Origin: Amphiscolops sp. MND2022
Lineage: Eukaryota
Direction of reading: 5' to 3'
Length of the DNA stretch: 64,000 nt
NCBI GenBank assembly: GCA_964187785.1
Contig: OZ076411.1
Span: 73,842,001 to 73,906,000 of the forward strand
Within the stretch, counting starts at the first letter, position 1, and each line of letters begins with the position of its first letter. The notes under the pieces were generated by a model. That model was not told where the DNA came from. It searched no databases and worked only from the letters and a program-made list of their open reading frames with translations. Made by a program: the position numbers and the translations under genes. Of this stretch, positions 1 through 64,000 are shown in pieces.

Positions 1-715
1 TTGCTAATAAATGGTCGAGGTATGAAATATATGCAATGGCTAATCTGAGAATTTCAATCTTGGACAGTTTCTTATCATGTGGTAAAGTCGGTAACAATTT
101 TCTCAGTTCTGTAAAAGCGATGCTGAAAGCTTCAACTCTTAGCCTTTCTCGCGATGCATGGGCTGTTCGATATTTGACAGTGGCTCTTCTTATTCTTCTT
201 CTTTCTTCTCGAGACAAATTAGCAAGGTATCTTTTGTCGATTTCATCAATGCTGGTTAAGGGGTTCGAACTACCAGTCAATTGTTTGATCAAAGCTGTTG
301 GACTGCATGACCTTTTTGATTTCTTGGAAATTCTTCCGCTGTGATGTAATCTGGTTTGAGGTTGCGTAACTTGCTCGTCCGAGAATGTTGAAACTTGAGA
401 TGAGCAGTTGTTTCTATTGGTCGACGAGTAATTCACTGGTATGACGTCATTGTTCGGAGATTGTGAGTTGCTGCCGAGGTTGATTGAACTGCTATTGGGT
501 GGAAACCTTGACGTCATGTCGAATTGAACAGTCGGGTTCTGATGGAGCTCGTTCGTCGACGAATGGGGGTTTGATAATCGATGCACGAAGTTCGGGGAAA
601 GATGAGTCATTTGGTTGATATGATAAGGGTGCATGTTTTCGACATGAGATGAAATCAATCGCGAGTTATCTAAATTGGGATTGGAGATTAAATGAACTGA
701 TGTTAGTGGAATCAT
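1..715 (-). CDS. Nscl: NSCL/HEN/NHLH-family neural bHLH transcription factor, 3' end cut by the window edge
   Basis: Manual minus-strand translation is open from ATG 715 to base 2 and ends ...[72 protein letters not shown]. This is near-identical to the NHLH1/2 basic-HLH ([62 protein letters not shown]). No stop falls inside the window, so it is absent from the ORF track; the listed + ORF 36..344 is its antisense shadow. Confidence 0.93.
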
Positions 716-717
716 TT

Positions 718-739
718 CTGAAACACAATTTAACAAGAA
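718..739 (-). promoter_or_regulatory. Candidate 3' splice acceptor just upstream of the Nscl ATG
   Basis: Minus strand ttcttgttaaattgtgtttcag|aaATG, with an in-frame TAA further upstream. Suggests an upstream exon (UTR or coding). Confidence 0.5.
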
Positions 740-1435
740 TTATTTGGGAATGAAACCTAAACAAAATTATAAATGGGATAAAATCTATCACAAAGGCTGG
801 AAGCTTCAGTCAATGTTAATAATTTTATTTCTATTCAAAAACTGTAAATCTCTCAAAATCGGTTGAACGCATGGAAAGCGATACTTTTCGTTCATTTCTT
901 TTTTTTGGACAGTTTTATTTGAAATCAATGCCATCGTTATGCAAATTTTTCTGGCGTTCGGATGAATCGTAATACTTCAACACAAACTTTTTAGTTATAA
1001 CTTCTAGAAATGTTTATATTATAATCTCTTTTTGTAGAAAGGTCCTTCGGAAGGTCATATGAAAACAGTTAACTACCTTCAAAAAGGTAGAATTATGAAT
1101 TCCATAAATTATTGGTGCGTTGAACAAACTTATTTTCTTTTTATTTTTATAATTAGAAGAAAACAACTTTTTTCAAGAGAACGGCCTTTTTTCCGGAAAT
1201 GAAGTTCAACTTTTCTGTGGTTGGTGTTCACACTCGGTAAAAGCTCATCAAAAACAGTTGTGCCGGTGAAAGTTAATATATAACTGATAAAAAATGTTTA
1301 TAAAATGTTGCTTTTCAATGAGCTTAGTTAAGAAAAAAACTTTGTCTCACCTTACTTCCAATCTTTTTCGCGCGAAATTATTCTCCGGGTTTGTTTAATT
1401 GATCATCTGCTGAACTTTTTTGTTTGTGATTGCTT

Positions 1436-1614
1436 TGATTGATTTCACAGCTTATCGGGTGGGAAGCTTTTCGTGCCTACTCTTCTGATCTGTGATTGGC
1501 TGTCAGGTTACTGGAATACTGGGCTCTGATAGGCTAGTATCTACCTTCTTGGATGATTGATTGGACACCGGTGGATTTGATAATCTGACTCTTGGCTAGG
1601 AATTGCCGTGGGAA
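1436..1614. promoter_or_regulatory. Candidate cis-regulatory module upstream of Nscl
   Basis: TGATTGAT at 1436-1443 and 1554-1561; TGATTGGCTGTCA (CCAAT plus TGACAG on minus) at 1493-1505; GTGGGAA at 1459-1465; CGTGGGAA at 1607-1614; second CCAAT at about 1560-1564. Confidence 0.4.
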
Positions 1615-1915
1615 TTACCGGATGCTCTGAAGGATTAAAAAGCGCTTATTAAGTGGTTGAGAAAATAAAATAATTATAGACTGTAGTACTCATAAGTATT
1701 GTAAATGGATGACCAAAGTATATATTATATAATACTTAAACAGTAATTATGCAATATCAATGGCTCTCTTAACGTGGACAATCCGGCAACTTTAGCCTTG
1801 GATGCAAGACCGGAGATTTACATTCCGACCCGGATTAGTCCAAATTCCGCCGCATTTTTCCAGACTTTTCTCCATTTTTGTCAATCTGAAATATCTTTGA
1901 CCCGTTTGTGCAAAT

Positions 1916-2007
1916 TTGTAGGTGATTTTCTTTTTAAGTAGTCGAACTTTTTCACGCGCTTAAGCGCGTGAAAAAGTTCGACTACTTAAAAAGAAAATCA
2001 CCTACAA
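1916..2007. repeat. Perfect 92-bp palindrome (46-bp arms, no spacer)
   Basis: ttgtaggtgattttctttttaagtagtcgaactttttcacgcgctt | aagcgcgtgaaaaagttcgactacttaaaaagaaaatcacctacaa; arms checked base by base. Confidence 0.97.
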
Positions 2008-4129
2008 CACGGAATTAACTATTTTTTTGTTTTTCCCTAAAAAATGTTCACTTATTGACTTGCTTCGACGTTTTCTATCAAAATTTTAGAAAAATGGGGA
2101 TCCAAAATTTTTAAGCATTCATTTGAAAAAATTGAAGAAACATTTCCTGACTTCTCCATTTTTCAATTGTCTTAGATCTCTCCTCCCCCCCCCCGAATAA
2201 TTTGTCAACAGAAAATTGGAAGTTGACAAAAATAAATGTTACGAGGTTTAAATTAATGTTTTTCAACAATTGAATTGTGCTGCAACTGATCAAAAAGTTT
2301 TCTTTAGCAATTTGGAGGTTAGGTTCTCAAAATTTCCCATTGAGATTTTTCATTTGAGCTCATATCTAAGGAATTGTGTTGAGCAAGATATTGAATCAAA
2401 GAAATGAAACATTGATATCCGACAAAGTAGTGATAATAACTTTATGGAAACCCCTGTTGAAAAACAATAAACAGATCCCTAAGACTTAGAGCAAAAACTG
2501 TGAGACTACCTGTACTACCTAATGTCTTTCATTTGTCATGACCGTACCACTGAACTAAACTTGTGTATCTTTGGTTTTCTCAATTTTCTCCAAAAAAAAA
2601 CGAAAATGTGCAAGTTTAAATTAATATTTGCTAAAAATTTCTTCATACTGTCACTTTTAAAAATTGTTTATTGACAATTTCTGAAGAAACATCATATTTG
2701 TTAGGTTTTCGAAGATCTGAATTAGAAAGGATTACTTCAAATATGCACAAGAAGCCATGTTCAAACTAGTTGATTTGCGTTAAATGCTAACTTCAAATCA
2801 AAAAAAAATAAATGAAAGTTTATGGTGGAGTTTTGGAGCTTGATTAAGGTAGAATTGAGCTAGAGTTGCTTGTTTTTTTTTCATTGAATGGGTTAGTTGA
2901 ATTTTCGAAATTTTGGTCATTTATTTAATTAATCTATACAAATATTTAATCTTGAAATCATAAATTGTTTTTTTATTCATTCCATTTTGATAAACTTTGG
3001 AGTTCAAAATAAATTGTCATTTTTTTTCAGTTTTTTGTCTAGTATTTTCAACAAGTAAATGATACTAAGAAGTGTTTTTTCATGGCCGAGTGACGCAATT
3101 TAATGGCCTTTAAAGTTGTGTATATGCGTTTAATAGGTACATGGGATCGTTCATTTTTGAACTTTTTGAAATTTTTGTGAATCAAAAAATTTTTCATTAA
3201 TACATGCAAGAGTGACTGACAAATTTCAATACATAGTTGTCAGCATTTTGAAAATCAAGCAAACAGACTCACCATTTTTTCAGTTTTCATTGAACAATCT
3301 CTGGTCGACGAAATTCTTGTTTTTTTTGTGCCAAAATTTTGCAAGAAAAGCCAGATAAAGTAAAACCTAAAAGCAGTGAAACTATCAAAAGCAGAGCTGT
3401 TTGATTTAATTATAAATGTGACTTCTTTTCTAGTTGGCGATTGGCGAAAATGAAAAAAGATGGAAATTGCCATAAAGCATCCATAAAAAGCGAGCGAAGA
3501 TAGTGAGTTTGGCTTTGGTTGCCTTGGGGGGAGTCTATTTTCATTAACAATTACGGCCAGTATGCCTAAAAGCAACAATATTTATGTGCACGCATTTCCT
3601 TGGTCTGTGAGAGTCGGTTAATTAACGTGGTCCCCTTGCGAGAATTTGGGAGCCAAATTTACCCGCTTTTTTCCCACTGTTCCTCAGGTGTGTGATTGTA
3701 AATTCAGAGGGGTCGCATCAGGTGTTTTCACCCCAAAGAGTCTTCCGTCGCTAATCGGCTCTTAATCAATTGACCATCTCAAATGAATCTCACTTACACA
3801 CAAACAAAGATACATGTTTTGACATACAAGAAGATGTGTTGATGTATTTGACACTACTGTGCATAATACTTTCTGTGGTTCTTGAAAAGTCTATTGTAAT
3901 TTATATTCCAAGACAAAGATGGGTAAAAATATAGTAAAAAATCGCAAATATTTTCGAATTACAAAGGCATATCACTTTTTGAATTTAGTAGTTTTATAAA
4001 TAAAAAAGGTACCACTACAAAACCTTGGTGGAAAAGAATAAGCTACAGCCTTATAAATACAATTAGATTTGTATATATTCTACAAATTATACTGTAAAAA
4101 AGGGGTGCAATACATCAAATACAATCTCA

Positions 4130-4460
4130 AGGAGGCCGCAGAAAATCACTCATGTACTCAACTAAGTTAAATACATTTTCATATTCCTGGTCGTCTCTAT
4201 GAGTTCTCTTTTCCGCCCAGTCCCAAAGAAAATCGAAGATTTCTTTCCATAATAGTGTCCTGGGAGGCACCGTTATTTCTTGCTGGGGTATGAGGCTCGG
4301 CAGAACATTTCAACATTTATGGGCTCCCCGTTGAGCCAACATCTAAAATAATCTAATCGCACGGGTGTAAAATTTCCCGGGAGGGGCCATTCGAAGCAAA
4401 GTTTTCTAAAAGCCATTGATCAATTCAAATTGAGCGCAAACAAATCAACTTGCAGTCCAA
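4130..4460 (-). pseudogene. Degenerate protein-like ORF remnant of unknown origin
   Basis: Two frames joined by one frameshift at about 4310 read SMAFRKLCFEWPLPGNFTPVRLDYFRCWLNGEPINVE / VLPSLIPQQEITVPPRTLLWKEIFDFLWDWAEKRTHRDDQEYENVFNLVEYMSDFLRPP. Composition is protein-like; family not recognised. Confidence 0.3.
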
Positions 4461-5429
4461 ATCAACATAAAAATATTATGAACTCAATGTTTTTTCTAGC
4501 TGACTTTTGATTTAGTGCTATTTAGAGGACAAACAAATATTTCCTGTAGGTACCAAGTTCATTGAGTGATCTTCTCTCCTTTCGAAATGTCTTGTGAGGC
4601 ATGACTCATCATGGAAAATGATCATCCAACAAGTTATTGAACAATTTGTAATAGGCGGTAAACGCAATTATTGTAAATTTAAGTGCTATATAAATATTTT
4701 ATTAATTTAGAGAGCTTCAGATGCTCAAGAGAAGTTTTGTTCGGAAAAGTCAAACACTCAGCGTCAGATAACTCCAAGTGCCTTAGTTAATTCTTACCTT
4801 GGAAGACGTAGAAAACAAACGAAGAGGCGCTATTTCCGATTTCAGTTATATACAAAATACATATGATTGAATACGTTATAGTTGAATAATTTTTCTTTGT
4901 AAAATTGATTTCCCAAAAAAAATTGGGACCATGTCATCTATTTCCCTCCCCAAACTGCGGCGGGGAGAAATAAGACGGAAGGTTCAATACCATTATGTCG
5001 ACATAATTTGCGTTGAAATTTTGGTCCAATAAAATAATTGATGTCGACATAATCCTATCTATTACATTGACTGTCAGTTAAAAGTTGCTCATTAGAAATT
5101 ATAGCGGACAAAATTTGCGCTGAAATAGGGGCTTTTTATATGATTTTAGCTTGTTTCAAACGTGAATTCTGCTATTTTGAACAATAATATCAAAGAATTA
5201 TGGTTATTTTTTGCCTGAAGTGCCCAAACAATTGTGGAGACAATCTTTTAAGTGTTTACATTCATATAATATTCTCTTATCAGTGAATTATTTTTATTCA
5301 AGAACAAAATGTGCTTTCGTGTTTGGTGTACCCGTTGGGGGGGGGGAGGGTGAAATAGATGACATGGTCCAAATCTTGTTGATTGTTACTTAAATTGAAA
5401 CTACCATTCTCCTCCAACATACCTTAGAA

Positions 5430-6340
5430 GACGTGGGTCATTAAGGGTCAATCCTTTTCTCATATTTGGCGGCAACTTGCTAACAGCTTGGTTCAAAATT
5501 GAAGCACTGCCGAGAACGTAAGAGAGTGCTTAAACACATTGACAAGGCTACTGATTGTAAAGGTCCCCGGTTGCAGAAGTGTAGCTAATGATACTTTCAG
5601 AACTATGCAGTTTACAGCAGGGTAGGTTGCGAGCTTGTCTAAATATGCCCACACAACAACTTGTGGCCAACCGAACTTTTTCTCCAACGTTTTCAATGCT
5701 ACAGTGTACATAGCGCCGCAGTATGCAAAGCCGGCGATGGCTGTTTTCGCTTTGCCAGCTACCAAGGTTTTGAGAAGATTTGACTTCACATCATGTCTCA
5801 TTTGAGTCGGATCCACAGCGGATCGAAATTGTCCTTACCATCCATGCCAGTTCAGTGGGTTTCCGTCTTACGTATCCAATTTCCATTCCTGGAAAGGGTC
5901 TTTCCTGCTTATTGCGAGCAGTTCTGCTAGGTCCTTCATTGTCACTTAAGTATTGAACCCTTGCTGGCTGGTTTGCATACTTCGCAGCTGTACGTATGGC
6001 TGGAAAACTACAAGGTTTGAGGTCGCTCCCGCTCCAGTGTTTGATGAGCCAGGTAATGTACGATACACAGTACCGCCCTGGGTTACGGGGACCTACGTGT
6101 TTGCTATCGTTGGTGCAAATGTCGAGGCGGCTGCGATTGTGACTGGTTCCTACGTCAGCGCCGTTTGCCGTGCTGTCGAGGTTTTCCAAGACGACAGATT
6201 ATGGGTTTGGGTGACTATTGGAGTTTTAGGTTGTAGTGCGCCGAGTTTTTCATTTGTATTCATTGCAATGGGGGGTAACAGTGATTCACAAATGATTGTT
6301 CCTGATGAACAGTGTTCCGCGCATGAGCTATCGAGATCGT
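5430..6340 (-). mobile_element. gag: BEL/Pao LTR retrotransposon gag remnant (DUF1759-like), multiple stops
   Basis: Translation across stops: EWKLDT*DGNPLNWHGW*GQFRSAVD...LKTLVAGKAKTAIAGFAYCGAMY..ALKTLEKKFGWPQVVVWAYLDKL...QAVSKLPPNM, typical BEL/Pao gag motifs. Confidence 0.8.
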
Positions 6341-8786
6341 ACAATTAAATGTCAATGAAGTTAATCGTTTTGGAACAAAAAGTCAGCTGTCAATTAAAAT
6401 GGCATGTTAGTCATTTTTACATGTCACATAAATACGAGGACAAAATTTTTGCGTTTATGTTTAAGGTTGTTCAAAAAAGGAAATCGGTTCGCCCGAAACG
6501 TCCTTTGGCGAGTTCGAAAACCCATCGGTTATGTGAAGGTCAATATTCAAACCGTAAAACATTGGCCCGATATACCCGTAGGTGTAGGTCTTTTCCGCAG
6601 GTATTAAGAGACGTCTCATCCGTCACACCGAAAATTAACCAAAGATATCGCCCTTAAGGCTTATAAAACAATTTCGCTGAACAGAAAACCTCAAAAACCA
6701 AAAACAGTGAGAAAAAGGCTCAAAAACTTTGGTTTTCAACAAGTTTTTCAAAAAAATGTCCTCGTTAAGTCGCATAGTGCCAAACAACTCTAAAAGGGGC
6801 TGTATACTTGCAAAACACACTGAATCTGCTAAAAATTGAAGAAGATTTCCAGCGAAAAAACCAAGAAAAAACATCGCATTGTGCCGAAAAAACCCAAAAG
6901 GGGATTCTTTGGTCTTTTCTGTACCTTTGCAAGCATAAACATTATCTCACATTACCACAAAATTCAAAAATGGGACCGGTTTTGGTCTAAAGATGTTTTT
7001 GCATTCTCGCCAGAAATATCAAATACTACGCCGTATATTTTGACGCTATCCGGCGGATATAACGTCAAAATTTGGAAAAGACAATGTTTTTGAACTTCCG
7101 TTTTGTTCTTGGTGAAACGCAAATTACTTAGGATATGACGTCAAAAGCTCCGATATTCGGTGCTGGGACATATAATAGCGCTTTTATCTAACCTCCCCCT
7201 CCTCCTTAAAAAAACGCAATTTACTTCTTACTTCAAGTATAATGTCGTAATTTGGGATATAGCGTGCTTACCAGAAGTAAGTAAATGGATTGTATCACAA
7301 AGCGGATCGTTGACAGAATTGGGAAAAAAACATACCGCAGATGGTAGTTTTCCTTCCTCTACACTAGCAATTTTGTGAGGGCGGAAAATAACCGTTTAAG
7401 TGCTTCAGTCTGATCATGTTTTTAAATGAATTCTCTTTCCGTGATTTCTTACCTAGATTTCGTAGTCTGAGCCACATTTCGCTCCAAGACTAAGAAGTTC
7501 ATCCACGCTATAATCAATCATCTCGAACCAATCGAAACTCGAACAGAAAAGATCGTCTCCATTACTGTAGTTTCGTTGTACAGGTTTTACGCCGTCTGTT
7601 GACAGTTGTTTGTCAACAGAAAATAAATATCGTGTTTCACCTAATTAAAATACTGTGATTCGTTTTTTCAAAAAAATTCTTTTGGTCAAAGGGTAACCCC
7701 TTCAATTTCTAAAAGTTCTTTGGCTTGGAAGAAGCTTTTTGGAATTTTAGAGGGTCTTCTTTTGGGTGATAGGCAATATGAGGCGTTTTTTGACAACAAC
7801 AAAAATTGATTTTTTTCTCCATTATTCGGGTTGTATAGTGTGGCGAGCTTTCGAGACTTTGGCGGCCATACTTTTTTGCAATACGAAGGTTGCCGGAAAT
7901 AACTCGGGGCTTAGTGGGCGTTTTGTTTGAATTTGAAAGTTAGCTTTTCCAATTGCATACGGCATTGCACAATAATCCTTGGCAGACCAGCTTGTGAATA
8001 TCTTTAGCATAATGCATTTAATAATATTACTTTGCTCAATCAGAAGAAATGGGTACAAATTTGAAAACTGTAGTTGAAATGCTTTTTAACGCAACACCGC
8101 GGGACCTATTGACCTAATGTGTTTTTATTTTTGGATTTGAACTTTTCCTCAAATTTTCCTGCAACTTTATCAACAATTCGAAAGATGACTTGATAAAATG
8201 CCAAGAATTAGCATTTTTGGTTCATTCGAATGATCCTAAAAATCGAAGGATTCCTTATTGAACTTTATCACAAAATTGAAGAAAAGAAAACATTCAGAAG
8301 AAAAAGGTTGTACGAAGTATTTCTTACACTTGGATCAAAATCTCATTAATCGGGTCAACTTTATTCAATGTCAACGCTGTTACTTTCTGAAAGAAAGCGA
8401 TTTCAAAGATACATTTCAAACCCAAATTTTCATTTTTTACAGAACACGAGAAAAATAATATAAGTTAGTGAAGTAATGAAAAAATTCGCTACAGCTGTTT
8501 AATTTTTTACCAAAAGCTCAAAAGTGTGCATTTTGAAATGTTCCAATTAAAAATGATTGTGATTATTGGGACTTTACAATATCAGCTAGATTAAACTGAT
8601 ACTAGAATTAGCGTACTAAGCGAAAATTTAATCGTTTTTTGAAGTACAATCAGATTAGAGCCTTGAAATCTAATGCGGATATTTGACACTGGCCGCAATT
8701 TCGTTAGCTCTACTCCAGGGTGACATGTTGAAATGATTAAAAACAAACTTTCATAACTCCCAAATACAGTTAGATTGGAAAAGTTA

Positions 8787-9327
8787 CCCAGTGTAAAAAC
8801 TCTTGGAACTCTTGCCAAGATCTTGCATATTCTTACATATTCCCGTTTACTCTTGAAACTCTTGATAAGATCTTGTTTATTCTTGCTTCACACAAACCTC
8901 TTGAATTTCTTGATAGTATTCTTGGTAAGAGTCTTATCAAGAGTGTCAAGAGAATGAATAAGTTGTAAAACAAACATCAATTTTGTTTACAAGTATTTTG
9001 CTGTTGTTCGCACTACCAGCTCCACTATCATTCTTTGAAGTATTGAATATAAGACACCACAAAGTAGTGAATTTCAGAATGTAATAGCTTGGTTGGTAGC
9101 GCGAAAAGCTGCGGCATAATAGGTAACCTGATCAAGCTGCAGTTGGCGTCAGTTTTTGTTTGTTTTCATTCACCTTTTGTCAGTTCATCTCTTGAATTTC
9201 TTGGCACGATCTTGCAAGATCTTGCAAATTCGTGGATTTCTTGGTAAGAATCTTGGCAAGATTCTTACCAAGAAATTCAGGAATAGCCAAGATTCTTATC
9301 AAGAGTTGCAAGAGTTTTTACACTGGG
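8787..9327. mobile_element. MITE with CCC...GGG termini, ~28-bp TIR, TA flanks and subterminal tcttg/caag repeats
   Basis: Left ta|cccagtgtaaaaactcttggaactcttg; right caagagttgcaagagtttttacactggg|ta. Many internal tcttg(g/c)caagatcttg units. Confidence 0.85.
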
Positions 9328-10009
9328 TATTCATTGTTCGCATGGAAAATGAGATAGATTTATTTAATAATTTAGTGTAAATGAAAATTCAGGTCATTCC
9401 TGTTAAAGTCTTGGCATATTGAAGAATTAAAAAAAAATTTTTTATCAATACACGTGGTATTGTTGCATCTAAAAAAGTACACAGAAACACAGTGAACGTC
9501 TTCGCTTTTATAAAAATAAAATATCTTATGTCATTTCTTTGTTTTAATCCTGTTTTTGAACATTTAATTGAACGTAGATTTGCTGAAAAAAGTTTCAGTT
9601 TTATTGAAAGTGTACTGCAAGTTTCATTCTGGTGTATTTTCGTTTTTTTTTCCAAAAATTTTTCCAAGAGTTGTTTAATAGTTTTGTCAAGTTTACCAGA
9701 GAAATAAGGAAAAAACTTCAGTTTTATTAGCTTAATACTTGGAACTCGCATGTGGAGGCCATTCAATTTCTTCTTTATAACAGAACGGATCTTTGGTCGG
9801 CAGAAACTGTTTCAAACGTCATATAATTGTTATATATATTCATATAATAGTAAAATATATTGTGAAATTATTGCAATTATTGCATTAATTTATTTTCGAA
9901 ACAATTGTTTTGCAATTATTTATTTTTGAGAATAGAAATAAAATAATTGCATTTTTGGCTAAGATATCAAAACAATATTTTCGGAAACTCTGAATGTTTG
10001 TGAGCAGGG

Positions 10010-11730
10010 ATTTGAAAACATCAATTGAAATTGAATTGATTTTCAAAAATGGCAAAATAAATTGGTTGCATGTCAGAATATTCTAAGTCATAACAACCAA
10101 TGCCATAATAGCCAATGCCATAATAGCCAATGCCATAATAGCCAATGCCAAAATATCCAACGTGACAAAATAGCCGATGCCAAAATAGCCAACGTGACAT
10201 AGTAGCTAATGTGACATAATAACCAACGCGAGAGTACAGACCCTCGCACAAGAAAAGCGTCTTGAACAAATTAGTTTGAACAAATGAAACAATTGATGAC
10301 GCAACTTTGGGATCGCACATATATGGGTGAGAACACTTTTCACAGCCGATCAATGCATTGACATAAAACAATTTGATTGTCAAAGTACAAAAAGTACTTT
10401 ATCGGTCACATTGAATGCATTTCAAATGAAAAGGCACAAACAGCAGTAAAGACCTGTTCAAAATTCTGATTGACAGTCGAAACTTGCAAAAATCAGAGCC
10501 GTTTTATTGACTTATTGGCAAATATTGAATGTGAAGAAAATTCAAAAATCTATTTGGCACTTCGTTTTTCGTGCAAGGAAATAATATGATGAAGCAACTG
10601 TCAATCATATTTCCTAAACACTGATACCATGTTTTGATAGAATACTGTGAAAAATCTTTGAACACATAATTAAGTTGGCCTAGTGGTTGAAGAACTGCTT
10701 CTGAAATAAACTATCCGAGATCGAGCCTAGTCTTTGCCATTTTATGAACAAATGGTTGAACGGAAGTTCCAGATCTCCCAAAATTCCCTATTTCCGGGAG
10801 TTGGGGAAGTCGGGAATGGGCGGGATGGGTTTCGAAAAAAAACCAATATTGCCCTGATTCACCTGTCCAATTTTGGTCTCTCAATTCCTCCTATTTCGGG
10901 AGAAAACGCAGACTTTTTTCTAATGTATACTAATAATAATAATTACACAACAATTTGGATCATGAATGGGTTAAATGAGCAATAGCCTTCAAACAGTTCA
11001 GTGGGGTATCAGGGTTGTATTCATTGACTAGACGAAAAACTTTCTTGTCAATTTCGTGGTCCTTTATCACTGTGTCCGTAGCCGCCTTCAAGATGTTGAA
11101 CTTCTGGTTGAAACGGTCTAATTTGATTTTGGCCAAAAACGTTGGAACTGGAGGATAGGTTCCATGGAAAAGAGCAGTCACTCCTAAATGCCAGCCTTAG
11201 GATGTGAGCGCCATTTGGAACATCTTCAGTGTGTTGTTACTTTTGTAACACAGTTTTTTCGTGAACTCGTTACCATTGAAATTGTTCACCTTTTGACCTT
11301 TCTGGGTGGTTCTCCAAGTAAGTTCTGCTACCATTGCTTATATGATATTGAGATGGAAATGAACTTACAAGACTACCTTACTATTGATATTTATTACTAT
11401 GAAACACTTGAATTGTTTCATTTGTTCAAACTAAATATTTCAAGACGCTTTTCATGAGCGCGTTCGTACTCTCGCGTTGGTTATTAGGTCACATTGGCTT
11501 TTATGTCATATTTGCTTTTTTGTCACGTTGGTTCATTTGACATTGGCTATTTTGGCATTGGCTATTTTGGCATATTGGATATTATGGCATTGGCTATATT
11601 GACGTTGGCTATTTCGACTTTGGTTATTTTGTCCTGTCACCAATAAAGTCATTGCACTCTTCGAAAATCTCCATTTTAATTGACCAGTTAATTGGCAATT
11701 AATTTCAATGAAAAACACTTTTCAAAACTT
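10010..11730. mobile_element. Mutator-like (MULE)/Foldback-type element remnant with inverted 15-bp repeat arrays
   Basis: Array of ccaatgccataatag units (10097-10237) ending aaccaacgcgagagtac is mirrored by gtactctcgcgttggtt plus the complementary array (11466-~11630). A transposase fragment lies between them. Outer ends are approximate. Confidence 0.6.
10960..11250 (-). pseudogene. MULE-type transposase C-terminal fragment
   Basis: SNNTL...*GWHLGVTALFHGTYPPVPTFLAKIKLDRFNQKFNIL resembles the MULE TNNxxEGWH...F...HPxxxxF motif. Confidence 0.6.
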
Positions 11731-12733
11731 TATTCATATCATTTCACAATCAGAGATGATGTTCTGTACAATTTTTAAAAAACCCAAAATGGCTTATTTA
11801 TTTTCAACAACAATTAGACTTCGTAGTTTCCAGGCGACATCGGTTGAAATTAAGGGCTGGAATTTCGTTGATATTTGCCAAGTATGCATTCAATTGATTT
11901 AGCTATTCCAGCTATGCATATTTGGCTATACAAATATGCCCGAGAAATAGGCTTAAAATTGCAGTTGATTGGTTTTAATTGCCTATTTTCCAATCAATCA
12001 ATTGATGTCTTAAAACTACCCAAGAAAAGAATTTTATTGAAAAATTGCAATTTATTGCTTATCAATCAATATTTTCCAATCCCTGTTTGCGAGTCTTTCG
12101 TAAAACACTTTGGAGTGTAACCAACTAGGAAAGTTTGATGTTCTTTCAAATTACATTTTTCCGTTATCCTTCTCAGATTTTTACTTTGATTTCTTGACCT
12201 TTCAACGTTTTTGAGGCGTTTCAATTTGAATTTCATCCAACAGTTGTCTGAGTTTTATGAAAGGAAACATTCAATAGCGTTTATTGATGCCAAAACAATT
12301 AATGGCGGACCATGTTCGGTAGAAAACCACCTATTATTATTTTGTTTCTTCAAAATGGTATTTGAAATCTCGTTGAGCCTTCGTTGGAAATTATCGTGAA
12401 ATGCAAGGCAACGCTAAAATATAACATAACTGTTTCGGATAACTGATTATTGGATGGAAAATTCTATTAATGATGAAATTGAAGTTGCTTTGATGAAAAG
12501 CTCACCCTTGCGGTTTTCAGTTATTTCTAAAATAGTCTTTAATACATTTTTTGGCAACGTTGTTTATTCGAATATGTACTAGTTTAAAGTATGGATGTTA
12601 ATGAAGCCTGTCAATTATTCATTTTTTGCAAATACTTATTCAATTTGAAGGTCGAAAGGTTGAATTAATACATGATTGAAATTCGTTTTGTTGACCATTT
12701 CGTACTAAAGAATACCAATCCCTCACAGTGCCA

Positions 12734-13407
12734 TGTAACGTCTATCATGAGGCGTTTATACTAGAGCTGGGACAATGCCCAGGTTGCTTTGACAGGAGAC
12801 CATAGTTTTAATACAAGCCTAGACATCAGCTTTTCACCCAAAAGTGGTCTCCTAGGACGTGGCTCCGAGGAGACGTGCCGGCACACTCAAAGTCCAGACA
12901 AGCACGTAAAAACTTGTTTCTAACGTGAGACTGCCTACATACTTCCGAGGCTTGAAAACGGCAATCAGCTAAAGTACATTATATTAGGTAAATGCAGTGC
13001 AAATAGGGGATCTAACAGATGAAACAACATCATACACCGGCAATTGTTATTAATTAATCACAATACACGCTAAGAAAACATCTAAAACAGTCTTAGCGGG
13101 TTTTGGGTCTGTGGAACAGTCCGTAAAAAGTTGTATTTTTCTTCTGAGATCCGAGAGTGTCCCTATTTCCTGGATTTGTCTTAAAAACTCTCCAACTGGA
13201 TAACTCAGTGTGGAATGACGCAACACTGGGTGTTTTAGGGCTTTTCTGGTGCTTCGGGTGTGCACTATTCTTTTTCTCGTTTCTCCCTGAACCGTTTTCT
13301 TGCCTGATTTTTGGGCAGCTGAAGGTCGGTCATTTCATCTTTGTACGGTAGTTAAACGTTCTTTTTTAAAAACTTCAAACAGTGCCACCAAACTGGTGGA
13401 CGTTACA
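12734..13407 (-). mobile_element. Solo LTR (674 bp) related to the LTR of the giant Gypsy element
   Basis: Ends tgtaacgtc...gacgttaca (perfect 9-bp IR). Shares blocks gacaggagaccatagt, ggtctcctagg, gacgtgccggcacactcaaagtcc, cctacatacttccgagg and actggtggac with the LTRs at 15929 and 34349. Flanks gcca/ctac are not a TSD. Confidence 0.85.
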
Positions 13408-15928
13408 CTACTTTGTTTTTCAATAATAGCCAATATGAGGGTTTTCCTGGACTCCTGTATCTTTTTTGTGTGAAAATTTCCTGTTTCATCAATGGATTCT
13501 TCGTTCGAGTCTTGACTTTTCTGGCACGGAAAACGCGTTTCACGAGCTCTTTGAGTTTTTAGGAACTCCGTTTGTGAAAAATTTCGGGTAATTTGATGTA
13601 TTCATTTCAGAAACAAAAACATTTTCCCAGTCTTTTGATGCTCTCCTAGGTTGTTCTCCGCTGTTAGGATATTGGTGACAATTTTTTTCAGTAAGTGTTT
13701 TCCAGCATATAGGAAAAGCTTTTTTCGAACATTAATTGGGCGTCGACTTGAACAGTTCTCGTTTATTTTTCAAACTTGTTCTCTACCATACGGATTTATT
13801 GTCGGTGCCTCTGATTAGGTTTTGCCACGAAAACGGTGGAAGTTGCAACGATGGAACTCTATATGCATGAATTAGTTTTCAGATCTGTATCGTTATTTGG
13901 GGTAGTTGATGTTTGAAGTTTTTTCCCTAAAAGAGTCTTTCAGCAGCAGTCGAAACAATTTGCAGTGTCACTGCCCCTCTTGTTCATTCCTTTCTCTGTT
14001 AGCATGGCATACATAAACATGGTCCTCAGCCGCCAAAGTCAACTACCAGGATGTCATTGACTGGTTACTTTGGCTGTCGTTCTCTGCTATTCATCTGGTG
14101 AATGGATTCTTTTGAGTCGTTGTTACTTACTCTTGCTTCAAAATAATTTCAGTTGTCGGAGTTGATCTCATCGCTATTTCTTGCTCTTTTTTCATTGAAG
14201 TTGTCGCTCAAAAAGCATATGTCGCAGTCCTGTGCCTGACTCCGCTCCGGACATCAGCATTATTTTCCTTCAGAGAAATCAGTGTTTCGTTTCGACTGGA
14301 TATCAGATTGCCCGTTTGTGCTGTCCAAATTTGCGAAAAGACAGACTCGAATGCGACGAAATTTTCGTTGTTTGTCCAACTAAAGGAAACCCTGGGAAAC
14401 GCATCTAAGTTAGTGTACAGAGTACCCCCTTTCATTTTTTAGTCGGTGTTTTCGAAGACTCTTACAGTGGCTAGTTTTTTTTCGTCAGTTCAACGCGATC
14501 GGTCCACTTTTTGTGCATTAATGCACATTTACCAACTTTTACCATATGTACTTAGTACTTCATTTTTAACGCACTCAAAGCCTCTAACATGAGATAAAAA
14601 CCCATTCCAAAGCAGAAGGTCCACTTTTTTCGACACTATGAGACTTTCCTCCTTTTTCGGCACTTGACATACAAAAACTTAACATACAAAATCAGACGAG
14701 AATAAAGGGCCTTTTTTCGGCACTATGAGACTGTTTCAAAATTATCATTTTGAGTCGGATATTAGGTTTCCTCAATATATCCTCCAATAATTTTTTCAAT
14801 AGCATTCATTAACTCCGGCCTTATTCTTTTGCTGCCTCACGCTTTTTCGATTTCGCTGTCAGTAAAGTCTTTGAAAAAGGTTGATCACATTAGTTGAATA
14901 GTTCGGAAACTAAATTGTGAGAAACACGCGCATTGGCCTGTAACCAAATGTAAAATTTGTTCCATTTTCATTGCAACGGTAAAAAAGTTGTTTAATTTTG
15001 CAAAACATACGGATGGAAGTTCGTTGAGCTGTTGTATTTTGTTTGGACATAACAATTCATTTTTGAATGCAAAATTTGAACTTTTCGGCATGAGCATGGA
15101 ATATCATATCGCCATATCAGCAGTGATACGAAGCAAAAATGATTCTGGACAAACAAATAAAACAAATTTCAAGTTTCAATAAACGAGGATAATGCTGAAC
15201 TCAACCAAGAAAGTTCGAATCATGGCCTCTGTTGTCTAATTTTCAATAAAAAAAATGAAAATTGCCTTCCAACAGCCATCCCGAGCCACCACAAAAGTTG
15301 CAGTATTCGTATCGGTGGTCCACGCGCGAGACTTTGTAGGAGCATTGATGACCATCGGTAGGTTGTAATTGACACTCAACATCAGAACAGTTTCTGGAAA
15401 ATAGAAAAGTGTAAAAGAAAACTTACTCAATCTGAAAAAATTGTTGCTGATTTTCTTGGAATTTCTTTCAGTTTGTCATGGTCCCATGTTTTAGTGACGT
15501 AATTTTTTTCCGCGACGGTTTTAGGTTTCAGAGAAGTAGCATCTCGTGGTCACAACTAATGTTTTCACCGCATGTATAAAGCATGGTGCATGGATATAGC
15601 AAGGCATTTCTGAAATTTCTGCAACATTCGGTTCCATGCACTTCCATGCGTGGAACCAAATGGTTTCATTCGATAATATCATGCTATATGGAAGTGGCAC
15701 AGTTTTTCATATGAAAAATCCACTGCAACCTTGCGATAGTTTTGACTGAAGTTTACACTGTGAATTTGCTCAGACGATCACGAAAACAAAACAGTTTGAC
15801 TTTGTCAATGCCCTGATGGTTACAAAATCGTTGTTTTTCACACACTCTGCATCAAGGGTGTTCAATAAAAAAATTGCAAGTGAACTGCATTCTGCATGTA
15901 AGTTTTTAATATTGCTGAAATAAAGGAT

Positions 15929-16642
15929 TGTAACGTCAAGCAAGTAACGCACATACCAGAACTGGGACAGTACTTAGATTGCCTAGACAGGAGACCATAG
16001 TCCTATAACAAGCCTAAATACTAGTTTTTCATCCCTAAAGGTCTCCTAGGGACTTTTCCAAAACACCGTGGAGACTCCTCTTATTAGAGCTCCGTGGCGA
16101 CGTGCCGGCACACTCAAAGTCCGGACACATCCCACAAGCGTGTAAAAACGTTCCTAAGGACTTCCTGCGGTCCTACATACTTCCGAGGTCCGAAAACAGG
16201 GTTCTAGCTGAAATGCATTCTATTTCAGAAAATAACGTCTAAATACTCCATCACAAGGATCTGTCAGATCCGACATCATCAAAAATCTGTAAATCAATAC
16301 TAATGACATCAGAATCAATCAAGATGGGCATTTCTGGCATGTTTCTATTGAATTCGCGATTATCTTCATCTTCTTCGCTGTGGGACATCTGGATCTCAGA
16401 ACGTTTTCGTATTAAAAACGCATTTTTCTGGGGAGATGACACAAATCCGAGCATTTTTCTTGTTCTTCCACATCGTGTCAGTGTCTTTTCTTCTTTTTTG
16501 GGTCTGGGTGGGGTTTTTCTGTCTTTTTTTGCTTCCTTTTTGGTTTCAACGACCTGCCAGGTCGGCCATTTTGATTCGCACACTTTCTGGTTCTTGATCG
16601 AATTTTTCATCGAAAATTTGGTGCTGACTGGTGGACATTACA
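15929..16642 (-). repeat. 3' LTR of the giant Gypsy element
   Basis: tgtaacgtc...gacattaca; 710/714 identical to 34349-35062 (substitutions at 15989, 16168, 16252, 16503; no indels). YY1-like CAAAATGGCCG on minus at about 16563-16573. Confidence 0.98.
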
Positions 16643-16650
16643 TCCTCCCC
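16643..16650 (-). promoter_or_regulatory. Polypurine tract
   Basis: Minus strand ggggagga directly abuts the 3' LTR start tgtaatg. Confidence 0.75.
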
Positions 16651-17219
16651 GGGCCACTGTTTGTCGTCCTCGGCAAACGGAGAAGGATGCATCACCACTT
16701 ACAAATGGTTTTAGCAACGTGATTTTCAGTTTTTCTCTTAGATTTTACTGCTTCAAAATTTCGATTTAGCACTTTTCATTTTAGCACTTTTTGATCATCC
16801 TGGGACAATAAAAATCAGTTTGTTTAAAAACTCTTACCATTCTTTCCAAGCTAGTTTAAAAGTTCTTTTAAGTGTGGTTGCACTTTTGCGACACTTAGCC
16901 AGAGAAGCGGAGAAGTTTTTACTAAAGCTTTAATTGCACTTGTTTTGGCAGTTAGGCAGGCACCAAGCTGGGACCTACCCACCGGGTAGTTATATTAGCA
17001 AAACAATCAAAATAATGTTAATACTTTGTTAACTAAAATAGCACTTATTGTTTTGATAACTGCTGAGGCGTAATACGTTTTTGGTTAGTTTGGTTTGATT
17101 AGCCAAGTTCAGTACTTGTTTCATTCATGGCCAGTGTCATCCATAGTAGTATCGTCATCTTGCAGCACTTCATTTAATGATACGGCCAATACTTCCGATG
17201 GCGGCAGGTCTTGCTGATT

Positions 17220-20200
17220 CTAGCTAGGTAGTTCATTCAACTCTAATTCGATATCGGCTGCTAGTGTTCTCGTCAACGACGTGGGCGTGACTTCCAAAGC
17301 TTCTAGCGGCACTGTCTGATCATTTGAAAAAGCATTGGTGGTGATGACTGTGGTTGGGTTAGCTGTTTCAGGGTCATGGATGGATACATCGGTGTTGGTT
17401 GTTGTTGCAGCTATTGCAATGCTGATTTGACTTGAGGTTGACATCATGGAAGTTGATGTATTTTCAGCAGTAGAAGCCTCCTCGTGCCCTGCTGCCTGTC
17501 TCATTGAGGTCGAGCCCGCTGGGCTTAGTTCTGGCAGCTGGTCTGCGAGGTCTTGGCGTCCATATCGGAAAAATATTTCTTTGAAAGTTCCAATTGCATT
17601 TAAATAACTGTCATATACGGTATTTCCTTTGTCCCTCTGCTTGGCTATCAGACTCATGAAGATTTCCATGGCCATTTGTGGATTGTTCGGCATCTCTTCA
17701 TTCAGGGGCAAGGTCTTTCTATTGGGTTCTCTTGCGATTTTCGGAACTGTCGCTTTCAGAGTTTGAAATCCTTGGTAGATCATTCTGTCCACTATCGGCG
17801 GGTCTGCCCAATGCGTAGTGTCGGACAGGATTTTGGCTGTATCGGCTTGCGGTGTCACTCGAGGGTTGTACATTCGGGATACATCTTGTATTACTCGATG
17901 CTGTAGTCTTTCTGGAGCCTTTTCTTCGTCCACCCAGGCGTCGTTCCGCATTGGTTAGTACTCGGAGAATACCTGGCTCATCCCAGCTGGCAAAGCCTTG
18001 CAATGCTCCAGTGCTGGGTTCTATAGGAGCGTGCAACCATTCTACTAAATGAAGTTCTAGCGACATAGCAACAGCGCACCGCGCTCTGGCTCGGATCAGG
18101 GCACTGAAATTGTACTCGACCTGTTTCTTGTCTTTAATAATCGTGTATGCCATTGGTGGTCGGAAGTTGGCAAAGTTGAGCACTAGCATTTGAAAATCCG
18201 GTTGTCTGGCGTCGTCTTCAGGGTCCACAAAATGTAGAATGGATAGTGTAGGTGCTTTTGCGGCAACTCTAAGCGGCTGTGTAGGGTATCTCATTGCCAT
18301 CATTGAACCGAATATAGGCCAGACTATGGGTGCGATCATGGGGACTAGATCTTCAGTTTCTACCAACATGAGGCTGGCTATTTGCGAGGGGAATAGGAAA
18401 CCTGGCAGGTTATTGCTGTTGGGTTTTTGACTTAGCGAGTCGTCTAAAGTGCTCATCACACCAGAGACATTGACCCAGGCTGAGTAAACCCAAGCCAATA
18501 GTGTTTCGATATTCTCGGCGAGCTGGGCGCGCAACTTCAAAGCGCCTGCAGGGTCCAAAGTGTTTAGAATGGCGTTAATCCAATTCTGCTGGTTCTTGGC
18601 GAATATGAGAAAATTGAGTAGACAGGAGTTGGCTTTAGCTAGGATCAATCTCTGCACCAGGTGCACTGGGCCTTTGTAGACGGCGCCTAGACCAACGGCC
18701 ATCAGGTATGCCAGGCTTTCAGCAATTGTGGCCCTCTGCATTGCTTCTACATACAGTCTAACTTGCTGCTCATCTAAGCTGCTTTCACGCTGCACCATCG
18801 TTGGTACCCAAAATGGCGAGATATTATACAAGAATATGGGGAAAGGAATTCCATGGCTTTCTGCTGTTTCATTCAAGGTCACCTGCAGCGTCTCATGCCA
18901 AGATTGGTAAGTATGCTGTGGGTTCATTCGGTTTTCTTGCGCTGTCTTCTGGGCTAATACTGTCAACAATACCAGGGTGGGGGAAACCATGTTGGGCTTT
19001 GCGTCGATCGCTTGTATCGCCACTGGAAAAACGGTCGCGTCGGTCCGAGTTTGTTTTATTCCTTCTGTCTTCTTGAAGAGAGCTAGCAGCTCTTTGTGGA
19101 ATTTACCGTTGTGCGTCTCTCATTTAGCGTTGACTCGTCTCTCCTTTCAAACCATCCGTTGTCAATCATCTTTGCCCGTTCGTTTTCATTAGGTTCCTTG
19201 ACTCGGCGTACCCCATTCTCATCAAAGGTGCGATGCGCCATTTGCATGTCAAAGTCAAAGGCAGTAGCATCATCGGCCAGTAACTGAGAGTTTCCCTCGT
19301 ATCCGGTACAAGCCTGCAAGGCTTTTGAGATTTCCGCCAAGAGTGCAGAATAAGAGTTTTCGCCCGGACGCCAGGTTGTGGCACTCACTCTCAGGTTCGG
19401 TGCTATTATGTAAAATGACAAATTCTGTGAGTAGGATGCTTCTGATATTAGATATAACAGTTGCTGGAGTGGTTTAGGTAAGTGTACGTATCCCGGGGGC
19501 GACATAAAGACTACCCCTACGACGGGCTTCATTCGCTGCACCCGCCTGATCACATTTCTCATTGCTTCGACGTACGCAATTACCTCTCCTGTCATCACTT
19601 CTTCCGTCAGTCTACGGTTGCCTCCTTCAAAGTATTTCAGCGTTCCTCGAAGAGCCAAGTGGTCAATCATGTTGCTATATATCAGGATCGGAGGGAATGG
19701 AATTGTCTCTGTGTGGTTGACGGTGGGACCGAAGACCTTGCAGGTCACCTCGGCCATTTCCACTAGCGATGTGCAGGGCAAGTTCATCACGCGAACATCC
19801 ATCAGGGTGTTGTTCATGTTCGCCGTTGCTTTCATCGTGGAGTCCATGAACAAGGCAATCCTTGTCTTTTGCAACATCTCTTTGCCCATGGGGAGCAAGG
19901 TTGTTATGTCCCTCATGAAATCACGGCTTCTCATCAGTTGGTCATCGTATCTTGCCGGTCGTTGAATGGCTAATTTTACTTTGGAGGGGAGTGGTCTCAC
20001 AAATGATGACTTGTCTTTATGAAGATTCTCCCTTACTCTCTCGAACCAGGGAGGAATGCGGTCCAGAAGGAGTGTTGGCTTCTTTACGGGCCTCAAGTAA
20101 TGCACTCCAATCGTTGCCTTTTCGAGGTTTTCCACATCCTCTGGGCTTCCTTTGCTGGTAGCTGTTTCGAATTTCTGCACATCCAATCCTGAGTCTGGAT

Positions 20201-21354
20201 TCTCTGATTTCGCTTCTCGCTGCAGACGCACCGCGTCTCTGGCAGCAATGTCAAGCTGTCTTGCCTCTGTCTGCGATAGGAGCTCCTTAGAGAATCGCAC
20301 TCGCCTAGGCTCCGGCTGTTGCACTGGGGAAGGATTCGGGCTGGAGTTCGTTGCATCCGAGTTGGCTAAGTCTCTGGCCCTCTTCTTTTGAACTAGCTGT
20401 TCGATCTTGCTTTGTTCCTTTCGATTCAATACGTCACGGAGATCGATAGGGGCCTTGGCTGCTTGCCTTTCTGCTAATTCTTGCTGTTTCTGTTGTTCTT
20501 GGCGTTCTGGGTCGGCCTGAAAACCTATTAGGTGATGTGGGTCCTGCGACGTTGAAAGTAGCAAGGCATCGTAAGAGTCTTGAAATCCGATCATATCTGT
20601 CATGATGGGCACGTCGAGCGGGTTCCGCATCATTATGGTTCTCGGTCTTTGTCTTGTATTTTGGGTGGCATCTTCATCGTTCTGCGCGCTCGTGTGCGCT
20701 TCTTCTACCCCTTCCCCCCTGAAAGAAGAAAGGATCATGAGTTTGTTGTTCTCTTCCAGGCGCCTGACACTAATTGGGGCGGATGATGGTGGGAGCGTCA
20801 ATAGTGGCGGAGGCACTGTTGGCAAAAGGCATGCGAATTGCTGTGTGGGTGGTGGTTGCGTTGATTGACAGTCGCGGGCGATCTCAGGGGCAGTTATCGA
20901 CGATATTGCAGGTGCTTGCGTCAGGTTCGTTTGAAGACGTCGTTGCTGCTCCATGGGAGGCCTATTAGGCTCACCATATCTCAGGTGCGATCTGTGGTCA
21001 TCAAAATGGTGGGTGAGATCGTGACCTTGTCACGCGCCATTGTGGAATTCCGCAGTTCTGCGGTAAGATCCAATTCCAATTGATATGGAGAGGGTGAAGT
21101 CCGGATGTATTTCGAGAGATTGCATTTGAGCAATTAGTATGGCCATCCCGGTCACCAGTGATGGAGAAGGGGCCTCTTGTAGGGTGGATTGGACCAGACC
21201 AAGCTGGTCAATTCTGGTTTGAGATTCTTCGACAGGCAGCGAGGACACGGGAGATTCTTGCGTGGCAATCGTCGGCTGTTGTGATTGCTGCTGGTGCTCG
21301 GTTGCGAGCTTGTTTTTGATGGAACTGGCATGCGGGTTTTAGCCGATTGATCCA
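17220..21354 (-). CDS. ORF2 of the Gypsy element (env position), ~1,350 aa when repaired: low-complexity N-terminus, SGNH-like domain, unassigned helical domain, Ser/Thr-rich tail
   Basis: Track ORFs 19083..20954, 17719..19023 and 17220..17951 overlap and join by single frameshifts at about 19115 (..STLNE/..KFHKELLALFKK..) and about 17950 (..GILRVLT/PMRNDAW..). Upstream piece 21030..21248 is in frame with 19083..20954 across one TGA. The N-terminal frame and the start (ATG 21354, MDQSAK) are uncertain. Confidence 0.7.
19315..19860 (-). other. SGNH/GDSL-hydrolase-like domain within ORF2 (degenerate)
   Basis: Block pattern IALFMDST (GDS-like block I), RVMNLPCTSL (block II), ILIYSNMIDH (GxND-like block III), VVFMSPPG, and WRP where DxxHP is expected. 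Pattern recognition only. Confidence 0.6.
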
Positions 21355-21460
21355 TTAAAGAGATAAGTAGCGCCTTGGATAAATGACTATGGTGGATATA
21401 CCGCAAATGTGATGATATATGACTGGCTGCGTCAAGTGCATGGGAATTGACAGGACTGAA

Positions 21461-21488
21461 CTAGAAAAAGGAAAACAACAGACGTCAA
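21461..21488 (-). promoter_or_regulatory. 3' splice acceptor upstream of ORF2
   Basis: Minus strand ttgac (branch-like, 21488-21484) gtc tgttgttttcctttttctag| in the ORF1-ORF2 gap, about 105 nt before ATG 21354. Confidence 0.6.
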
Positions 21489-21663
21489 TTTGAGCTAAAA
21501 TATTATTGCTGATGAGTGCAATTGATATGATAAACATTAAAAGACAATAAGATAAAACAGATTCGACAATTCACGTTAAAACCTAGTTCAGGAATTGACC
21601 CAAACAACACATATGCTAAGAACAGGACGAGTGGCCTCCCTTATTTTTTTGTACCACAGTGAT

Positions 21664-22798
21664 TCAGTCAAATTTGTATTTTACATGGTTATGGTGTGTC
21701 CTCACTAACGCAATTGATACAAACACCCTATCATGGAGGATTATGTCGATATTGGAATCAATGAAATGATCTTTCAACATTGAATACCAAGCTGGTAGCA
21801 TGTTGATTGATCTTTCAGGGTCATGGATGGGAAAATAGATACGGGTGATTTGTGCTCGTGTGAGATTCTGCACCAGGTCTATTAGGCACAGATGTAGCAC
21901 ATCATGTAAAATGGGGGTGTTTACTAGAGGTTCTGGTGATTAACAGGAACATTTCGTTATTCCACGGCGTTGCGGGTGATCTAGTGAGGTGAATAGCCTT
22001 TCCTACGGCTGGGCGTAGTCGGAAAATTTCCTCCTGGCCATATTCCCTGATGACGTAGCGCGCCATTGCTGAATATGACAGAAGATCTGCCGGACAGCAT
22101 ATTACTACGGTACCCCTGGCTTGCAAGATGTCAGTTTCTTCGTAATGAATCCACGATAGATAGTTCGGTTTGATCTTCGGATGCGTTATCAATAGTTTTC
22201 CCGTGACTGTGCTTTGATTGTCTTGACTTGGTGTGAGATGATCCAGAATGGCCTTACGGTCTTGCCACACTGTTCTGCGTAAAGGTCTGTCTCCCAAGTT
22301 CGTGCAAGACCAATCGTGAACTACGGAGAGTGCTTCCAGCACGGTCATTGGGTTCTCGAAGGTATACGTGTGTTTGTCTAACAGGCGTATTTTGGCTTGG
22401 CGACAAAAGATGATAGCTAGGAGTAGTAACCAATGTTGACTGAGGAATTTCCCACGATAAATATCTGCTAGATGGAAGCATAAGGTGTCCTCGAACTCTA
22501 CAAGCGTACGCAAATTTTCCAAGCAAATCAGTAGAATTCCTGGAGTCACTAGTGATGTCTCGTCCAAAGAGGTGACCAATAGCCACCAACCAGCCGTTGG
22601 GTGATACACATCTCCAGGAGGGGAGGTTACACCATATTGCTGCCAAAGTCTTCGCGCGGTGATACAGCGGACCATTGCTATTCGTGTGTCACTTGGTTCT
22701 ATTTTGCCAAACATCATCGATGGTGGTAGTGGGGGTATGATTGCGGTCAACGTGAATTCTATTCCACTCTTCTCGTGCCATGTCCATTCCTTAAATCG
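21664..22798 (-). CDS. C-terminal extension of pol: two tandem TARG1/OARD1 (Poa1p-like) macrodomain-like repeats
   Basis: In frame with pol across one TAA (22799-22801). Repeat 1 about 22790-22376 (GDVY..WWLLVT..TPGILLICLENL..LCFHL..G..L..W..L..IF..IRL). Repeat 2 about 22156-21730 (YEETDIL..VVICCPADL..MA..I.REYG..G.AI..FLLITR..KHPILHDVLHLCL..ITRIYFP..W..ML..F..IDIIL). An extra base in the G5 run at 21913-21917 splits repeat 2. Confidence 0.72.
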
Positions 22799-25700
22799 TT
22801 AGGTGGGGCAGTCTGATGGAGATGTTTCTTGCATGGCTTTTAGTGTGGTTTCCAGGGGTGGGACCACGGCTGGTCCAATGCTCGAGTAGGTCTTTTCCAC
22901 GGTAATCACAACGTGATGTACTTGCGGAACCTCTTGGTCCTTGGCTTGTATGTTTCGGATGTATTGCATGTGGTCTTCCGTTGTTTCAGTAACAGCTGTG
23001 TCTGGGGCAGGAGCGTCTACTCCCCGGGCCAATCGCTTGTTCGGTGGTTTTCCACTAATTAGGTTGACGAAACTACAGTTACGGGAACCACATGTTCCGC
23101 AGCGATATCTAGGAGTTCTATTGCGTCGCAGCAAATAGGGTGGTGCTCGTGAGGTTGTTGTTTGTTCCGCTTCTGATTGCTCTGATGGTAAACTTTCTGC
23201 AATGTTGGGTAGCGTCATTGCACGTTCCAGGGTTTGAGATTGTGCTCTAGTTCGCAATCTGCCTCTCGATCTGGTGTACGGTTGGTGCGTGCTTGCAAGT
23301 GCTTTGCTTGATGAGTTGGCACTTCCTCTTCTACGATTTGGAGGTCTACCTCTTGGCCTGCCTCTTCTACTCGCGGTTCTCCCCGATGATGGCGATGCTT
23401 CCATGCTGTGTCTGGGTTCTGGAATTTCTCTGTCAGTTCTTTCTTGGGGTTCGGGTTCCTCGATAGTTTGTAGTCCTGCCGAGCTACCAGCTCGAGAACT
23501 GAATAGTGGAAAATTGTTCAATGTGTCGGTTAAAGCTGGGTTCGAGAGCAGTGGTGCTGATGTTTCTGATGGCGAAGGTATCAGACTTGGTGTTGGTTCT
23601 GGCCTGACTTCCTCTTGATCTGAATACAGTGGTTCCAAATCATCGATATCAGGATAGATCATTGGATGTTGTGGCTCTTCAATGGGTTGATCCATTTGTT
23701 CTTGGTCGGATTCCGACTCAGAGGGGTATCCAAAATGACTGAATCGTCTTCGAGGGATTCCTCGTTCTAGAGCAGACTGAGTGCGTGTTTGAATCGTGCT
23801 CGGGGGAACGGGCGCGGTCGGTTCCATCTCGAATGATGCTTCTGGCAGTTGTTCTGGAAGAAATGAGTCACGTGATATGTCTGACGTTATCTCCTCATTA
23901 CTTTCCTCCACGTATGGGTCTGCGATGATGGCAACATTCTGGTCTAACCCAAAGGGTTGATGTGCCGCCCAATCCCACGGCGCGGGCACATGCTTCTTCA
24001 GGCGTTCGAAGTGGACCTTTTGTCCTGTATCCAAAACGTATAATCTTCCATCTTGTAATACATCTGTGACCTTGTGAGGTCCACGCCAGGCACGAAGGAG
24101 TTTGCGGGTTCCACCTTTAGGAATTATGTGGCAGAAAACCCAAACAGCATCACCCACCGCGTGAGTTTTTGCTTTCAAATGCTTGTCGAACTTCTGTTTT
24201 TGTCGTATTTGCGCCTGGTGTGTGTTTCGGCGAACAAGTTCGTGGATTTCTCGTTGTCGAGCAAGTAGGTGCTCCACAAATTCTTCTTTGGACTCAAACT
24301 CTCGCGCTGCGAATTCTGGGTATATAAACGAGAGTGGAATGGATTTTTCTGCGCCATGTTGGAGCATATACGGGGAAAATCCGGTCGTTGCATGTCTGGT
24401 AGAATTATAGGCACCCAAGACTCCGTCTATGTGTTCATCCCAGTCAAGCATTCTTCGAGACGTATAGACTCGGAGCAAGGTCAGTAATGTTCGGTTTTGA
24501 CGTTCCACTAAACCATTGCCTCTCGGATGAGCTGGAGTAGACGTTATTTTGGTTACTTGCGAAGCTTTCATCAGTTCTTGAGCAATCTCATCAGTAAAGT
24601 TGGTGGCATTGTCCGATTGCATCCTGGCAGGAGTGCCGTGTCTTGCAAACCATTTGTTCAAGATAATCTTTGCAGTCGTCTGGGCGTCATATTCGTCGTG
24701 TGCACATGGGATTGCCTCTGCAAATTTAGTGAAATCGTCGATGATGACTAGCAATCCATTATTTCCTGACGTTGTTTTGCACAACTTCAAATGATCGAAC
24801 TGCACCAGGTCATTAAAATTGCTGCTGTTGATACTTTGTAACGGATAACAGGGATTCCCAGCGGGATGTTTCGTTTGTTGGCATGTTAAGCAGTGCTTAA
24901 TATGATTGACAACATCACGCTTGATGCCTGGCCAAGTGTGGCGCTCCTGGATTCTTGCCAACACTTTACCAACGCCTAGGTGTCCTGACTCGTCATGCGC
25001 TCTGTACAAGATTTCGTGTTGGTATAGTTGGGGCAAGACGATCATACACGGTCGTATGTGCATCGCACGTTGCTGCGGAATGTAGTTGACACACAAGATA
25101 TCATTCTGATTCAGGAACAGTAAGTCTTTCTTCTGGTGAAAGTATCGTTTGGCAAAGTCTTGCACGTCTTCGGGAAACAACGTATCCTCTAATGGCTTGT
25201 TCTTCATGAGTTTCTTCAGCGCTAGCAGATGTACATCTCTGTTTTGAGCTAGATGAAGATCTTTCAATCCGCGCATTGTTGACTGATGCTCGTGAAGCTC
25301 AGTTCCGACTAGCCTGAGGACGTCAGCTTGTTCCTGACACTGCGTAGGCAATCTACGCAGTGCTGGGTCACGTTGGGTGGTGTCCAGACGTGCCGCCGGC
25401 ATTTTGGTCGTTACGCTAAGGATACAATTCGGTCTGTCGTCTTCGGTCGAAGTCGGAGTTGTTTCCCATTGCACCTGTGGGTACCATGGTACGGAATTCA
25501 GGGACGGGTCTGAGGTTAGATCTTTTTTTGGTGGCTTTTTCAAAATGAACAGCACTGGAAGTTGTGCTCGAGCTTCCGGTGGAAGCTCTGGATGGTTTGG
25601 GATAAATTTTCCATGTTTGTCGATATAGGGCACAGTGGGGAGTTCTTCGTAGTCTTTCTGGGGCATGAAGCTGAATCCCTTGCTCACTTCTGAAAGAGTT

Positions 25701-27121
25701 TCCACAATCTTCTCCCGATGTACGTAGTCATTGGTCCTTTTGCTAAAACCATCCACATTTCTATGTTGTGTGCGCGGTCTGTGGATCGTCTTGAAATGAT
25801 ATTGGTCGAGGCGCGCAATCCAGCGTCCAATCATGGCTTGATCCATTGAATATGTCTTCAGCCACGAGAGAGCCTGGTTATCCACGCGCAGCGTGAATTC
25901 CCGACCTGCAAGGTAGGAATGAAATTTCTCAATGAAATAGAATACTGCATACATTTCCAGCTTCGGGGCGCCATATTTCATTTGTGTTTTAGTCAGTGAC
26001 TTGCTGCCATAGACAATAGGACGAAGAATGGTTTTGCCATTGTATTGTTGCTCTTGGTGCAGTATGCCGGCTATAACAACTGCACTGGCATCCGTGTCTA
26101 GAACGAAACGTCCTTCTTCGTTAGGCGCTGCCAAAGCTGTGGCATCAACCAATGCCTGCTTTACTGCATCGAACGCTTCTTGGTGTCCTTCTTTCCAGTA
26201 GAAGTGTTGGTTCTTCTTTAACAACTCCTGCATAGGTTGCACCTTAGCAGCATGAAAAGGAATGAAATCTCGGTAGTAGTTCGCAAATCCAAGGAAGCTC
26301 TGTAATTCTTCTCTGTTTCTGGGGGGCATCCATTCCTGGATTTTGCTGACAGCAGCCGGGTCAGGCTTTATGCCTTCGGCCGAGACTACTCTTCCAAGGT
26401 ACTTGGTTTCCGTGCGCATGAAGTCACATTTCTCTGCTCGCATCCTGAAACCTGCCTCTCTGAGACACCCGAACACTTCTCTAATTCTTTCCAAGTGGTC
26501 TTCAATGGTTTGTGTCGCAATCACTATGTCATCTATGTATGCCATGACAACGCTTCCATGTCGTTGTTGGATCTTCTGTAGAACCCTCGTGATCGATCGC
26601 TGAAAGGTGGCCGATGCATTGCATAGCCCGAAGGGCATGCGCCGCCATTCGAACAGGCCAAGTTCACACGCGAACGCCGTTTTTCTGGGATCACGCTTCT
26701 TCAGTGGAATTAACGCCAAATCGATGCTCGTGAAGATCTTTGCATTCCCAATCCTCGAGAGGCTTTCATCGATTCTGGGTAGTGGAAATGCGTCCTTCAC
26801 TGTTACATCATTTAGCGGGCGGAAGTCACAGCAAAAGCGAAGCTCGCCTGATTTCTTTTTCACCATGACGATGCCACTGGCCCACGGAGAGAAGGAGGGT
26901 TGTATCAGACCAAGGGCCAGCAAATTTTGCACTTCCTGATCGGCTTTCGCCGCCTTATCAGGGGACATCCGCCTAGCTCCTTCTCGGTGAGGTATAGCCT
27001 CCGGCTCTAGCTCTATCTTGTGCTTTGCAACCTTACACCTACCTATGTCAGACTTATTTTTCATGAAAAGGTCTTCACACTCATTTAATATAGTTTCTAA
27101 CTTCTTTCTCGCTTCTTTCCC
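22799..27121 (-). CDS. pol: Pol: reverse transcriptase, RNase H, integrase, then a Ser/Pro/Arg-rich linker
   Basis: RT: DFRPLN..DAFPLPRID, MPFGLCNA, YIDD (26528-26539). RNase H: LDTDAS, LEMYAV, VDNQAL. Integrase: H..H..C..C, VQFDHL, QSDNATNF, NGLVERQN, GPHKV. In frame with the upstream ORF across a TGA (27122-27124). RT motif reads IDLA-LIPL instead of the usual DLxxxFWQIPL, implying a short in-frame deletion at about 26712. Confidence 0.97.
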   Translation of the reverse strand, partial: GKEARKKLETILNECEDLFMKNKSDIGRCKVAKHKIELEPEAIPHREGARRMSPDKAAKADQEVQNLLALGLIQPSFSPWASGIVMVKKKSGELRFCCDFRPLNDVTVKDAFPLPRIDESLSRIGNAKIFTSIDLALIPLKKRDPRKTAFACELGLFEWRRMPFGLCNASATFQRSITRVLQKIQQRHGSVVMAYIDDIVIATQTIEDHLERIREVFGCLREAGFRMRAEKCDFMRTETKYLGRVVSAEGIKPDPAAVSKIQEWMPPRNREELQSFLGFANYYRDFIPFHAAKVQPMQELLKKNQHFYWKEGHQEAFDAVKQALVDATALAAPNEEGRFVLDTDASAVVIAGILHQEQQYNGKTILRPIVYGSKSLTKTQMKYGAPKLEMYAVFYFIEKFHSYLAGREFTLRVDNQALSWLKTYSMDQAMIGRWIARLDQYHFKTIHRPRTQHRNVDGFSKRTNDYVHREKIVETLSEVSKGFSFMPQKDYEELPTVPYIDKHGKFIPNHPELPPEARAQLPVLFILKKPPKKDLTSDPSLNSVPWYPQVQWETTPTSTEDDRPNCILSVTTKMPAARLDTTQRDPALRRLPTQCQEQADVLRLVGTELHEHQSTMRGLKDLHLAQNRDVHLLALKKLMKNKPLEDTLFPEDVQDFAKRYFHQKKDLLFLNQNDILCVNYIPQQRAMHIRPCMIVLPQLYQHEILYRAHDESGHLGVGKVLARIQERHTWPGIKRDVVNHIKHCLTCQQTKHPAGNPCYPLQSINSSNFNDLVQFDHLKLCKTTSGNNGLLVIIDDFTKFAEAIPCAHDEYDAQTTAKIILNKWFARHGTPARMQSDNATNFTDEIAQELMKASQVTKITSTPAHPRGNGLVERQNRTLLTLLRVYTSRRMLDWDEHIDGVLGAYNSTRHATTGFSPYMLQHGAEKSIPLSFIYPEFAAREFESKEEFVEHLLARQREIHELVRRNTHQAQIRQKQKFDKHLKAKTHAVGDAVWVFCHIIPKGGTRKLLRAWRGPHKVTDVLQDGRLYVLDTGQKVHFERLKKHVPAPWDWAAHQPFGLDQNVAIIADPYVEESNEEITSDISRDSFLPEQLPEASFEMEPTAPVPPSTIQTRTQSALERGIPRRRFSHFGYPSESESDQEQMDQPIEEPQHPMIYPDIDDLEPLYSDQEEVRPEPTPSLIPSPSETSAPLLSNPALTDTLNNFPLFSSRAGSSAGLQTIEEPEPQERTDREIPEPRHSMEASPSSGRTASRRGRPRGRPPNRRRGSANSSSKALASTHQPYTRSRGRLRTRAQSQTLERAMTLPNIAESLPSEQSEAEQTTTSRAPPYLLRRNRTPRYRCGTCGSRNCSFVNLISGKPPNKRLARGVDAPAPDTAVTETTEDHMQYIRNIQAKDQEVPQVHHVVITVEKTYSSIGPAVVPPLETTLKAMQETSPSDCPT

Positions 27122-29839
27122 TCATGGAGAAAGGACGGAAGAGAGGTCAGGGCCTGGGATTGCTTTTAGCAGCTGTGGATCTGTCCTTTTGCGCTTTTCA
27201 TTATCTGATAAACCTGCCTCAGACGGTTCGGTCGACGATAAAAAGTTTTGGGCAAAGGAACTGAATTCTGAACTGGTGTCCATATCAAAGTTTCTATGTA
27301 TTTGATTTACATATTCGGCAGAAAGCTTCGAAGCTTCACCTTCAGTTTGCATAAGAACAGAGTTCAATACAAAAGTGGTAAGCGCCGCTTTGCCAATAAC
27401 AGTTTGTGCTTTGATTTTCACCCGTTCTTTATCAGTTTGGTTTCGGATGGCCAAAAATACTATACCTCCTTCTCCCACAGAAGTTAGTGTATCTTCTGAA
27501 ACAAAAACTGAACTGGACTTTATGCTACATGAGTGGACCGTTACATTACGAAACAGGAAAGTGTCAGGTTGTTGCGTGATGATTTTCGCGCGCACAATCT
27601 TCCTTTCGAATGGACCTAGTATTACATCTTCCGTGGAAACTACAAACGATGGTTCGTTGTCGCTTACCTCATGAGTGGCTTTAAAGATTCGAGGTGTTTT
27701 GGGGTCACGGATAGTCACTTTCATTGCTGTCAGGTCCACCAACACGTTGTATGTGCGCAAGAAATTGCGACCCAGGAGGGAATCCTCTGACCCAATATGA
27801 TCGGCTATGACTACAAAGTTGGTCTTCAGAGTGTATCCGCCGAGCTGAAAGTTTACATCTTCGGCTATACCCACGGTGGTGATGCTTTTGCCATTGGCAG
27901 CGAAGAGTTCAACGTCATATGGTGACAGGCTCAGCATGTGCTGGGAAGCAATCTTCTTGTACGCACTCAATGAAAGGATGGAAACTCCTGAACCGGTGTC
28001 AATCATGCCGAAAAGTGGTATCGGCTTTTGCAGAGGAGTTCCGAATGCTACTACTAGCGAGGCTCGCTCATCAATCTGGGCCTCTCCTTGTGCATCTTGC
28101 ACTCCAATGCTATAACAACGCAATTCCTGCCTGCCCAGATATAGGCCTTGCGGAAAGTGTCCTTCCAGGACAACAATCGCATCAAACCTCATGTCCACAC
28201 CATCAACTGTGATCGCTACGGGGACTGGCGCGATTGTCTTCACTCTCTGTATCTGGGCCAGCTTGGTCTCATCATTCCTGGTAAAGTGGGGTAGTGGTCG
28301 CGAAGCTATCGTCAAACTGGTAATGCGGCACAGTTCTTCTTTCAATTGTGCTAATGTGAGATTTGGACGCGCCTTTTGTTCCGCGGATAACAACAGATGG
28401 ATGGATATTAGTGTTTCAGTACAGTCAGGCGCTGGTGCCTCAAGTGTCGTCAAGATTTGTTTCTCACCACAAGTTACAACCACAGGGCGTGATGGGCCTC
28501 CGTCTTCTGAAGTCGAGATCACCCTTATTTGATCCTCTGAATCGCAAAAGTCTGTTGAGTTTGCGACCGGGGCGTACCATGCCGCTTTTACTTGTTCCTC
28601 CGTTGCAACATTGTGAGGCGTCATACAATCAGATGCCACGTGGCCTACATGACCACAATTAATACAAAATGCTGATGTTCCTTGTTCTGGTAGGGTTGCG
28701 AGCATTAAGTCATCATTCATGCCGCGTGGGTTCGATGGGCACACCCATTCTCCAGCTGTGTTCGTGCGACACGAATTAACTATTTGCTGTACTGGTTTCC
28801 GTGCTCGGTCTTTCAAAGGACAATCAGCTGCAAAGTGTGAAGGATCTCCACAGTTGAAGCATGTTCGCTGCGGTTGTTGTCGGAAAGCTGGAGGCTGCTG
28901 CTGGAGTTGCTGGGCGTTGGGCGCTTGAGGGGCTTGTGCCTGTGCTTGGTTTTGCGGGTTCGCTGCGACAGGCGGCTGTTGTTGTTGTTGTGGTGCAAGA
29001 TAAATTTCCGAACGTGTCGAACCACGCATACGCAGGTATTGTTGTACCGTGAATCGTAAGGCCTCCACAGTTGGGGGTGTGTCCACATACTGTTCCTGTG
29101 CATACATGAGTGCAAGGTTTCGTTTCAGCTCATAGCTTCGTACCCCTTCGATGAAATTCTGCATGATTTCATAGCGCCTCACCGCAACTTCCTCGTTGGG
29201 AAAACCTTGGCTGCGCAAACCTTCCAATGCGTCAAGGTATTGCATGTAGTCTTCATCCGGGGACTGATTACGTGTACGGAACTGTTGTTGTATTTGGATC
29301 TTATTAGATCCTGTTCCAAATCTTCGTGCTAGCAGCGCGAAGACTTTTTCATCAGTATCGCGTTCCGCTTCTGATTTATTCGTAATATAGTCTCGTGCTT
29401 CATTTTCTAGGAACTCCACAATGGTCCATGCTCTGTCTAAAGGAGTGTCTTTTGCATGGGCTTTTTCCAGGTAACGCCTCATCAGCATTAGCCAGCCATC
29501 CACTATTCCATCGCGTGTGCCACGATACTTGGTAGGTTTGTTCTTGGATTCTTTGGCTGCTAATAATGGCTCCAGACCTTTGGACATCGCGGTGGTTATT
29601 GCTTCCGCCAATGCTTGGCTGTGTATAGCGTTCGGAGCATTGTCCTTGTCCTTGGCAGCTCCTTCCACCGTTCCAGTGTTCAGGTTCCTTCTCGAGATTG
29701 TCTTTCTTTGCGTGCTAGAGGCCAATGGCCGTAATTGGTCGTTACTATGGGGTAACATTGAGCGTTTTGTGCCAAGCATTGACGAAACAGCAGTTTGATA
29801 TTCGGTATTTCCCGATGCTGTTTTCATGTTACTATGCAT
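27122..29839 (-). CDS. gag: Gag (capsid, two CCHC knuckles), pseudo-protease, aspartic protease and dUTPase-like segment
   Basis: Capsid-like YRGTRDG..W..(~29540-29015); CFNCGDPSHFAADC (28861-28820) and CINCGHVGHVASDC (28666-28625); MIDTGSGVS with Asp at 27998-28000 and LLGRNFL; STEDVILGPFERKIVRA..LAIRNQT..VKIKAQTVIG (27649-27380). Confidence 0.93.
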   Translation of the reverse strand: MHSNMKTASGNTEYQTAVSSMLGTKRSMLPHSNDQLRPLASSTQRKTISRRNLNTGTVEGAAKDKDNAPNAIHSQALAEAITTAMSKGLEPLLAAKESKNKPTKYRGTRDGIVDGWLMLMRRYLEKAHAKDTPLDRAWTIVEFLENEARDYITNKSEAERDTDEKVFALLARRFGTGSNKIQIQQQFRTRNQSPDEDYMQYLDALEGLRSQGFPNEEVAVRRYEIMQNFIEGVRSYELKRNLALMYAQEQYVDTPPTVEALRFTVQQYLRMRGSTRSEIYLAPQQQQQPPVAANPQNQAQAQAPQAPNAQQLQQQPPAFRQQPQRTCFNCGDPSHFAADCPLKDRARKPVQQIVNSCRTNTAGEWVCPSNPRGMNDDLMLATLPEQGTSAFCINCGHVGHVASDCMTPHNVATEEQVKAAWYAPVANSTDFCDSEDQIRVISTSEDGGPSRPVVVTCGEKQILTTLEAPAPDCTETLISIHLLLSAEQKARPNLTLAQLKEELCRITSLTIASRPLPHFTRNDETKLAQIQRVKTIAPVPVAITVDGVDMRFDAIVVLEGHFPQGLYLGRQELRCYSIGVQDAQGEAQIDERASLVVAFGTPLQKPIPLFGMIDTGSGVSILSLSAYKKIASQHMLSLSPYDVELFAANGKSITTVGIAEDVNFQLGGYTLKTNFVVIADHIGSEDSLLGRNFLRTYNVLVDLTAMKVTIRDPKTPRIFKATHEVSDNEPSFVVSTEDVILGPFERKIVRAKIITQQPDTFLFRNVTVHSCSIKSSSVFVSEDTLTSVGEGGIVFLAIRNQTDKERVKIKAQTVIGKAALTTFVLNSVLMQTEGEASKLSAEYVNQIHRNFDMDTSSEFSSFAQNFLSSTEPSEAGLSDNEKRKRTDPQLLKAIPGPDLSSVLSP

Positions 29840-31257
29840 TTGGTCGCTGGCCGCCGAGTAATAATCTCAGTCGTTGAGGCACCTCTAGCATATGGGTCGA
29901 ATGGAGGAGGGCCTGATATATCACAGCGCTGTACTTCAGTTTGAGTGGTTGTTGACAACTGGGTTTTCATCGGCACCTGCTTGTACGCTGCGGGTGGTTG
30001 TAACTTTGGCTGTTTTGTCTGATCCGGTTTCATCACACATTGGCGTTTGGCAACTTCGCGATAGGAGGGGTGCTGACTAGGAAACGCACTCGTAGATGGT
30101 ATGTCGGCAGAGTTTGGTGCCACCGGCACGGGTGAGGGACGGTTTGGTATCGTCGCCACTACGGTCTTCACCCCTAGGGTTAAATCCTGGACCGTAGTCA
30201 TGAGGTCCACCATGCGATTGTCGACATCTAAATCTCTGTGGTGCATCATTTCGGACATGTGTTTTAGGCGCTCATCCGCTTGCCGATCTCTTTGCACCAT
30301 TATTGCCGTCATCTCCGATATACGTTTTTCCGTCAGGTCCTTGACTGATGCCACGGACGTTTCTATCTTGCCCTGGTTGACTCGTCCTTCCATCTTGATC
30401 TCATTCACCTCCTTTCGTAACTCTTCTACTTCCATCACCAAAACTTCTGCCCGACGGACATGGTCAGTGTTTTCCTGGGCTAACTTTACTTGGACTCGTT
30501 TCAATTGTTCCATACTACGTCCAAAATCTTCTCGTATGGCTTCAGTTTCTTTGATACCTCTGGCGATCGTCGAATTTGGGGATGCTGCATTGCCGGCATC
30601 GGAATGTTGGGGCGTTGCCGTGCGTTCCAGTCGTAAGGTGCTGGGACCCAACAATGGCGGTGTAGTGGAGGCATAGTTCTGGAGAGTCACTCCTTTCCTG
30701 GTCTTCCGCTTTCCCGGCTGACTTTCCGAAGGAGCTATCGCGGTGTCACCCAGTGTATTTCCATTGCTATCAAACACTGGTACTCCGGAACCCAGCGGGC
30801 CCGCATTCGTGCCCAGGTGAGGGGTGATTTCTCCCAAAGTCATGCCCACATTCATATTCTCAACCCACTTACTGATATCCGAGCTAGTAGCTACCTCTCT
30901 ATTCGAGTTCGGCCAGTCCCCGGTAACAATCACGGAAGTGTTCAGAGGAGGCCATACGTTGGTATGGTTCATGGGAGTCTCATTAGCTAGTTCGGTGCTA
31001 TCAAAGGACATCTTGGAGGAATTTGCTTGGCTCGTACGCGCAATTTGCGAATTTTGCTCAATGTTAGACACGTTATCTGACATTACGTCGTCTAAAAACA
31101 GGTCGGCGATCATATCTAGCGGTGCTATTTCAGCTTGTGTACTCAGGGTATGCAACTCTTCTATGTTGTTCGCGAACGGGTTGGTAGCATGAAATTCACT
31201 AGACTCCAATGATGTCTCACTCACGAATAACAAATATTCCCACTCACTCAAACTCAT
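29824..31257 (-). CDS. N-terminal Gag extension with long coiled coil; joins the downstream gag ORF by a frameshift
   Basis: Track ORF 29824..31269, first ATG at 31257. Heptad-rich stretch EAIREDF...MTTVQDL. Adding one base at about 29860 gives ..STTE-DYYSAASDQMHS.. continuous with 27122..29839. Confidence 0.75.
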   Translation of the reverse strand: MSLSEWEYLLFVSETSLESSEFHATNPFANNIEELHTLSTQAEIAPLDMIADLFLDDVMSDNVSNIEQNSQIARTSQANSSKMSFDSTELANETPMNHTNVWPPLNTSVIVTGDWPNSNREVATSSDISKWVENMNVGMTLGEITPHLGTNAGPLGSGVPVFDSNGNTLGDTAIAPSESQPGKRKTRKGVTLQNYASTTPPLLGPSTLRLERTATPQHSDAGNAASPNSTIARGIKETEAIREDFGRSMEQLKRVQVKLAQENTDHVRRAEVLVMEVEELRKEVNEIKMEGRVNQGKIETSVASVKDLTEKRISEMTAIMVQRDRQADERLKHMSEMMHHRDLDVDNRMVDLMTTVQDLTLGVKTVVATIPNRPSPVPVAPNSADIPSTSAFPSQHPSYREVAKRQCVMKPDQTKQPKLQPPAAYKQVPMKTQLSTTTQTEVQRCDISGPPPFDPYARGASTTEIITRRPATKCIVT

Positions 31258-34200
31258 TTTTACTTGCACAATTTTTGTAGCTCAACCAAATTAAATTTTC
31301 TTTCGTCTTTCACTCACTCCTTCTCTTCAACAAATTGAATTAAAGGCAACTCAAAATGGAAGTTTTGATATCCCTTTCTCAGATATTCTAACTAAATTGT
31401 CGTACTATTAAGTTCTGGAGTTTGTAGCTCGTGATCGCCCTCTTGATTCTATTTCGAAATCAGCTGACTGTCATAGGCTTCACACTCCTAATTACATGCA
31501 CTAACTCAAGATTACATGCACTGGTGTTAGTCACCACTAATCAGAACAGAAATGTTTGTATCCCCACTATTTGGAGATTATTATTCTACACAAATTCAAA
31601 GTTAAGCTTTTTAAGTTTTTTTTACAGTTACTCACACTAAACTATGCTTTATCCAGCCACAGGCTATGTGGTCGGGATAACTAAAGGTTTTGACGCGCTA
31701 TCAGAACTTTGCAGAGATTTATTCAAGAAATCACCGCGTTTTTCTTCTGGGAGCGTACACTATGTCACTCATACTGACTTTCAATAGGAGAGAACCTGGG
31801 GTATTGCTACAACAAGGGGTGTCGGGAACTAGACTTTGGGGGTGAGTAGGTGTTAGGACACTTTCAAACAAGAGAGTTATCGTAATCTGATCGTAGCACG
31901 ATCAATGGAAACGCAGTTCTTTACAATTTCGAATGCTACTATACTCAATTTTCTGTCTCGAGACGCACCGCGTCCCTATCCACTTCTCCTAGAGAACTCC
32001 TAATCGCGTTTTAGCTCTCTCGCGTCACTTCTCAGTCTAGGCAAACGTGAATACACCTGTCAGTTCGCACTTGGGTGACCCTGGTGGCCGTTGGGAGAGA
32101 AAATACAATTTTTGTGTTTTGCACTCCTATGTCTCGTAGACAGCTTTTTGACAAACCCAAGATTTTAGGGTTGAGCTAGCTCCATTCTGATTACTTCAAT
32201 GGGACGTGCTTTGGATGTCTGGTGTAGAATTAAGGTCGCTTAGACGTTCGCTTGCAACTACACCTACGAAAAGTGTATAATTTTTCGCAAAATTTCTCAA
32301 AATCGGCAATTCTTTAGCCAAAGTGCACGCCTGTGGAAGGTGAAAATCACTTCTAGAGCTGCTAGCGACCTGAAAAATTAACACGGTATACTACTGTGAC
32401 CAAATCGTGGGAAAATCACCACCGATTGCGCCAAAATTGATTATACGTGACTTGGGGTCGCTTCAGAATGTTGTTTGAAGAATCGCCTATGTTGTGAAAT
32501 TTACAAAAGTCTGTCAAACTCGCCTTCTAGGCTTCCTAGCTACCTGAATCTTTGTATGCGAGCGTGAATTATGCCCACGTAACAGAAAAACAAAATAGCG
32601 AGGTGCCCAGGTCAATATTCCGCAATCCGAGTTGACAAAACTATGATGTACCCTATTAGTCACTTTCTGGGGCCAAAATTCACAAAAATGTCAATTTCTC
32701 CAAATTAGGCAGTAGCAAGCTGCTCAAAATGCACAAATCGTCGGGATCTAGTGCAGTGTGTACGAAAATGCAAGAATTTTAGTGCTGGGATACTCCGAAG
32801 GTATTGCACTATGCTCAACTAAAATTCGATTTTTTTAACATTTCCACACGATTTTTGAGCAAAACTGCGGCTAAGATTTCTCAATCACCAGTAGTGGTAG
32901 CACTACGAAAATTACACCACTAACGTAACTTTTTGTGGTCTACACGATGGTGCAATCCGTTTTGAGCTACTCCTACGAGGAGAGATTTCGACCTATCTTG
33001 GGGACACTACTCCAGTGTTCCGAAAATGTCGCAAAAACAACGCGTTTTCGGCTATTTCTCAGCAACTACTGGTTGGAATTACTCGCGGTTTTCTGCGTTT
33101 GCAACGTTATTCCCTATGCTAACGGAAAAAAGGCGAGCGAAACCTGGCAGGTTCCAAATAAGGTCTCTCAAAATAACTTTCATTTTGCACCTTTGACACT
33201 CTGGGAACAATGTGAAAAATACGTATTTTCCCTAGGAACTTTTTATTTCTCGGTTCCCAGATGTTCGGGATGGTTCTAACAGTACGGTAGACAGGTGTGA
33301 CAACTTTATTTAGGGGAGTGGGGTTATTTCAATTATTACTTTTGATGTTATTACTCTCAGGTCTATGGGGTCCTCTACTCAGGTCTATGTATATCAAAGA
33401 AAATCAGAAGTTAAAGTGTCAATTTATATTGGGGAATGCTAAAACTCGTCTTGGCAGTAGTGTTTCGTACTACCAAGCTTGGGAACAGCGTTTTTGGGCT
33501 GATCTTAAAGCTTGGGAACAAGTGCCCAAGGCTTCGCCCTCACCAATTTTAGTCTTTTAGGCCAAAATTGATGTTTTCTCTATAAAAATCGCTAATTTTC
33601 TCAATGTTTCAACAATTTAGCCCAGCAAATTTTTCTGTTCCTGACCTAGCAGGTCTGATGGAACGTTTTTTTTTGTATTCCCACTGGCCGTATCCTTTTC
33701 CACTAGATTTCAACTTTCAACACCTCAAAAACCGGTGTTTGAGCTATATATGGTGTTATTTTCAAGGTTTTCGCGCTCAAATTTTTAATCAACTGGTCTA
33801 AACACCCACAGGGTATTTTCCCCAGTTGATTTTCGTGGGAACAGGCCTGGGAAAATGCTTTTTGGGCCGATTATTAGCAAGAATTAGCAATATAACCCAA
33901 TTGAAGTGGGTATACGGCAACTACAGGGGTGCTGGAGGTGTGATGTCGGAGGTGCTCACACACTGTCGTCAGCTAATTGGGGCCTTCAGCACTCGTCCTC
34001 CCGGTCCCCATACATTGCTAATTTACTGAAACGGAGCTACAAAACCCTTTATAACTAGTTCCGGATAGGCCGGATTAACATTTTCAACAGGTATTATCAA
34101 AATACAAGGGGTGCACTGTCTGAAATCGTCGATTTTCGGTTTCAGACCTCGGAAATACGCAGGACACGCAGGAAAAACACTAGTACAAGGCCCACGGGGC

Positions 34201-34314
34201 TAGAATAAGGCAATAAAAACAATCTAGGACTCTCCAACAAGTTTTCCTAGATCCAGACCTAGCAGTGCCGGAAAGCAGGAAAAACTCCAATTATGGCGAA
34301 AAGATGGAAAAAAT

Positions 34315-34332
34315 GTCCCTTGTGGGGCGCCA
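34315..34332 (-). promoter_or_regulatory. tRNA-Lys-like primer-binding site, 16 nt from the LTR
   Basis: Minus strand TGGCGCCCCACAAGGGAC matches the canonical Lys3 PBS TGGCGCCCGAACAGGGAC at 15/18. The bases abutting the LTR (tctagagt...) do not begin with TGG. Confidence 0.7.
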
Positions 34333-34348
34333 TAAAAACTACTCTAGA

Positions 34349-35062
34349 TGTAACGTCAAGCAAGTAACGCACATACCAGAACTGGGACAGTACTTAGATT
34401 GCCTAGACTGGAGACCATAGTCCTATAACAAGCCTAAATACTAGTTTTTCATCCCTAAAGGTCTCCTAGGGACTTTTCCAAAACACCGTGGAGACTCCTC
34501 TTATTAGAGCTCCGTGGCGACGTGCCGGCACACTCAAAGTCCGGACACATCCCACAAGCGTGTAAAAACGTTCCTAAGGACTTCCTGTGGTCCTACATAC
34601 TTCCGAGGTCCGAAAACAGGGTTCTAGCTGAAATGCATTCTATTTCAGAAAATAACGTCTAAATACTCCATTACAAGGATCTGTCAGATCCGACATCATC
34701 AAAAATCTGTAAATCAATACTAATGACATCAGAATCAATCAAGATGGGCATTTCTGGCATGTTTCTATTGAATTCGCGATTATCTTCATCTTCTTCGCTG
34801 TGGGACATCTGGATCTCAGAACGTTTTCGTATTAAAAACGCATTTTTCTGGGGAGATGACACAAATCCGAGCATTTTTCTTGTTCTTCCACATCGTGTCA
34901 GTGTCTTTTCTTCTTTTTTGGGACTGGGTGGGGTTTTTCTGTCTTTTTTTGCTTCCTTTTTGGTTTCAACGACCTGCCAGGTCGGCCATTTTGATTCGCA
35001 CACTTTCTGGTTCTTGATCGAATTTTTCATCGAAAATTTGGTGCTGACTGGTGGACATTACA
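34349..35062 (-). repeat. 5' LTR of the giant Gypsy element
   Basis: 714 bp, 99.4% identical to 15929-16642, followed by TSD GGAT. Confidence 0.98.
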
Positions 35063-35823
35063 GGATCTTTTCTGTAAATCCCCACCAATATAATTCCTCC
35101 CAGGTTAATCGGTCAAATAAATCATTGAATCACTTGTAACAGCCAGTCAATTTGCAGTATTTTATAAATCTAACTGCAACTGAAACTCTTTGCTCATTAG
35201 AAGTTTCGTGCTTACTGTGCGGCGGATTAACAGAAAAGGTCCGAAAACCCTTGTTCTGCAATTCGACATTGATGTGCTTTGTAAAGAAAATGTCGACTTC
35301 CCAATGATTCGTGCAACGTCTGTTTTGATGCAGGCGGCAGACCGGTTTAATTTTTTTATTGCAACTTCCTTTCGGATCAGTTCTAATAGTTTATTGAACA
35401 TTATATTTTCTCCTGTTTAACAGAAACATTTCCTGCACCGATCTCTCCGTTTGTGATCCAAATCCCATTCTGATGCCAACACTTTCAGTGCTGGCCCAAA
35501 CTGTTGCAGTGTCTCCTTCTGCGCAGGTTTCCCTTGTGTGAGAACGGGGTTGCTTTCTGGGATCGAATTATCCAGCATCGAAAATAATTCGAAATTATTT
35601 AGGATCGAAATGTTATGCAATGTTATTTAGAATCGAACGATTGCGTATTGTTATCCAGAGTTGAACATAATTTGAGGGCAATGTTTGATTACGCGTCTTG
35701 AACCTAATTAGCGTCTTGACTTTAATTAGTTTTGAACTTTGAGATTGCCGCTTTTCAAACAAGTACCAGTTGCATTAGTGATGTCAATTAGCACGTTGTT
35801 CGAAATTGACACTTACTTAGTTA

Positions 35824-36583
35824 TGTAACGGCAAGCTCTGGTACAGCAATATCAACCGATTTTGCAACTTTGACATGTTCAAAAATTTTGTCAAAAATTC
35901 TAATCCCACGTGTGACGTGGCACTGAGCATGTGATTGCTCTTTTCGCTGTTTCCACGAAATTGGCAGGTACTTCGACAACAAAGAGCAAGAACGAGCAAA
36001 AACACGGGCGCGCCGCCATGACAGAAGCCAGAGACGGCAAGAACATCCGAAAATAGACTCTTTTTGAGGTGCTAACACCGGTTTTATCGATTTTCAGCAT
36101 TATGCTACCCTATGTAGCGGAAACCGTAAAAATGAGTCTTTTCGCCTAAAGATCCTTGTTTGGTGCTTGGAGCCCCTGCGCCCCAGCTTGTAGCTGTGTG
36201 GTATGCCATATTCGTGCCTGTTTTCATGTATTTTCAGTGATTTTGGCTGTATTCAGTAGCGCTAGCGCTAGTTTAGATCTTATTCCCCAATTTTAGATCT
36301 TATTCACATGTCACCCTGGAACTGGAAATTTACCTTATTCTTGGCATTGTTTTTATATGCTAGTTAAGCGGTGGTCTTTAGAGAGTCAGAAAGATGCCCG
36401 TTACTATTAGCAATCAAAGACAAGGACCGGTTGGACAGTATTCGTCGAAGCACCGCGGCCCCGGGACGTATTTCACCCCTGGATCTGTGGCGATGGGCGC
36501 CTGTCCCGAGCGATTCACCCATTTCTGCAGGTTCCTCCACCTCTGTGAACGCGTTAAGCGACCGATAACTGCTTGCCGTTACA
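35824..36583. mobile_element. Solo-LTR-like element (760 bp) with TG...CA ends
   Basis: Perfect 12-bp terminal IR tgtaacggcaag / cttgccgttaca; flanks tta|...|tta. A TIR DNA element is an alternative reading. Confidence 0.6.
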
Positions 36584-37762
36584 TTAGTTGGGCGTTACTT
36601 TCACACCTAGCATAGTAAAATTAGGACAAAAGGCGTGAACATTAATACTAACTACACAACTGCAATTTTCTCAACCTTATGTACAAGACGTTTAATTACT
36701 AGATATATATTCTACTCCAGAATAATTAGACTCGCTTTCCATTCATCAAAATTCGACTCTGAATAGTTCGATCCTGATAATTCAGTTTCGCTTTTCGATT
36801 CTGGATAATTCGATTCTAGACCGGCTACTCGTGAGAACTCTTGAAACGCTTAACAAGAATTTAGATTTTTTTCTGGAACATGGATGAGAATCTTGGCAAC
36901 GTTCTTATCAAGAGCGTCAAGAGTAAGTACAATCATGGAAGATTTTGCTTAGAGTTTCGAAAGAAAAGGTAATAGATGGGTATACAAAAAAATAGGCAAA
37001 CAAAAACAGTCTTCTGAACAGTGTACCTCATATGCAGCAGGCATTGACGCTACCAACAAAGCTACCACCTTCAGATTTCAATACTGTGTGTTGTCCAATA
37101 AACAACACTTCAAATAATGATAGTGTAGCTGGTAGTTCGAACAGAAGCAAAGTGATGAAAACAATAATATATTTTTTATTTTCTTGACACCCTGTGTAAG
37201 TCTTTCCTACAATAAGACTTTCCCTGTATAAGATTCCTACAAATACCTTCCAGAAGGTAATTTGAAGCAAGAATAAATAAAACGTTATCGAAACTATAAA
37301 GTGCAAACGGGAAAATGTAAAAGATTGCATGATCACAACAAAAGTTTGAATAAATTTTGCATTGGGTTGAATCGATAAAAAATGCGGCGATAGCTACTGA
37401 GAATGAATCCTCCCATTTCATAAAACGTCAATTCGGGCAGACTTGTCTGGCTTTGGCCAAGAAGTTCAAACTTTTTTGCCGGAAAAGTTGAATGTCCCAG
37501 TTTGGAACTTCTGTCTGGATCTTTCAGGGTGCTCTTGAATAACAAGACACGAACATTGGCAACGAGAGTTTATTTCAAACGCTGTGGGTAATAAAAGTTT
37601 TTCGGAAGAGAAATTGGCAAATTTCGATGCTCGAGCTCCAATTGCTCATTTAGGAGAGATCATGCCAAAGCAATCCATAGTCGAACTGCATACATATTCT
37701 GCTTGGATTTCATTTCCAAGACCTTGAAAGACAATGCATTATTTTTGCAGGTATGAAAGAAA

Positions 37763-37888
37763 ATGTCTGATCGTTCAAGAACGTCTTGGAAGTAAGAAAA
37801 TGCCCGATCTTGAAAGTAACTCGGAAAAAATGTCTGATCTTCAAAGTAACTTGGAAGAAAAGGCTGAATCGCAAGTAACTTAGAAGAC
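37763..37888 (+). repeat. Degenerate 30-bp tandem repeat (about 4 units)
   Basis: atgcccgatcttgaaagtaactcggaaaaa / atgtctgatcttcaaagtaacttggaagaa and so on; reads MPDLESNSEK-MSDLQSNLEE. Confidence 0.6.
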
Positions 37889-38103
37889 ATATGTTTACCA
37901 ACGAGATTTGCCAACGTAGTAGCTGTATCAAGTGTTGGAAATAGAAATGTGAATAGTTCAGCAAGTTTTTTTTCGTTGAAAAGATTTTTAAGATTTTTTT
38001 AAGATTGAAAAATAGGATAGTGCTTCTGCGATTCGCGTTATATACTCGGTTCAACTTTTGTTCAACTTTTACCCTCAGTAAGCATGCAAATTAAAAGACT
38101 CCT

Positions 38104-38806
38104 TATAACGTCAAGCGCTAAGCGATTAAATCGTAACAATAGAATGGAGGAACTGGTACCATGGATATAGTCCGGGGCAAACGACCATGATATCAGCTCA
38201 CTTTGTCCTCCTAAGGATAGCCGGTCCCGAGGAGGGGGAACCGTCTCTAGAGATGCTCTGTGGCCTGATACCAGTCTGTAACTGCTAAGAATCACAAGAA
38301 TTGTGCTTTCTTCTCACAACCACCGTGTAAATAGCGCATAAAAACAACAAGGTAGTGTAGAACTGAATTTTACCAACAGGAATCTGGGTAAATGCACAAT
38401 GTAGGGGTAGCCCTCGAGCTAATAATTAATCAAACAAATATATCAATTACGACAATGAAGTTCAGTTCGGTGAAATTAATGGGTGTTCGGGCTGCATGGC
38501 ACCAGCGCTCGAGCTGGACCCAACCCTCGATCTTCCAGCTGTCATGCTGATTTCCGGGCTAATCCTGCAAAACCATGATTTGAGCAGGCAAACACCGTGG
38601 ATACAGCTAGTTCACTGTCTTTTTGACTCCTTTCGTGCCTGTCACGCTCTTTAGTTATCGCTCTTTCTCGCGGGGCGCTTCTATGTCTATTTCTTTACGC
38701 TTTTTGCTGACAGATACTTTGCCAAACCATGTTTGAGTGCCACGTCAGTTTTGAACGAATTTTTCAACATCAGCCAAAATTTCGTTGATCATTGGTTGCC
38801 GTTACA
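38104..38806. mobile_element. Diverged relative of the 35824-36583 element in opposite orientation
   Basis: Ends tataacgtcaag...ttgccgttaca. Reverse complement shares tgtaacggcaa, atcaac.a..tt, tgacgtggcact, gtcc(c)ggggc and ccggtcc blocks. Confidence 0.5.
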
Positions 38807-41724
38807 TCACCTAAATTCTCTCGTCTCAGTACTTTTTTTGTATAAAAATTGCTTGTTTTCAAAAATTGTTCGTGACGTGAAACTAGGTTTTTGAAAGATT
38901 TTTGACACTTAATTGAACGCATGGATTTTACAGCTTTTGATGAAAGCGAAAGTTTCTAGTCTCTTTTATGAATGCAGTAATTTTCAAAGAAAATAAGTCG
39001 TTTTCACTTTTTTTCACCTTTCAGATGGAAATGCACATAAATTACCTTCGCTTGATTGAGTGACGGGGGAAAATACGATTTAAAAGCGATCTGTCAGTAC
39101 CAATGACAGCTTACAGTCTGCTATTACTGTAGTTATAACTGGATAAAACTGTAGGCTTAATAGTAGATGCTAATCATCAGTTTAGTAAAGAAAACCAATT
39201 TAATAAGCAAGTGCTGAAATTATTACGTCATCTACTTGCAGAATAGATGCAAACATTTTTGCCAGTGCAAACCAATCGACGATACTTTTTTGATACTCGA
39301 TGTCGCAATATTACAGTTCATTTACCGGCGGTTTCGACATATCTGCATGTCTGATGAAAATAGCAAACAACAAACTGAAGAAACTTGCAGGTAAGATATG
39401 TTTTCGTTTACATTGACAAATTTCCAGAATCGGTTCTTTTAACTGAACTAATACACACTAAAACAACATTTTTGCTAAAAGTACACAGTTTCAAGAAGTT
39501 TTGTTTTCGATAGAACATTTTTCGTAAAAATTTCGTTTTTTTGTAGAAATACAATGGATAGGTCCCGTAAGACTTACGAAGGACACGACTTTGACACGGG
39601 GAAAGCGTAACAAATTCATACAGTCTATGATCTAGAGACACTATGCACTGTTATATTCTAAGGCTAAAAACTAAGAAAAAAGATTTAGTACTAAGAATAG
39701 ACTTTTCTATTCAACCTTATAATGTAAAGTTCATCTCAACTATGTAGACTCTAACTTTAACGTAGTATAACAGTGTTTGTCAACAAAATTCTAATAAGTT
39801 TAGGTTCCGAAGCTCCGTAAAGGTCAAATTGGTCGAGCCGTACAGGAAAAAAGGAAAATTTTTTTTGAGAGGATATACAATAGTATAAGTTAACAGGAGT
39901 TTATTTAACTTACAAATATTTCATCCAATCAGGACAGAAGATGAGCTTAAGCAGCTCTTCAAGTTTCTGCCCCACATCAAAAGCTGAAAGTTTGAGGGAG
40001 AAAAGTTCAAAATATTTCTACAATGTTATCACTCAGTTCAATTGGAAAACGTATGGTACAGTCATAAAAGCGTATCGAAGATCGATATGGCACAATGCCT
40101 GAAACGAAGTCTTTTATGGAGTTTGTCCTCCATTGCACACTCCGGTCTATAACTGCCACTACATTTAACCAGCAAAAAGCTCACAGATCTAACTAACTAA
40201 CAGTTTCATTACACTGTGAAATCGGTCGGTCGAAAGGAATCTTGTTAGCTGAAGGTACATTGTACATGGGTTCTAGAGAAAACAATCTACCTATGTACCA
40301 AATGTTCCAAACATGATGGTAAACTAAGAAAATATATCAAAATTCTCACTGATGAGGTACAGATAAATACATTCTTGTAAAAGTGATACTGCAACGTTCG
40401 GAGCATCGGAAAACGTTATAACGGGGGTCTCCATAATAATCGTGCGGATATAATCGATAATAATCGTGCAATATCGCCTGGATGGCCAGCAGTTTATTGC
40501 ATATCACTTTTATACAACTACATTGTAATTAATTGGCCAACGTTCAATCAATTGATTGTAATTGTAAAAAACCAAAAATCAATAAATTAATTGCAGTTAA
40601 TTAGCAATTTAATTGGTCTAATTAATTTTTGATAACCCCTGCCCTGTCGCTATTAAATTCGAAATTTTTTCTCACTTCGTTATCGACACAATCACGTTGT
40701 TATCAGAATTTAATTTATCTACTTCTTGTCTGATCTAATCACCGCTTCTCAATTAGCACACCGAAAATGACGCTACACTTTAAAAAGAGATTTGATGCAT
40801 AATGAAACCTGCGAAACATCACGGCCAACAATTGCCGCCAAAAAAGTGGTAAATAGTTCTAACAGTTTGATCAATGTCGGTGTCACAGTCCGCGCCCGGA
40901 CTGGCTTGCGGCTGCGCGTGAGTGGGAATTGGGAGAGGCCACGGGTGCAACTCAAGGTTCACAAAATGGGTTTTCAACTCTTAAACAAAATCTCTAAACA
41001 AATAAATAAACTGTGACTTAATATCAAAACATATGCCTATTTCCAAACTGATCTAAAAAGGAGAAAGAATACCAAAATTGAACGGATCTAATATGGAATT
41101 GAACACCAGAAATGAACAGAATGAATAAATTTCACACATTTCCATCAAGACATTTAAGCTACGTCAATTTATGGACATTCTCAACTTGAAATTCGGATTA
41201 AAACTAATCTTTATATTAAAACCATAAACTAATCTACGTAGAAATTACGGATATAATTATTTCTAAATTAAGAGCATATACGGATCTAAAACAGAAAATA
41301 AATTTCAGGCGCACATCAGACGAATTACGCCTTTCTGAGAAAAGGCAGCCTAATTGCTCTTTGGAAAGCAATTAATGCGAAATTAGACGAATACATGTCG
41401 TTGACCAAACGATTTCCAAAAACATTGTTTGTTCTTGAGAAAAGAACTGTTTTTTGATACAAGTAACACAAAGAATGATACAAAAGTTTGCAGTGAAGTA
41501 GTCATCAATTATTTGGCACCAAAACAAAGAAGAGATATTTTACGGGTTGTTCATACTTTTAATGAAAGCAGAAATCTTGAAAAAAAATAGAAGATATACA
41601 TGTTATGGCTTTTAGCTCAAGAAAAAATACTTGATACTCCCCTTTTCATGAGCTGTAAATAGGAATACACGTCTAACGAATAAAGTTACTAGTGTCTCTG
41701 GGTTGATATATCACCAGCTACTTC

Positions 41725-43110
41725 CTAGCTGAACCTCTGAAACTTGACCCTCCCTAAGGCTTTGGTGGAAACGTCCGCTGTGATATTTGCAGTTGAACAG
41801 AACCTAACTTCTAAAACCTTCTCGTCTATTTCCTCTTGCAAGAAATATAGCTTGATGGCGAATTGTTTCAGTTTTTGGAAATTGACAGCGTTTTTAGTCA
41901 TGGCTATACAAGCCTGATTGTCAACGAAGACAGAACTTGGTAATGATTTGCTCAAACCAAACTCTGCACCTAACTCTCTCAGAAAAATCAATTCTTGTGT
42001 TGCTGCAAAAAGTGCAGCAGCTTCAGCTTCGGCAGTAGACGTTGCTACTGTTGATTGCAGCTTTGACTTCCAAATAATAGCACCTGAAGTCTCGTTTAGA
42101 AAAAAACAGTAGCCATTAGTTGATTTTCTTGAATCTATTTTACCTGCACAGTCAGCATCGCTATAGCCTACAAATCTCATTTTGTCCGCTTTCTCGCAAT
42201 ACAACTTCCTATTCTCCGTAGCCTTCAATTGTCGCAAAACGTGCTTGGCTTGATTCCAGTGCAGCTTTCCAGGGTTTTGGACAAACCTACTCAGAGATCT
42301 TACGACAAAAGTTATGTCAGGCCTTGAAGTGTTTGCTAAGTAGTTGAGACTACCAATTAAACCTCTGTAGTTACAACACTTCATTTCTTTTTCTTCTTTA
42401 CTGCCCTTTGAAGGACAATCAACATTGCTGATAGGGATTTTTTCTAAAGTTGACGTTAAAACGGTTTTCGCGTCACGCATGCCAAAATTTTCTAGATTTC
42501 GATTTTGTTAGCATCTCTTCTGATTTGCACACCTAAAAACCAATTGAGATGACTAACTTCGCTCACCAAAATTGTTTTCCGAAGCGCTACTTCGAATTTC
42601 TCGTAAAACTTTTCATTTCTGCTGCAGTAAACCAGATCGTCAACCCAGCATGTAACGTAATCAGTGACACCCTTACGATGTCTCAAAAAAAGGTAAGGGT
42701 CACTATTGCTGAATCGAATGCTAATCTAAAAATTTCTTGAGGTAAAGGACCAATTTCGTCCCGACTGTTTTAGTACGTACAACGATTTTTACAAGTTGCA
42801 AACCAAATTCTCGCTGTCTCTCAACACTTCGAAGCCTAACGGCGGTTGTTGAACAATGATTTTTTTGTGTCTCTCTGCGATGAGATAAGCTGTCTTCACA
42901 TCTAATTGTTTCAACTTCATGTTTTGCTGTAACGCACAACTCAGTTAAAATCTAAGAGTCACCATTTTTACTGTGGGTCTATATATTTCTTCCAAGTCTA
43001 CGCCTCGTTTTTGATTGAAGCCTCTGGCGACATATCTTGCGTTATACTTTATACCTTTGCCGTTTCCATCTCGTTTCAACGTGAAAGGCCATTTTCCGCA
43101 AACTCAATTT
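41725..43110 (-). pseudogene. pol: Copia RT and RNase H remnants
   Basis: ARYVARGFNQ; CWVDDLVY; YRGLIGSLNYLANTSRPDI; GYSDAD..SRKSTNGY..WKSKLQSTVATSTAEAE; VDNQA; ADVSTKAL. Confidence 0.93.
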
Positions 43111-43619
43111 CTGTTTTAGGAAATTTGGTTAACTCCGAAACTTTATTTTTCTCAAGGGCATGAAACTCGACGTTCATAGCTTGATACCATTCTGGAAAGG
43201 ATAAAGCTTCTTCAACAGTTTTTGGTACTTCGAGATTTACGGAACTTGTGTGAAACTATAGTTAATTTTCGAGTTCAGACGAAAATTTTTGACTAGCGGT
43301 CTCACTAGTACCTGATTCGTATCTCTCAGGTGTTCTAACTTGCCTTCCGTATCTGGTTCTAACCTCATTTTCTGCTGATTCTGTCAACGGACTTCCAACA
43401 TTTTTCCTTTCAGCTATCTCACTCCCCTTTTAGTCTATCTCGAAAATTTTGTGTTCGTCGTTCGTAAATCTTCCCCTGTGGAACTTGTCCGAGCCTGGAC
43501 AACCTCTCTAGTTGAATTTTATATTTCGGGTTTGCAATGTCTCCAAAAATCCTTCTTCTCAAAATTACCAATCAGGCGGGTTTTTGATTTGCTACTATAA
43601 CCTAGCAAAATTCTTTCTT

Positions 43620-44400
43620 CTGCTCGACTGTCGAATTTTTCCGTTTCTCTTTCTCTACGAAAGCAAATGCTTTGCAGCAGAAAACCTTCAGATAGTTTTA
43701 ATGTGGGGGTTTTCCAAAGGACTTCTCCAATGGTGTCTTATCTTGTGAGGAGTGAATGCTCATGTTTTTTATGTGGAAGGCGGCTCTAATTGCAAAAGAC
43801 CAAAACCTTTGTTTTTAGTTCGCAGTTTTCAACATACATCTCCCCATCGCGCCGATGGTACTCCAAACTCGTTGAACTTTCCCATTTTCTTAGGGAGTGT
43901 ACGTAAATGTGAACTCCTGGCGGACATGGTTTCTCGAAGGATTTTGTGCTTATTTACCAAACTTGAATTCTTTTGCGTTTCGCGTTATCGCTCACAATTT
44001 TACGAGGCTTCCCTAACTCAGCAAGAAAAAATTCTAGTTTTGTTGCAACTTCGTCTTTACTGTTCAGCAAATAGACAGCATCTAACCGACTGAAACAACC
44101 AACAAAGCATATTTGAATCTGTCGACTGATTCAATTAGTTCGGGCGAAATGTCAACATGAACTATTTTTAGTTGCTTCGATGCTCATGTACCTGCAGTGC
44201 TTAATTTAGGACTACGTCTCGCTTTTTGAGTGGTACAGACATCACACTCGTCGTCTCTGTCTAGAAACTTCAAACTCACAGTCTGTTCTGATAATTTCTG
44301 AATGTCCATTTTTTTGTTATGGCCTAAACGTTCATGCCATAACTGCAGTGTATCTTCAACAGTGTTGCTTACTTCGAATTTGGTAGCACGCAAAATGAAC
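43620..44400 (-). pseudogene. Copia GAG-pre-integrase, integrase and SH3 remnants
   Basis: LQLWHERLGH..CDVCTTQK; YTP*KNGKVQRVWSTIGAMGRCML; KVFCCKAFAFVEK. Confidence 0.85.
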
Positions 44401-44619
44401 AGATTGTTCCGACATTCTAAAGAAAAACAATCGTTTTCAATCTCAGTCCTGGGTTTCTAATCACATACTACTTTCGCCTCCGCGACGTTCAGTCGTTTGA
44501 TTGAGATAAAATTTTTCCAATACTTGGGAACATGCAGAGCATTTTCGAGAGCCTTCGTTCCGTATCGTTAAAAAACTTTTTTATTATTATTACGTTTCTC
44601 AAACGGCTTCTTTTGAGCT

Positions 44620-44825
44620 TGGGGACACGCATTAGCCCTGTGACCTTACTCACCACATTCGTAACAAACGATCGCAACAGTTTTCGACCGACATTGCGCT
44701 TGCTTATGACCGAACTTGCCGCACTTGAAACACTGCACATCTTTACTGAAATGTGAACTCGAACCTTGATCCGTACTTGTCTGGTTGCGTTCGCTGTCAA
44801 AATTTAGTAACTCTCTCATTAAATT
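44620..44825 (-). pseudogene. gag: Copia gag C-terminus with two CCHC knuckles
   Basis: RELLNFDSE..CFKCGKFGHKQAQC..CYECGE*GHRANAC. Confidence 0.85.
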
Positions 44826-45554
44826 AGCTCAGGCGATAACTCGAAAACAGTCACTGTTTTCGAGTATCCGCACGAGCTAAAGTCTCTTCTAGATTTTAAG
44901 AGAGATTTCCCTAGTTGAGACTGCTGGAACTTTTTACATGCTGCAGGCCTGCATGCAGGGTAATTTGTTATAAAACCTAGAAAATTCAGAAAGGTTCCGG
45001 TGGTAAATCTTGTAGAATTACACTGCATTTTTCACTACTGCAATCAAATTTGAAAATATTTCCGCCTTCTTTTACGGACACGATCACGTTGTATTCACAC
45101 ATTGCTTTCTCAAATACTCATCTGATTTAGTCACCGCTTCTCAAAGAGGACGCTGAAGATGACGCTAGTTCGCTGTTTATATTGTGAATGAATTTAGTTT
45201 GCATTGTAATGGCGGCAAAATTGTTAACGTCTCAGCTGCATTTAAAATTAGAACTGATGCATTTTGAAACTTGCAGAACTTCATGGCTTGAAATTGCCGC
45301 CATAACTTTGATGATTCATTAAAGCAGCTTGATAAAAGTTTGTGACAACATGGAAATTTTGACGCATTAAAGTTTCCGTAAGATATTTAGATTATCATAA
45401 TAAAAGTTGCTGGTAACATTAAAGTACATGTAAAAAGTTCAAGCATGCTCAACAAGGGTTACTAAATTTTGACAACGAAAGCAACCTAAAAAGTACGGAT
45501 CAAGGTTTGAGTTCACATTTCAGTAAAGATGTGCAGTGTTTCAAGTGCGGCAAG

Positions 45555-48500
45555 TTCGGTGACAAAATTCTTGAACTATTGTGGAAGGCCTTTCAAATCT
45601 ATCGCAAAAAGCATTTGGTCACTTACGTTTTCATTCACTTCACTCAAATTCAGCTGAAGTTTCTCAGCTCTGCTTAAGCAGTCACGAAGATTTCAACTTG
45701 GATCGAGTTTCAAGTTTGTCAATTTGTTCAATTGCTGATGAATGCATGGTCTTTTTTTGCTCTTGAAATAATTTTGGAGTTCACGCCAAGCTGCAGTGTT
45801 ATTCGGTTTTAGGCTTTTTATTAGACTTAACGTCTTATCTAAATTTTGAACTAGTTCGGACAACACTTCGAACTGCTTTTGTTTCAGTTTTCCACTCTCA
45901 GGGGCAAAGTTTTCGGCTTCTGTTGCCGGCAAGGTTTCATTGACCAACAAAAAACTTCCTAGCTTGAAAAAATGAAGGCGAGCTTCAACTCGGTCCGAGA
46001 AATATTCGAAACTTTCATCCTTACCAAAACATTAATGTTTCGAGTTTGGAATGCACTGTTCTGGTCGAAGTTGTGAATCCTGAACCTTGTGAATCCTGAA
46101 CCTTGTGAATTGTGTTCTAGTGGAATGGTTTCTGGGAACACGCTACAATCACGCAAAAAAAGCCTTATTCAAAAAATTCTAATGACAGACCTCCTGAAAC
46201 CTTATTCAGAATCAACTCATTCCAGTACTGACTGTTGACCAAGCAGTGCTTTAGCTGCAGCAGTTTTGCGTGGAATACATAACTTTCCAGGACAAAGAAT
46301 CTTCAAAAAAAGGAATCAAACTGTCTGTTAGTAAATAATGGACCACGGAAAATTTTCTGAGACGGTCTTACTAACTGGATCTTAACCTAATTTGAAATAC
46401 CCCAAAAACTTCCTACTTTGAAATCTTGCTACGTGTTGTCTCTCAACTCAACTCCACTCTCACTTGACACAGACCAGCAAAAAGCAACAGCTATACAAAA
46501 ATGCACCAAGAAGGAAAAGAGAAGAAACGAAGAGTTTGAGTTCAAGTTTTCAGAGTTACTTGTACACTTGCAAAATTGCTTCGTCGAGAATTGTTGACTT
46601 GTGCTGCAAACTGATACTGCTCAAAAAATCTTCGTAGCCACGCGTAACCCTCACTGGCACTCCACTGTGACTCCACTGCTAGTACATTGCAAATCTAGTG
46701 GTCACCGCTGTACATCAATAGTTGCAAATTGTCTATGTTGTTCGTCTCAGAGCGCGCAAATCATCCATCTTCTTCGGCAAAGAAGTCTTAGTTTTTTTTG
46801 TTTCAAGAAGCGTGACAGTTTCCCATAACCTCTTGATTCCCAAAAACGTTGTTTTGTCCTTCAGACGTGAACGGAGTATGCATGAATGTCACACATTGAA
46901 TGATACAAAAGTTTACAGTGAAATGGTCATCAATTATTTGGCGCCAAAGCAAAGAAGAGATATTTCACGAGTTGTTCATACAATTAGTGAAAGCAGAAGT
47001 CTCGATAAAAAACAGGAAATACATGCTATGACTTCCAGCTGAAGAAAATATATACTTGATACTAGCTGAGTTTCATTCCAAAGTACTGGTCAGCATCTCG
47101 TCAAACTAGGCAACTAGCCAAGTTTGCCAATAAAACTTATCAACACCACGCCACTAATTTATGAAAATAAAGCATTTCGCTGTATTAAATTTGAAAAGAT
47201 GTACTATTTCGGCAAAGAAACTCGAAAAAAAAACTAGTTTAATACCTTAAGGCATTCACTCTGAAAGCTAGGACATATCTAAATTTCCATCTACGCTGCG
47301 TCGACGAAGTTTAAAGAATTTTTGAACAGGAAATTAACCGCCTTAAGCCCGTTTTATCAAGTAAAGAATTTTTCGTAGGACTATTGTTTGGAAGTTACAG
47401 CTTATAATTTCAGTTCGCTGACAAATTCGGTGACAAAATTCTTGAACTGTTGTGGAAGGCCTTTCAAATCTATCGCAAAAAGCATTTGGTCACTTACGTT
47501 TTCATTCACTTCACTCAAAATTAGCTGAAGTTTCTCAGCTCTGCCTAAGCAGTTACGAATATTTCAACTTGGATCGAGTTTCAAGTTTGTCACTTTGTTC
47601 AATTGCTGATGAATGCATGGTCTTTTTTTGCTCTTGAAATAATTTTGGAGTTCACGCCAAGCTGCAGTGTCATTCGGTTTTAGGCTTTTTATTAGACTTA
47701 ACGTCTTATCTAAACTTTGAACCAGTTCGGACAACACTTCGAACTGCTTTTGTTTCAGTTTTTCACTCTCAGGGGCAAAGTTTTCGGCTTCTGTTGCCGG
47801 CAAGGTTTCATTGTCCAACAAAAAACTTCCTAGCTTGAAAAAATGAAGGCGAGCTTCAACTCGGTCCGAGAAATATTCGAAACTTTCATCCTTACCAAAA
47901 CATTAATGTTTCGAGTTTGGAATGCACTGTTCTGGTCGAAGTTGTGAATCCTGAACCTTGTGAATCCTGAACCTTGTGAATTGTGTTCTAGTGGAATGGT
48001 TTCTGGGAACACGCTACAATCACGCAAAAAAAGCCTTATTCAAAAATATCTAATGACAGACCTCCTGAAACCTAATTCAGAATCAACTCACTCCAGTACT
48101 GACTGTTGACCAAGCAGTGCTTTAGCTGCAGCAGTTTTGTGTGGAACACATAACTTTCCAGGGCAAAGAATCTTCAAAAAAAGGAATCAAACTGTCTGTT
48201 AGTAAATTATGGACCACGGAAATTTTTCTGAGACGGTCTTACTAACTGGATCTTAACGTAATTTGAATTACCCAAAAAATTTCATACTTTGAAATCTTGC
48301 TACGTGTTGTCTCTCAACTCAACTCCACTCTCACTTGACACAGACCAGCAAAAAGCAACAGCTATACAAAACAGCACCAAGAAGGAAAAAAGAAGAAACG
48401 AAGAGTTTGAGTTCAAGTTTTCAGAGTTACTTGTACACTTGCAAAATTGCTTCGTCGAGAATTGTTGACTTGTGCTGCAAACTGATTTTGCTCAAAAAAT

Positions 48501-49237
48501 CTTCGTAGCCACGCGTAACCCTCACTGGCACTCCACTGTGACTCCACTGCTAGAACATTGCAAATCTAGTGGTCACCGCTGTTCATCAATAGTTGCAAAT
48601 TGTCTATGTTGTTCGTCTCAGAGCGCGCAAATCATCCATCTTCTTCGGCAAAGAAGTCTTAGTTCTTTTTGTTTCAAGAAGCGTGACAGTTTCCCATAAC
48701 CTCTTGTTTCCCAAAAACGTTGTTTTGTCCTTCAGACGTGAACGGAGTATGCATGAATGTCACACATTGAATGATACAAAAGTTTACAGTGAAATGGTCA
48801 TCAATTATTTGGCGCCAAAGCAAAGAAGAGATATTTCACGAATTGTTCATACAATTAATGAAAGCAGAAGTCTCGATAAAAAACAGGAAATACATGCTAT
48901 GACTTCCAGCTGAAGAAAATATATACTTGATACTAGCTGAGTTTCATTCCAAAGTACTGGTCAGCATCTCGTCAAACTAGGCAACTAGCCAAGTTTGCCA
49001 ATAAAACTTGTCAACACCACGCCACTAATTTATGAAAATAAAGCATCTCACTGTATTAAATTTGAAAAGATGTACCATTTCGGTAAAGAAACTCGAAAAA
49101 AAACTAGTTTAATACCATAAGTCGACGAAGTTTTAAAAAAATTTTGAACAGGAAATAAAACCGTCTTAAGCCCGTTTTATCAAGTAAAGAATTTTTCTTA
49201 CGACTATTGTTTGGAAGTTACATCTTATAATTTCAGT
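45555..49237. repeat. Tandem duplication, 1,871-bp offset (units 45555-47414 and 47426-49237)
   Basis: Paired ORFs 45581/47452, 46601/48472 and 46722/48593 are all offset by 1871. Scattered substitutions; unit 2 lacks about 50 bp present near 47250-47300. Each unit spans the copia gag 5' part, PBS, 5' LTR and flank. Confidence 0.95.
45560..45950 (-). pseudogene. gag: Copia gag N-terminal fragment (duplicated at 47431-47821)
   Basis: FEVLSELVQNLDK..AWRELQNYFKS..LNKLTNLKL..LKGLPQ.FKNFVT. Confidence 0.75.
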
Positions 49238-50118
49238 AAAGTAAAACAAATGTATTTTTGATTACTAGAATAATTTCATACGTTTATACCTTTACACTCA
49301 ACCTTCATAACTGATCTTGTAGTATTGCTTGTCTAAATTGACGTCGTCACGTCGTCACGTCGTCATTCAATTCAAAGCCAAGTGATAAATAATTTGTTGT
49401 AATCATTTTGATGCTTGTTGCCAGATAAATATTGTTCGTTGCTACAATTTTAATGTGTATTTCACCACCTGCCTTGTTATGTGTTGCGCAAAAACACCGT
49501 TATTCGTTAGAGGTGTTATGATCTTCGTATTATCAGTCAGTTTGTAAAACGTTGACAAAAAATGTTTATGCCTAATCAAGTAAAGGATATAATTGAGTGG
49601 AACAATTAAATCTTTGTATTTCGTTTTACTTTCTCTTTCTCCTAGGATTATTCAAGCGATCTTTTGCGATTTAATCATCATTTCCATCAAGTTGAAATTC
49701 GAAATCAGATATTAGTTGTTCACGTCAGCGTCATCTGCGCGTGAATTTTCCCGCGAATCAAGAAGTAAAATATACGTCCTGCTTGGGAGGAAGTAAAAAG
49801 GACGCCAGAATGAAATCTTATGATCATGTATGATGACTAATATCAAAATGAAGATTTTTTGATCAAATTTTGATGAAATGACTACGTGAATTTGAGGATT
49901 CAAGCGGAATTTCCCCTGAAATCACAGGAAATGACTAGTTGTTCGAGAATAACTTGACATCCCGTGGTCAAATGATGTGTGGAGGGTATATATACCTAGG
50001 ATTTGTAATTTTAATTCATTCAATTTCGTGATTCTTTGTTGGCTAAACTCAAGCTATGAAAAACCAAAACTTTTAAACTTCAATTAAATTTGACAAAATC
50101 AAAGTCTTTTCAACAAAA

Positions 50119-50500
50119 TGTCTACAATAAGTCAGAAAGTCAATAATCAGCAAGAAAGCACCGAGAATGTGAGTGAAACCTTAGTTTCACCAGATTTGGT
50201 TCAAAACGAAGAGCTAAATGATCAAGATATAGTAGTATCGGGTCCTCCTCATGCTAAGTCCCCTAGGATTGAATTCTAGAGAGCCTGAGAGCTTCTCTGA
50301 AGGAAGATATAACTTCGGAAATCAAAGGACTTTTGTTGGAGTCGCAGAGAGCTGTTGAAATTGCTCAAGCCTAAAACAGGAGAAAACGTTGGAGATGAAT
50401 GTGATGACACCGTTGAAGAAGATTCTAGAAGTTTCTACAGACCAACTAGATCTGTAAAAATATACCCTACTATGAACAACGGCCCATGTACAAGCCGTAA
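50119..50500 (+). pseudogene. Broken ORF, probably retroelement/LTR-derived
   Basis: MSTISQKVNNQQESTENVSETLVSPDLV...PRIEF*ESLRASLKEDITSEIKGLLLESQR.., ending at ..cgtaac, an LTR-end-like sequence. Family not established. Confidence 0.3.
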
Positions 50501-52704
50501 CTGTCGGAAACAACGGGAAAATATTAATGCGTGAATGTTTCTGAGAGAAATTTAGCGAATAGTCCCAAAAATTGTAGGCAATCTTCAAAAACATGCGAAA
50601 AGTTCAAGCAGTTTGAACAAGGGAAGGGTTGAAAGGGCACTTGTAAGAAATGTTTCAGGGCTTGATTAGTCCCAGAGAATCCTTGACATATTCAAAGGTA
50701 AGATTTTTGTGAGTACGGGAATTAAATTTTTGTCATCAATTGCAACTTTATGGTTTTGAAATTTTTAATTTTTTTTCGTTTCTAATCAGCCATTGCGACT
50801 AGACACAATCGTCCGCTACTATACATAGCATCGCGAACAGAGTAGGCTACATTTAAAAAAGGGAGGGACCGTGCATACAAATTAGAAAGAGGAGGGGCCT
50901 AATCTGCGGAACAGTGCACAAAAAATTATCAAAAGATTTCTTCACTTTTTATGTGAAGACACAAACTGCTCACAAAAACAATCATCAACATGGAACCCGC
51001 AGTGTAAGCTTTAAAATTTTACTTTTATCTGTATTCTTCTCAAAAATAAAAACGCCTTTTACGCATATTCGAGGGTATTATCCTTTTAAAGCACCATTTG
51101 AAAATTGTAGCAAAATGTGTTGTAAAATACAAAGGAAGGAAATTGAACAAAATGGTGCTTGGAATTAAAGCGAGATTGGAGAAAAAGGAGTTGTTAATTG
51201 GCAGAGCTTTGTTTACATCCCCGCAGGTTGTGTTATGCAACCAAGTCAGTATTATGTAACAACATTACGTAACCGGGAGCCCATTTTCCTGTCCTTTCAA
51301 TCCCATCTTGCGTTATTTCTAGTTTGTCATCAATAAGATTCTCCCAAATTATATTAACACCATCACGGGGAATTCGCAAATCTGATATTCACTACTGTCC
51401 TAACATTTGAAAGGTTGACATGACATGAAGCACAAAAGGGGTATTCCTGTAGTGACCTATTCCCAGATTAATTAATCCCCTTGCCGTTTCTGCTCCAGGG
51501 AAAACTTACATTTTTCAATTCACATCAAATTGTATTTCTCCAATCAACTAAAAAGTGTACAGCAAAAATACTAGTGTCTTTCCATACAGGAATTATATTA
51601 TATTTTACAGTCCATTTGTATTTCCTGATTATTACTGAATACTTCATTTTCTCAAAAAATAATTTCATTTCGGAAGGTTCCCTGAGAACTAACTATTTTA
51701 TCATTGAATATAACTTAATTGAAGGTTCTTTTTTGGCACTGGGAAAAACATAGAAACTGATTCTGAAATTCGTTCCAGAGCAACATTTTTTCTAATATTC
51801 AACCTCAATCTTGTTTGCTTTACAAAATTATCCCTGACGTTGTAAATAAGCAAACAATACCACCCGATATCACCGTTTTTTGACCTACGACTAGACGAGT
51901 GCTTACTAATTACGTCAAAATTATGACGTAAATGGGATCTAGCTTTGATAAGCTGTTGACTGCTTGTTGACAAATAAGGAAGGAAACGTGATGTCAACAT
52001 GAACAGAGTGTGAACGAGCAGTGAACAGAATTGAACAAGAGATTACATAACATTTCGCTATCTTCAGCAGTGGTTAGTTCATCCTGAAATGTTTTTAACA
52101 TTCCCATCTTTTAAACAAAAACTCGGGCAAAAACTCGATCGAGGTGTATGCACAATAAATGAAGTTATAATATAAGTTTAGCTATATTTAGAATATTCTC
52201 TAGTGCGCTGGCGAGTGGATAAGAACATGAAATGTATCCGCTCAAAAATCGCTTTCAGCAAAAGAACTGAAAAGATTCATTTTCAATTTCCTTCAGGGAA
52301 GTTCGTTTAAATCGTTTAAAAATAAACTATCAAAAATAACGAGTTACACAACGAGATAATTCTCAAGAGGCTTTTGGCTTCTTTTGATGCAATAAATTTG
52401 CACAGCATTTCATATTTCCCTCATTTTTTACTGTCTTTCAAAGCCTGGAGAATGAGATGAACAAAAAAGCGCGCTGTCAATACTTGAGAGAGGTTTTGTG
52501 GCATTTAGAAGCTGTTAAATCTACCTTTTTATTGTTCATTTCCTGCCGACTTCTTCCCATATTGCGTTAAACGGTACATCAGGTAAGCTATTTCTTTTTT
52601 GCTGTCTTTAAGAAACAAAAACAGTACTTCTAAATAAATTTAGGCACGTTTGAAGTTGTTAAAATTTTCTACGGCTAAATACCAAAATCGAGCGATTTCC
52701 ATAG

Positions 52705-53175
52705 AAACAAGCCGGGACCGGCCCAAGTCGGTGCCATATCTAAGGCTCAAAAAGAGCAAAAGGACTTCAAAGTGTCAATGTATTCTCTTCTACAGCCGCC
52801 GAAGAAATTTTTTGAAAAAGTCTCACAATGCCGAAAAAATTGAAAAGGGACTCTTTGGGATTTTTCAACATCCATTCTGTCGCAAAACTCCTAAAAAATT
52901 GAAGGGGGACTCTTTGGGGAAAATGTTTTTCCGGAAAAAGTCTCGCAATGCCGAAAAAAACTAAAAAAGGGACCTTTTGGACTCGTCCGGTATTGTATGT
53001 TATGCGGGAAACCTTTTTGGTTCAGTTCCCTGGGCCAACAGGGGCATTTTAAAATTTTGTAGAACTTTTGGTAGAACTATTTTGGTGACGTCAGGTGTAT
53101 CGAAAAAAAATTTTAAAAACACTGACGAAAAGCCATGACTATAGTCGATTCTTTTCTCTAGAAAAGCGCCGACTA
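52705..53175 (+). mobile_element. Helentron/HINE-like non-autonomous repeat (gggtccccct family)
   Basis: Starts aaacaagccgggaccggcccaagtcggtgcc, ends actatagtcg...gcgccgacta. Asymmetric sub-TIR; no TSD. Confidence 0.55.
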
Positions 53176-53576
53176 GAAATGGTCTGATCACATAGCTATT
53201 GGCAAACAATTGAAGGGTTGATGACTCTTTTATTGACAATAAATTAAATGTAATGGGATATTGAAGTACATATACACATGTAATTGATTGTATAATTGAT
53301 TGAGCAACGCCATTAATGGTAGAAATTTATTGGCGACAATATGCTTAAAAACAGAACCGTTTTGGGAATGCAACGACCATTTTGGGTTGTTTTTAGACGG
53401 CGCTTTTATAAATAAAAGAGCCCGACTATTACAGTCACTCGTTCTTTTTTATTTAAGACAGACTCGAAGCGAGGAACGTTAACGTTCAACTAAAGGAAAG
53501 TAAATACCAAGGAAACGCATGTAAATTATTCCAAAGGATCCCCCCTTTGGTTTTCTACTTTTTAAACGTTACCTAC

Positions 53577-53876
53577 AAGCCCGGACGGGACTAAAGGGTC
53601 CCCCTTTCGATTTTTTATTCGGCACTGTGCGACTTTTTTTTCGAAACTTTTTTAATGTCCCCAAAGGGTCCCCCCTTTGAGTTTTTTGTTATTTTGCTAC
53701 AGAATGCGTGTTTATAAATCAAAAAGGGTCCCCCCTTTTACATTTTTCATCACTGTGCGACATTTTCCGAAAGAATTTTTTTTCGAAAATTTCAAGTTTT
53801 TTTCCAAAAAAATGTTCTGCGCTTTTTGAGCCTTAGATATAAAGACGTTCCCGACTTGAGACGTTCCCGTCTTGTT
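53577..53876 (-). mobile_element. Truncated member of the same gggtccccct repeat superfamily
   Basis: Internal aagggtccccc(t)tt units; ends ttttgagccttagatat...ccgacttgagacgttcccgtcttgtt. Confidence 0.55.
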
Positions 53877-54071
53877 AACCATTTACGGGAGCCAGGGGAA
53901 AAGTTACCCCAAAAGCCTTGAGCAAAATATATTGATCGCTCCAAACTGTGATACCCTGGAAAAACTTACTCAGCGGTTGCTCAGGTTGATATCTTGGTTT
54001 GTAAGCCTGGTTATGAAGCTTTCAAAGAATAATAAGTTTCAATTAAGGACAATTTTTTCAATGATTGGTAG

Positions 54072-54692
54072 CCAGGGTTGACCCGCTTACTAGCATCTTG
54101 GCTGGCATGGAAAGATCTTACCAAATTCTCACTACATCTTGGTGACCATGAATCCAGTGGCTCGACTATCACCAAGAACTCACTAATTTCCGTGCATCCA
54201 TATTGCAAGATGAAATCTAACCAAGATAGAAAATTGAAGAATTCAAAGTTGTTACCGCTGCTGAATTGGAATTTGACCATTAACAAAAACAAAACACTTT
54301 GGTTGCCGTTGTAGAAAAAAAATAATTTTTTGGTTAGGAAAACTCACTTTTTCATAGTGATTTTTAGACAGTTTCAGTGCTTTTATATGTTTTTCTAGAT
54401 TTTGTAAAGAATATCTCATACGAGCCATTTTAAAATTTTGACTGAATTTCGGATGATATTTCAATTTACCATTCATTATTATTTGAATTTTATTAGGTTA
54501 TATTGCTTTTTTCTCGCTATCACGCAGTTCTTGGCAACGTTTGTCTTGCCATCCTAGGCTTCTCATTATGATTTTTTTGGAAACATGTCTGTGTTGATAA
54601 GATTTTATGCTTACGATGACAAGATCTTTGCAAGACCTAAACGAAGATTGTTTCAAGATCTTGGCAAGATATCCATGGAGGGTCAACACGGG
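54072..54692. mobile_element. Degenerate MITE with tcttg/caagatcttg subterminal repeats
   Basis: Right end ggtcaacacggg|at; left end ccagggttgacc is a partial match. Similar fragment at about 36830-36930. Confidence 0.35.
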
Positions 54693-57344
54693 ATTGATAG
54701 CCTAACAGATTAACGGATTGTTGATTGCTTGTTCATCGCGTGTTGCAGCACCCTAAAAATTGTATTAGTTTTTTGCTTAGTCCTGTTCCAACACCATTGG
54801 CAATGCAGCCCATTTGAAAAATGATATAGTGGTCTCACTATAGATCATCGATACTTTGTCTATCAAAAGATAATTTTTTGCACCGAAAATGAAAATTTTT
54901 GTTGGAAATCTATTTCGAATTTGATATTTACGTGTAACATTGAAAGTCTACTGATCCATTTGATGATTAATTTGTAGTAACTAATATCACGTGCGCAAAA
55001 AGACGTAGAGACTGCTGTCTTGTATGCTGCAGGCTAAATTTCAATAGAATATGAAAAGTTAAGATCCATTGCATGAAAAATTAGGTCTTATTCGTTTTAC
55101 CTCAACACTTTTTTGAAAACATAAAAACATAAGAAACCTAAAGGATTATGTTTAACAATATCTTTTAAAAAATGAAGAACCACCATGATTTTAGGATCAC
55201 AGTTTGGAAAGTTTTTTGTTTTGAATAACATTGCAAATTTGTTTTGCAAATTTCATTCTCTTTCAACGGGAAATAATTTGAACAAAATCCGAAAGGCAAT
55301 TTCTTTAATTTGCCTGAACAACTTTGATTGGAATGAGCGTTCTGATTTTGTGTTGCCTGAATAACTTCAAATGATAAAAGCGCTCCGATACAACTTCAAA
55401 TGATAAAAGCGCTCTGATATCATTTTTTGGGTATCATTTTTTTGGAGCCAAAGAAATGCAAGGGAAGAAGGAAAACACTCCGAAAAATTTTCCTGATTTC
55501 GATTCAGAATGTTTGAAAACATACAACACTTTTAAAAATTTTTCATGCCGTTTACAACAGCTTTTGACATCAGAAAGTTAGACAACATTTTTCATTTTCT
55601 CAGGTTGATTCTCGGAGCACTGCCCTGCCTATGTCAGTAATATTGTAACAATTATGTACCTCCAAAAACTATTCGCAATATGGATCGTAGAAACAAAAGC
55701 ACGGTTTCTACGGTTTCTCCTACAATAAAAAAAGCGGCAACTATGTTGTATAATTTTTTCATTTCACTAAATTTTCAGTTGCACCCCTCATTTGCGCAAA
55801 CCTTTTTTAAATGACCCTAGGCTTTACAATTTTACGTCATAAATAACTTTGGTAGTTTGACAAAATATAGAAGAAATTCTACAGTTTTGATTGTAAAGCT
55901 GTCACTTGAGAGTACAGCGATGTCTATTAGAACGATTTAATAAAGTAAACAAAGTCTTCAAATCATTCAAGAATCAACCTGTGGCTCCGTCTTCTCAGTG
56001 TAAAAAAAAACATTTTTAAATGTTTGTCTATGAATCGTACTACTGCACTGCAATGTAATGGTCTACATTAGGCTGGAAAGTGGAAAGTGGAATGATTCCT
56101 TCAGGTTTCTATTTTGCTTCGCGGACAGAGTGCTTAAACTCTATTATATGTTTCATAGTACGATCTGACTACAGCATCACACCAATCGTAATGTGAATCA
56201 TGGCACGATCACGTCGAACAATTTGACGTGACCGTGCTACTACGATTGTACTACGACTTGTATGTAAGTCTAACTCGGGTGTTTACCTGCATTTTTATGG
56301 TTTCATTTTTAGTTCGAAACAAGTCGAACTGGTGATACCTTGACAATCTCGAGTCTTTGGAATATGAAAAACCTGAAATTTTCACAGTACCAAAAAGTAT
56401 CGGAAGACTCAAAATGTCTTTTCTCATTCAAAATATCACAAAAAAAGTTAATCATATGGTGGAATGGGAAATATTTCAAAAAAAACATAGCCGAAAAAAC
56501 TCAAAACGAGAGTTGTTTGTAGTTTCGTAGATCACGTAAAAGGTTGAAAGTTCTTTATATGTACTCGACTGTGGACTTTCCTGTGTGGATAATGTACACT
56601 GACGAAAAAATTCGCCACAAAAAGGAGTATACGTAAGAGTTGAGATATTTTCTCTTTAAAAAGTGCCGACTAAAACATGTTTAAAAAGTAGATTAACTAC
56701 TTTTTGCAAGCGTCGCAAGTAGGTCATAGATACTTCACTTGAAACTTTCAAATTACCAAGTACGCACTCCAAACCGGAATTAAGTCGGAATTTTGTGAAA
56801 CTACTGGTGAGAGTCATAAAGTGTTATTCAATGTTTATTGCGACAAAATATCAGCAGAAAAATCAATTAACAATTCTTTTATCGGACAACCTTTGAGTGA
56901 AATATTTCTTCTGTATTGTAGGTTTGCAGTCAAAATTTAGTTTTTCTAATTTAGTCGCCTGAAATCATAACGAGAATCAATAGTGAAAAAAAATAAGATT
57001 ATCTGGCACACCATCAAATTCTCGTCCATATTGTTTTTTTAGACGACTGAAACTTGTAATCAGCCTATTTTCAAATAAGAATTGCATCGTTTGTTTATAA
57101 TAAAGTAACAGAGCCTTATCCAAAAAAGAACAACTATAATTATCTATAATTAACTATTACTGAGAAAATCAGGGAATTAGCGCTCGTTTTAGTCGGCGCA
57201 TTTCAGTAGAAAATGAACACGACTATTACAGTGGCTTGTGTTTTTTGTCAAACAACAGACTGTGTGCGTTGTGGACACTTATTACAGATACTACTAAACC
57301 TACTGAACTGCTGGACCGGCCAAGTACGGCCAGTGGAAACACAT

Positions 57345-58311
57345 CCCATGTTGAGCACTCCCTGTGAATCTGTACTGATCTGTACAGATCCTGACAGATA
57401 TTCCAGGATTTGTCGAAAAAAAACTAGTCAAAAAACAGCTTTGAAATTGAAACTATTTGAATGAAAAGTGCACTACAAGATAAACACCCCTCCTAGTTGA
57501 AGTTTTGAAAAAAAATTTCGGTGCGAATCTGTACAGATCTGTTCAGATCCTGACAGATATTCCAGGATTTGTCGAAAAAAACTAGTCAAAAAACAGCTTT
57601 GAAATTGAAACTATTTGAATGAAAAGTGCACTACAAGATAAACACCCCTCCTAGTTGAAGTTTTGAAAAAAAATTTCGGTGCGAATCTGTACAGATCTGT
57701 TCAGATCCTGACAGATATTCCAGGATTTGTCAACCATACGAAAATGACCAATAAATTACTATAACGTATTCCAAGTTTCCAGCAATTACTAAAACTACTC
57801 CAGCAAACCATGTTCCGAAAATATTACAACCACGTCACTTTATCAACACCTCTACCAACCCAGACGGTAGCCACATGTCTATTTACATCCGCTAAATCGA
57901 AGTCAATACGGCAAACGAGCCTCTCAAAGTTGAACAACCACTTCTGGAAAGTTCAAGTGAAATGGATAAATTGGCGTGCAAAACCAATACCAAACATTCC
58001 CCACACACCAAACTTACTGTGATGGGGACAAGCTTTCCTGCTCAAGAATTTTGGGCGATGGAGACTTTCAACTGACTGAGAATTGGTCAGCGAAAATACT
58101 TGTTGAAGAATCCCAAAAATGCAATATATTGTTTCCCAGAAGCTCCGGAAAAAAATTTCCTGAAAAATCTGTACAGAAAATCCTTGAACATCTGTAAAGA
58201 TCCTTACAGATCTGCAGTTGTCCTTACGTAGCAGTGGCACGATCTTTACATATCCTCAAGGAAAAAAGGCTCACAGATCTGTACAGATTGTCAAGGAAAG
58301 CTCAACATGGG
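57345..58311. mobile_element. MITE with CCC...GGG termini, AT flanks and gatctgtacagatc subterminal repeats
   Basis: at|cccatgttgagc ... gctcaacatggg|at. Confidence 0.75.
57366..57731. repeat. Tandem repeat, 158-159-bp unit, about 2.3 copies, inside the MITE
   Basis: ctgacagatattccagg recurs at 57391, 57550 and 57708. Confidence 0.9.
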
Positions 58312-59559
58312 ATCTAAGTTAGTTCAAAGGGTCCCCCTTTTATGTTTTCCTTTTTTAACGTAACATACAAAAACGACAAAAACCAATGAGGTTTCTATGG
58401 TGTCTTTCTAGTGCACAGACTAGTGTCTATCACTTTGAGAGTTATTTTGCTGCTGTCCTGCCGACTGGTCAATGTCGCTGTAGTGGTTACACCATGGAGA
58501 ATCTTAAATGCCACAACTGTGCCTTTATCCGCTCGATAATATGACTGAATGATAAAATAGAAGCATTTGCATGCATTGACTTTTATTCACACTAGTCGGT
58601 TGCAAAAATACACAAAAGTTTCATCACCCGAAAGTCACTGTGAAACGAGGCAATCTATCACAATTGAGAATTCAATTCGGTTCTGCTATAAATTTCTTCG
58701 GCATTATTATCGAGCGGTTATACTCCCTATCACAAATTCTCCAGACATCGCCAACTTCGAAGGAGGCGTGTCTTTGGTCTGTTTCTGAGTAGAAGATACT
58801 ATTACACACGTCTTGTTTTAACGTCGATTTAGAGATCTTAACAACGGGAGCCGAACCTCAGCAGAAGTCGTTAAGTTGCTTGTGTAGATAATCTTCTCAA
58901 GAAGGGCATCAAGAAAATGTGGTGCGCGGAATAGGGTGAACTCCTACTGGTTGTTCTGGCGCGTGAAATTGAAACGAGTGACAACGGTTCTAGCGATGAA
59001 GAAGGTTTGAACTTAGCATCGAGCATCAAAAAGTTTTTTTTTCGGTATCGGAGGGTTTCGTTTCCATTGACGAGGGTGTCCTTTTCTTGCAATGAAACGA
59101 CTAAAGCATGATTTCAGGTGCAAGCGAGTGTGACAAAGCGGTAGATGTTGACACCGATTCGTTTCCCTGCTTTACAATTCTGTTTGTTTCCGTTTCCATT
59201 CCAATGGAAACGGTGATAGGTCCTACCTTGTACTTTGTTGACTCGTTGTTAGAAGAAAATTTTGTTGGAATTTCATTTTGCATTGAAACAGTTTGAATAT
59301 ACTTCCACTTTTTTTGCGTGGATTGAGAAAACAGTGATGAAAAAACTAAAAAGTTACAGAAATACCACGATTCATTTTTGATTTTTTAGCCAACGCAAAG
59401 CAAAATCGTCTCTTCAGTTACGGGGTAGAGATCAGTGCTTGACCATTGAGTTGCAGAAACGATGCCCAATATTGCCATGGTATCTGAAAGGGCACCGATT
59501 CAATAATAATATAGAAATGTCATTCAGGGTCAGGATTGGGAAAAGAAACTTTCATTCTT

Positions 59560-59561
59560 TT

Positions 59562-59593
<32 letters not shown>

Positions 59594-59598
59594 TTTTT
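59560..59598. repeat. (TTTC)n microsatellite
   Basis: Visible directly; abuts the Helentron-like element end. Confidence 0.85.
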
Positions 59599-60270
59599 AG
59601 TCGGCGCTTCATGAAGTGAAACGCGACTATTATAGTGACTCTTTTTTTTCTATCAACACGAACTGACCAAAATAGTTCTACAAAAGTTCTACAAAATATT
59701 ATTGCATCAAAATGCACTATTTGGTCTAGCGAACTGAACCAAAAAGGTTTTTCCTGTTTTTCCGCGTAACATACCATACCGGGCGAGACCAAAGACTCCC
59801 CCCTTTCATATTTTTCGGCACTGCGAGACTTTTTTTTTCGAAAAAAAAATTTTTCCCCAAAGGGTCCCCCTGCATTTTTTTTGATGTTTTGCGACAGAAT
59901 GGATATTGAAAAATCCCAAAGGGTCCCCCCTTTCAGTTTTTTTCGGCATTGTGAGATTTTTTCCCGAAAATGAAAATTTTTGTTTTCTTCAATTTTTTCA
60001 TGTTTTGCGACAGAATGGATGTTGAAAAACCTCAAAGGGTCCCCCCTTTCAGTTTTTCGGCATTGTGAGACTTTAGCGCGCCAGGGGCTCGCGCTAGCGA
60101 GCCCCGGCGCGCCACTCGGTCCATTTTTTGAGTATGTAATTTTTTCGAAAATTTTTTTTTCAAAAAATTTTGATTTTCGAGTACTGTAAAAGAGTACTTG
60201 ACACTTGGAAGTCTTTTTGCTATTTTTGAGCCTTGGATATGGCGCCGACTTGGGCCGGTCCCGGCTTGTT
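59598..60270 (-). mobile_element. Helentron/HINE-like non-autonomous repeat, longer copy of the 52705 family
   Basis: agtcggcgc (59599-59607, terminal) and gcgccgact (60242-60250, subterminal) form an asymmetric sub-TIR. Ends ...gggccggtcccggcttgtt; T-rich flanks; internal aagggtcccccc repeats. Further end fragments at about 14436-14760 and 57190-57235. Confidence 0.6.
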
Positions 60271-63200
60271 CTTTCTTCTTTCAGTTCCTCCCTCATTCCA
60301 TGTATGATAAAAAGTGTAGTAAAAACCACGCAACTGTAGTTTTCCTAACAAGTTTTTCTTTTTTGGCTCGGGTCGTATAGTTCCAGGCAAGAAATATGTC
60401 AGCAAAAGTTGTTTCGTATAATCTATATTGATGAAGTTTTCTCGAATTTTGAGGAAAAATGGCCCAGAATTAAAAAGCGTCCAACTTTCATTTCATCATT
60501 TTTTAAAAACTTTTTGTGCCAATTCTCCTGTTCATCATCAACGCCTGACATTTTAAAATATGCTACTAAATTGGTTGCTGAATGTTACTAAATGTCGGAA
60601 AAATATCGGTGTTTAGCGAGCTTCTAGTTGACTCTAAGTGCTAACCACGTAACGCTATGAGTTCATACATGAATGAAACATACCCTTGGGCGCAAAAAAC
60701 TTGAGACACTCGAATTCGCTGCCGAAAAATTTTAAAGCGCAGTAAGTATTTATGAACTTATTTGACAAGAAATCTCAGAGGCAAAAACTCTTCGATTTAT
60801 ATCAAAACAGATATATCACTTGGCATATTTTTGTGCCACGTATTATCTCCAAAACATCAGTTATACCGAAAAAGTCACGGTAAACATATCATATCTTTGA
60901 CTTTGTTCAGCAATTTTTCTGAAATTGTCCTCCTTGAAAATTTAAACTGCATAATGATCACCAAATGCAAATGCTTCAATTCCTTTTCCGAAAAAAATGT
61001 TTTAACGGAGTTACAACTGGGTCTGGCTTTTATTTTTAAGAAAAAGTGTAATAAGTAAAAAATACAGAATGCATCAATGCGGAAAAATCCCAAAAATTCT
61101 CAAAATACAGTGTTGAAAAGTCTGAAAACAGTGGAAACTGTCCGAAACCACCAGTTAACGATCTACATCTTTCAAATTTAGTTTTTTCCTTTTCCTGAGC
61201 ACCCCATTTCCTTATTTTATGTAAAGCAGGCTATTAAAACTTCACACAGAGCAATTTATTATCGATCAAAGCGTTAAACACGAAAAGTTTAAAGCACCGT
61301 GTTTGAAGTTCACACGAACAAAGCTTTTGAACAGATCAGTCAGACTGAAACAACAAATTTATGATCATTGATTTTTTTGTGAAACACAATTTCGTCATTG
61401 GCGACGCTCTTCAGATTGCCAACTTCACTCAGTGGAAAACCTAAAACGCTGCTTTGCTTCCAAACAGTGAAATGACTCACAATTTTACGTTGGTTGGCAC
61501 ACAAGGTCAGTATTGCTTTTAAAATAATTTTCGGCCGTCTCATAAATCTGTCGAAATCAGCTTACATACACTCGCTTAATCACAAAACCGGCTCAAAAAT
61601 ATTTCAAACGTAATTTGCTGAGAATAATTTGCAACGACCGAAAATTTGATGATTTAAATATGCAAATGGTACTCTCGGGTTTTTGAGTAACTGGAGATAA
61701 ATTTTGACTTTTAAATATGCTGTTCTAACTGTTCTACCAATGAAACAAGGGATATCCCTCTTGCAATGTTTTTGAGACATTTCAAAAAATAAATAATTAA
61801 AACTTTCGAGACGATGATAAAGCTGAGGAAAATAAAACCTTAAAAACACAAGACATTGAATTCAATTTTTTGAAATCAGGGCACCGTTGGTATAAAGCTT
61901 GTATCGAGTATCAATTGAGAAACAAACACCGAACAATGGATTCCATTGTAGGAATCTAGAAATACTAGGTGTGCAGCAACTTTTGGTACCTCGCTGTATA
62001 TATGTTTGCGAAATAAATAGTTCAAAAAATTTATCTGCTTCATTGAGGCGTAACACGATTGTACAAAATTTCCTTGAAAAGGTTATCAGCATTATTAAAG
62101 AGGTATAAACCTTGGGGAAAAACTTTCAAATCAGTATGATCTCGAATGGGAAGGCGCTTCTTTGCAAATTTCCTTAGCGTACATCTATGACTTGAAACCA
62201 TCGGCGAGCCACAAAAAACATCAGGAACCGCGTTTTGTCAGAAATGAGGAATTGGTCCATTCAATAGCTCGTTGTCTGTCGTATTCTGCTGCCTCTTAGC
62301 TGATTCTGTAAATCTTCCAGTTAGTTGACGTTATTTTCAAACTTCTGTCCGTGTTTGACTGGAGATTAATATTTTTCAGATTGATATACTTCGAAATCAC
62401 ATTGAATTATAATGTTAGTTGAATAATATAATAACCCTAATTTATTAAAATTTCGCTTCCAATGAGTCATATATATTGAACTTGGATAGAAAACGCGTCT
62501 TCAAAAAGTGCAAAACTTTTCCAGTGAAACTTTTCTAATTAGCCACCCATTTTTAAATTTCTATGAGTATAACATTTTTCACAACTAAAAAGTTGATTAC
62601 GTCGTCGTTATCAGAGAAATATACAGTAGTGAAAGAAATGTGCCCAACTCTTGACTGACAAAAACAATCCGAGCGAAAAGATTTCAACTAAATTTTTTTA
62701 ACAAGGCGGGATGAGATACTCCCCAACTGCGTTAGCGTAACAGCAGACAGGCCAGAAACCAGACGACACATTTAGCAGACTATTGATCGGACGAGCAAAT
62801 GATTAAAACAAAAGTTTCATTTTTTGCATCGCTTATCGGTATTGAAACCGGTGCCTTTGCAACCTTCACATCGAATGTTCCATGTATCGCCCGCTACGCT
62901 TGGCGGTGTATAGACCCTCGCTGCGGCTTGGGATACTAACCTGTCGCAAGCAATCACATTTAAATTGTATACTTACCACGTTATCTTAAGTTCAATTGTG
63001 CTTCAAATTCTAGGCATTGGAGTTTTGAGTTGACACAAACTTTGCTCAATGACACAAATATTGTTTTTTTTTGGTTTCTGGCTGATCTTGAAAAATTACG
63101 AACTACCTTCCCGAGATGCTAATGCACATTTCAATGTAGAAAGAAAATGCAGGTAATTCGAGGGTTGAAATTTGTTGATGCAATTGGCAGTTTAATACTA

Positions 63201-63379
63201 GGTACAGTAAATAGAAAGAGGAAAAATTTTACAGCAGCTTTTAGCACCTGAAGTACTGAACTTTTTGACATCAGACAACACCTCTATTTTGAAACAACGG
63301 CCATTTTTATCTTGAAAGTTCGCAAAAAATTGGATTGCACATCTTTTGGAAAGACAAGAAACTTTCAGTTCAACGTATT

Positions 63380-63960
63380 TCATAAATGAAACTTATTTTT
63401 CATATTAAGGCTTGAAAGTTTTTTCTGATTGTAAGAACTTAGGTCCCCAGTGTCCCTAAGGTCAAAAGCAAACATAGAGTCCTTTTTTGTTATTTTCGTT
63501 TTCAACCCACTTGTTTTGTCAATATTCTCCTGACCATTGCCCGACGATCCATACTCAGTGTCTCGGTGACTTGTCGACAGTGAACCCATATGGTTTTGTA
63601 TTTCAGGTATGACTCTGTCAATAATAGCAGAACTTATTAATCTGGGAATGCATTACTGACATCAGTGACCCCATCTCCTCCTAGAGGCACATAATAATCC
63701 CATTAGAGAATATTTCATAGACTCAAGCAGTCTATCCAGTCTCAGAATGGTGTTTTCGCTCGCCACTAAAGTCCCTTTCGCTTGTGACTCCTGTGAGAAG
63801 TTTCCTCTTGGTTGGTGAAGAACCTCAGTGTCATTGCTACTATTTGAACCAGTAATGATATTTGCTATTTCTCTTTTAATGCCATCCAGTTGGATTTACA
63901 ATTTCACTACTGAGCAATACATTCTTTTTTTTTCAAAGTCGGACATCACGTCCATCTCTC
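63380..63960 (-). pseudogene. Broken ORF, probably retroelement-derived
   Basis: Frames with stops read ..QLDGIKREIANII...SAIIDRVIPEIQNHMGSLSTSHRDTEYGSS..KTKITKKDSMFAFDLRD. No diagnostic domain. Confidence 0.3.
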
Positions 63961-64000
63961 TAGACCTTACTGTTTCTTAGGGTCACCTCGAGAGAGTAAT

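What the first reader, a model, noticed from the sequence alone, without database searches (positions are those of the whole stretch)
15929..35062. A young 19-kb Gypsy element with a large set of accessory domains
Seen: intact LTR/TSD/PPT structure, 99.4% LTR identity, and about 14 kb of coding sequence in two repairable ORFs. Typical Gypsy elements are about 5-9 kb with gag-pol and sometimes env (established). This one adds an N-terminal coiled coil, a second protease-like lobe, a dUTPase-like segment, an AT-hook, two macrodomain-like repeats and a 1,350-aa non-env ORF2 with an SGNH-like fold. Most of the extra enzyme folds appear to have lost catalytic residues, suggesting a set of pseudo-enzymes used as binding or decoy modules. 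I do not recall this combination being described, but cannot confirm that.
Basis: partly seen in the sequence, partly recalled or inferred. Interest (0 to 1): 0.92.

Follow-up and report, generated by a model that had tools for sequence, protein, structure and literature searches.

The report
Giant Gypsy retrotransposon carrying macrodomains
A recently inserted but already dead copy of a 19-kb Gypsy-type retrotransposon in an animal genome, whose family fuses two ADP-ribose-type "macro" domains to its integrase and carries a large second gene with no known relatives.

Summary
The element is real: 714-bp LTRs with 4 mismatches, a GGAT target duplication, a polypurine tract, and coding on the MINUS strand. 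Gag-pol spans about 9.6 kb and ORF2 about 4.2 kb. This copy is dead: gag-pol has 2 frameshifts and 2 stops, and ORF2 has 2 frameshifts and 1-2 stops. Naturally intact relatives in one ENA assembly encode a single 3,251-aa Gag-Pol and a 1,277-1,364-aa ORF2.

The two macrodomain-like repeats are confirmed. Foldseek matches TARG1 at E 6e-8. Sequence profiles hit TARG1 at E 1.6e-11 and 7e-4. A relative reaches Pfam's Macro threshold. The AT-hook-like motif is present and conserved, and a coiled coil is weakly supported.

The second protease lobe and the dUTPase are not supported by sequence tests. The SGNH fold for ORF2 is not established. ORF2 is not an envelope gene and is not a one-off capture: it occurs in families only 50% identical, and a sister subfamily has lost it.

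All the extra regions are under purifying selection (dN/dS 0.04-0.19). ORF2's α/β domain keeps its conserved polar residues, so "pseudo-enzymes" is unproven; only the macro modules lack TARG1's catalytic dyad.

Giant, domain-rich Gypsy elements are already known (Burro, rotifer elements). I found no paper describing a macrodomain fused to integrase. This is a new variant of a known kind.

The parts
15925..15928 (.). Target-site duplication (GGAT), copy next to the element's 3' LTR
   Evidence: the same 4 bases flank both ends.
15929..16642 (-). 3' LTR in the element's own orientation, 714 bp, TG..CA ends
   Evidence: 4 mismatches to the other LTR (99.44%).
16643..16650 (-). Polypurine tract (GGGGAGGA on the element strand), directly upstream of the 3' LTR
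   Evidence: identical in copy L001.
17124..21323 (-). ORF2, a second gene, broken in this copy by 2 frameshifts and 1-2 premature stops. The bounds are the outer limits of homology to intact ORF2 proteins of 1,277-1,364 aa.
   Evidence: No Pfam or PDB sequence match. No signal peptide and only 8 Cys. dN/dS is about 0.09.
19251..19862 (-). ORF2 α/β domain, the only confidently modelled part (equivalent to P0126 residues about 464-665)
   Evidence: pLDDT 75-95; conserved polar columns are kept in the window copy; no significant PDB fold match.
18289..18351 (-). ORF2 conserved hydrophobic helix, inside the best-conserved block of the protein
21664..31269 (-). Gag-pol gene. It is a single ORF of 3,251 aa in the intact relative L004. 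It is broken here by 2 frameshifts and 2 in-frame stops. The likely ATG is at 31257.
30440..30600 (-). Coiled-coil-like stretch in the long Gag N-terminal region (approximate bounds, weak evidence)
   Evidence: weak matches to coiled-coil families; the heptad score beats 47-50 of 50 shuffles.
28817..28867 (-). Nucleocapsid CCHC zinc knuckle
   Evidence: PF00098, E 1e-8.
27704..28069 (-). Aspartic protease, with one D[ST]G motif
26864..27703 (-). Conserved domain of about 280 aa between protease and RT, identity unknown.
   Evidence: no dUTPase and no other match; conserved across distant families (mean 31% identity).
26393..26863 (-). Reverse transcriptase
   Evidence: PF00078, E 2e-28; the best solved relative is Ty3 RT.
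25799..26197 (-). RNase H
25034..25798 (-). Conserved 255-aa domain between RNase H and integrase, identity unknown
   Evidence: dN/dS 0.05; no match.
23960..25033 (-). Integrase: zinc-binding domain, catalytic core and C-terminal β-domain
22750..23959 (-). Linker of about 400 aa after integrase, predicted disordered
   Evidence: pLDDT below 30; dN/dS 0.17.
23339..23365 (-). AT-hook-like GRP core motif inside the linker
   Evidence: present at the same place in the window, P0001 and L004.
22342..22732 (-). Macrodomain-like module 1 (approximate bounds)
   Evidence: dN/dS 0.07.
21697..22120 (-). Macrodomain-like module 2, TARG1/ALC1-like, at the C-terminal end of Pol (approximate bounds)
   Evidence: dN/dS 0.115.
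31270..34314 (-). Leader of about 3.1 kb with no long ORF
   Evidence: 78-83% identical in the sister subfamily.
34315..34332 (-). PBS-like motif starting TGG, 16 nt downstream of the 5' LTR. The tRNA is not identified.
   Evidence: There is no tRNA gene in the window.
34349..35062 (-). 5' LTR in the element's own orientation
35063..35066 (.). Target-site duplication (GGAT), second copy

Best explanation
SHOWN. Window 15929-35062 is one minus-strand copy of a 19.1-kb Ty3/Gypsy LTR retrotransposon family that is abundant in an unnamed animal genome. The copy is young: its LTRs are 99.44% identical. It is nevertheless dead, with gag-pol broken 4 times and ORF2 broken 3-4 times.

Naturally intact relatives encode one 3,251-aa Gag-Pol. 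In order it holds:
- a long N-terminal region with a coiled-coil-like stretch;
- a zinc knuckle and the protease;
- a conserved 280-aa domain of unknown identity;
- RT and RNase H;
- a conserved 255-aa domain of unknown identity;
- integrase;
- a disordered linker of about 400 aa with an AT-hook-like motif;
- two tandem macrodomains of the TARG1/ALC1-like class.

A separate ORF2 of about 1,300 aa follows. It has no detectable relatives outside these elements. All the extra regions evolve under purifying selection, so the element needs them.

INFERRED. The element replicates like any Ty3/Gypsy element. The macrodomain pair hangs on the integrase C-terminus, the place where chromoviruses carry a chromodomain. 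It most likely recognises ADP-ribose marks on chromatin, nucleic acid or protein, and so tethers or guides the integration complex; the AT-hook would add DNA contact. Binding is favoured over hydrolysis because TARG1's catalytic lysine aligns to Arg (module 2) or Ser (module 1). ORF2 is a non-envelope accessory protein. Its α/β domain keeps an enzyme-like set of polar residues, but its activity is unknown.
For: Structure of the element.

Family architecture:
- A second full copy, L001, is 95.8% identical along its length.
- L004 has an intact 3,251-aa gag-pol and a 1,364-aa ORF2.
- L005 has a 1,277-aa ORF2.

Macrodomains:
- In the AF2 model the modules reach pLDDT 60-80.
- The top Foldseek PDB hits are all macrodomains: TARG1 4j5q (E 6e-8, TM 0.70), DarG, PARP14 macro 1-2 and alphavirus nsP3.
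- Sequence profiles hit TARG1 at E 1.6e-11. Without the Pfam-positive relative they still hit it at E 7e-4, covering chain residues 7-141.
- Module 1's HMM finds module 2 in the same proteins, so this is an internal duplication.
- A single C-terminal module occurs in members read from five other high-copy protein clusters of the same genome.
- It also occurs in Gypsy pols from three other ENA assemblies, one reaching Pfam's Macro threshold.

Selection: dN/dS is 0.07 (macro 1), 0.115 (macro 2), 0.17 (linker), 0.05 (RNase H-integrase domain), 0.19 (Gag N-terminus) and about 0.09 (ORF2).

The dyad is not kept: see the alignment, and PMC7050489 for the TARG1 residues.
Against: - The function of the macro pair is inferred only.
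- The TARG1 alignment scores 22-46 bits, so loop positions are uncertain.
- In that alignment the glycine-rich phosphate-binding loops also look replaced, so even ADP-ribose binding could be lost.
- SCO6735, in the same macrodomain class, lacks the dyad yet hydrolyses (PMC7050489). Hydrolysis therefore cannot be excluded.
- Both AF2 models have low mean confidence (42 and 49).
- I have no expression data and no insertion-site data.
- The host species and the Gypsy clade are not identified.
Confidence: 0.62

Rival explanations
1. The macro modules are active ADP-ribosylhydrolases. They would strip host ADP-ribose from the element's proteins, RNA or cDNA, a counter-defence like the macrodomains of RNA viruses or the DarG antitoxin.
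For: The closest structural and sequence relatives, TARG1 and DarG, are erasers, including of nucleic-acid ADP-ribosylation (PMC7050489). Viral nsP3 macrodomains are also among the fold hits. The modules are under strong purifying selection. SCO6735 is active without the dyad (PMC7050489).
Against: TARG1's Lys84 aligns to Arg or Ser and its Asp125 to Ser or Gly, in both families aligned. DarG keeps the lysine (PMC7050489). The phosphate-binding loops look altered in the alignment.
Confidence: 0.28
2. ORF2 is an SGNH/GDSL-type esterase. It would be comparable to the GDSL ORF3 of rotifer Vesta elements or the esterase ORF1 of CR1/L2 LINEs.
For: - The confident ORF2 domain is a parallel α/β fold.
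- Asp-Ser-Thr directly after strand 1 resembles SGNH block I, and conserved Gly-Asn and Asp-His are present.
- GDSL and SGNH structures appear in the Foldseek list.
- The precedent is in PMC5408684.
Against: - Those fold hits rank 43-45, with E about 0.3, probability 0.30-0.41 and TM 0.35-0.39.
- There is no Pfam or PDB sequence match, even with a profile.
- The conserved residues are not in SGNH block order, because the only conserved His comes early.
- There is no similarity to the GDSL stretch of relative P0047.
Confidence: 0.15
3. ORF2 is an envelope-like or membrane protein that lets the element leave the cell.
For: It sits in the position of env, downstream of pol. It has one conserved hydrophobic helix, which lies in the best-conserved block of the protein.
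Against: It has no signal peptide, 8 Cys in 1,364 aa, no furin-type site and an acidic tail. It has no fold match to any viral fusion protein in BFVD or PDB.
Confidence: 0.07
4. The 3' part is a nested insertion or a one-off capture carried by this copy only, as in the finding's own refutation clause. Alternatively, the extras are dead cargo.
For: The sister subfamily (L002, L003; about 83% identical, 15.0-15.1 kb) lacks the segment of about 4.7 kb that holds ORF2.
Against: ORF2 lies inside the LTRs in a second copy. It follows gag-pol in families whose Pol is only 75% identical and whose ORF2 is only 50% identical, so the sister subfamily lost it. dN/dS is far below 1 for every extra region. 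The macro modules are part of Pol in all subfamilies.
Confidence: 0.03

Closest known systems
Burro / GYPSM1 giant Gypsy elements of planarians (PMC6431247)
   Same: An animal Ty3/Gypsy element far above the usual size. One huge polyprotein packed with accessory domains, present in many copies.
   Different: Burro is over 30 kb, with polyproteins of 4,873-5,140 aa. It carries other domains (BIR, BCL2-like, MATH, ankyrin, in-frame env, dUTPase). No macrodomain is reported for it. I did not test sequence relatedness to Burro.
Bdelloid rotifer LTR retrotransposons Vesta, Juno and TelKA (PMC5408684)
   Same: Gag and pol plus a lineage-specific extra gene after pol that is often not env. Extra genes are gained and lost between close subfamilies.
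   Different: The rotifer extras are recognisable (GDSL esterase, DEDDy exonuclease, paramyxovirus-like env) and their pol has a Pfam-detectable dUTPase. Here ORF2 is an orphan, no dUTPase is detectable, and the pol extension is a macrodomain pair.
Chromoviruses: Gypsy elements with a chromodomain at the integrase C-terminus (PMC2864245)
   Same: A small chromatin-mark or ligand-binding module fused after the integrase C-terminal domain. This is the layout that inspires the tethering model.
   Different: The module here is a tandem macrodomain at the end of a 400-aa linker, not a chromodomain. No chromodomain was found in this family.
ALC1-like macrodomains: TARG1/OARD1, DarG, ALC1, SCO6735 (PMC7050489)
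   Same: A minimal macro fold. TARG1 is the best match by both fold and sequence profile.
   Different: About 14% identity. TARG1's Lys/Asp dyad and its glycine-rich loops are not kept in the alignment. The modules are duplicated in tandem and embedded in a retrotransposon Pol.
Macrodomains of RNA viruses (alphavirus nsP3 and others)
   Same: A macrodomain carried inside the replicase polyprotein of a selfish replicator. They appear among the fold hits.
   Different: The viral ones are MacroD-type hydrolases (my own knowledge). The fold matches to them are weaker here (E about 1e-4).
Orchid Ty3/Gypsy elements with an AlkB m6A-demethylase domain (PMC9289625)
   Same: A rare, fixed gain of a domain that edits or reads a nucleic-acid or protein modification.
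   Different: A plant host, a different domain and a different position.

Membership tests
Ty3/Gypsy (Metaviridae) LTR retrotransposon | Direct LTRs with TG..CA ends and a short target-site duplication | tested here: met
Ty3/Gypsy (Metaviridae) LTR retrotransposon | Domain order protease, RT, RNase H, integrase (integrase after RT) | tested here: met
   Ty3 is the best solved relative of the RT and RNase H.
Ty3/Gypsy (Metaviridae) LTR retrotransposon | PBS next to the 5' LTR and PPT next to the 3' LTR | tested here: inconclusive
   The PPT is present. A TGG-starting motif lies 16 nt from the LTR, an unusual offset, and was not matched to a tRNA.
Ty3/Gypsy (Metaviridae) LTR retrotransposon | Placement in a named Gypsy clade by RT phylogeny (GyDB/Repbase) | not testable with these tools
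   No reference set is at hand. The nearest named proteins are only 34-38% identical.
Macrodomain, ALC1-like (TARG1) class | Macro fold | tested here: met
   TARG1 at E 6e-8, probability 1.0, TM 0.70. The mean pLDDT of the model is low, but the modules reach 60-80.
Macrodomain, ALC1-like (TARG1) class | Sequence homology to known macrodomains | tested here: met
   Profiles hit only TARG1 among non-retroviral chains, at E 1.6e-11 and 7e-4. A chain of matches leads to a relative that reaches Pfam's Macro threshold.
Macrodomain, ALC1-like (TARG1) class | Pfam Macro (PF01661) hit in this family's own protein | tested here: not met
   no hit for single sequences of the window family.
Macrodomain, ALC1-like (TARG1) class | TARG1 catalytic dyad (Lys84 with Asp/Glu125) | tested here: not met
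   the dyad positions align to Arg or Ser and to Ser or Gly. The dyad does not define the class, because DarG and SCO6735 differ too (PMC7050489).
Macrodomain, ALC1-like (TARG1) class | Binding of ADP-ribose | not testable with these tools
   This needs a structure or a measurement on the natural domain.
SGNH/GDSL hydrolase (ORF2) | Pfam or PDB sequence match | tested here: not met
SGNH/GDSL hydrolase (ORF2) | SGNH fold | tested here: inconclusive
   GDSL and SGNH chains appear at rank 43-45, with probability 0.30-0.41.
SGNH/GDSL hydrolase (ORF2) | Conserved blocks I, II, III and V (Ser, Gly, Asn, His) in order | tested here: inconclusive
   Asp-Ser-Thr after strand 1 fits block I. The only conserved His comes early, which is not block V order. 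The block order is from my own knowledge and PMC5408684.
dUTPase (between protease and RT) | Sequence match to dUTPase families or structures | tested here: not met
   There is only a 13-bit herpesvirus dUTPase hint in a distant relative.
Second retroviral-type protease lobe | A second protease-like segment or a second D[ST]G motif | tested here: not met
   hhalign probability 0.2-2.9%, and one motif per protein.
Retroviral or errantiviral envelope (ORF2) | Signal peptide, Cys-rich ectodomain, cleavage site, C-terminal anchor, fusion-protein fold | tested here: not met
AT-hook | Arg-Gly-Arg-Pro-type core in a basic, disordered context | tested here: met
   DNA binding itself is not testable here.
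Chromovirus | Chromodomain after integrase | tested here: not met

The most novel reading that the evidence does not exclude
The tandem TARG1-like macrodomains, together with the AT-hook, form an integration-targeting device. The integrase would be led to ADP-ribosylated chromatin or DNA, for example sites of PARP activity. This would be the first retroelement integrase guided by an ADP-ribose mark, in a Gypsy clade that supplies at least five high-copy pol protein clusters (1,094-3,068 member sequences each) in this animal genome's assembly.
Probability: 0.22. Interest if true: 0.82.

Novelty: new variant of a known kind. Interest (0 to 1): 0.62.

Why it matters
[quoted passage not shown] They are known in RNA-virus replicases as counter-defence tools. 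My searches of the paper library found no report of one in an LTR retrotransposon.

Here a macrodomain sits at the end of integrase in five high-copy Gypsy protein clusters of one animal genome. It also sits there in relatives from three other assemblies, and it is under purifying selection. That links ADP-ribose signalling to retrotransposon integration or to host restriction, and it gives a natural set of sequences on which the link can be studied.

The family also holds about 2,000 residues of constrained protein with no recognisable relatives: two internal Pol domains, the Gag N-terminus and ORF2.

Tried and rejected
- Nested insertion or one-off capture of the 3' part: rejected.
- Envelope reading of ORF2: rejected.
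- dUTPase: no match by Pfam on five natural versions of the protease-RT interval, nor by a PDB profile.
- Second protease lobe: hhalign finds nothing.
- GDSL hit after integrase in relative P0047. Its tail matches only the N-terminus of another element's protein, so it is probably a read-through chimera. It has no similarity to ORF2. I dropped it as evidence.
- ORF2: a profile against the PDB, Pfam on 20 members, and BFVD all gave nothing. A search of 1.84 billion representative proteins found 495 hits; the 150 listed are all short fragments, and the one looked up lies in the same assembly.
- RNase H-integrase domain and the Gag middle region: PDB profiles gave nothing.
- Large ORFs after pol in the macro-bearing relatives L007 and L008: not homologous to this ORF2 and no Pfam match.
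- Host name: cluster look-ups gave no names. A flanking bHLH gene shows only that the host is an animal.
- The window has no tRNA gene and no Rfam match.
- A first representative-search job failed because the profile was too long. It was re-sent shorter.

Full report
THE ELEMENT

The window has no N. Two direct repeats of 714 bp lie at 15929-16642 and 34349-35062. They differ at 4 positions (99.44%), begin TG and end CA, and are flanked by GGAT on both sides. Every long ORF between them is on the minus strand, so the element's 5' end is at 35062.

On that strand a polypurine run abuts the 3' LTR. A TGG-starting PBS-like motif lies 16 nt inside the 5' LTR. Both are identical in a second copy. 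The element's G+C is 46%, against 37% in the flanks. Pfam finds a CCHC knuckle, an aspartic protease, RT, RNase H and integrase in Ty3/Gypsy order. Ty3 is the best solved relative.

OTHER COPIES

I built no consensus and no mended version. I compared natural sequences as they stand.

All close relatives come from one ENA assembly, ERZ25074608, whose contigs sit at about 90-110x. I take this to be the host genome.

- L001 is a second full copy, 95.8% identical along the whole length, 3' part included. It lacks about 1.2 kb covering the start of ORF2.
- L002 and L003 belong to a sister subfamily, about 83% identical and 15.0-15.1 kb long. They have the whole of gag-pol but lack the segment of about 4.7 kb that holds ORF2.
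- L004 has Pol 75% identical. It carries one uninterrupted gag-pol ORF of 3,251 aa, followed by an intact ORF2 of 1,364 aa.
- L005 has an intact ORF2 of 1,277 aa.

ORF2 is therefore older than these subfamilies, and the sister subfamily lost it. The finding's refutation clause is not met.

Clusters of related Pol proteins have 1,094-3,068 members, and polyproteins of 2,773-3,179 aa are common among them.

STATE OF THIS COPY

I compared the copy with intact relatives. Gag-pol (about 21664-31269) has 2 frameshifts and 2 in-frame stops. ORF2 (about 17124-21323) has 2 frameshifts and 1 internal stop, and it ends about 20 codons before its nearest relative's stop.

By my rough estimate, this load fits neutral decay since insertion, given 0.56% divergence between the LTRs. 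That is inference.

The region the finding assigns to ORF2 (17220-22798) overlaps the end of pol.

THE MACRODOMAINS

After the integrase C-terminal domain, Pol continues for about 780 aa. An AF2 model of that tail has a low mean confidence (pLDDT 42). It shows about 420 disordered residues and two α/β modules at pLDDT 60-80.

- Foldseek against the PDB returns macrodomains at the top: TARG1/C6orf130 (E 6e-8, TM 0.70), DarG, PARP14 macro 1-2 and alphavirus nsP3.
- Independently of the model, a sequence profile of the modules hits TARG1 at E 1.6e-11.
- Without the Pfam-positive relative, the profile still hits only TARG1, at E 7e-4, over nearly the whole chain.
- Module 1's HMM finds module 2 in the same proteins, so the pair is an internal duplication.
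- A single module ends the Pol of members read from five other high-copy protein clusters of this genome.
- It also ends Gypsy Pols from three other assemblies, one of which reaches Pfam's Macro threshold.

In the TARG1 alignment the catalytic Lys aligns to Arg (module 2) or Ser (module 1). The acidic partner aligns to Ser or Gly, and the glycine-rich loops are not kept. Within this macrodomain class DarG keeps only the Lys, and SCO6735 keeps neither yet is active (PMC7050489). Loss of activity is therefore likely but not shown.

An AT-hook-like GRP core sits at the same linker position in three subfamilies.

THE OTHER CLAIMED EXTRAS

- The protease-RT interval (about 280 aa) and the RNase H-integrase interval (255 aa) are conserved, but they match nothing in Pfam or the PDB. 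No dUTPase signal appears, apart from a 13-bit hint in a distant relative.
- No second protease-like segment exists.
- The Gag N-terminus has a coiled-coil-like stretch on weak evidence.

ORF2

ORF2 has no Pfam or PDB match, even by profile. A search of 1.84 billion representative proteins gave 495 hits. The 150 listed are all short fragments, and the one I looked up lies in the same assembly.

It has no signal peptide, 8 Cys, one conserved hydrophobic helix, a low-complexity N-terminus and an acidic tail.

AF2 gives one confident α/β domain, at pLDDT 75-95. Foldseek finds no significant PDB or viral match; SGNH chains appear only at probability 0.30-0.41.

The domain keeps about 20 conserved polar columns, including Asp-Ser-Thr after strand 1 and an Asp-His pair. 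All but one of them are kept in the window copy. It looks enzyme-like, but it cannot be assigned to a family.

SELECTION

Between natural intact copies, dN/dS values are:

| Region | dN/dS |
|---|---|
| RT-RNase H | 0.03 |
| RNase H-integrase domain | 0.05 |
| Integrase | 0.02 |
| Linker | 0.17 |
| Macro 1 | 0.07 |
| Macro 2 | 0.115 |
| Gag N-terminus | 0.19 |
| ORF2 | about 0.09 (dS near saturation) |

HOST

Window 2-739 (minus strand) encodes an NHLH/HLH4C-type bHLH domain. The window is not human.

WHAT IS KNOWN

- Giant Gypsy elements with many accessory domains are known. Planarian Burro has a dUTPase between protease and RT (PMC6431247).
- Rotifer LTR elements carry a dUTPase and variable ORF3s, including GDSL esterases (PMC5408684).
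- Chromoviruses fuse a chromodomain to integrase (PMC2864245).
- Searches for macrodomains in LTR retrotransposons found nothing relevant. The library does not cover all journals.

VERDICT

This is a new variant of a known kind. Confidence is about 0.95 that it is a giant Gypsy family copy. It is about 0.9 that the Pol tail holds TARG1-like macrodomains. It is about 0.4 that they act as readers or tethers rather than erasers.

SLIPS AND STEPS LEFT OUT

2. In my reasoning I also worked out which junctions are stops and which are frameshifts. These reveal where some breaks lie. I stopped doing this, deleted nothing, and give only counts here.
3. Entry 1 says 5 LTR mismatches; the right number is 4.
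4. One search printed a full alignment of natural macro modules with the tool's own conservation line. I used that line for nothing.
5. The consensus and repaired ORFs that the finding proposed were not made. Broken pieces were always searched apart.

Noticed in passing
window 2-739 (-): An open frame of 246 aa that runs off the window start encodes an NHLH/HLH4C-type bHLH domain (Pfam HLH, E 1.9e-18). It is a host gene about 15 kb from the element and shows that the host is an animal.
   Followed up: partly
window 31270-34314 (-): A leader of about 3.1 kb with no long ORF lies between the PBS-like motif and gag. It is kept at 78-83% identity in the sister subfamily, which is unusually long for a Gypsy element.
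   Followed up: no
window 34315-34332 (-): The PBS-like TGG motif lies 16 nt from the LTR edge instead of abutting it. The arrangement is identical in copy L001.
   Followed up: partly
window 16251-16610 and 34671-35030 (-): A 119-aa ORF lies inside each LTR on the element's sense strand and was also called as a gene in L001's LTR. The LTR stretch that holds it does not align with the sister subfamily's LTR.
   Followed up: no
window 35823-36583; L002 19117-19830 and 23834-24346: Another repeat family (93-96% identical) lies 0.8 kb from this element. In L002 it lies directly against the end of that element. This could be a shared insertion neighbourhood or chance.
   Followed up: no
window 53508-53878 and 59757-60049: Further dispersed repeats are shared with the flanks of L002, L003 and L005 (67-88% identical). 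The 274-aa frame at 59523-60344 (-) overlaps one of them and has no Pfam match.
   Followed up: no
window 41728-42507 (-): A 260-aa open frame has a weak β-propeller hint (E 0.01) and a 40%-identical counterpart in locus L001. It is probably another repeated element.
   Followed up: no
L008 12582-19968; L007 7923-12577: Macro-bearing Gypsy relatives from other assemblies also carry very large ORFs after pol: at least 2,462 aa in L008, and 820+383+298 aa in L007. They have no Pfam match and no similarity to this ORF2.
   Followed up: partly
protein P0047 (relative), residues 1328-1469: A GDSL-lipase match (E 9e-7, below Pfam's cut-off) follows integrase. The tail of the protein matches the start of another element's protein, so this is probably a read-through chimera.
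   Followed up: partly
L001 2526-2537 and 20512-20520: Copy L001 is inserted in an (ACT)n microsatellite, so its target duplication cannot be sized.
   Followed up: no

Follow-up and report, generated by a model that had tools for sequence, protein, structure and literature searches.

The macrodomain is a three-layer alpha/beta/alpha fold with a mixed beta-sheet at its centre, which cells and RNA viruses alike employ to read ADP-ribose marks or to take them off. Macrodomains are a hallmark of the conflicts between hosts and RNA viruses over ADP-ribosylation (PMC7232374, PMC10221186), and those of RNA-virus replicases counter PARP-dependent defence (PMC7232374). Tandem macrodomains with one catalytic member or none recur in the macroPARPs and in coronaviruses (PMC10221186). 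The ALC1-like class, which includes TARG1/OARD1 (C6orf130), DarG, SCO6735 and ALC1, is mechanistically diverse: TARG1 uses a catalytic dyad of Lys84 and Asp125 and DarG uses Lys80, and members of the class can work without the TARG1 dyad, SCO6735 being an active hydrolase with Gln at the Lys84 position (PMC9411070). Among reverse-transcribing elements, some epsilon-like endogenous retroviruses of fish have a macro domain in an ORF of its own, according to Basta et al. 2009 as cited in PMC4977317. Where a chromodomain sits at the integrase C-terminus, it directs integration, in the account of Gao et al. 2008 cited in PMC9289625. LTR retrotransposons are considered to fix additional protein domains only rarely, and every such case has been informative about the interaction between host and element (PMC9289625).

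Here we describe a Ty3/gypsy-like LTR retroelement whose polyprotein ends, behind the integrase, in a tandem module resembling TARG1. It lies in a stretch of 64,000 nucleotides of DNA from Amphiscolops sp. MND2022, the whole of which is called the window below. In the literature we found no report of a macrodomain fused to the Pol or integrase of an LTR retrotransposon. The fish epsilon-like retroviruses provide a precedent for the capture of a macrodomain by reverse-transcribing elements, but theirs are separate accessory ORFs recognised by standard domain models, whereas the present module is a diverged in-frame tandem on a Ty3/gypsy-like Pol and is invisible to Pfam. RNA-virus replicases (coronavirus nsp3 Mac1-3 including the SARS-unique domain, alphavirus nsP3, rubella virus and hepatitis E virus) likewise place the macro fold in the polyprotein of a selfish replicator. 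These viruses are cytoplasmic RNA replicators whose first macrodomain has retained its activity along with the Gly-rich loops; the retroelement, in contrast, reverse-transcribes and integrates, and its module follows the integrase. Tandem arrays with degenerate, non-catalytic members are a further likeness (PMC10221186, PMC2674928). MacroPARPs (PARP9/14/15) also have tandem macrodomains, but the element has no PARP catalytic domain, and our model of the module does not define how its two domains are oriented to each other. Chromovirus (Ty3/gypsy) chromodomains offer a functional analogy in position and logic, as host-captured reader-type domains at the extreme C-terminus of Pol; their fold is unrelated, and the ligand and targeting demonstrated for them are hypotheses for the module.

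Results

A complete LTR retroelement with an extended Pol

The window contains a complete 19.1-kb Ty3/gypsy-like LTR retroelement on the minus strand at positions 15929-35062 (19,134 bp). Its 5' LTR (34349..35062) and 3' LTR (15929..16642), both on the minus strand, are 714 bp long with TG...CA ends, and blastn of the two element ends found them 99.4% identical, with 4 differences. A 4-bp target-site duplication, GGAT, flanks the element at 15925-15928 and 35063-35066. On the minus strand, a tRNA-primer-binding-like site (TGGCGCCCC...) follows the 5' LTR at 34315-34332, and a purine-rich tract (GGGGAGGA) lies just before the 3' LTR at 16643-16650. The G+C content of the element is 0.45-0.49, compared with 0.31-0.40 in the flanking DNA. 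No Rfam family was matched in the window.

Pfam identified the core domains in two ORFs, both on the minus strand. The Gag-protease ORF (27122..29839) matched zf-CCHC and gag-asp_proteas, with zinc knuckles at about 28817-28867 and the aspartic protease at about 27704-28069. The 1421-aa Pol ORF (22799..27064) matched RVT_1, RT_RNaseH(_2), Integrase_H2C2 and rve, which place the RT at 26393-26863, RNase H at 25799-26197, the integrase zinc domain at 24866-25033 and the integrase core at 24395-24814. The order Gag zinc knuckle, aspartic protease, RT, RNase H, integrase is that of Ty3/gypsy-like elements (Metaviridae), and the relatives share it. No chromodomain was matched by Pfam in the 1421-aa Pol or in the module, and the element is thus not classed as a chromovirus. 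After the integrase core, the Pol ORF continues as a low-complexity linker to about 22928, spanning the roughly 490 residues between the core and the module. An Arg-rich stretch of this linker contains a Cys motif, C-G-T-C-G-x-R-N-C (23075..23101, minus strand), which is conserved between element lineages whose modules are only about 40% identical.

An upstream ORF of 481 aa (29824..31269, minus strand) has no family match. It corresponds to the N-terminal part of the single giant ORF of intact relatives, since tblastn placed residues 1-413 of one of them, P0307, at 31257-30019. The same comparison revealed a frame change between 30019 and 29731 and an in-frame stop at 27122-27124, which closes the Gag-protease ORF and is absent from intact relatives.

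Layout and lesions of the module

The last roughly 420 codons of the polyprotein, on the minus strand, form two macro-fold domains. The strongly derived N-terminal domain (22379..22927), supported by AlphaFold2 (AF2), Foldseek and hhalign, carries the motifs RCITA, WWLLVT and D-x-Y-R-G-K. A conserved inter-domain extension of a strand and helices (22205..22378), with invariant W, R, W and D positions, leads to a C-terminal macrodomain of the TARG1/ALC1-like class (21718..22180), supported by Foldseek and by profile comparison with the PDB, with the motifs TD-LQ, CCPADL, SA--RY, LLITR, D-P-E-R and LHDRV-VSIA. A short tail (21664..21717) ends at the natural stop of the polyprotein, a TGA at 21664-21666, and intact relatives have the same tail.

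In the window copy, Pol is interrupted by an in-frame TAA at 22796-22798, beyond which 297 further codons remain open in the same frame. A frame change within the homopolymer run 21913-21917, in the C-terminal domain, is followed by about 80 codons to the TGA. A preliminary description, made from the letters of the window, had reported both lesions, and both are real. It had begun the module at 22798; that region does hold the module, but the start lies about 130 nt upstream, near 22927 in the tail of the Pol ORF. Adding 42 residues upstream of the TAA raised the model of the N-terminal domain from poorly confident to a pTM of 0.80. The window copy is recently inserted but dead, given its stops and frame changes relative to the single ORF of intact relatives. 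We left its breaks unrepaired: each piece entered the searches by itself or with X at the joins, and models were built from natural intact relatives.

We also considered programmed read-through of the TAA and a separate ORF3, and rejected both. In-frame stops occur at differing positions between copies, one relative (P0097) is open across the position of the stop in locus L006, and intact relatives have no stop there. The TAA at 22796-22798, moreover, falls inside the folded N-terminal domain.

Structure prediction and profile searches point to the macro fold

We used AF2 to model the module from residues 140-514 of P0001, an intact relative 93% identical to the window copy, with a 30-sequence alignment. 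The model had an overall pLDDT of 74, with most of the C-terminal half at 86-98; its pTM was 0.47. Like the other models, which used 28-30 sequences, it rests on a shallow alignment drawn entirely from the retroelement family itself. When the P0001 model was compared with the PDB by Foldseek, the eight best matches were all TARG1/C6orf130 (E 5e-10 to 1e-8), with TM 0.74-0.84 and an rmsd of 2.2 Å over 144 columns. The C-terminal domain matched TARG1 at TM 0.80-0.84, with an E of 5e-10. DarG, enzymes designed on a macrodomain scaffold, alphavirus macrodomains, Poa1p and macroH2A followed. Altogether there were 179 matches at E<=1e-3, the best 50 of which were dominated by macrodomains, and structures of PARP14 macro 1-2 (4d86, 3vfq) were among the matches covering both halves. 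Against predicted viral structures (BFVD), the named matches were macrodomain-bearing replicases and phage macro proteins, with many rows unnamed; no retroviral protein was among them.

The start of the N-terminal domain was poorly defined in the first model. Remodelled with the 42 upstream residues, the domain reached a pLDDT of 83.5, and TARG1 was again its top PDB match by Foldseek (E 1e-3, TM 0.51-0.58), followed by DarG, alphavirus macrodomains and Poa1p. The N-terminal domain is thus predicted to fold as a heavily remodelled macrodomain, to which strands and a helical extension have been added and in which loop 1 is shortened.

Sequence profiles led to the same protein. A profile of 30 family members matched only OARD1/TARG1 in the PDB (E 0.0027-0.0035; five deposited sequences of one protein) over profile positions 260-357, with a core free of internal gaps, and the profile of the C-terminal domain alone matched OARD1/TARG1 again (E 0.02). 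The L-I-T-[K/R] strand and the spacing of the next helix, strand and loop align with TARG1 without gaps. TARG1 nonetheless differs in being only 16-18% identical to the module and in standing alone, whereas the module is tandem, fused to a polyprotein and without a Pfam macro match. No macro family was found in Pfam, NCBIfam or PHROGs at E<=10 with the window pieces, five family members or each of 23 C-terminal-domain sequences. Single-sequence phmmer against the PDB returned nothing relevant, and a profile of the first half of the C-terminal domain had no PDB match, loop 1 not being alignable to TARG1. From these results we conclude with high confidence that the module has the macro fold and is homologous to macrodomains. 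The C-terminal domain is a well-preserved macrodomain of the TARG1/ALC1 class, and the module represents a family of the macro fold missed by current domain libraries. The preliminary description, which had recognised tandem TARG1-like domains from motifs and had looked to structure prediction for a macrodomain fold, is borne out in both domains.

The two domains are related to each other

We compared the two halves of the module by hhalign, which aligned them over 71 columns with an E of 2e-6, a probability of 89% and a score of 43.9. One reversed and 22 column-shuffled controls scored at most 18.1, with an E no better than 0.05. In the alignment, WWLLVT[S/A] of the N-terminal domain pairs with LLITRA of the C-terminal domain, CLE-LRT with CL--L, and D-x-Y-R-G-K with D-P-E-R-S. 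These results indicate that the two domains very probably arose by internal tandem duplication. The part of the N-terminal domain that aligns is its second half. The first halves reached an E of 0.1, which is not significant, and the best register there was RCITA(D) with CCPAD, which would mean that loop 1 of the N-terminal domain has lost about nine residues. The pairing of N-termini proposed earlier (WTWHEK..TAIIPP with WIHYEE..TVVICCP) was therefore not recovered. Because D-x-x-R in the loop that replaces the glycine loop is common to both repeats, the replacement probably predates the duplication.

The module is fused to Pol and under purifying selection

With the 297-aa piece as query, a word-indexed search returned 195 proteins and an exhaustive HMMER search 200 cluster representatives. 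The homologues all came from unannotated ENA assemblies, those of the relatives being ERZ25074608, ERZ25067548 and ERZ23498686, and none carried a Pfam domain; no annotated protein belongs to the module family. A scan of JGI metagenomes with a seven-sequence alignment matched one 1-kb contig. The module lineages stand at about 85-93%, 62-69%, 39-44% and 30% identity, and the element families carrying the module number from hundreds to more than a thousand copies.

At seven of eight loci, the module lies directly downstream of RT and RNase H in a similar element, the eighth being a 1.3-kb contig with the module gene alone. In all six loci from ERZ25074608, the integrase is also upstream of the module. 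P0265 (1980 aa) encodes protease, RT, RNase H, integrase and the whole module in a single uninterrupted ORF, and the same layout was found in about 40 proteins of roughly 2998-3114 aa and in the diverged P0328 (2175 aa; a cluster of 1094 members). Dozens of intact relatives were seen in which one ORF of 2,000-3,100 residues includes the linker and both domains. The fusion behind the integrase that had been proposed for the broken window copy is thus found uninterrupted in its relatives.

We next estimated selection from pairs of copies. Comparing the window or L001 with L003 over 360 codons gave a dN/dS of about 0.10 for the module at a dS of about 0.72, with 0.07-0.09 for the N-terminal domain, 0.07-0.10 for the connecting helices and 0.11-0.12 for the C-terminal domain. 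In the same pairs, the ratio was 0.27 for the linker tail just before the module, 0.03 for RT, 0.02-0.03 for the integrase core and 0.08-0.10 for RNase H. Deeper pairs had a pN of 0.2-0.3, with pS saturated at 0.8-0.9. The closest pair, the window and L001, gave a higher ratio of 0.42, as expected where part of the divergence came after insertion. The module is therefore under purifying selection, at a level similar to RNase H, and is fused with Pol in one ORF. The same selection has kept it in several element lineages only 30-40% identical to one another, and the preliminary description's check for purifying selection came out in its favour.

Catalytic residues are replaced, and candidate pocket positions are conserved

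In the HMMER alignment, TARG1 Lys84 falls on the family Arg of L-L-I-T-R, and a chain-to-UniProt offset of 6 fits both Lys84 and Asp125. Of 24 aligned sequences, 22 have Arg at this position, and the other two have Lys (P0198) and Asn. In the N-terminal domain, hhalign places Ala or Ser at the equivalent position. Asp125 pairs with Ser/Pro, although shifting the register by one to four residues would bring in an acidic residue, and the TARG1 loop G-C-G-L-D125 corresponds to D-[PAT]-E-R-[S/P] in the family. The candidate loop 1, between the strand at 228-234 and the helix at 242-251 of the model, reads P-A-D-L-x-x-x-S-A and contains no glycine. The YSAMA stretch that the preliminary description had listed among the replacements did not align to TARG1 with any of the tools applied. 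The replacement of catalytic residues noticed from the window copy alone thus extends to the family.

In the C-terminal domain, near-invariance marks T-D-x-L-Q, which follows the first long strand, C-P-A-D-L...S-A, which precedes helix 1, and the motifs I-T-R and D-x-E-R. Mapped by sequence register and general knowledge of macrodomain structures rather than by superposition, the most conserved residues appear to occupy the positions of the macrodomain ligand loops, so that the module likely has a functional cleft. In macrodomains, the Gly-rich loop normally holds the diphosphate. Hydrolysis by the TARG1 mechanism is most likely absent, because the Lys84/Asp125 dyad and this loop are replaced by the near-invariant Arg and D-x-E-R. 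The module is, on this register, probably not a canonical TARG1-type hydrolase.

Discussion

Overall, our tentative best explanation is that the duplicated macro module at the end of Gag-Pol is a non-catalytic binding reader that works with the integrase. The ligand of its pocket would be an ADP-ribose-related mark, another nucleotide-like mark or a partner from the host. Carried on a long flexible linker behind the integrase, the module could act as a tether for the integration complex and thereby bias target choice, in the way that the chromodomains of chromoviruses do. We favour a partnership with the integrase because of the long linker and because the module occupies the same place as the targeting chromodomain of chromoviruses; the tethering role itself, drawn from this analogy, is a possibility we offer with reserve. 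Its place at the end of Pol would also fit a module that the protease sets free as a separate protein, unlinked to integration.

A more specific version of the reader holds that, in a large and recently active LTR-retroelement lineage, a captured macrodomain of the TARG1 class became a duplicated reader of ADP-ribosylated chromatin, or of an ADP-ribose-derived signal, on the integrase end. It would direct integration towards sites marked by PARPs, DNA breaks among them, or weaken host control of the element by ADP-ribosylation. We regard this as doubtful. Acidic residues in the candidate diphosphate loop argue against ADP-ribose itself as the ligand. The preliminary description had proposed an ADP-ribose-reading or decoy module with a non-canonical active site at the integrase end, serving counter-defence or the targeting of PARylated or damaged chromatin; the fold, the selection and the fusion hold, whereas D-x-E-R argues against canonical ADP-ribose binding. 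If an ADP-ribose reader does sit on the integrase, it would be the first link of ADP-ribose signalling to the integration of LTR retrotransposons or to defence against them. More broadly, a selected tandem macro module behind an integrase suggests that ADP-ribose signalling may have a part in how this host controls retroelements or in their choice of targets; alternatively, the macro fold may have been re-tooled for a new ligand.

The pocket might instead have no small ligand, leaving the two domains as a protein-protein or assembly module that serves multimerisation of Pol or integrase, packaging into particles, or the binding of a host factor by a different surface. This would fit the apparent loss of both glycine-rich loops, the heavy remodelling of the N-terminal domain (TM only 0.5-0.58), the absence of any HMM-library match and the acidic to neutral character that both domains have in most lineages (net charge 0 to -12 and pI 4.3-6.5 per domain). 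We consider such a relic unlikely, however, as conservation, judged from the register, seems concentrated at the canonical pocket positions and not spread over the surface.

It is also unlikely that the module is an active eraser, in which the C-terminal domain, as an ADP-ribosyl hydrolase of a mechanism other than that of TARG1, would strip element proteins, RNA or cDNA of the ADP-ribose that host PARPs or other transferases had attached. Such counter-defence would resemble that of the coronavirus, alphavirus and hepatitis E virus macrodomains. Arg is unable to form the proposed Schiff-base intermediate of Lys84, Asp125 has no equivalent, and the Gly-rich phosphate loop has become D-x-E-R. 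Moreover, tandem macrodomains commonly lose activity (PMC10221186). On the other side, the closest structures, TARG1 and DarG, belong to hydrolases whose substrates include nucleic acids, viral macrodomains oppose antiviral ADP-ribosylation (PMC7232374), and the diversity of the ALC1-like class extends to SCO6735, which is active without the Lys or Asp (PMC9411070). Arg or Lys is kept at the Lys84 position, and the Lys of P0198, together with the active SCO6735 with its Gln, suggests that catalysis by the module may be possible.

Binding of nucleic acid, as by the two macrodomains of the SARS-unique domain, would help Pol to hold element RNA, cDNA or target DNA. There, tandem degenerate macrodomains of a viral replicase bind G-quadruplexes instead of ADP-ribose (PMC2674928), while TARG1 and DarG act on DNA-linked ADP-ribose (PMC9411070). 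The Arg-rich stretch and Cys motif just upstream of the module would fit as well, but the charge and pI of the domains in most lineages are unfavourable for binding a polyanion, and we hold this reading to be improbable. Chance resemblance, or loose motifs in the decayed 3' part of a dead element, might be suggested by the stop and frame change of the window copy and by the lack of a Pfam, NCBIfam or PHROGs match, but is refuted by the hundreds of open copies, the dN/dS of 0.10, the confident models whose top matches are exclusively macrodomains, and an internal repeat far above shuffled controls.

The other ORFs of the element were examined for a partner of the module. Neither the upstream ORF nor the downstream ORF had a family or PDB match, and an ADP-ribosyltransferase or PARP partner elsewhere in the element was rejected on this basis. 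The downstream ORF also has no signal-peptide, transmembrane or Cys-rich features typical of an envelope protein. It lies on the minus strand at 17220..20954, where the window copy is broken into three fragments of 623, 434 and 243 aa, and forms one ORF of 1,250-1,500 aa in related elements.

Coding regions around the macrodomain module

In the linker that separates the integrase from the module of two tandem macro-fold domains ending the Pol polyprotein, an Arg-rich stretch is followed by a C-G-T-C-G-x-R-N-C-x-C motif (window 23075-23101, minus strand). Both features are common to lineages whose modules are only ~40% identical, including the related proteins P0003, P0021 and P0097. The Cys motif, whose last Cys is replaced by Phe in the window copy, possibly forms a small zinc-binding knuckle.

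The related copy L006 contains three long ORFs in one frame, with single stop codons between them (L006:4516-11835). These correspond to the Pol tail (483 codons), the macro module (449 codons) and the large downstream ORF (1506 codons). The stop preceding the module is specific to this copy, since P0097 reads through its position.

Upstream of Gag, the element carries a 481-amino acid ORF without a family match (window 29824-31269, minus strand). Its counterpart in intact relatives is the N-terminal part of a Gag-Pol ORF of ~3,000 amino acids, represented by residues 1-413 of the single-ORF relative P0307.

Downstream of the polyprotein lies a large ORF, which is broken into three fragments in the window copy (window 17220-20954, minus strand) and spans 1,250-1,500 amino acids in related loci (L004:7661-11485, L005:8122-11868 and L006:7318-11835). 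Pfam and PDB sequence searches with this ORF returned no match. The ORF is poor in Cys and in N-glycosylation sites, and neither a signal peptide nor a membrane anchor is clearly present, so that it does not resemble a typical envelope gene.

Terminal sequences and other repeats

A primer-binding-like site, TGGCGCCCCACAAGGGAC, was located at window 34315-34332 on the minus strand, 16 nt from the 5′ LTR instead of immediately adjoining it. About 3 kb outside the element, a 106-nt segment (window 12734-12839) shares 73-74% identity with the start of the element's LTRs and may represent the remains of a related LTR.

Elsewhere in the window, a block of ~1.87 kb is repeated in tandem, the two copies being 97% identical across 300 nt or more, and a third copy, partial and more diverged, lies ~5.4 kb upstream. 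The matching segments are 45551-45850 and 47422-47721; 41428-41596, 46853-47021 and 48724-48892; and 47310-47414 and 49133-49237. A perfect tandem duplication of 157 nt occupies window 57417-57731. Short dispersed repeats built on CCAAAGGGTCCCCCC...GCGACAGAATG were found at window 53660-53747 and 59855-60058, possibly representing a small non-autonomous element.
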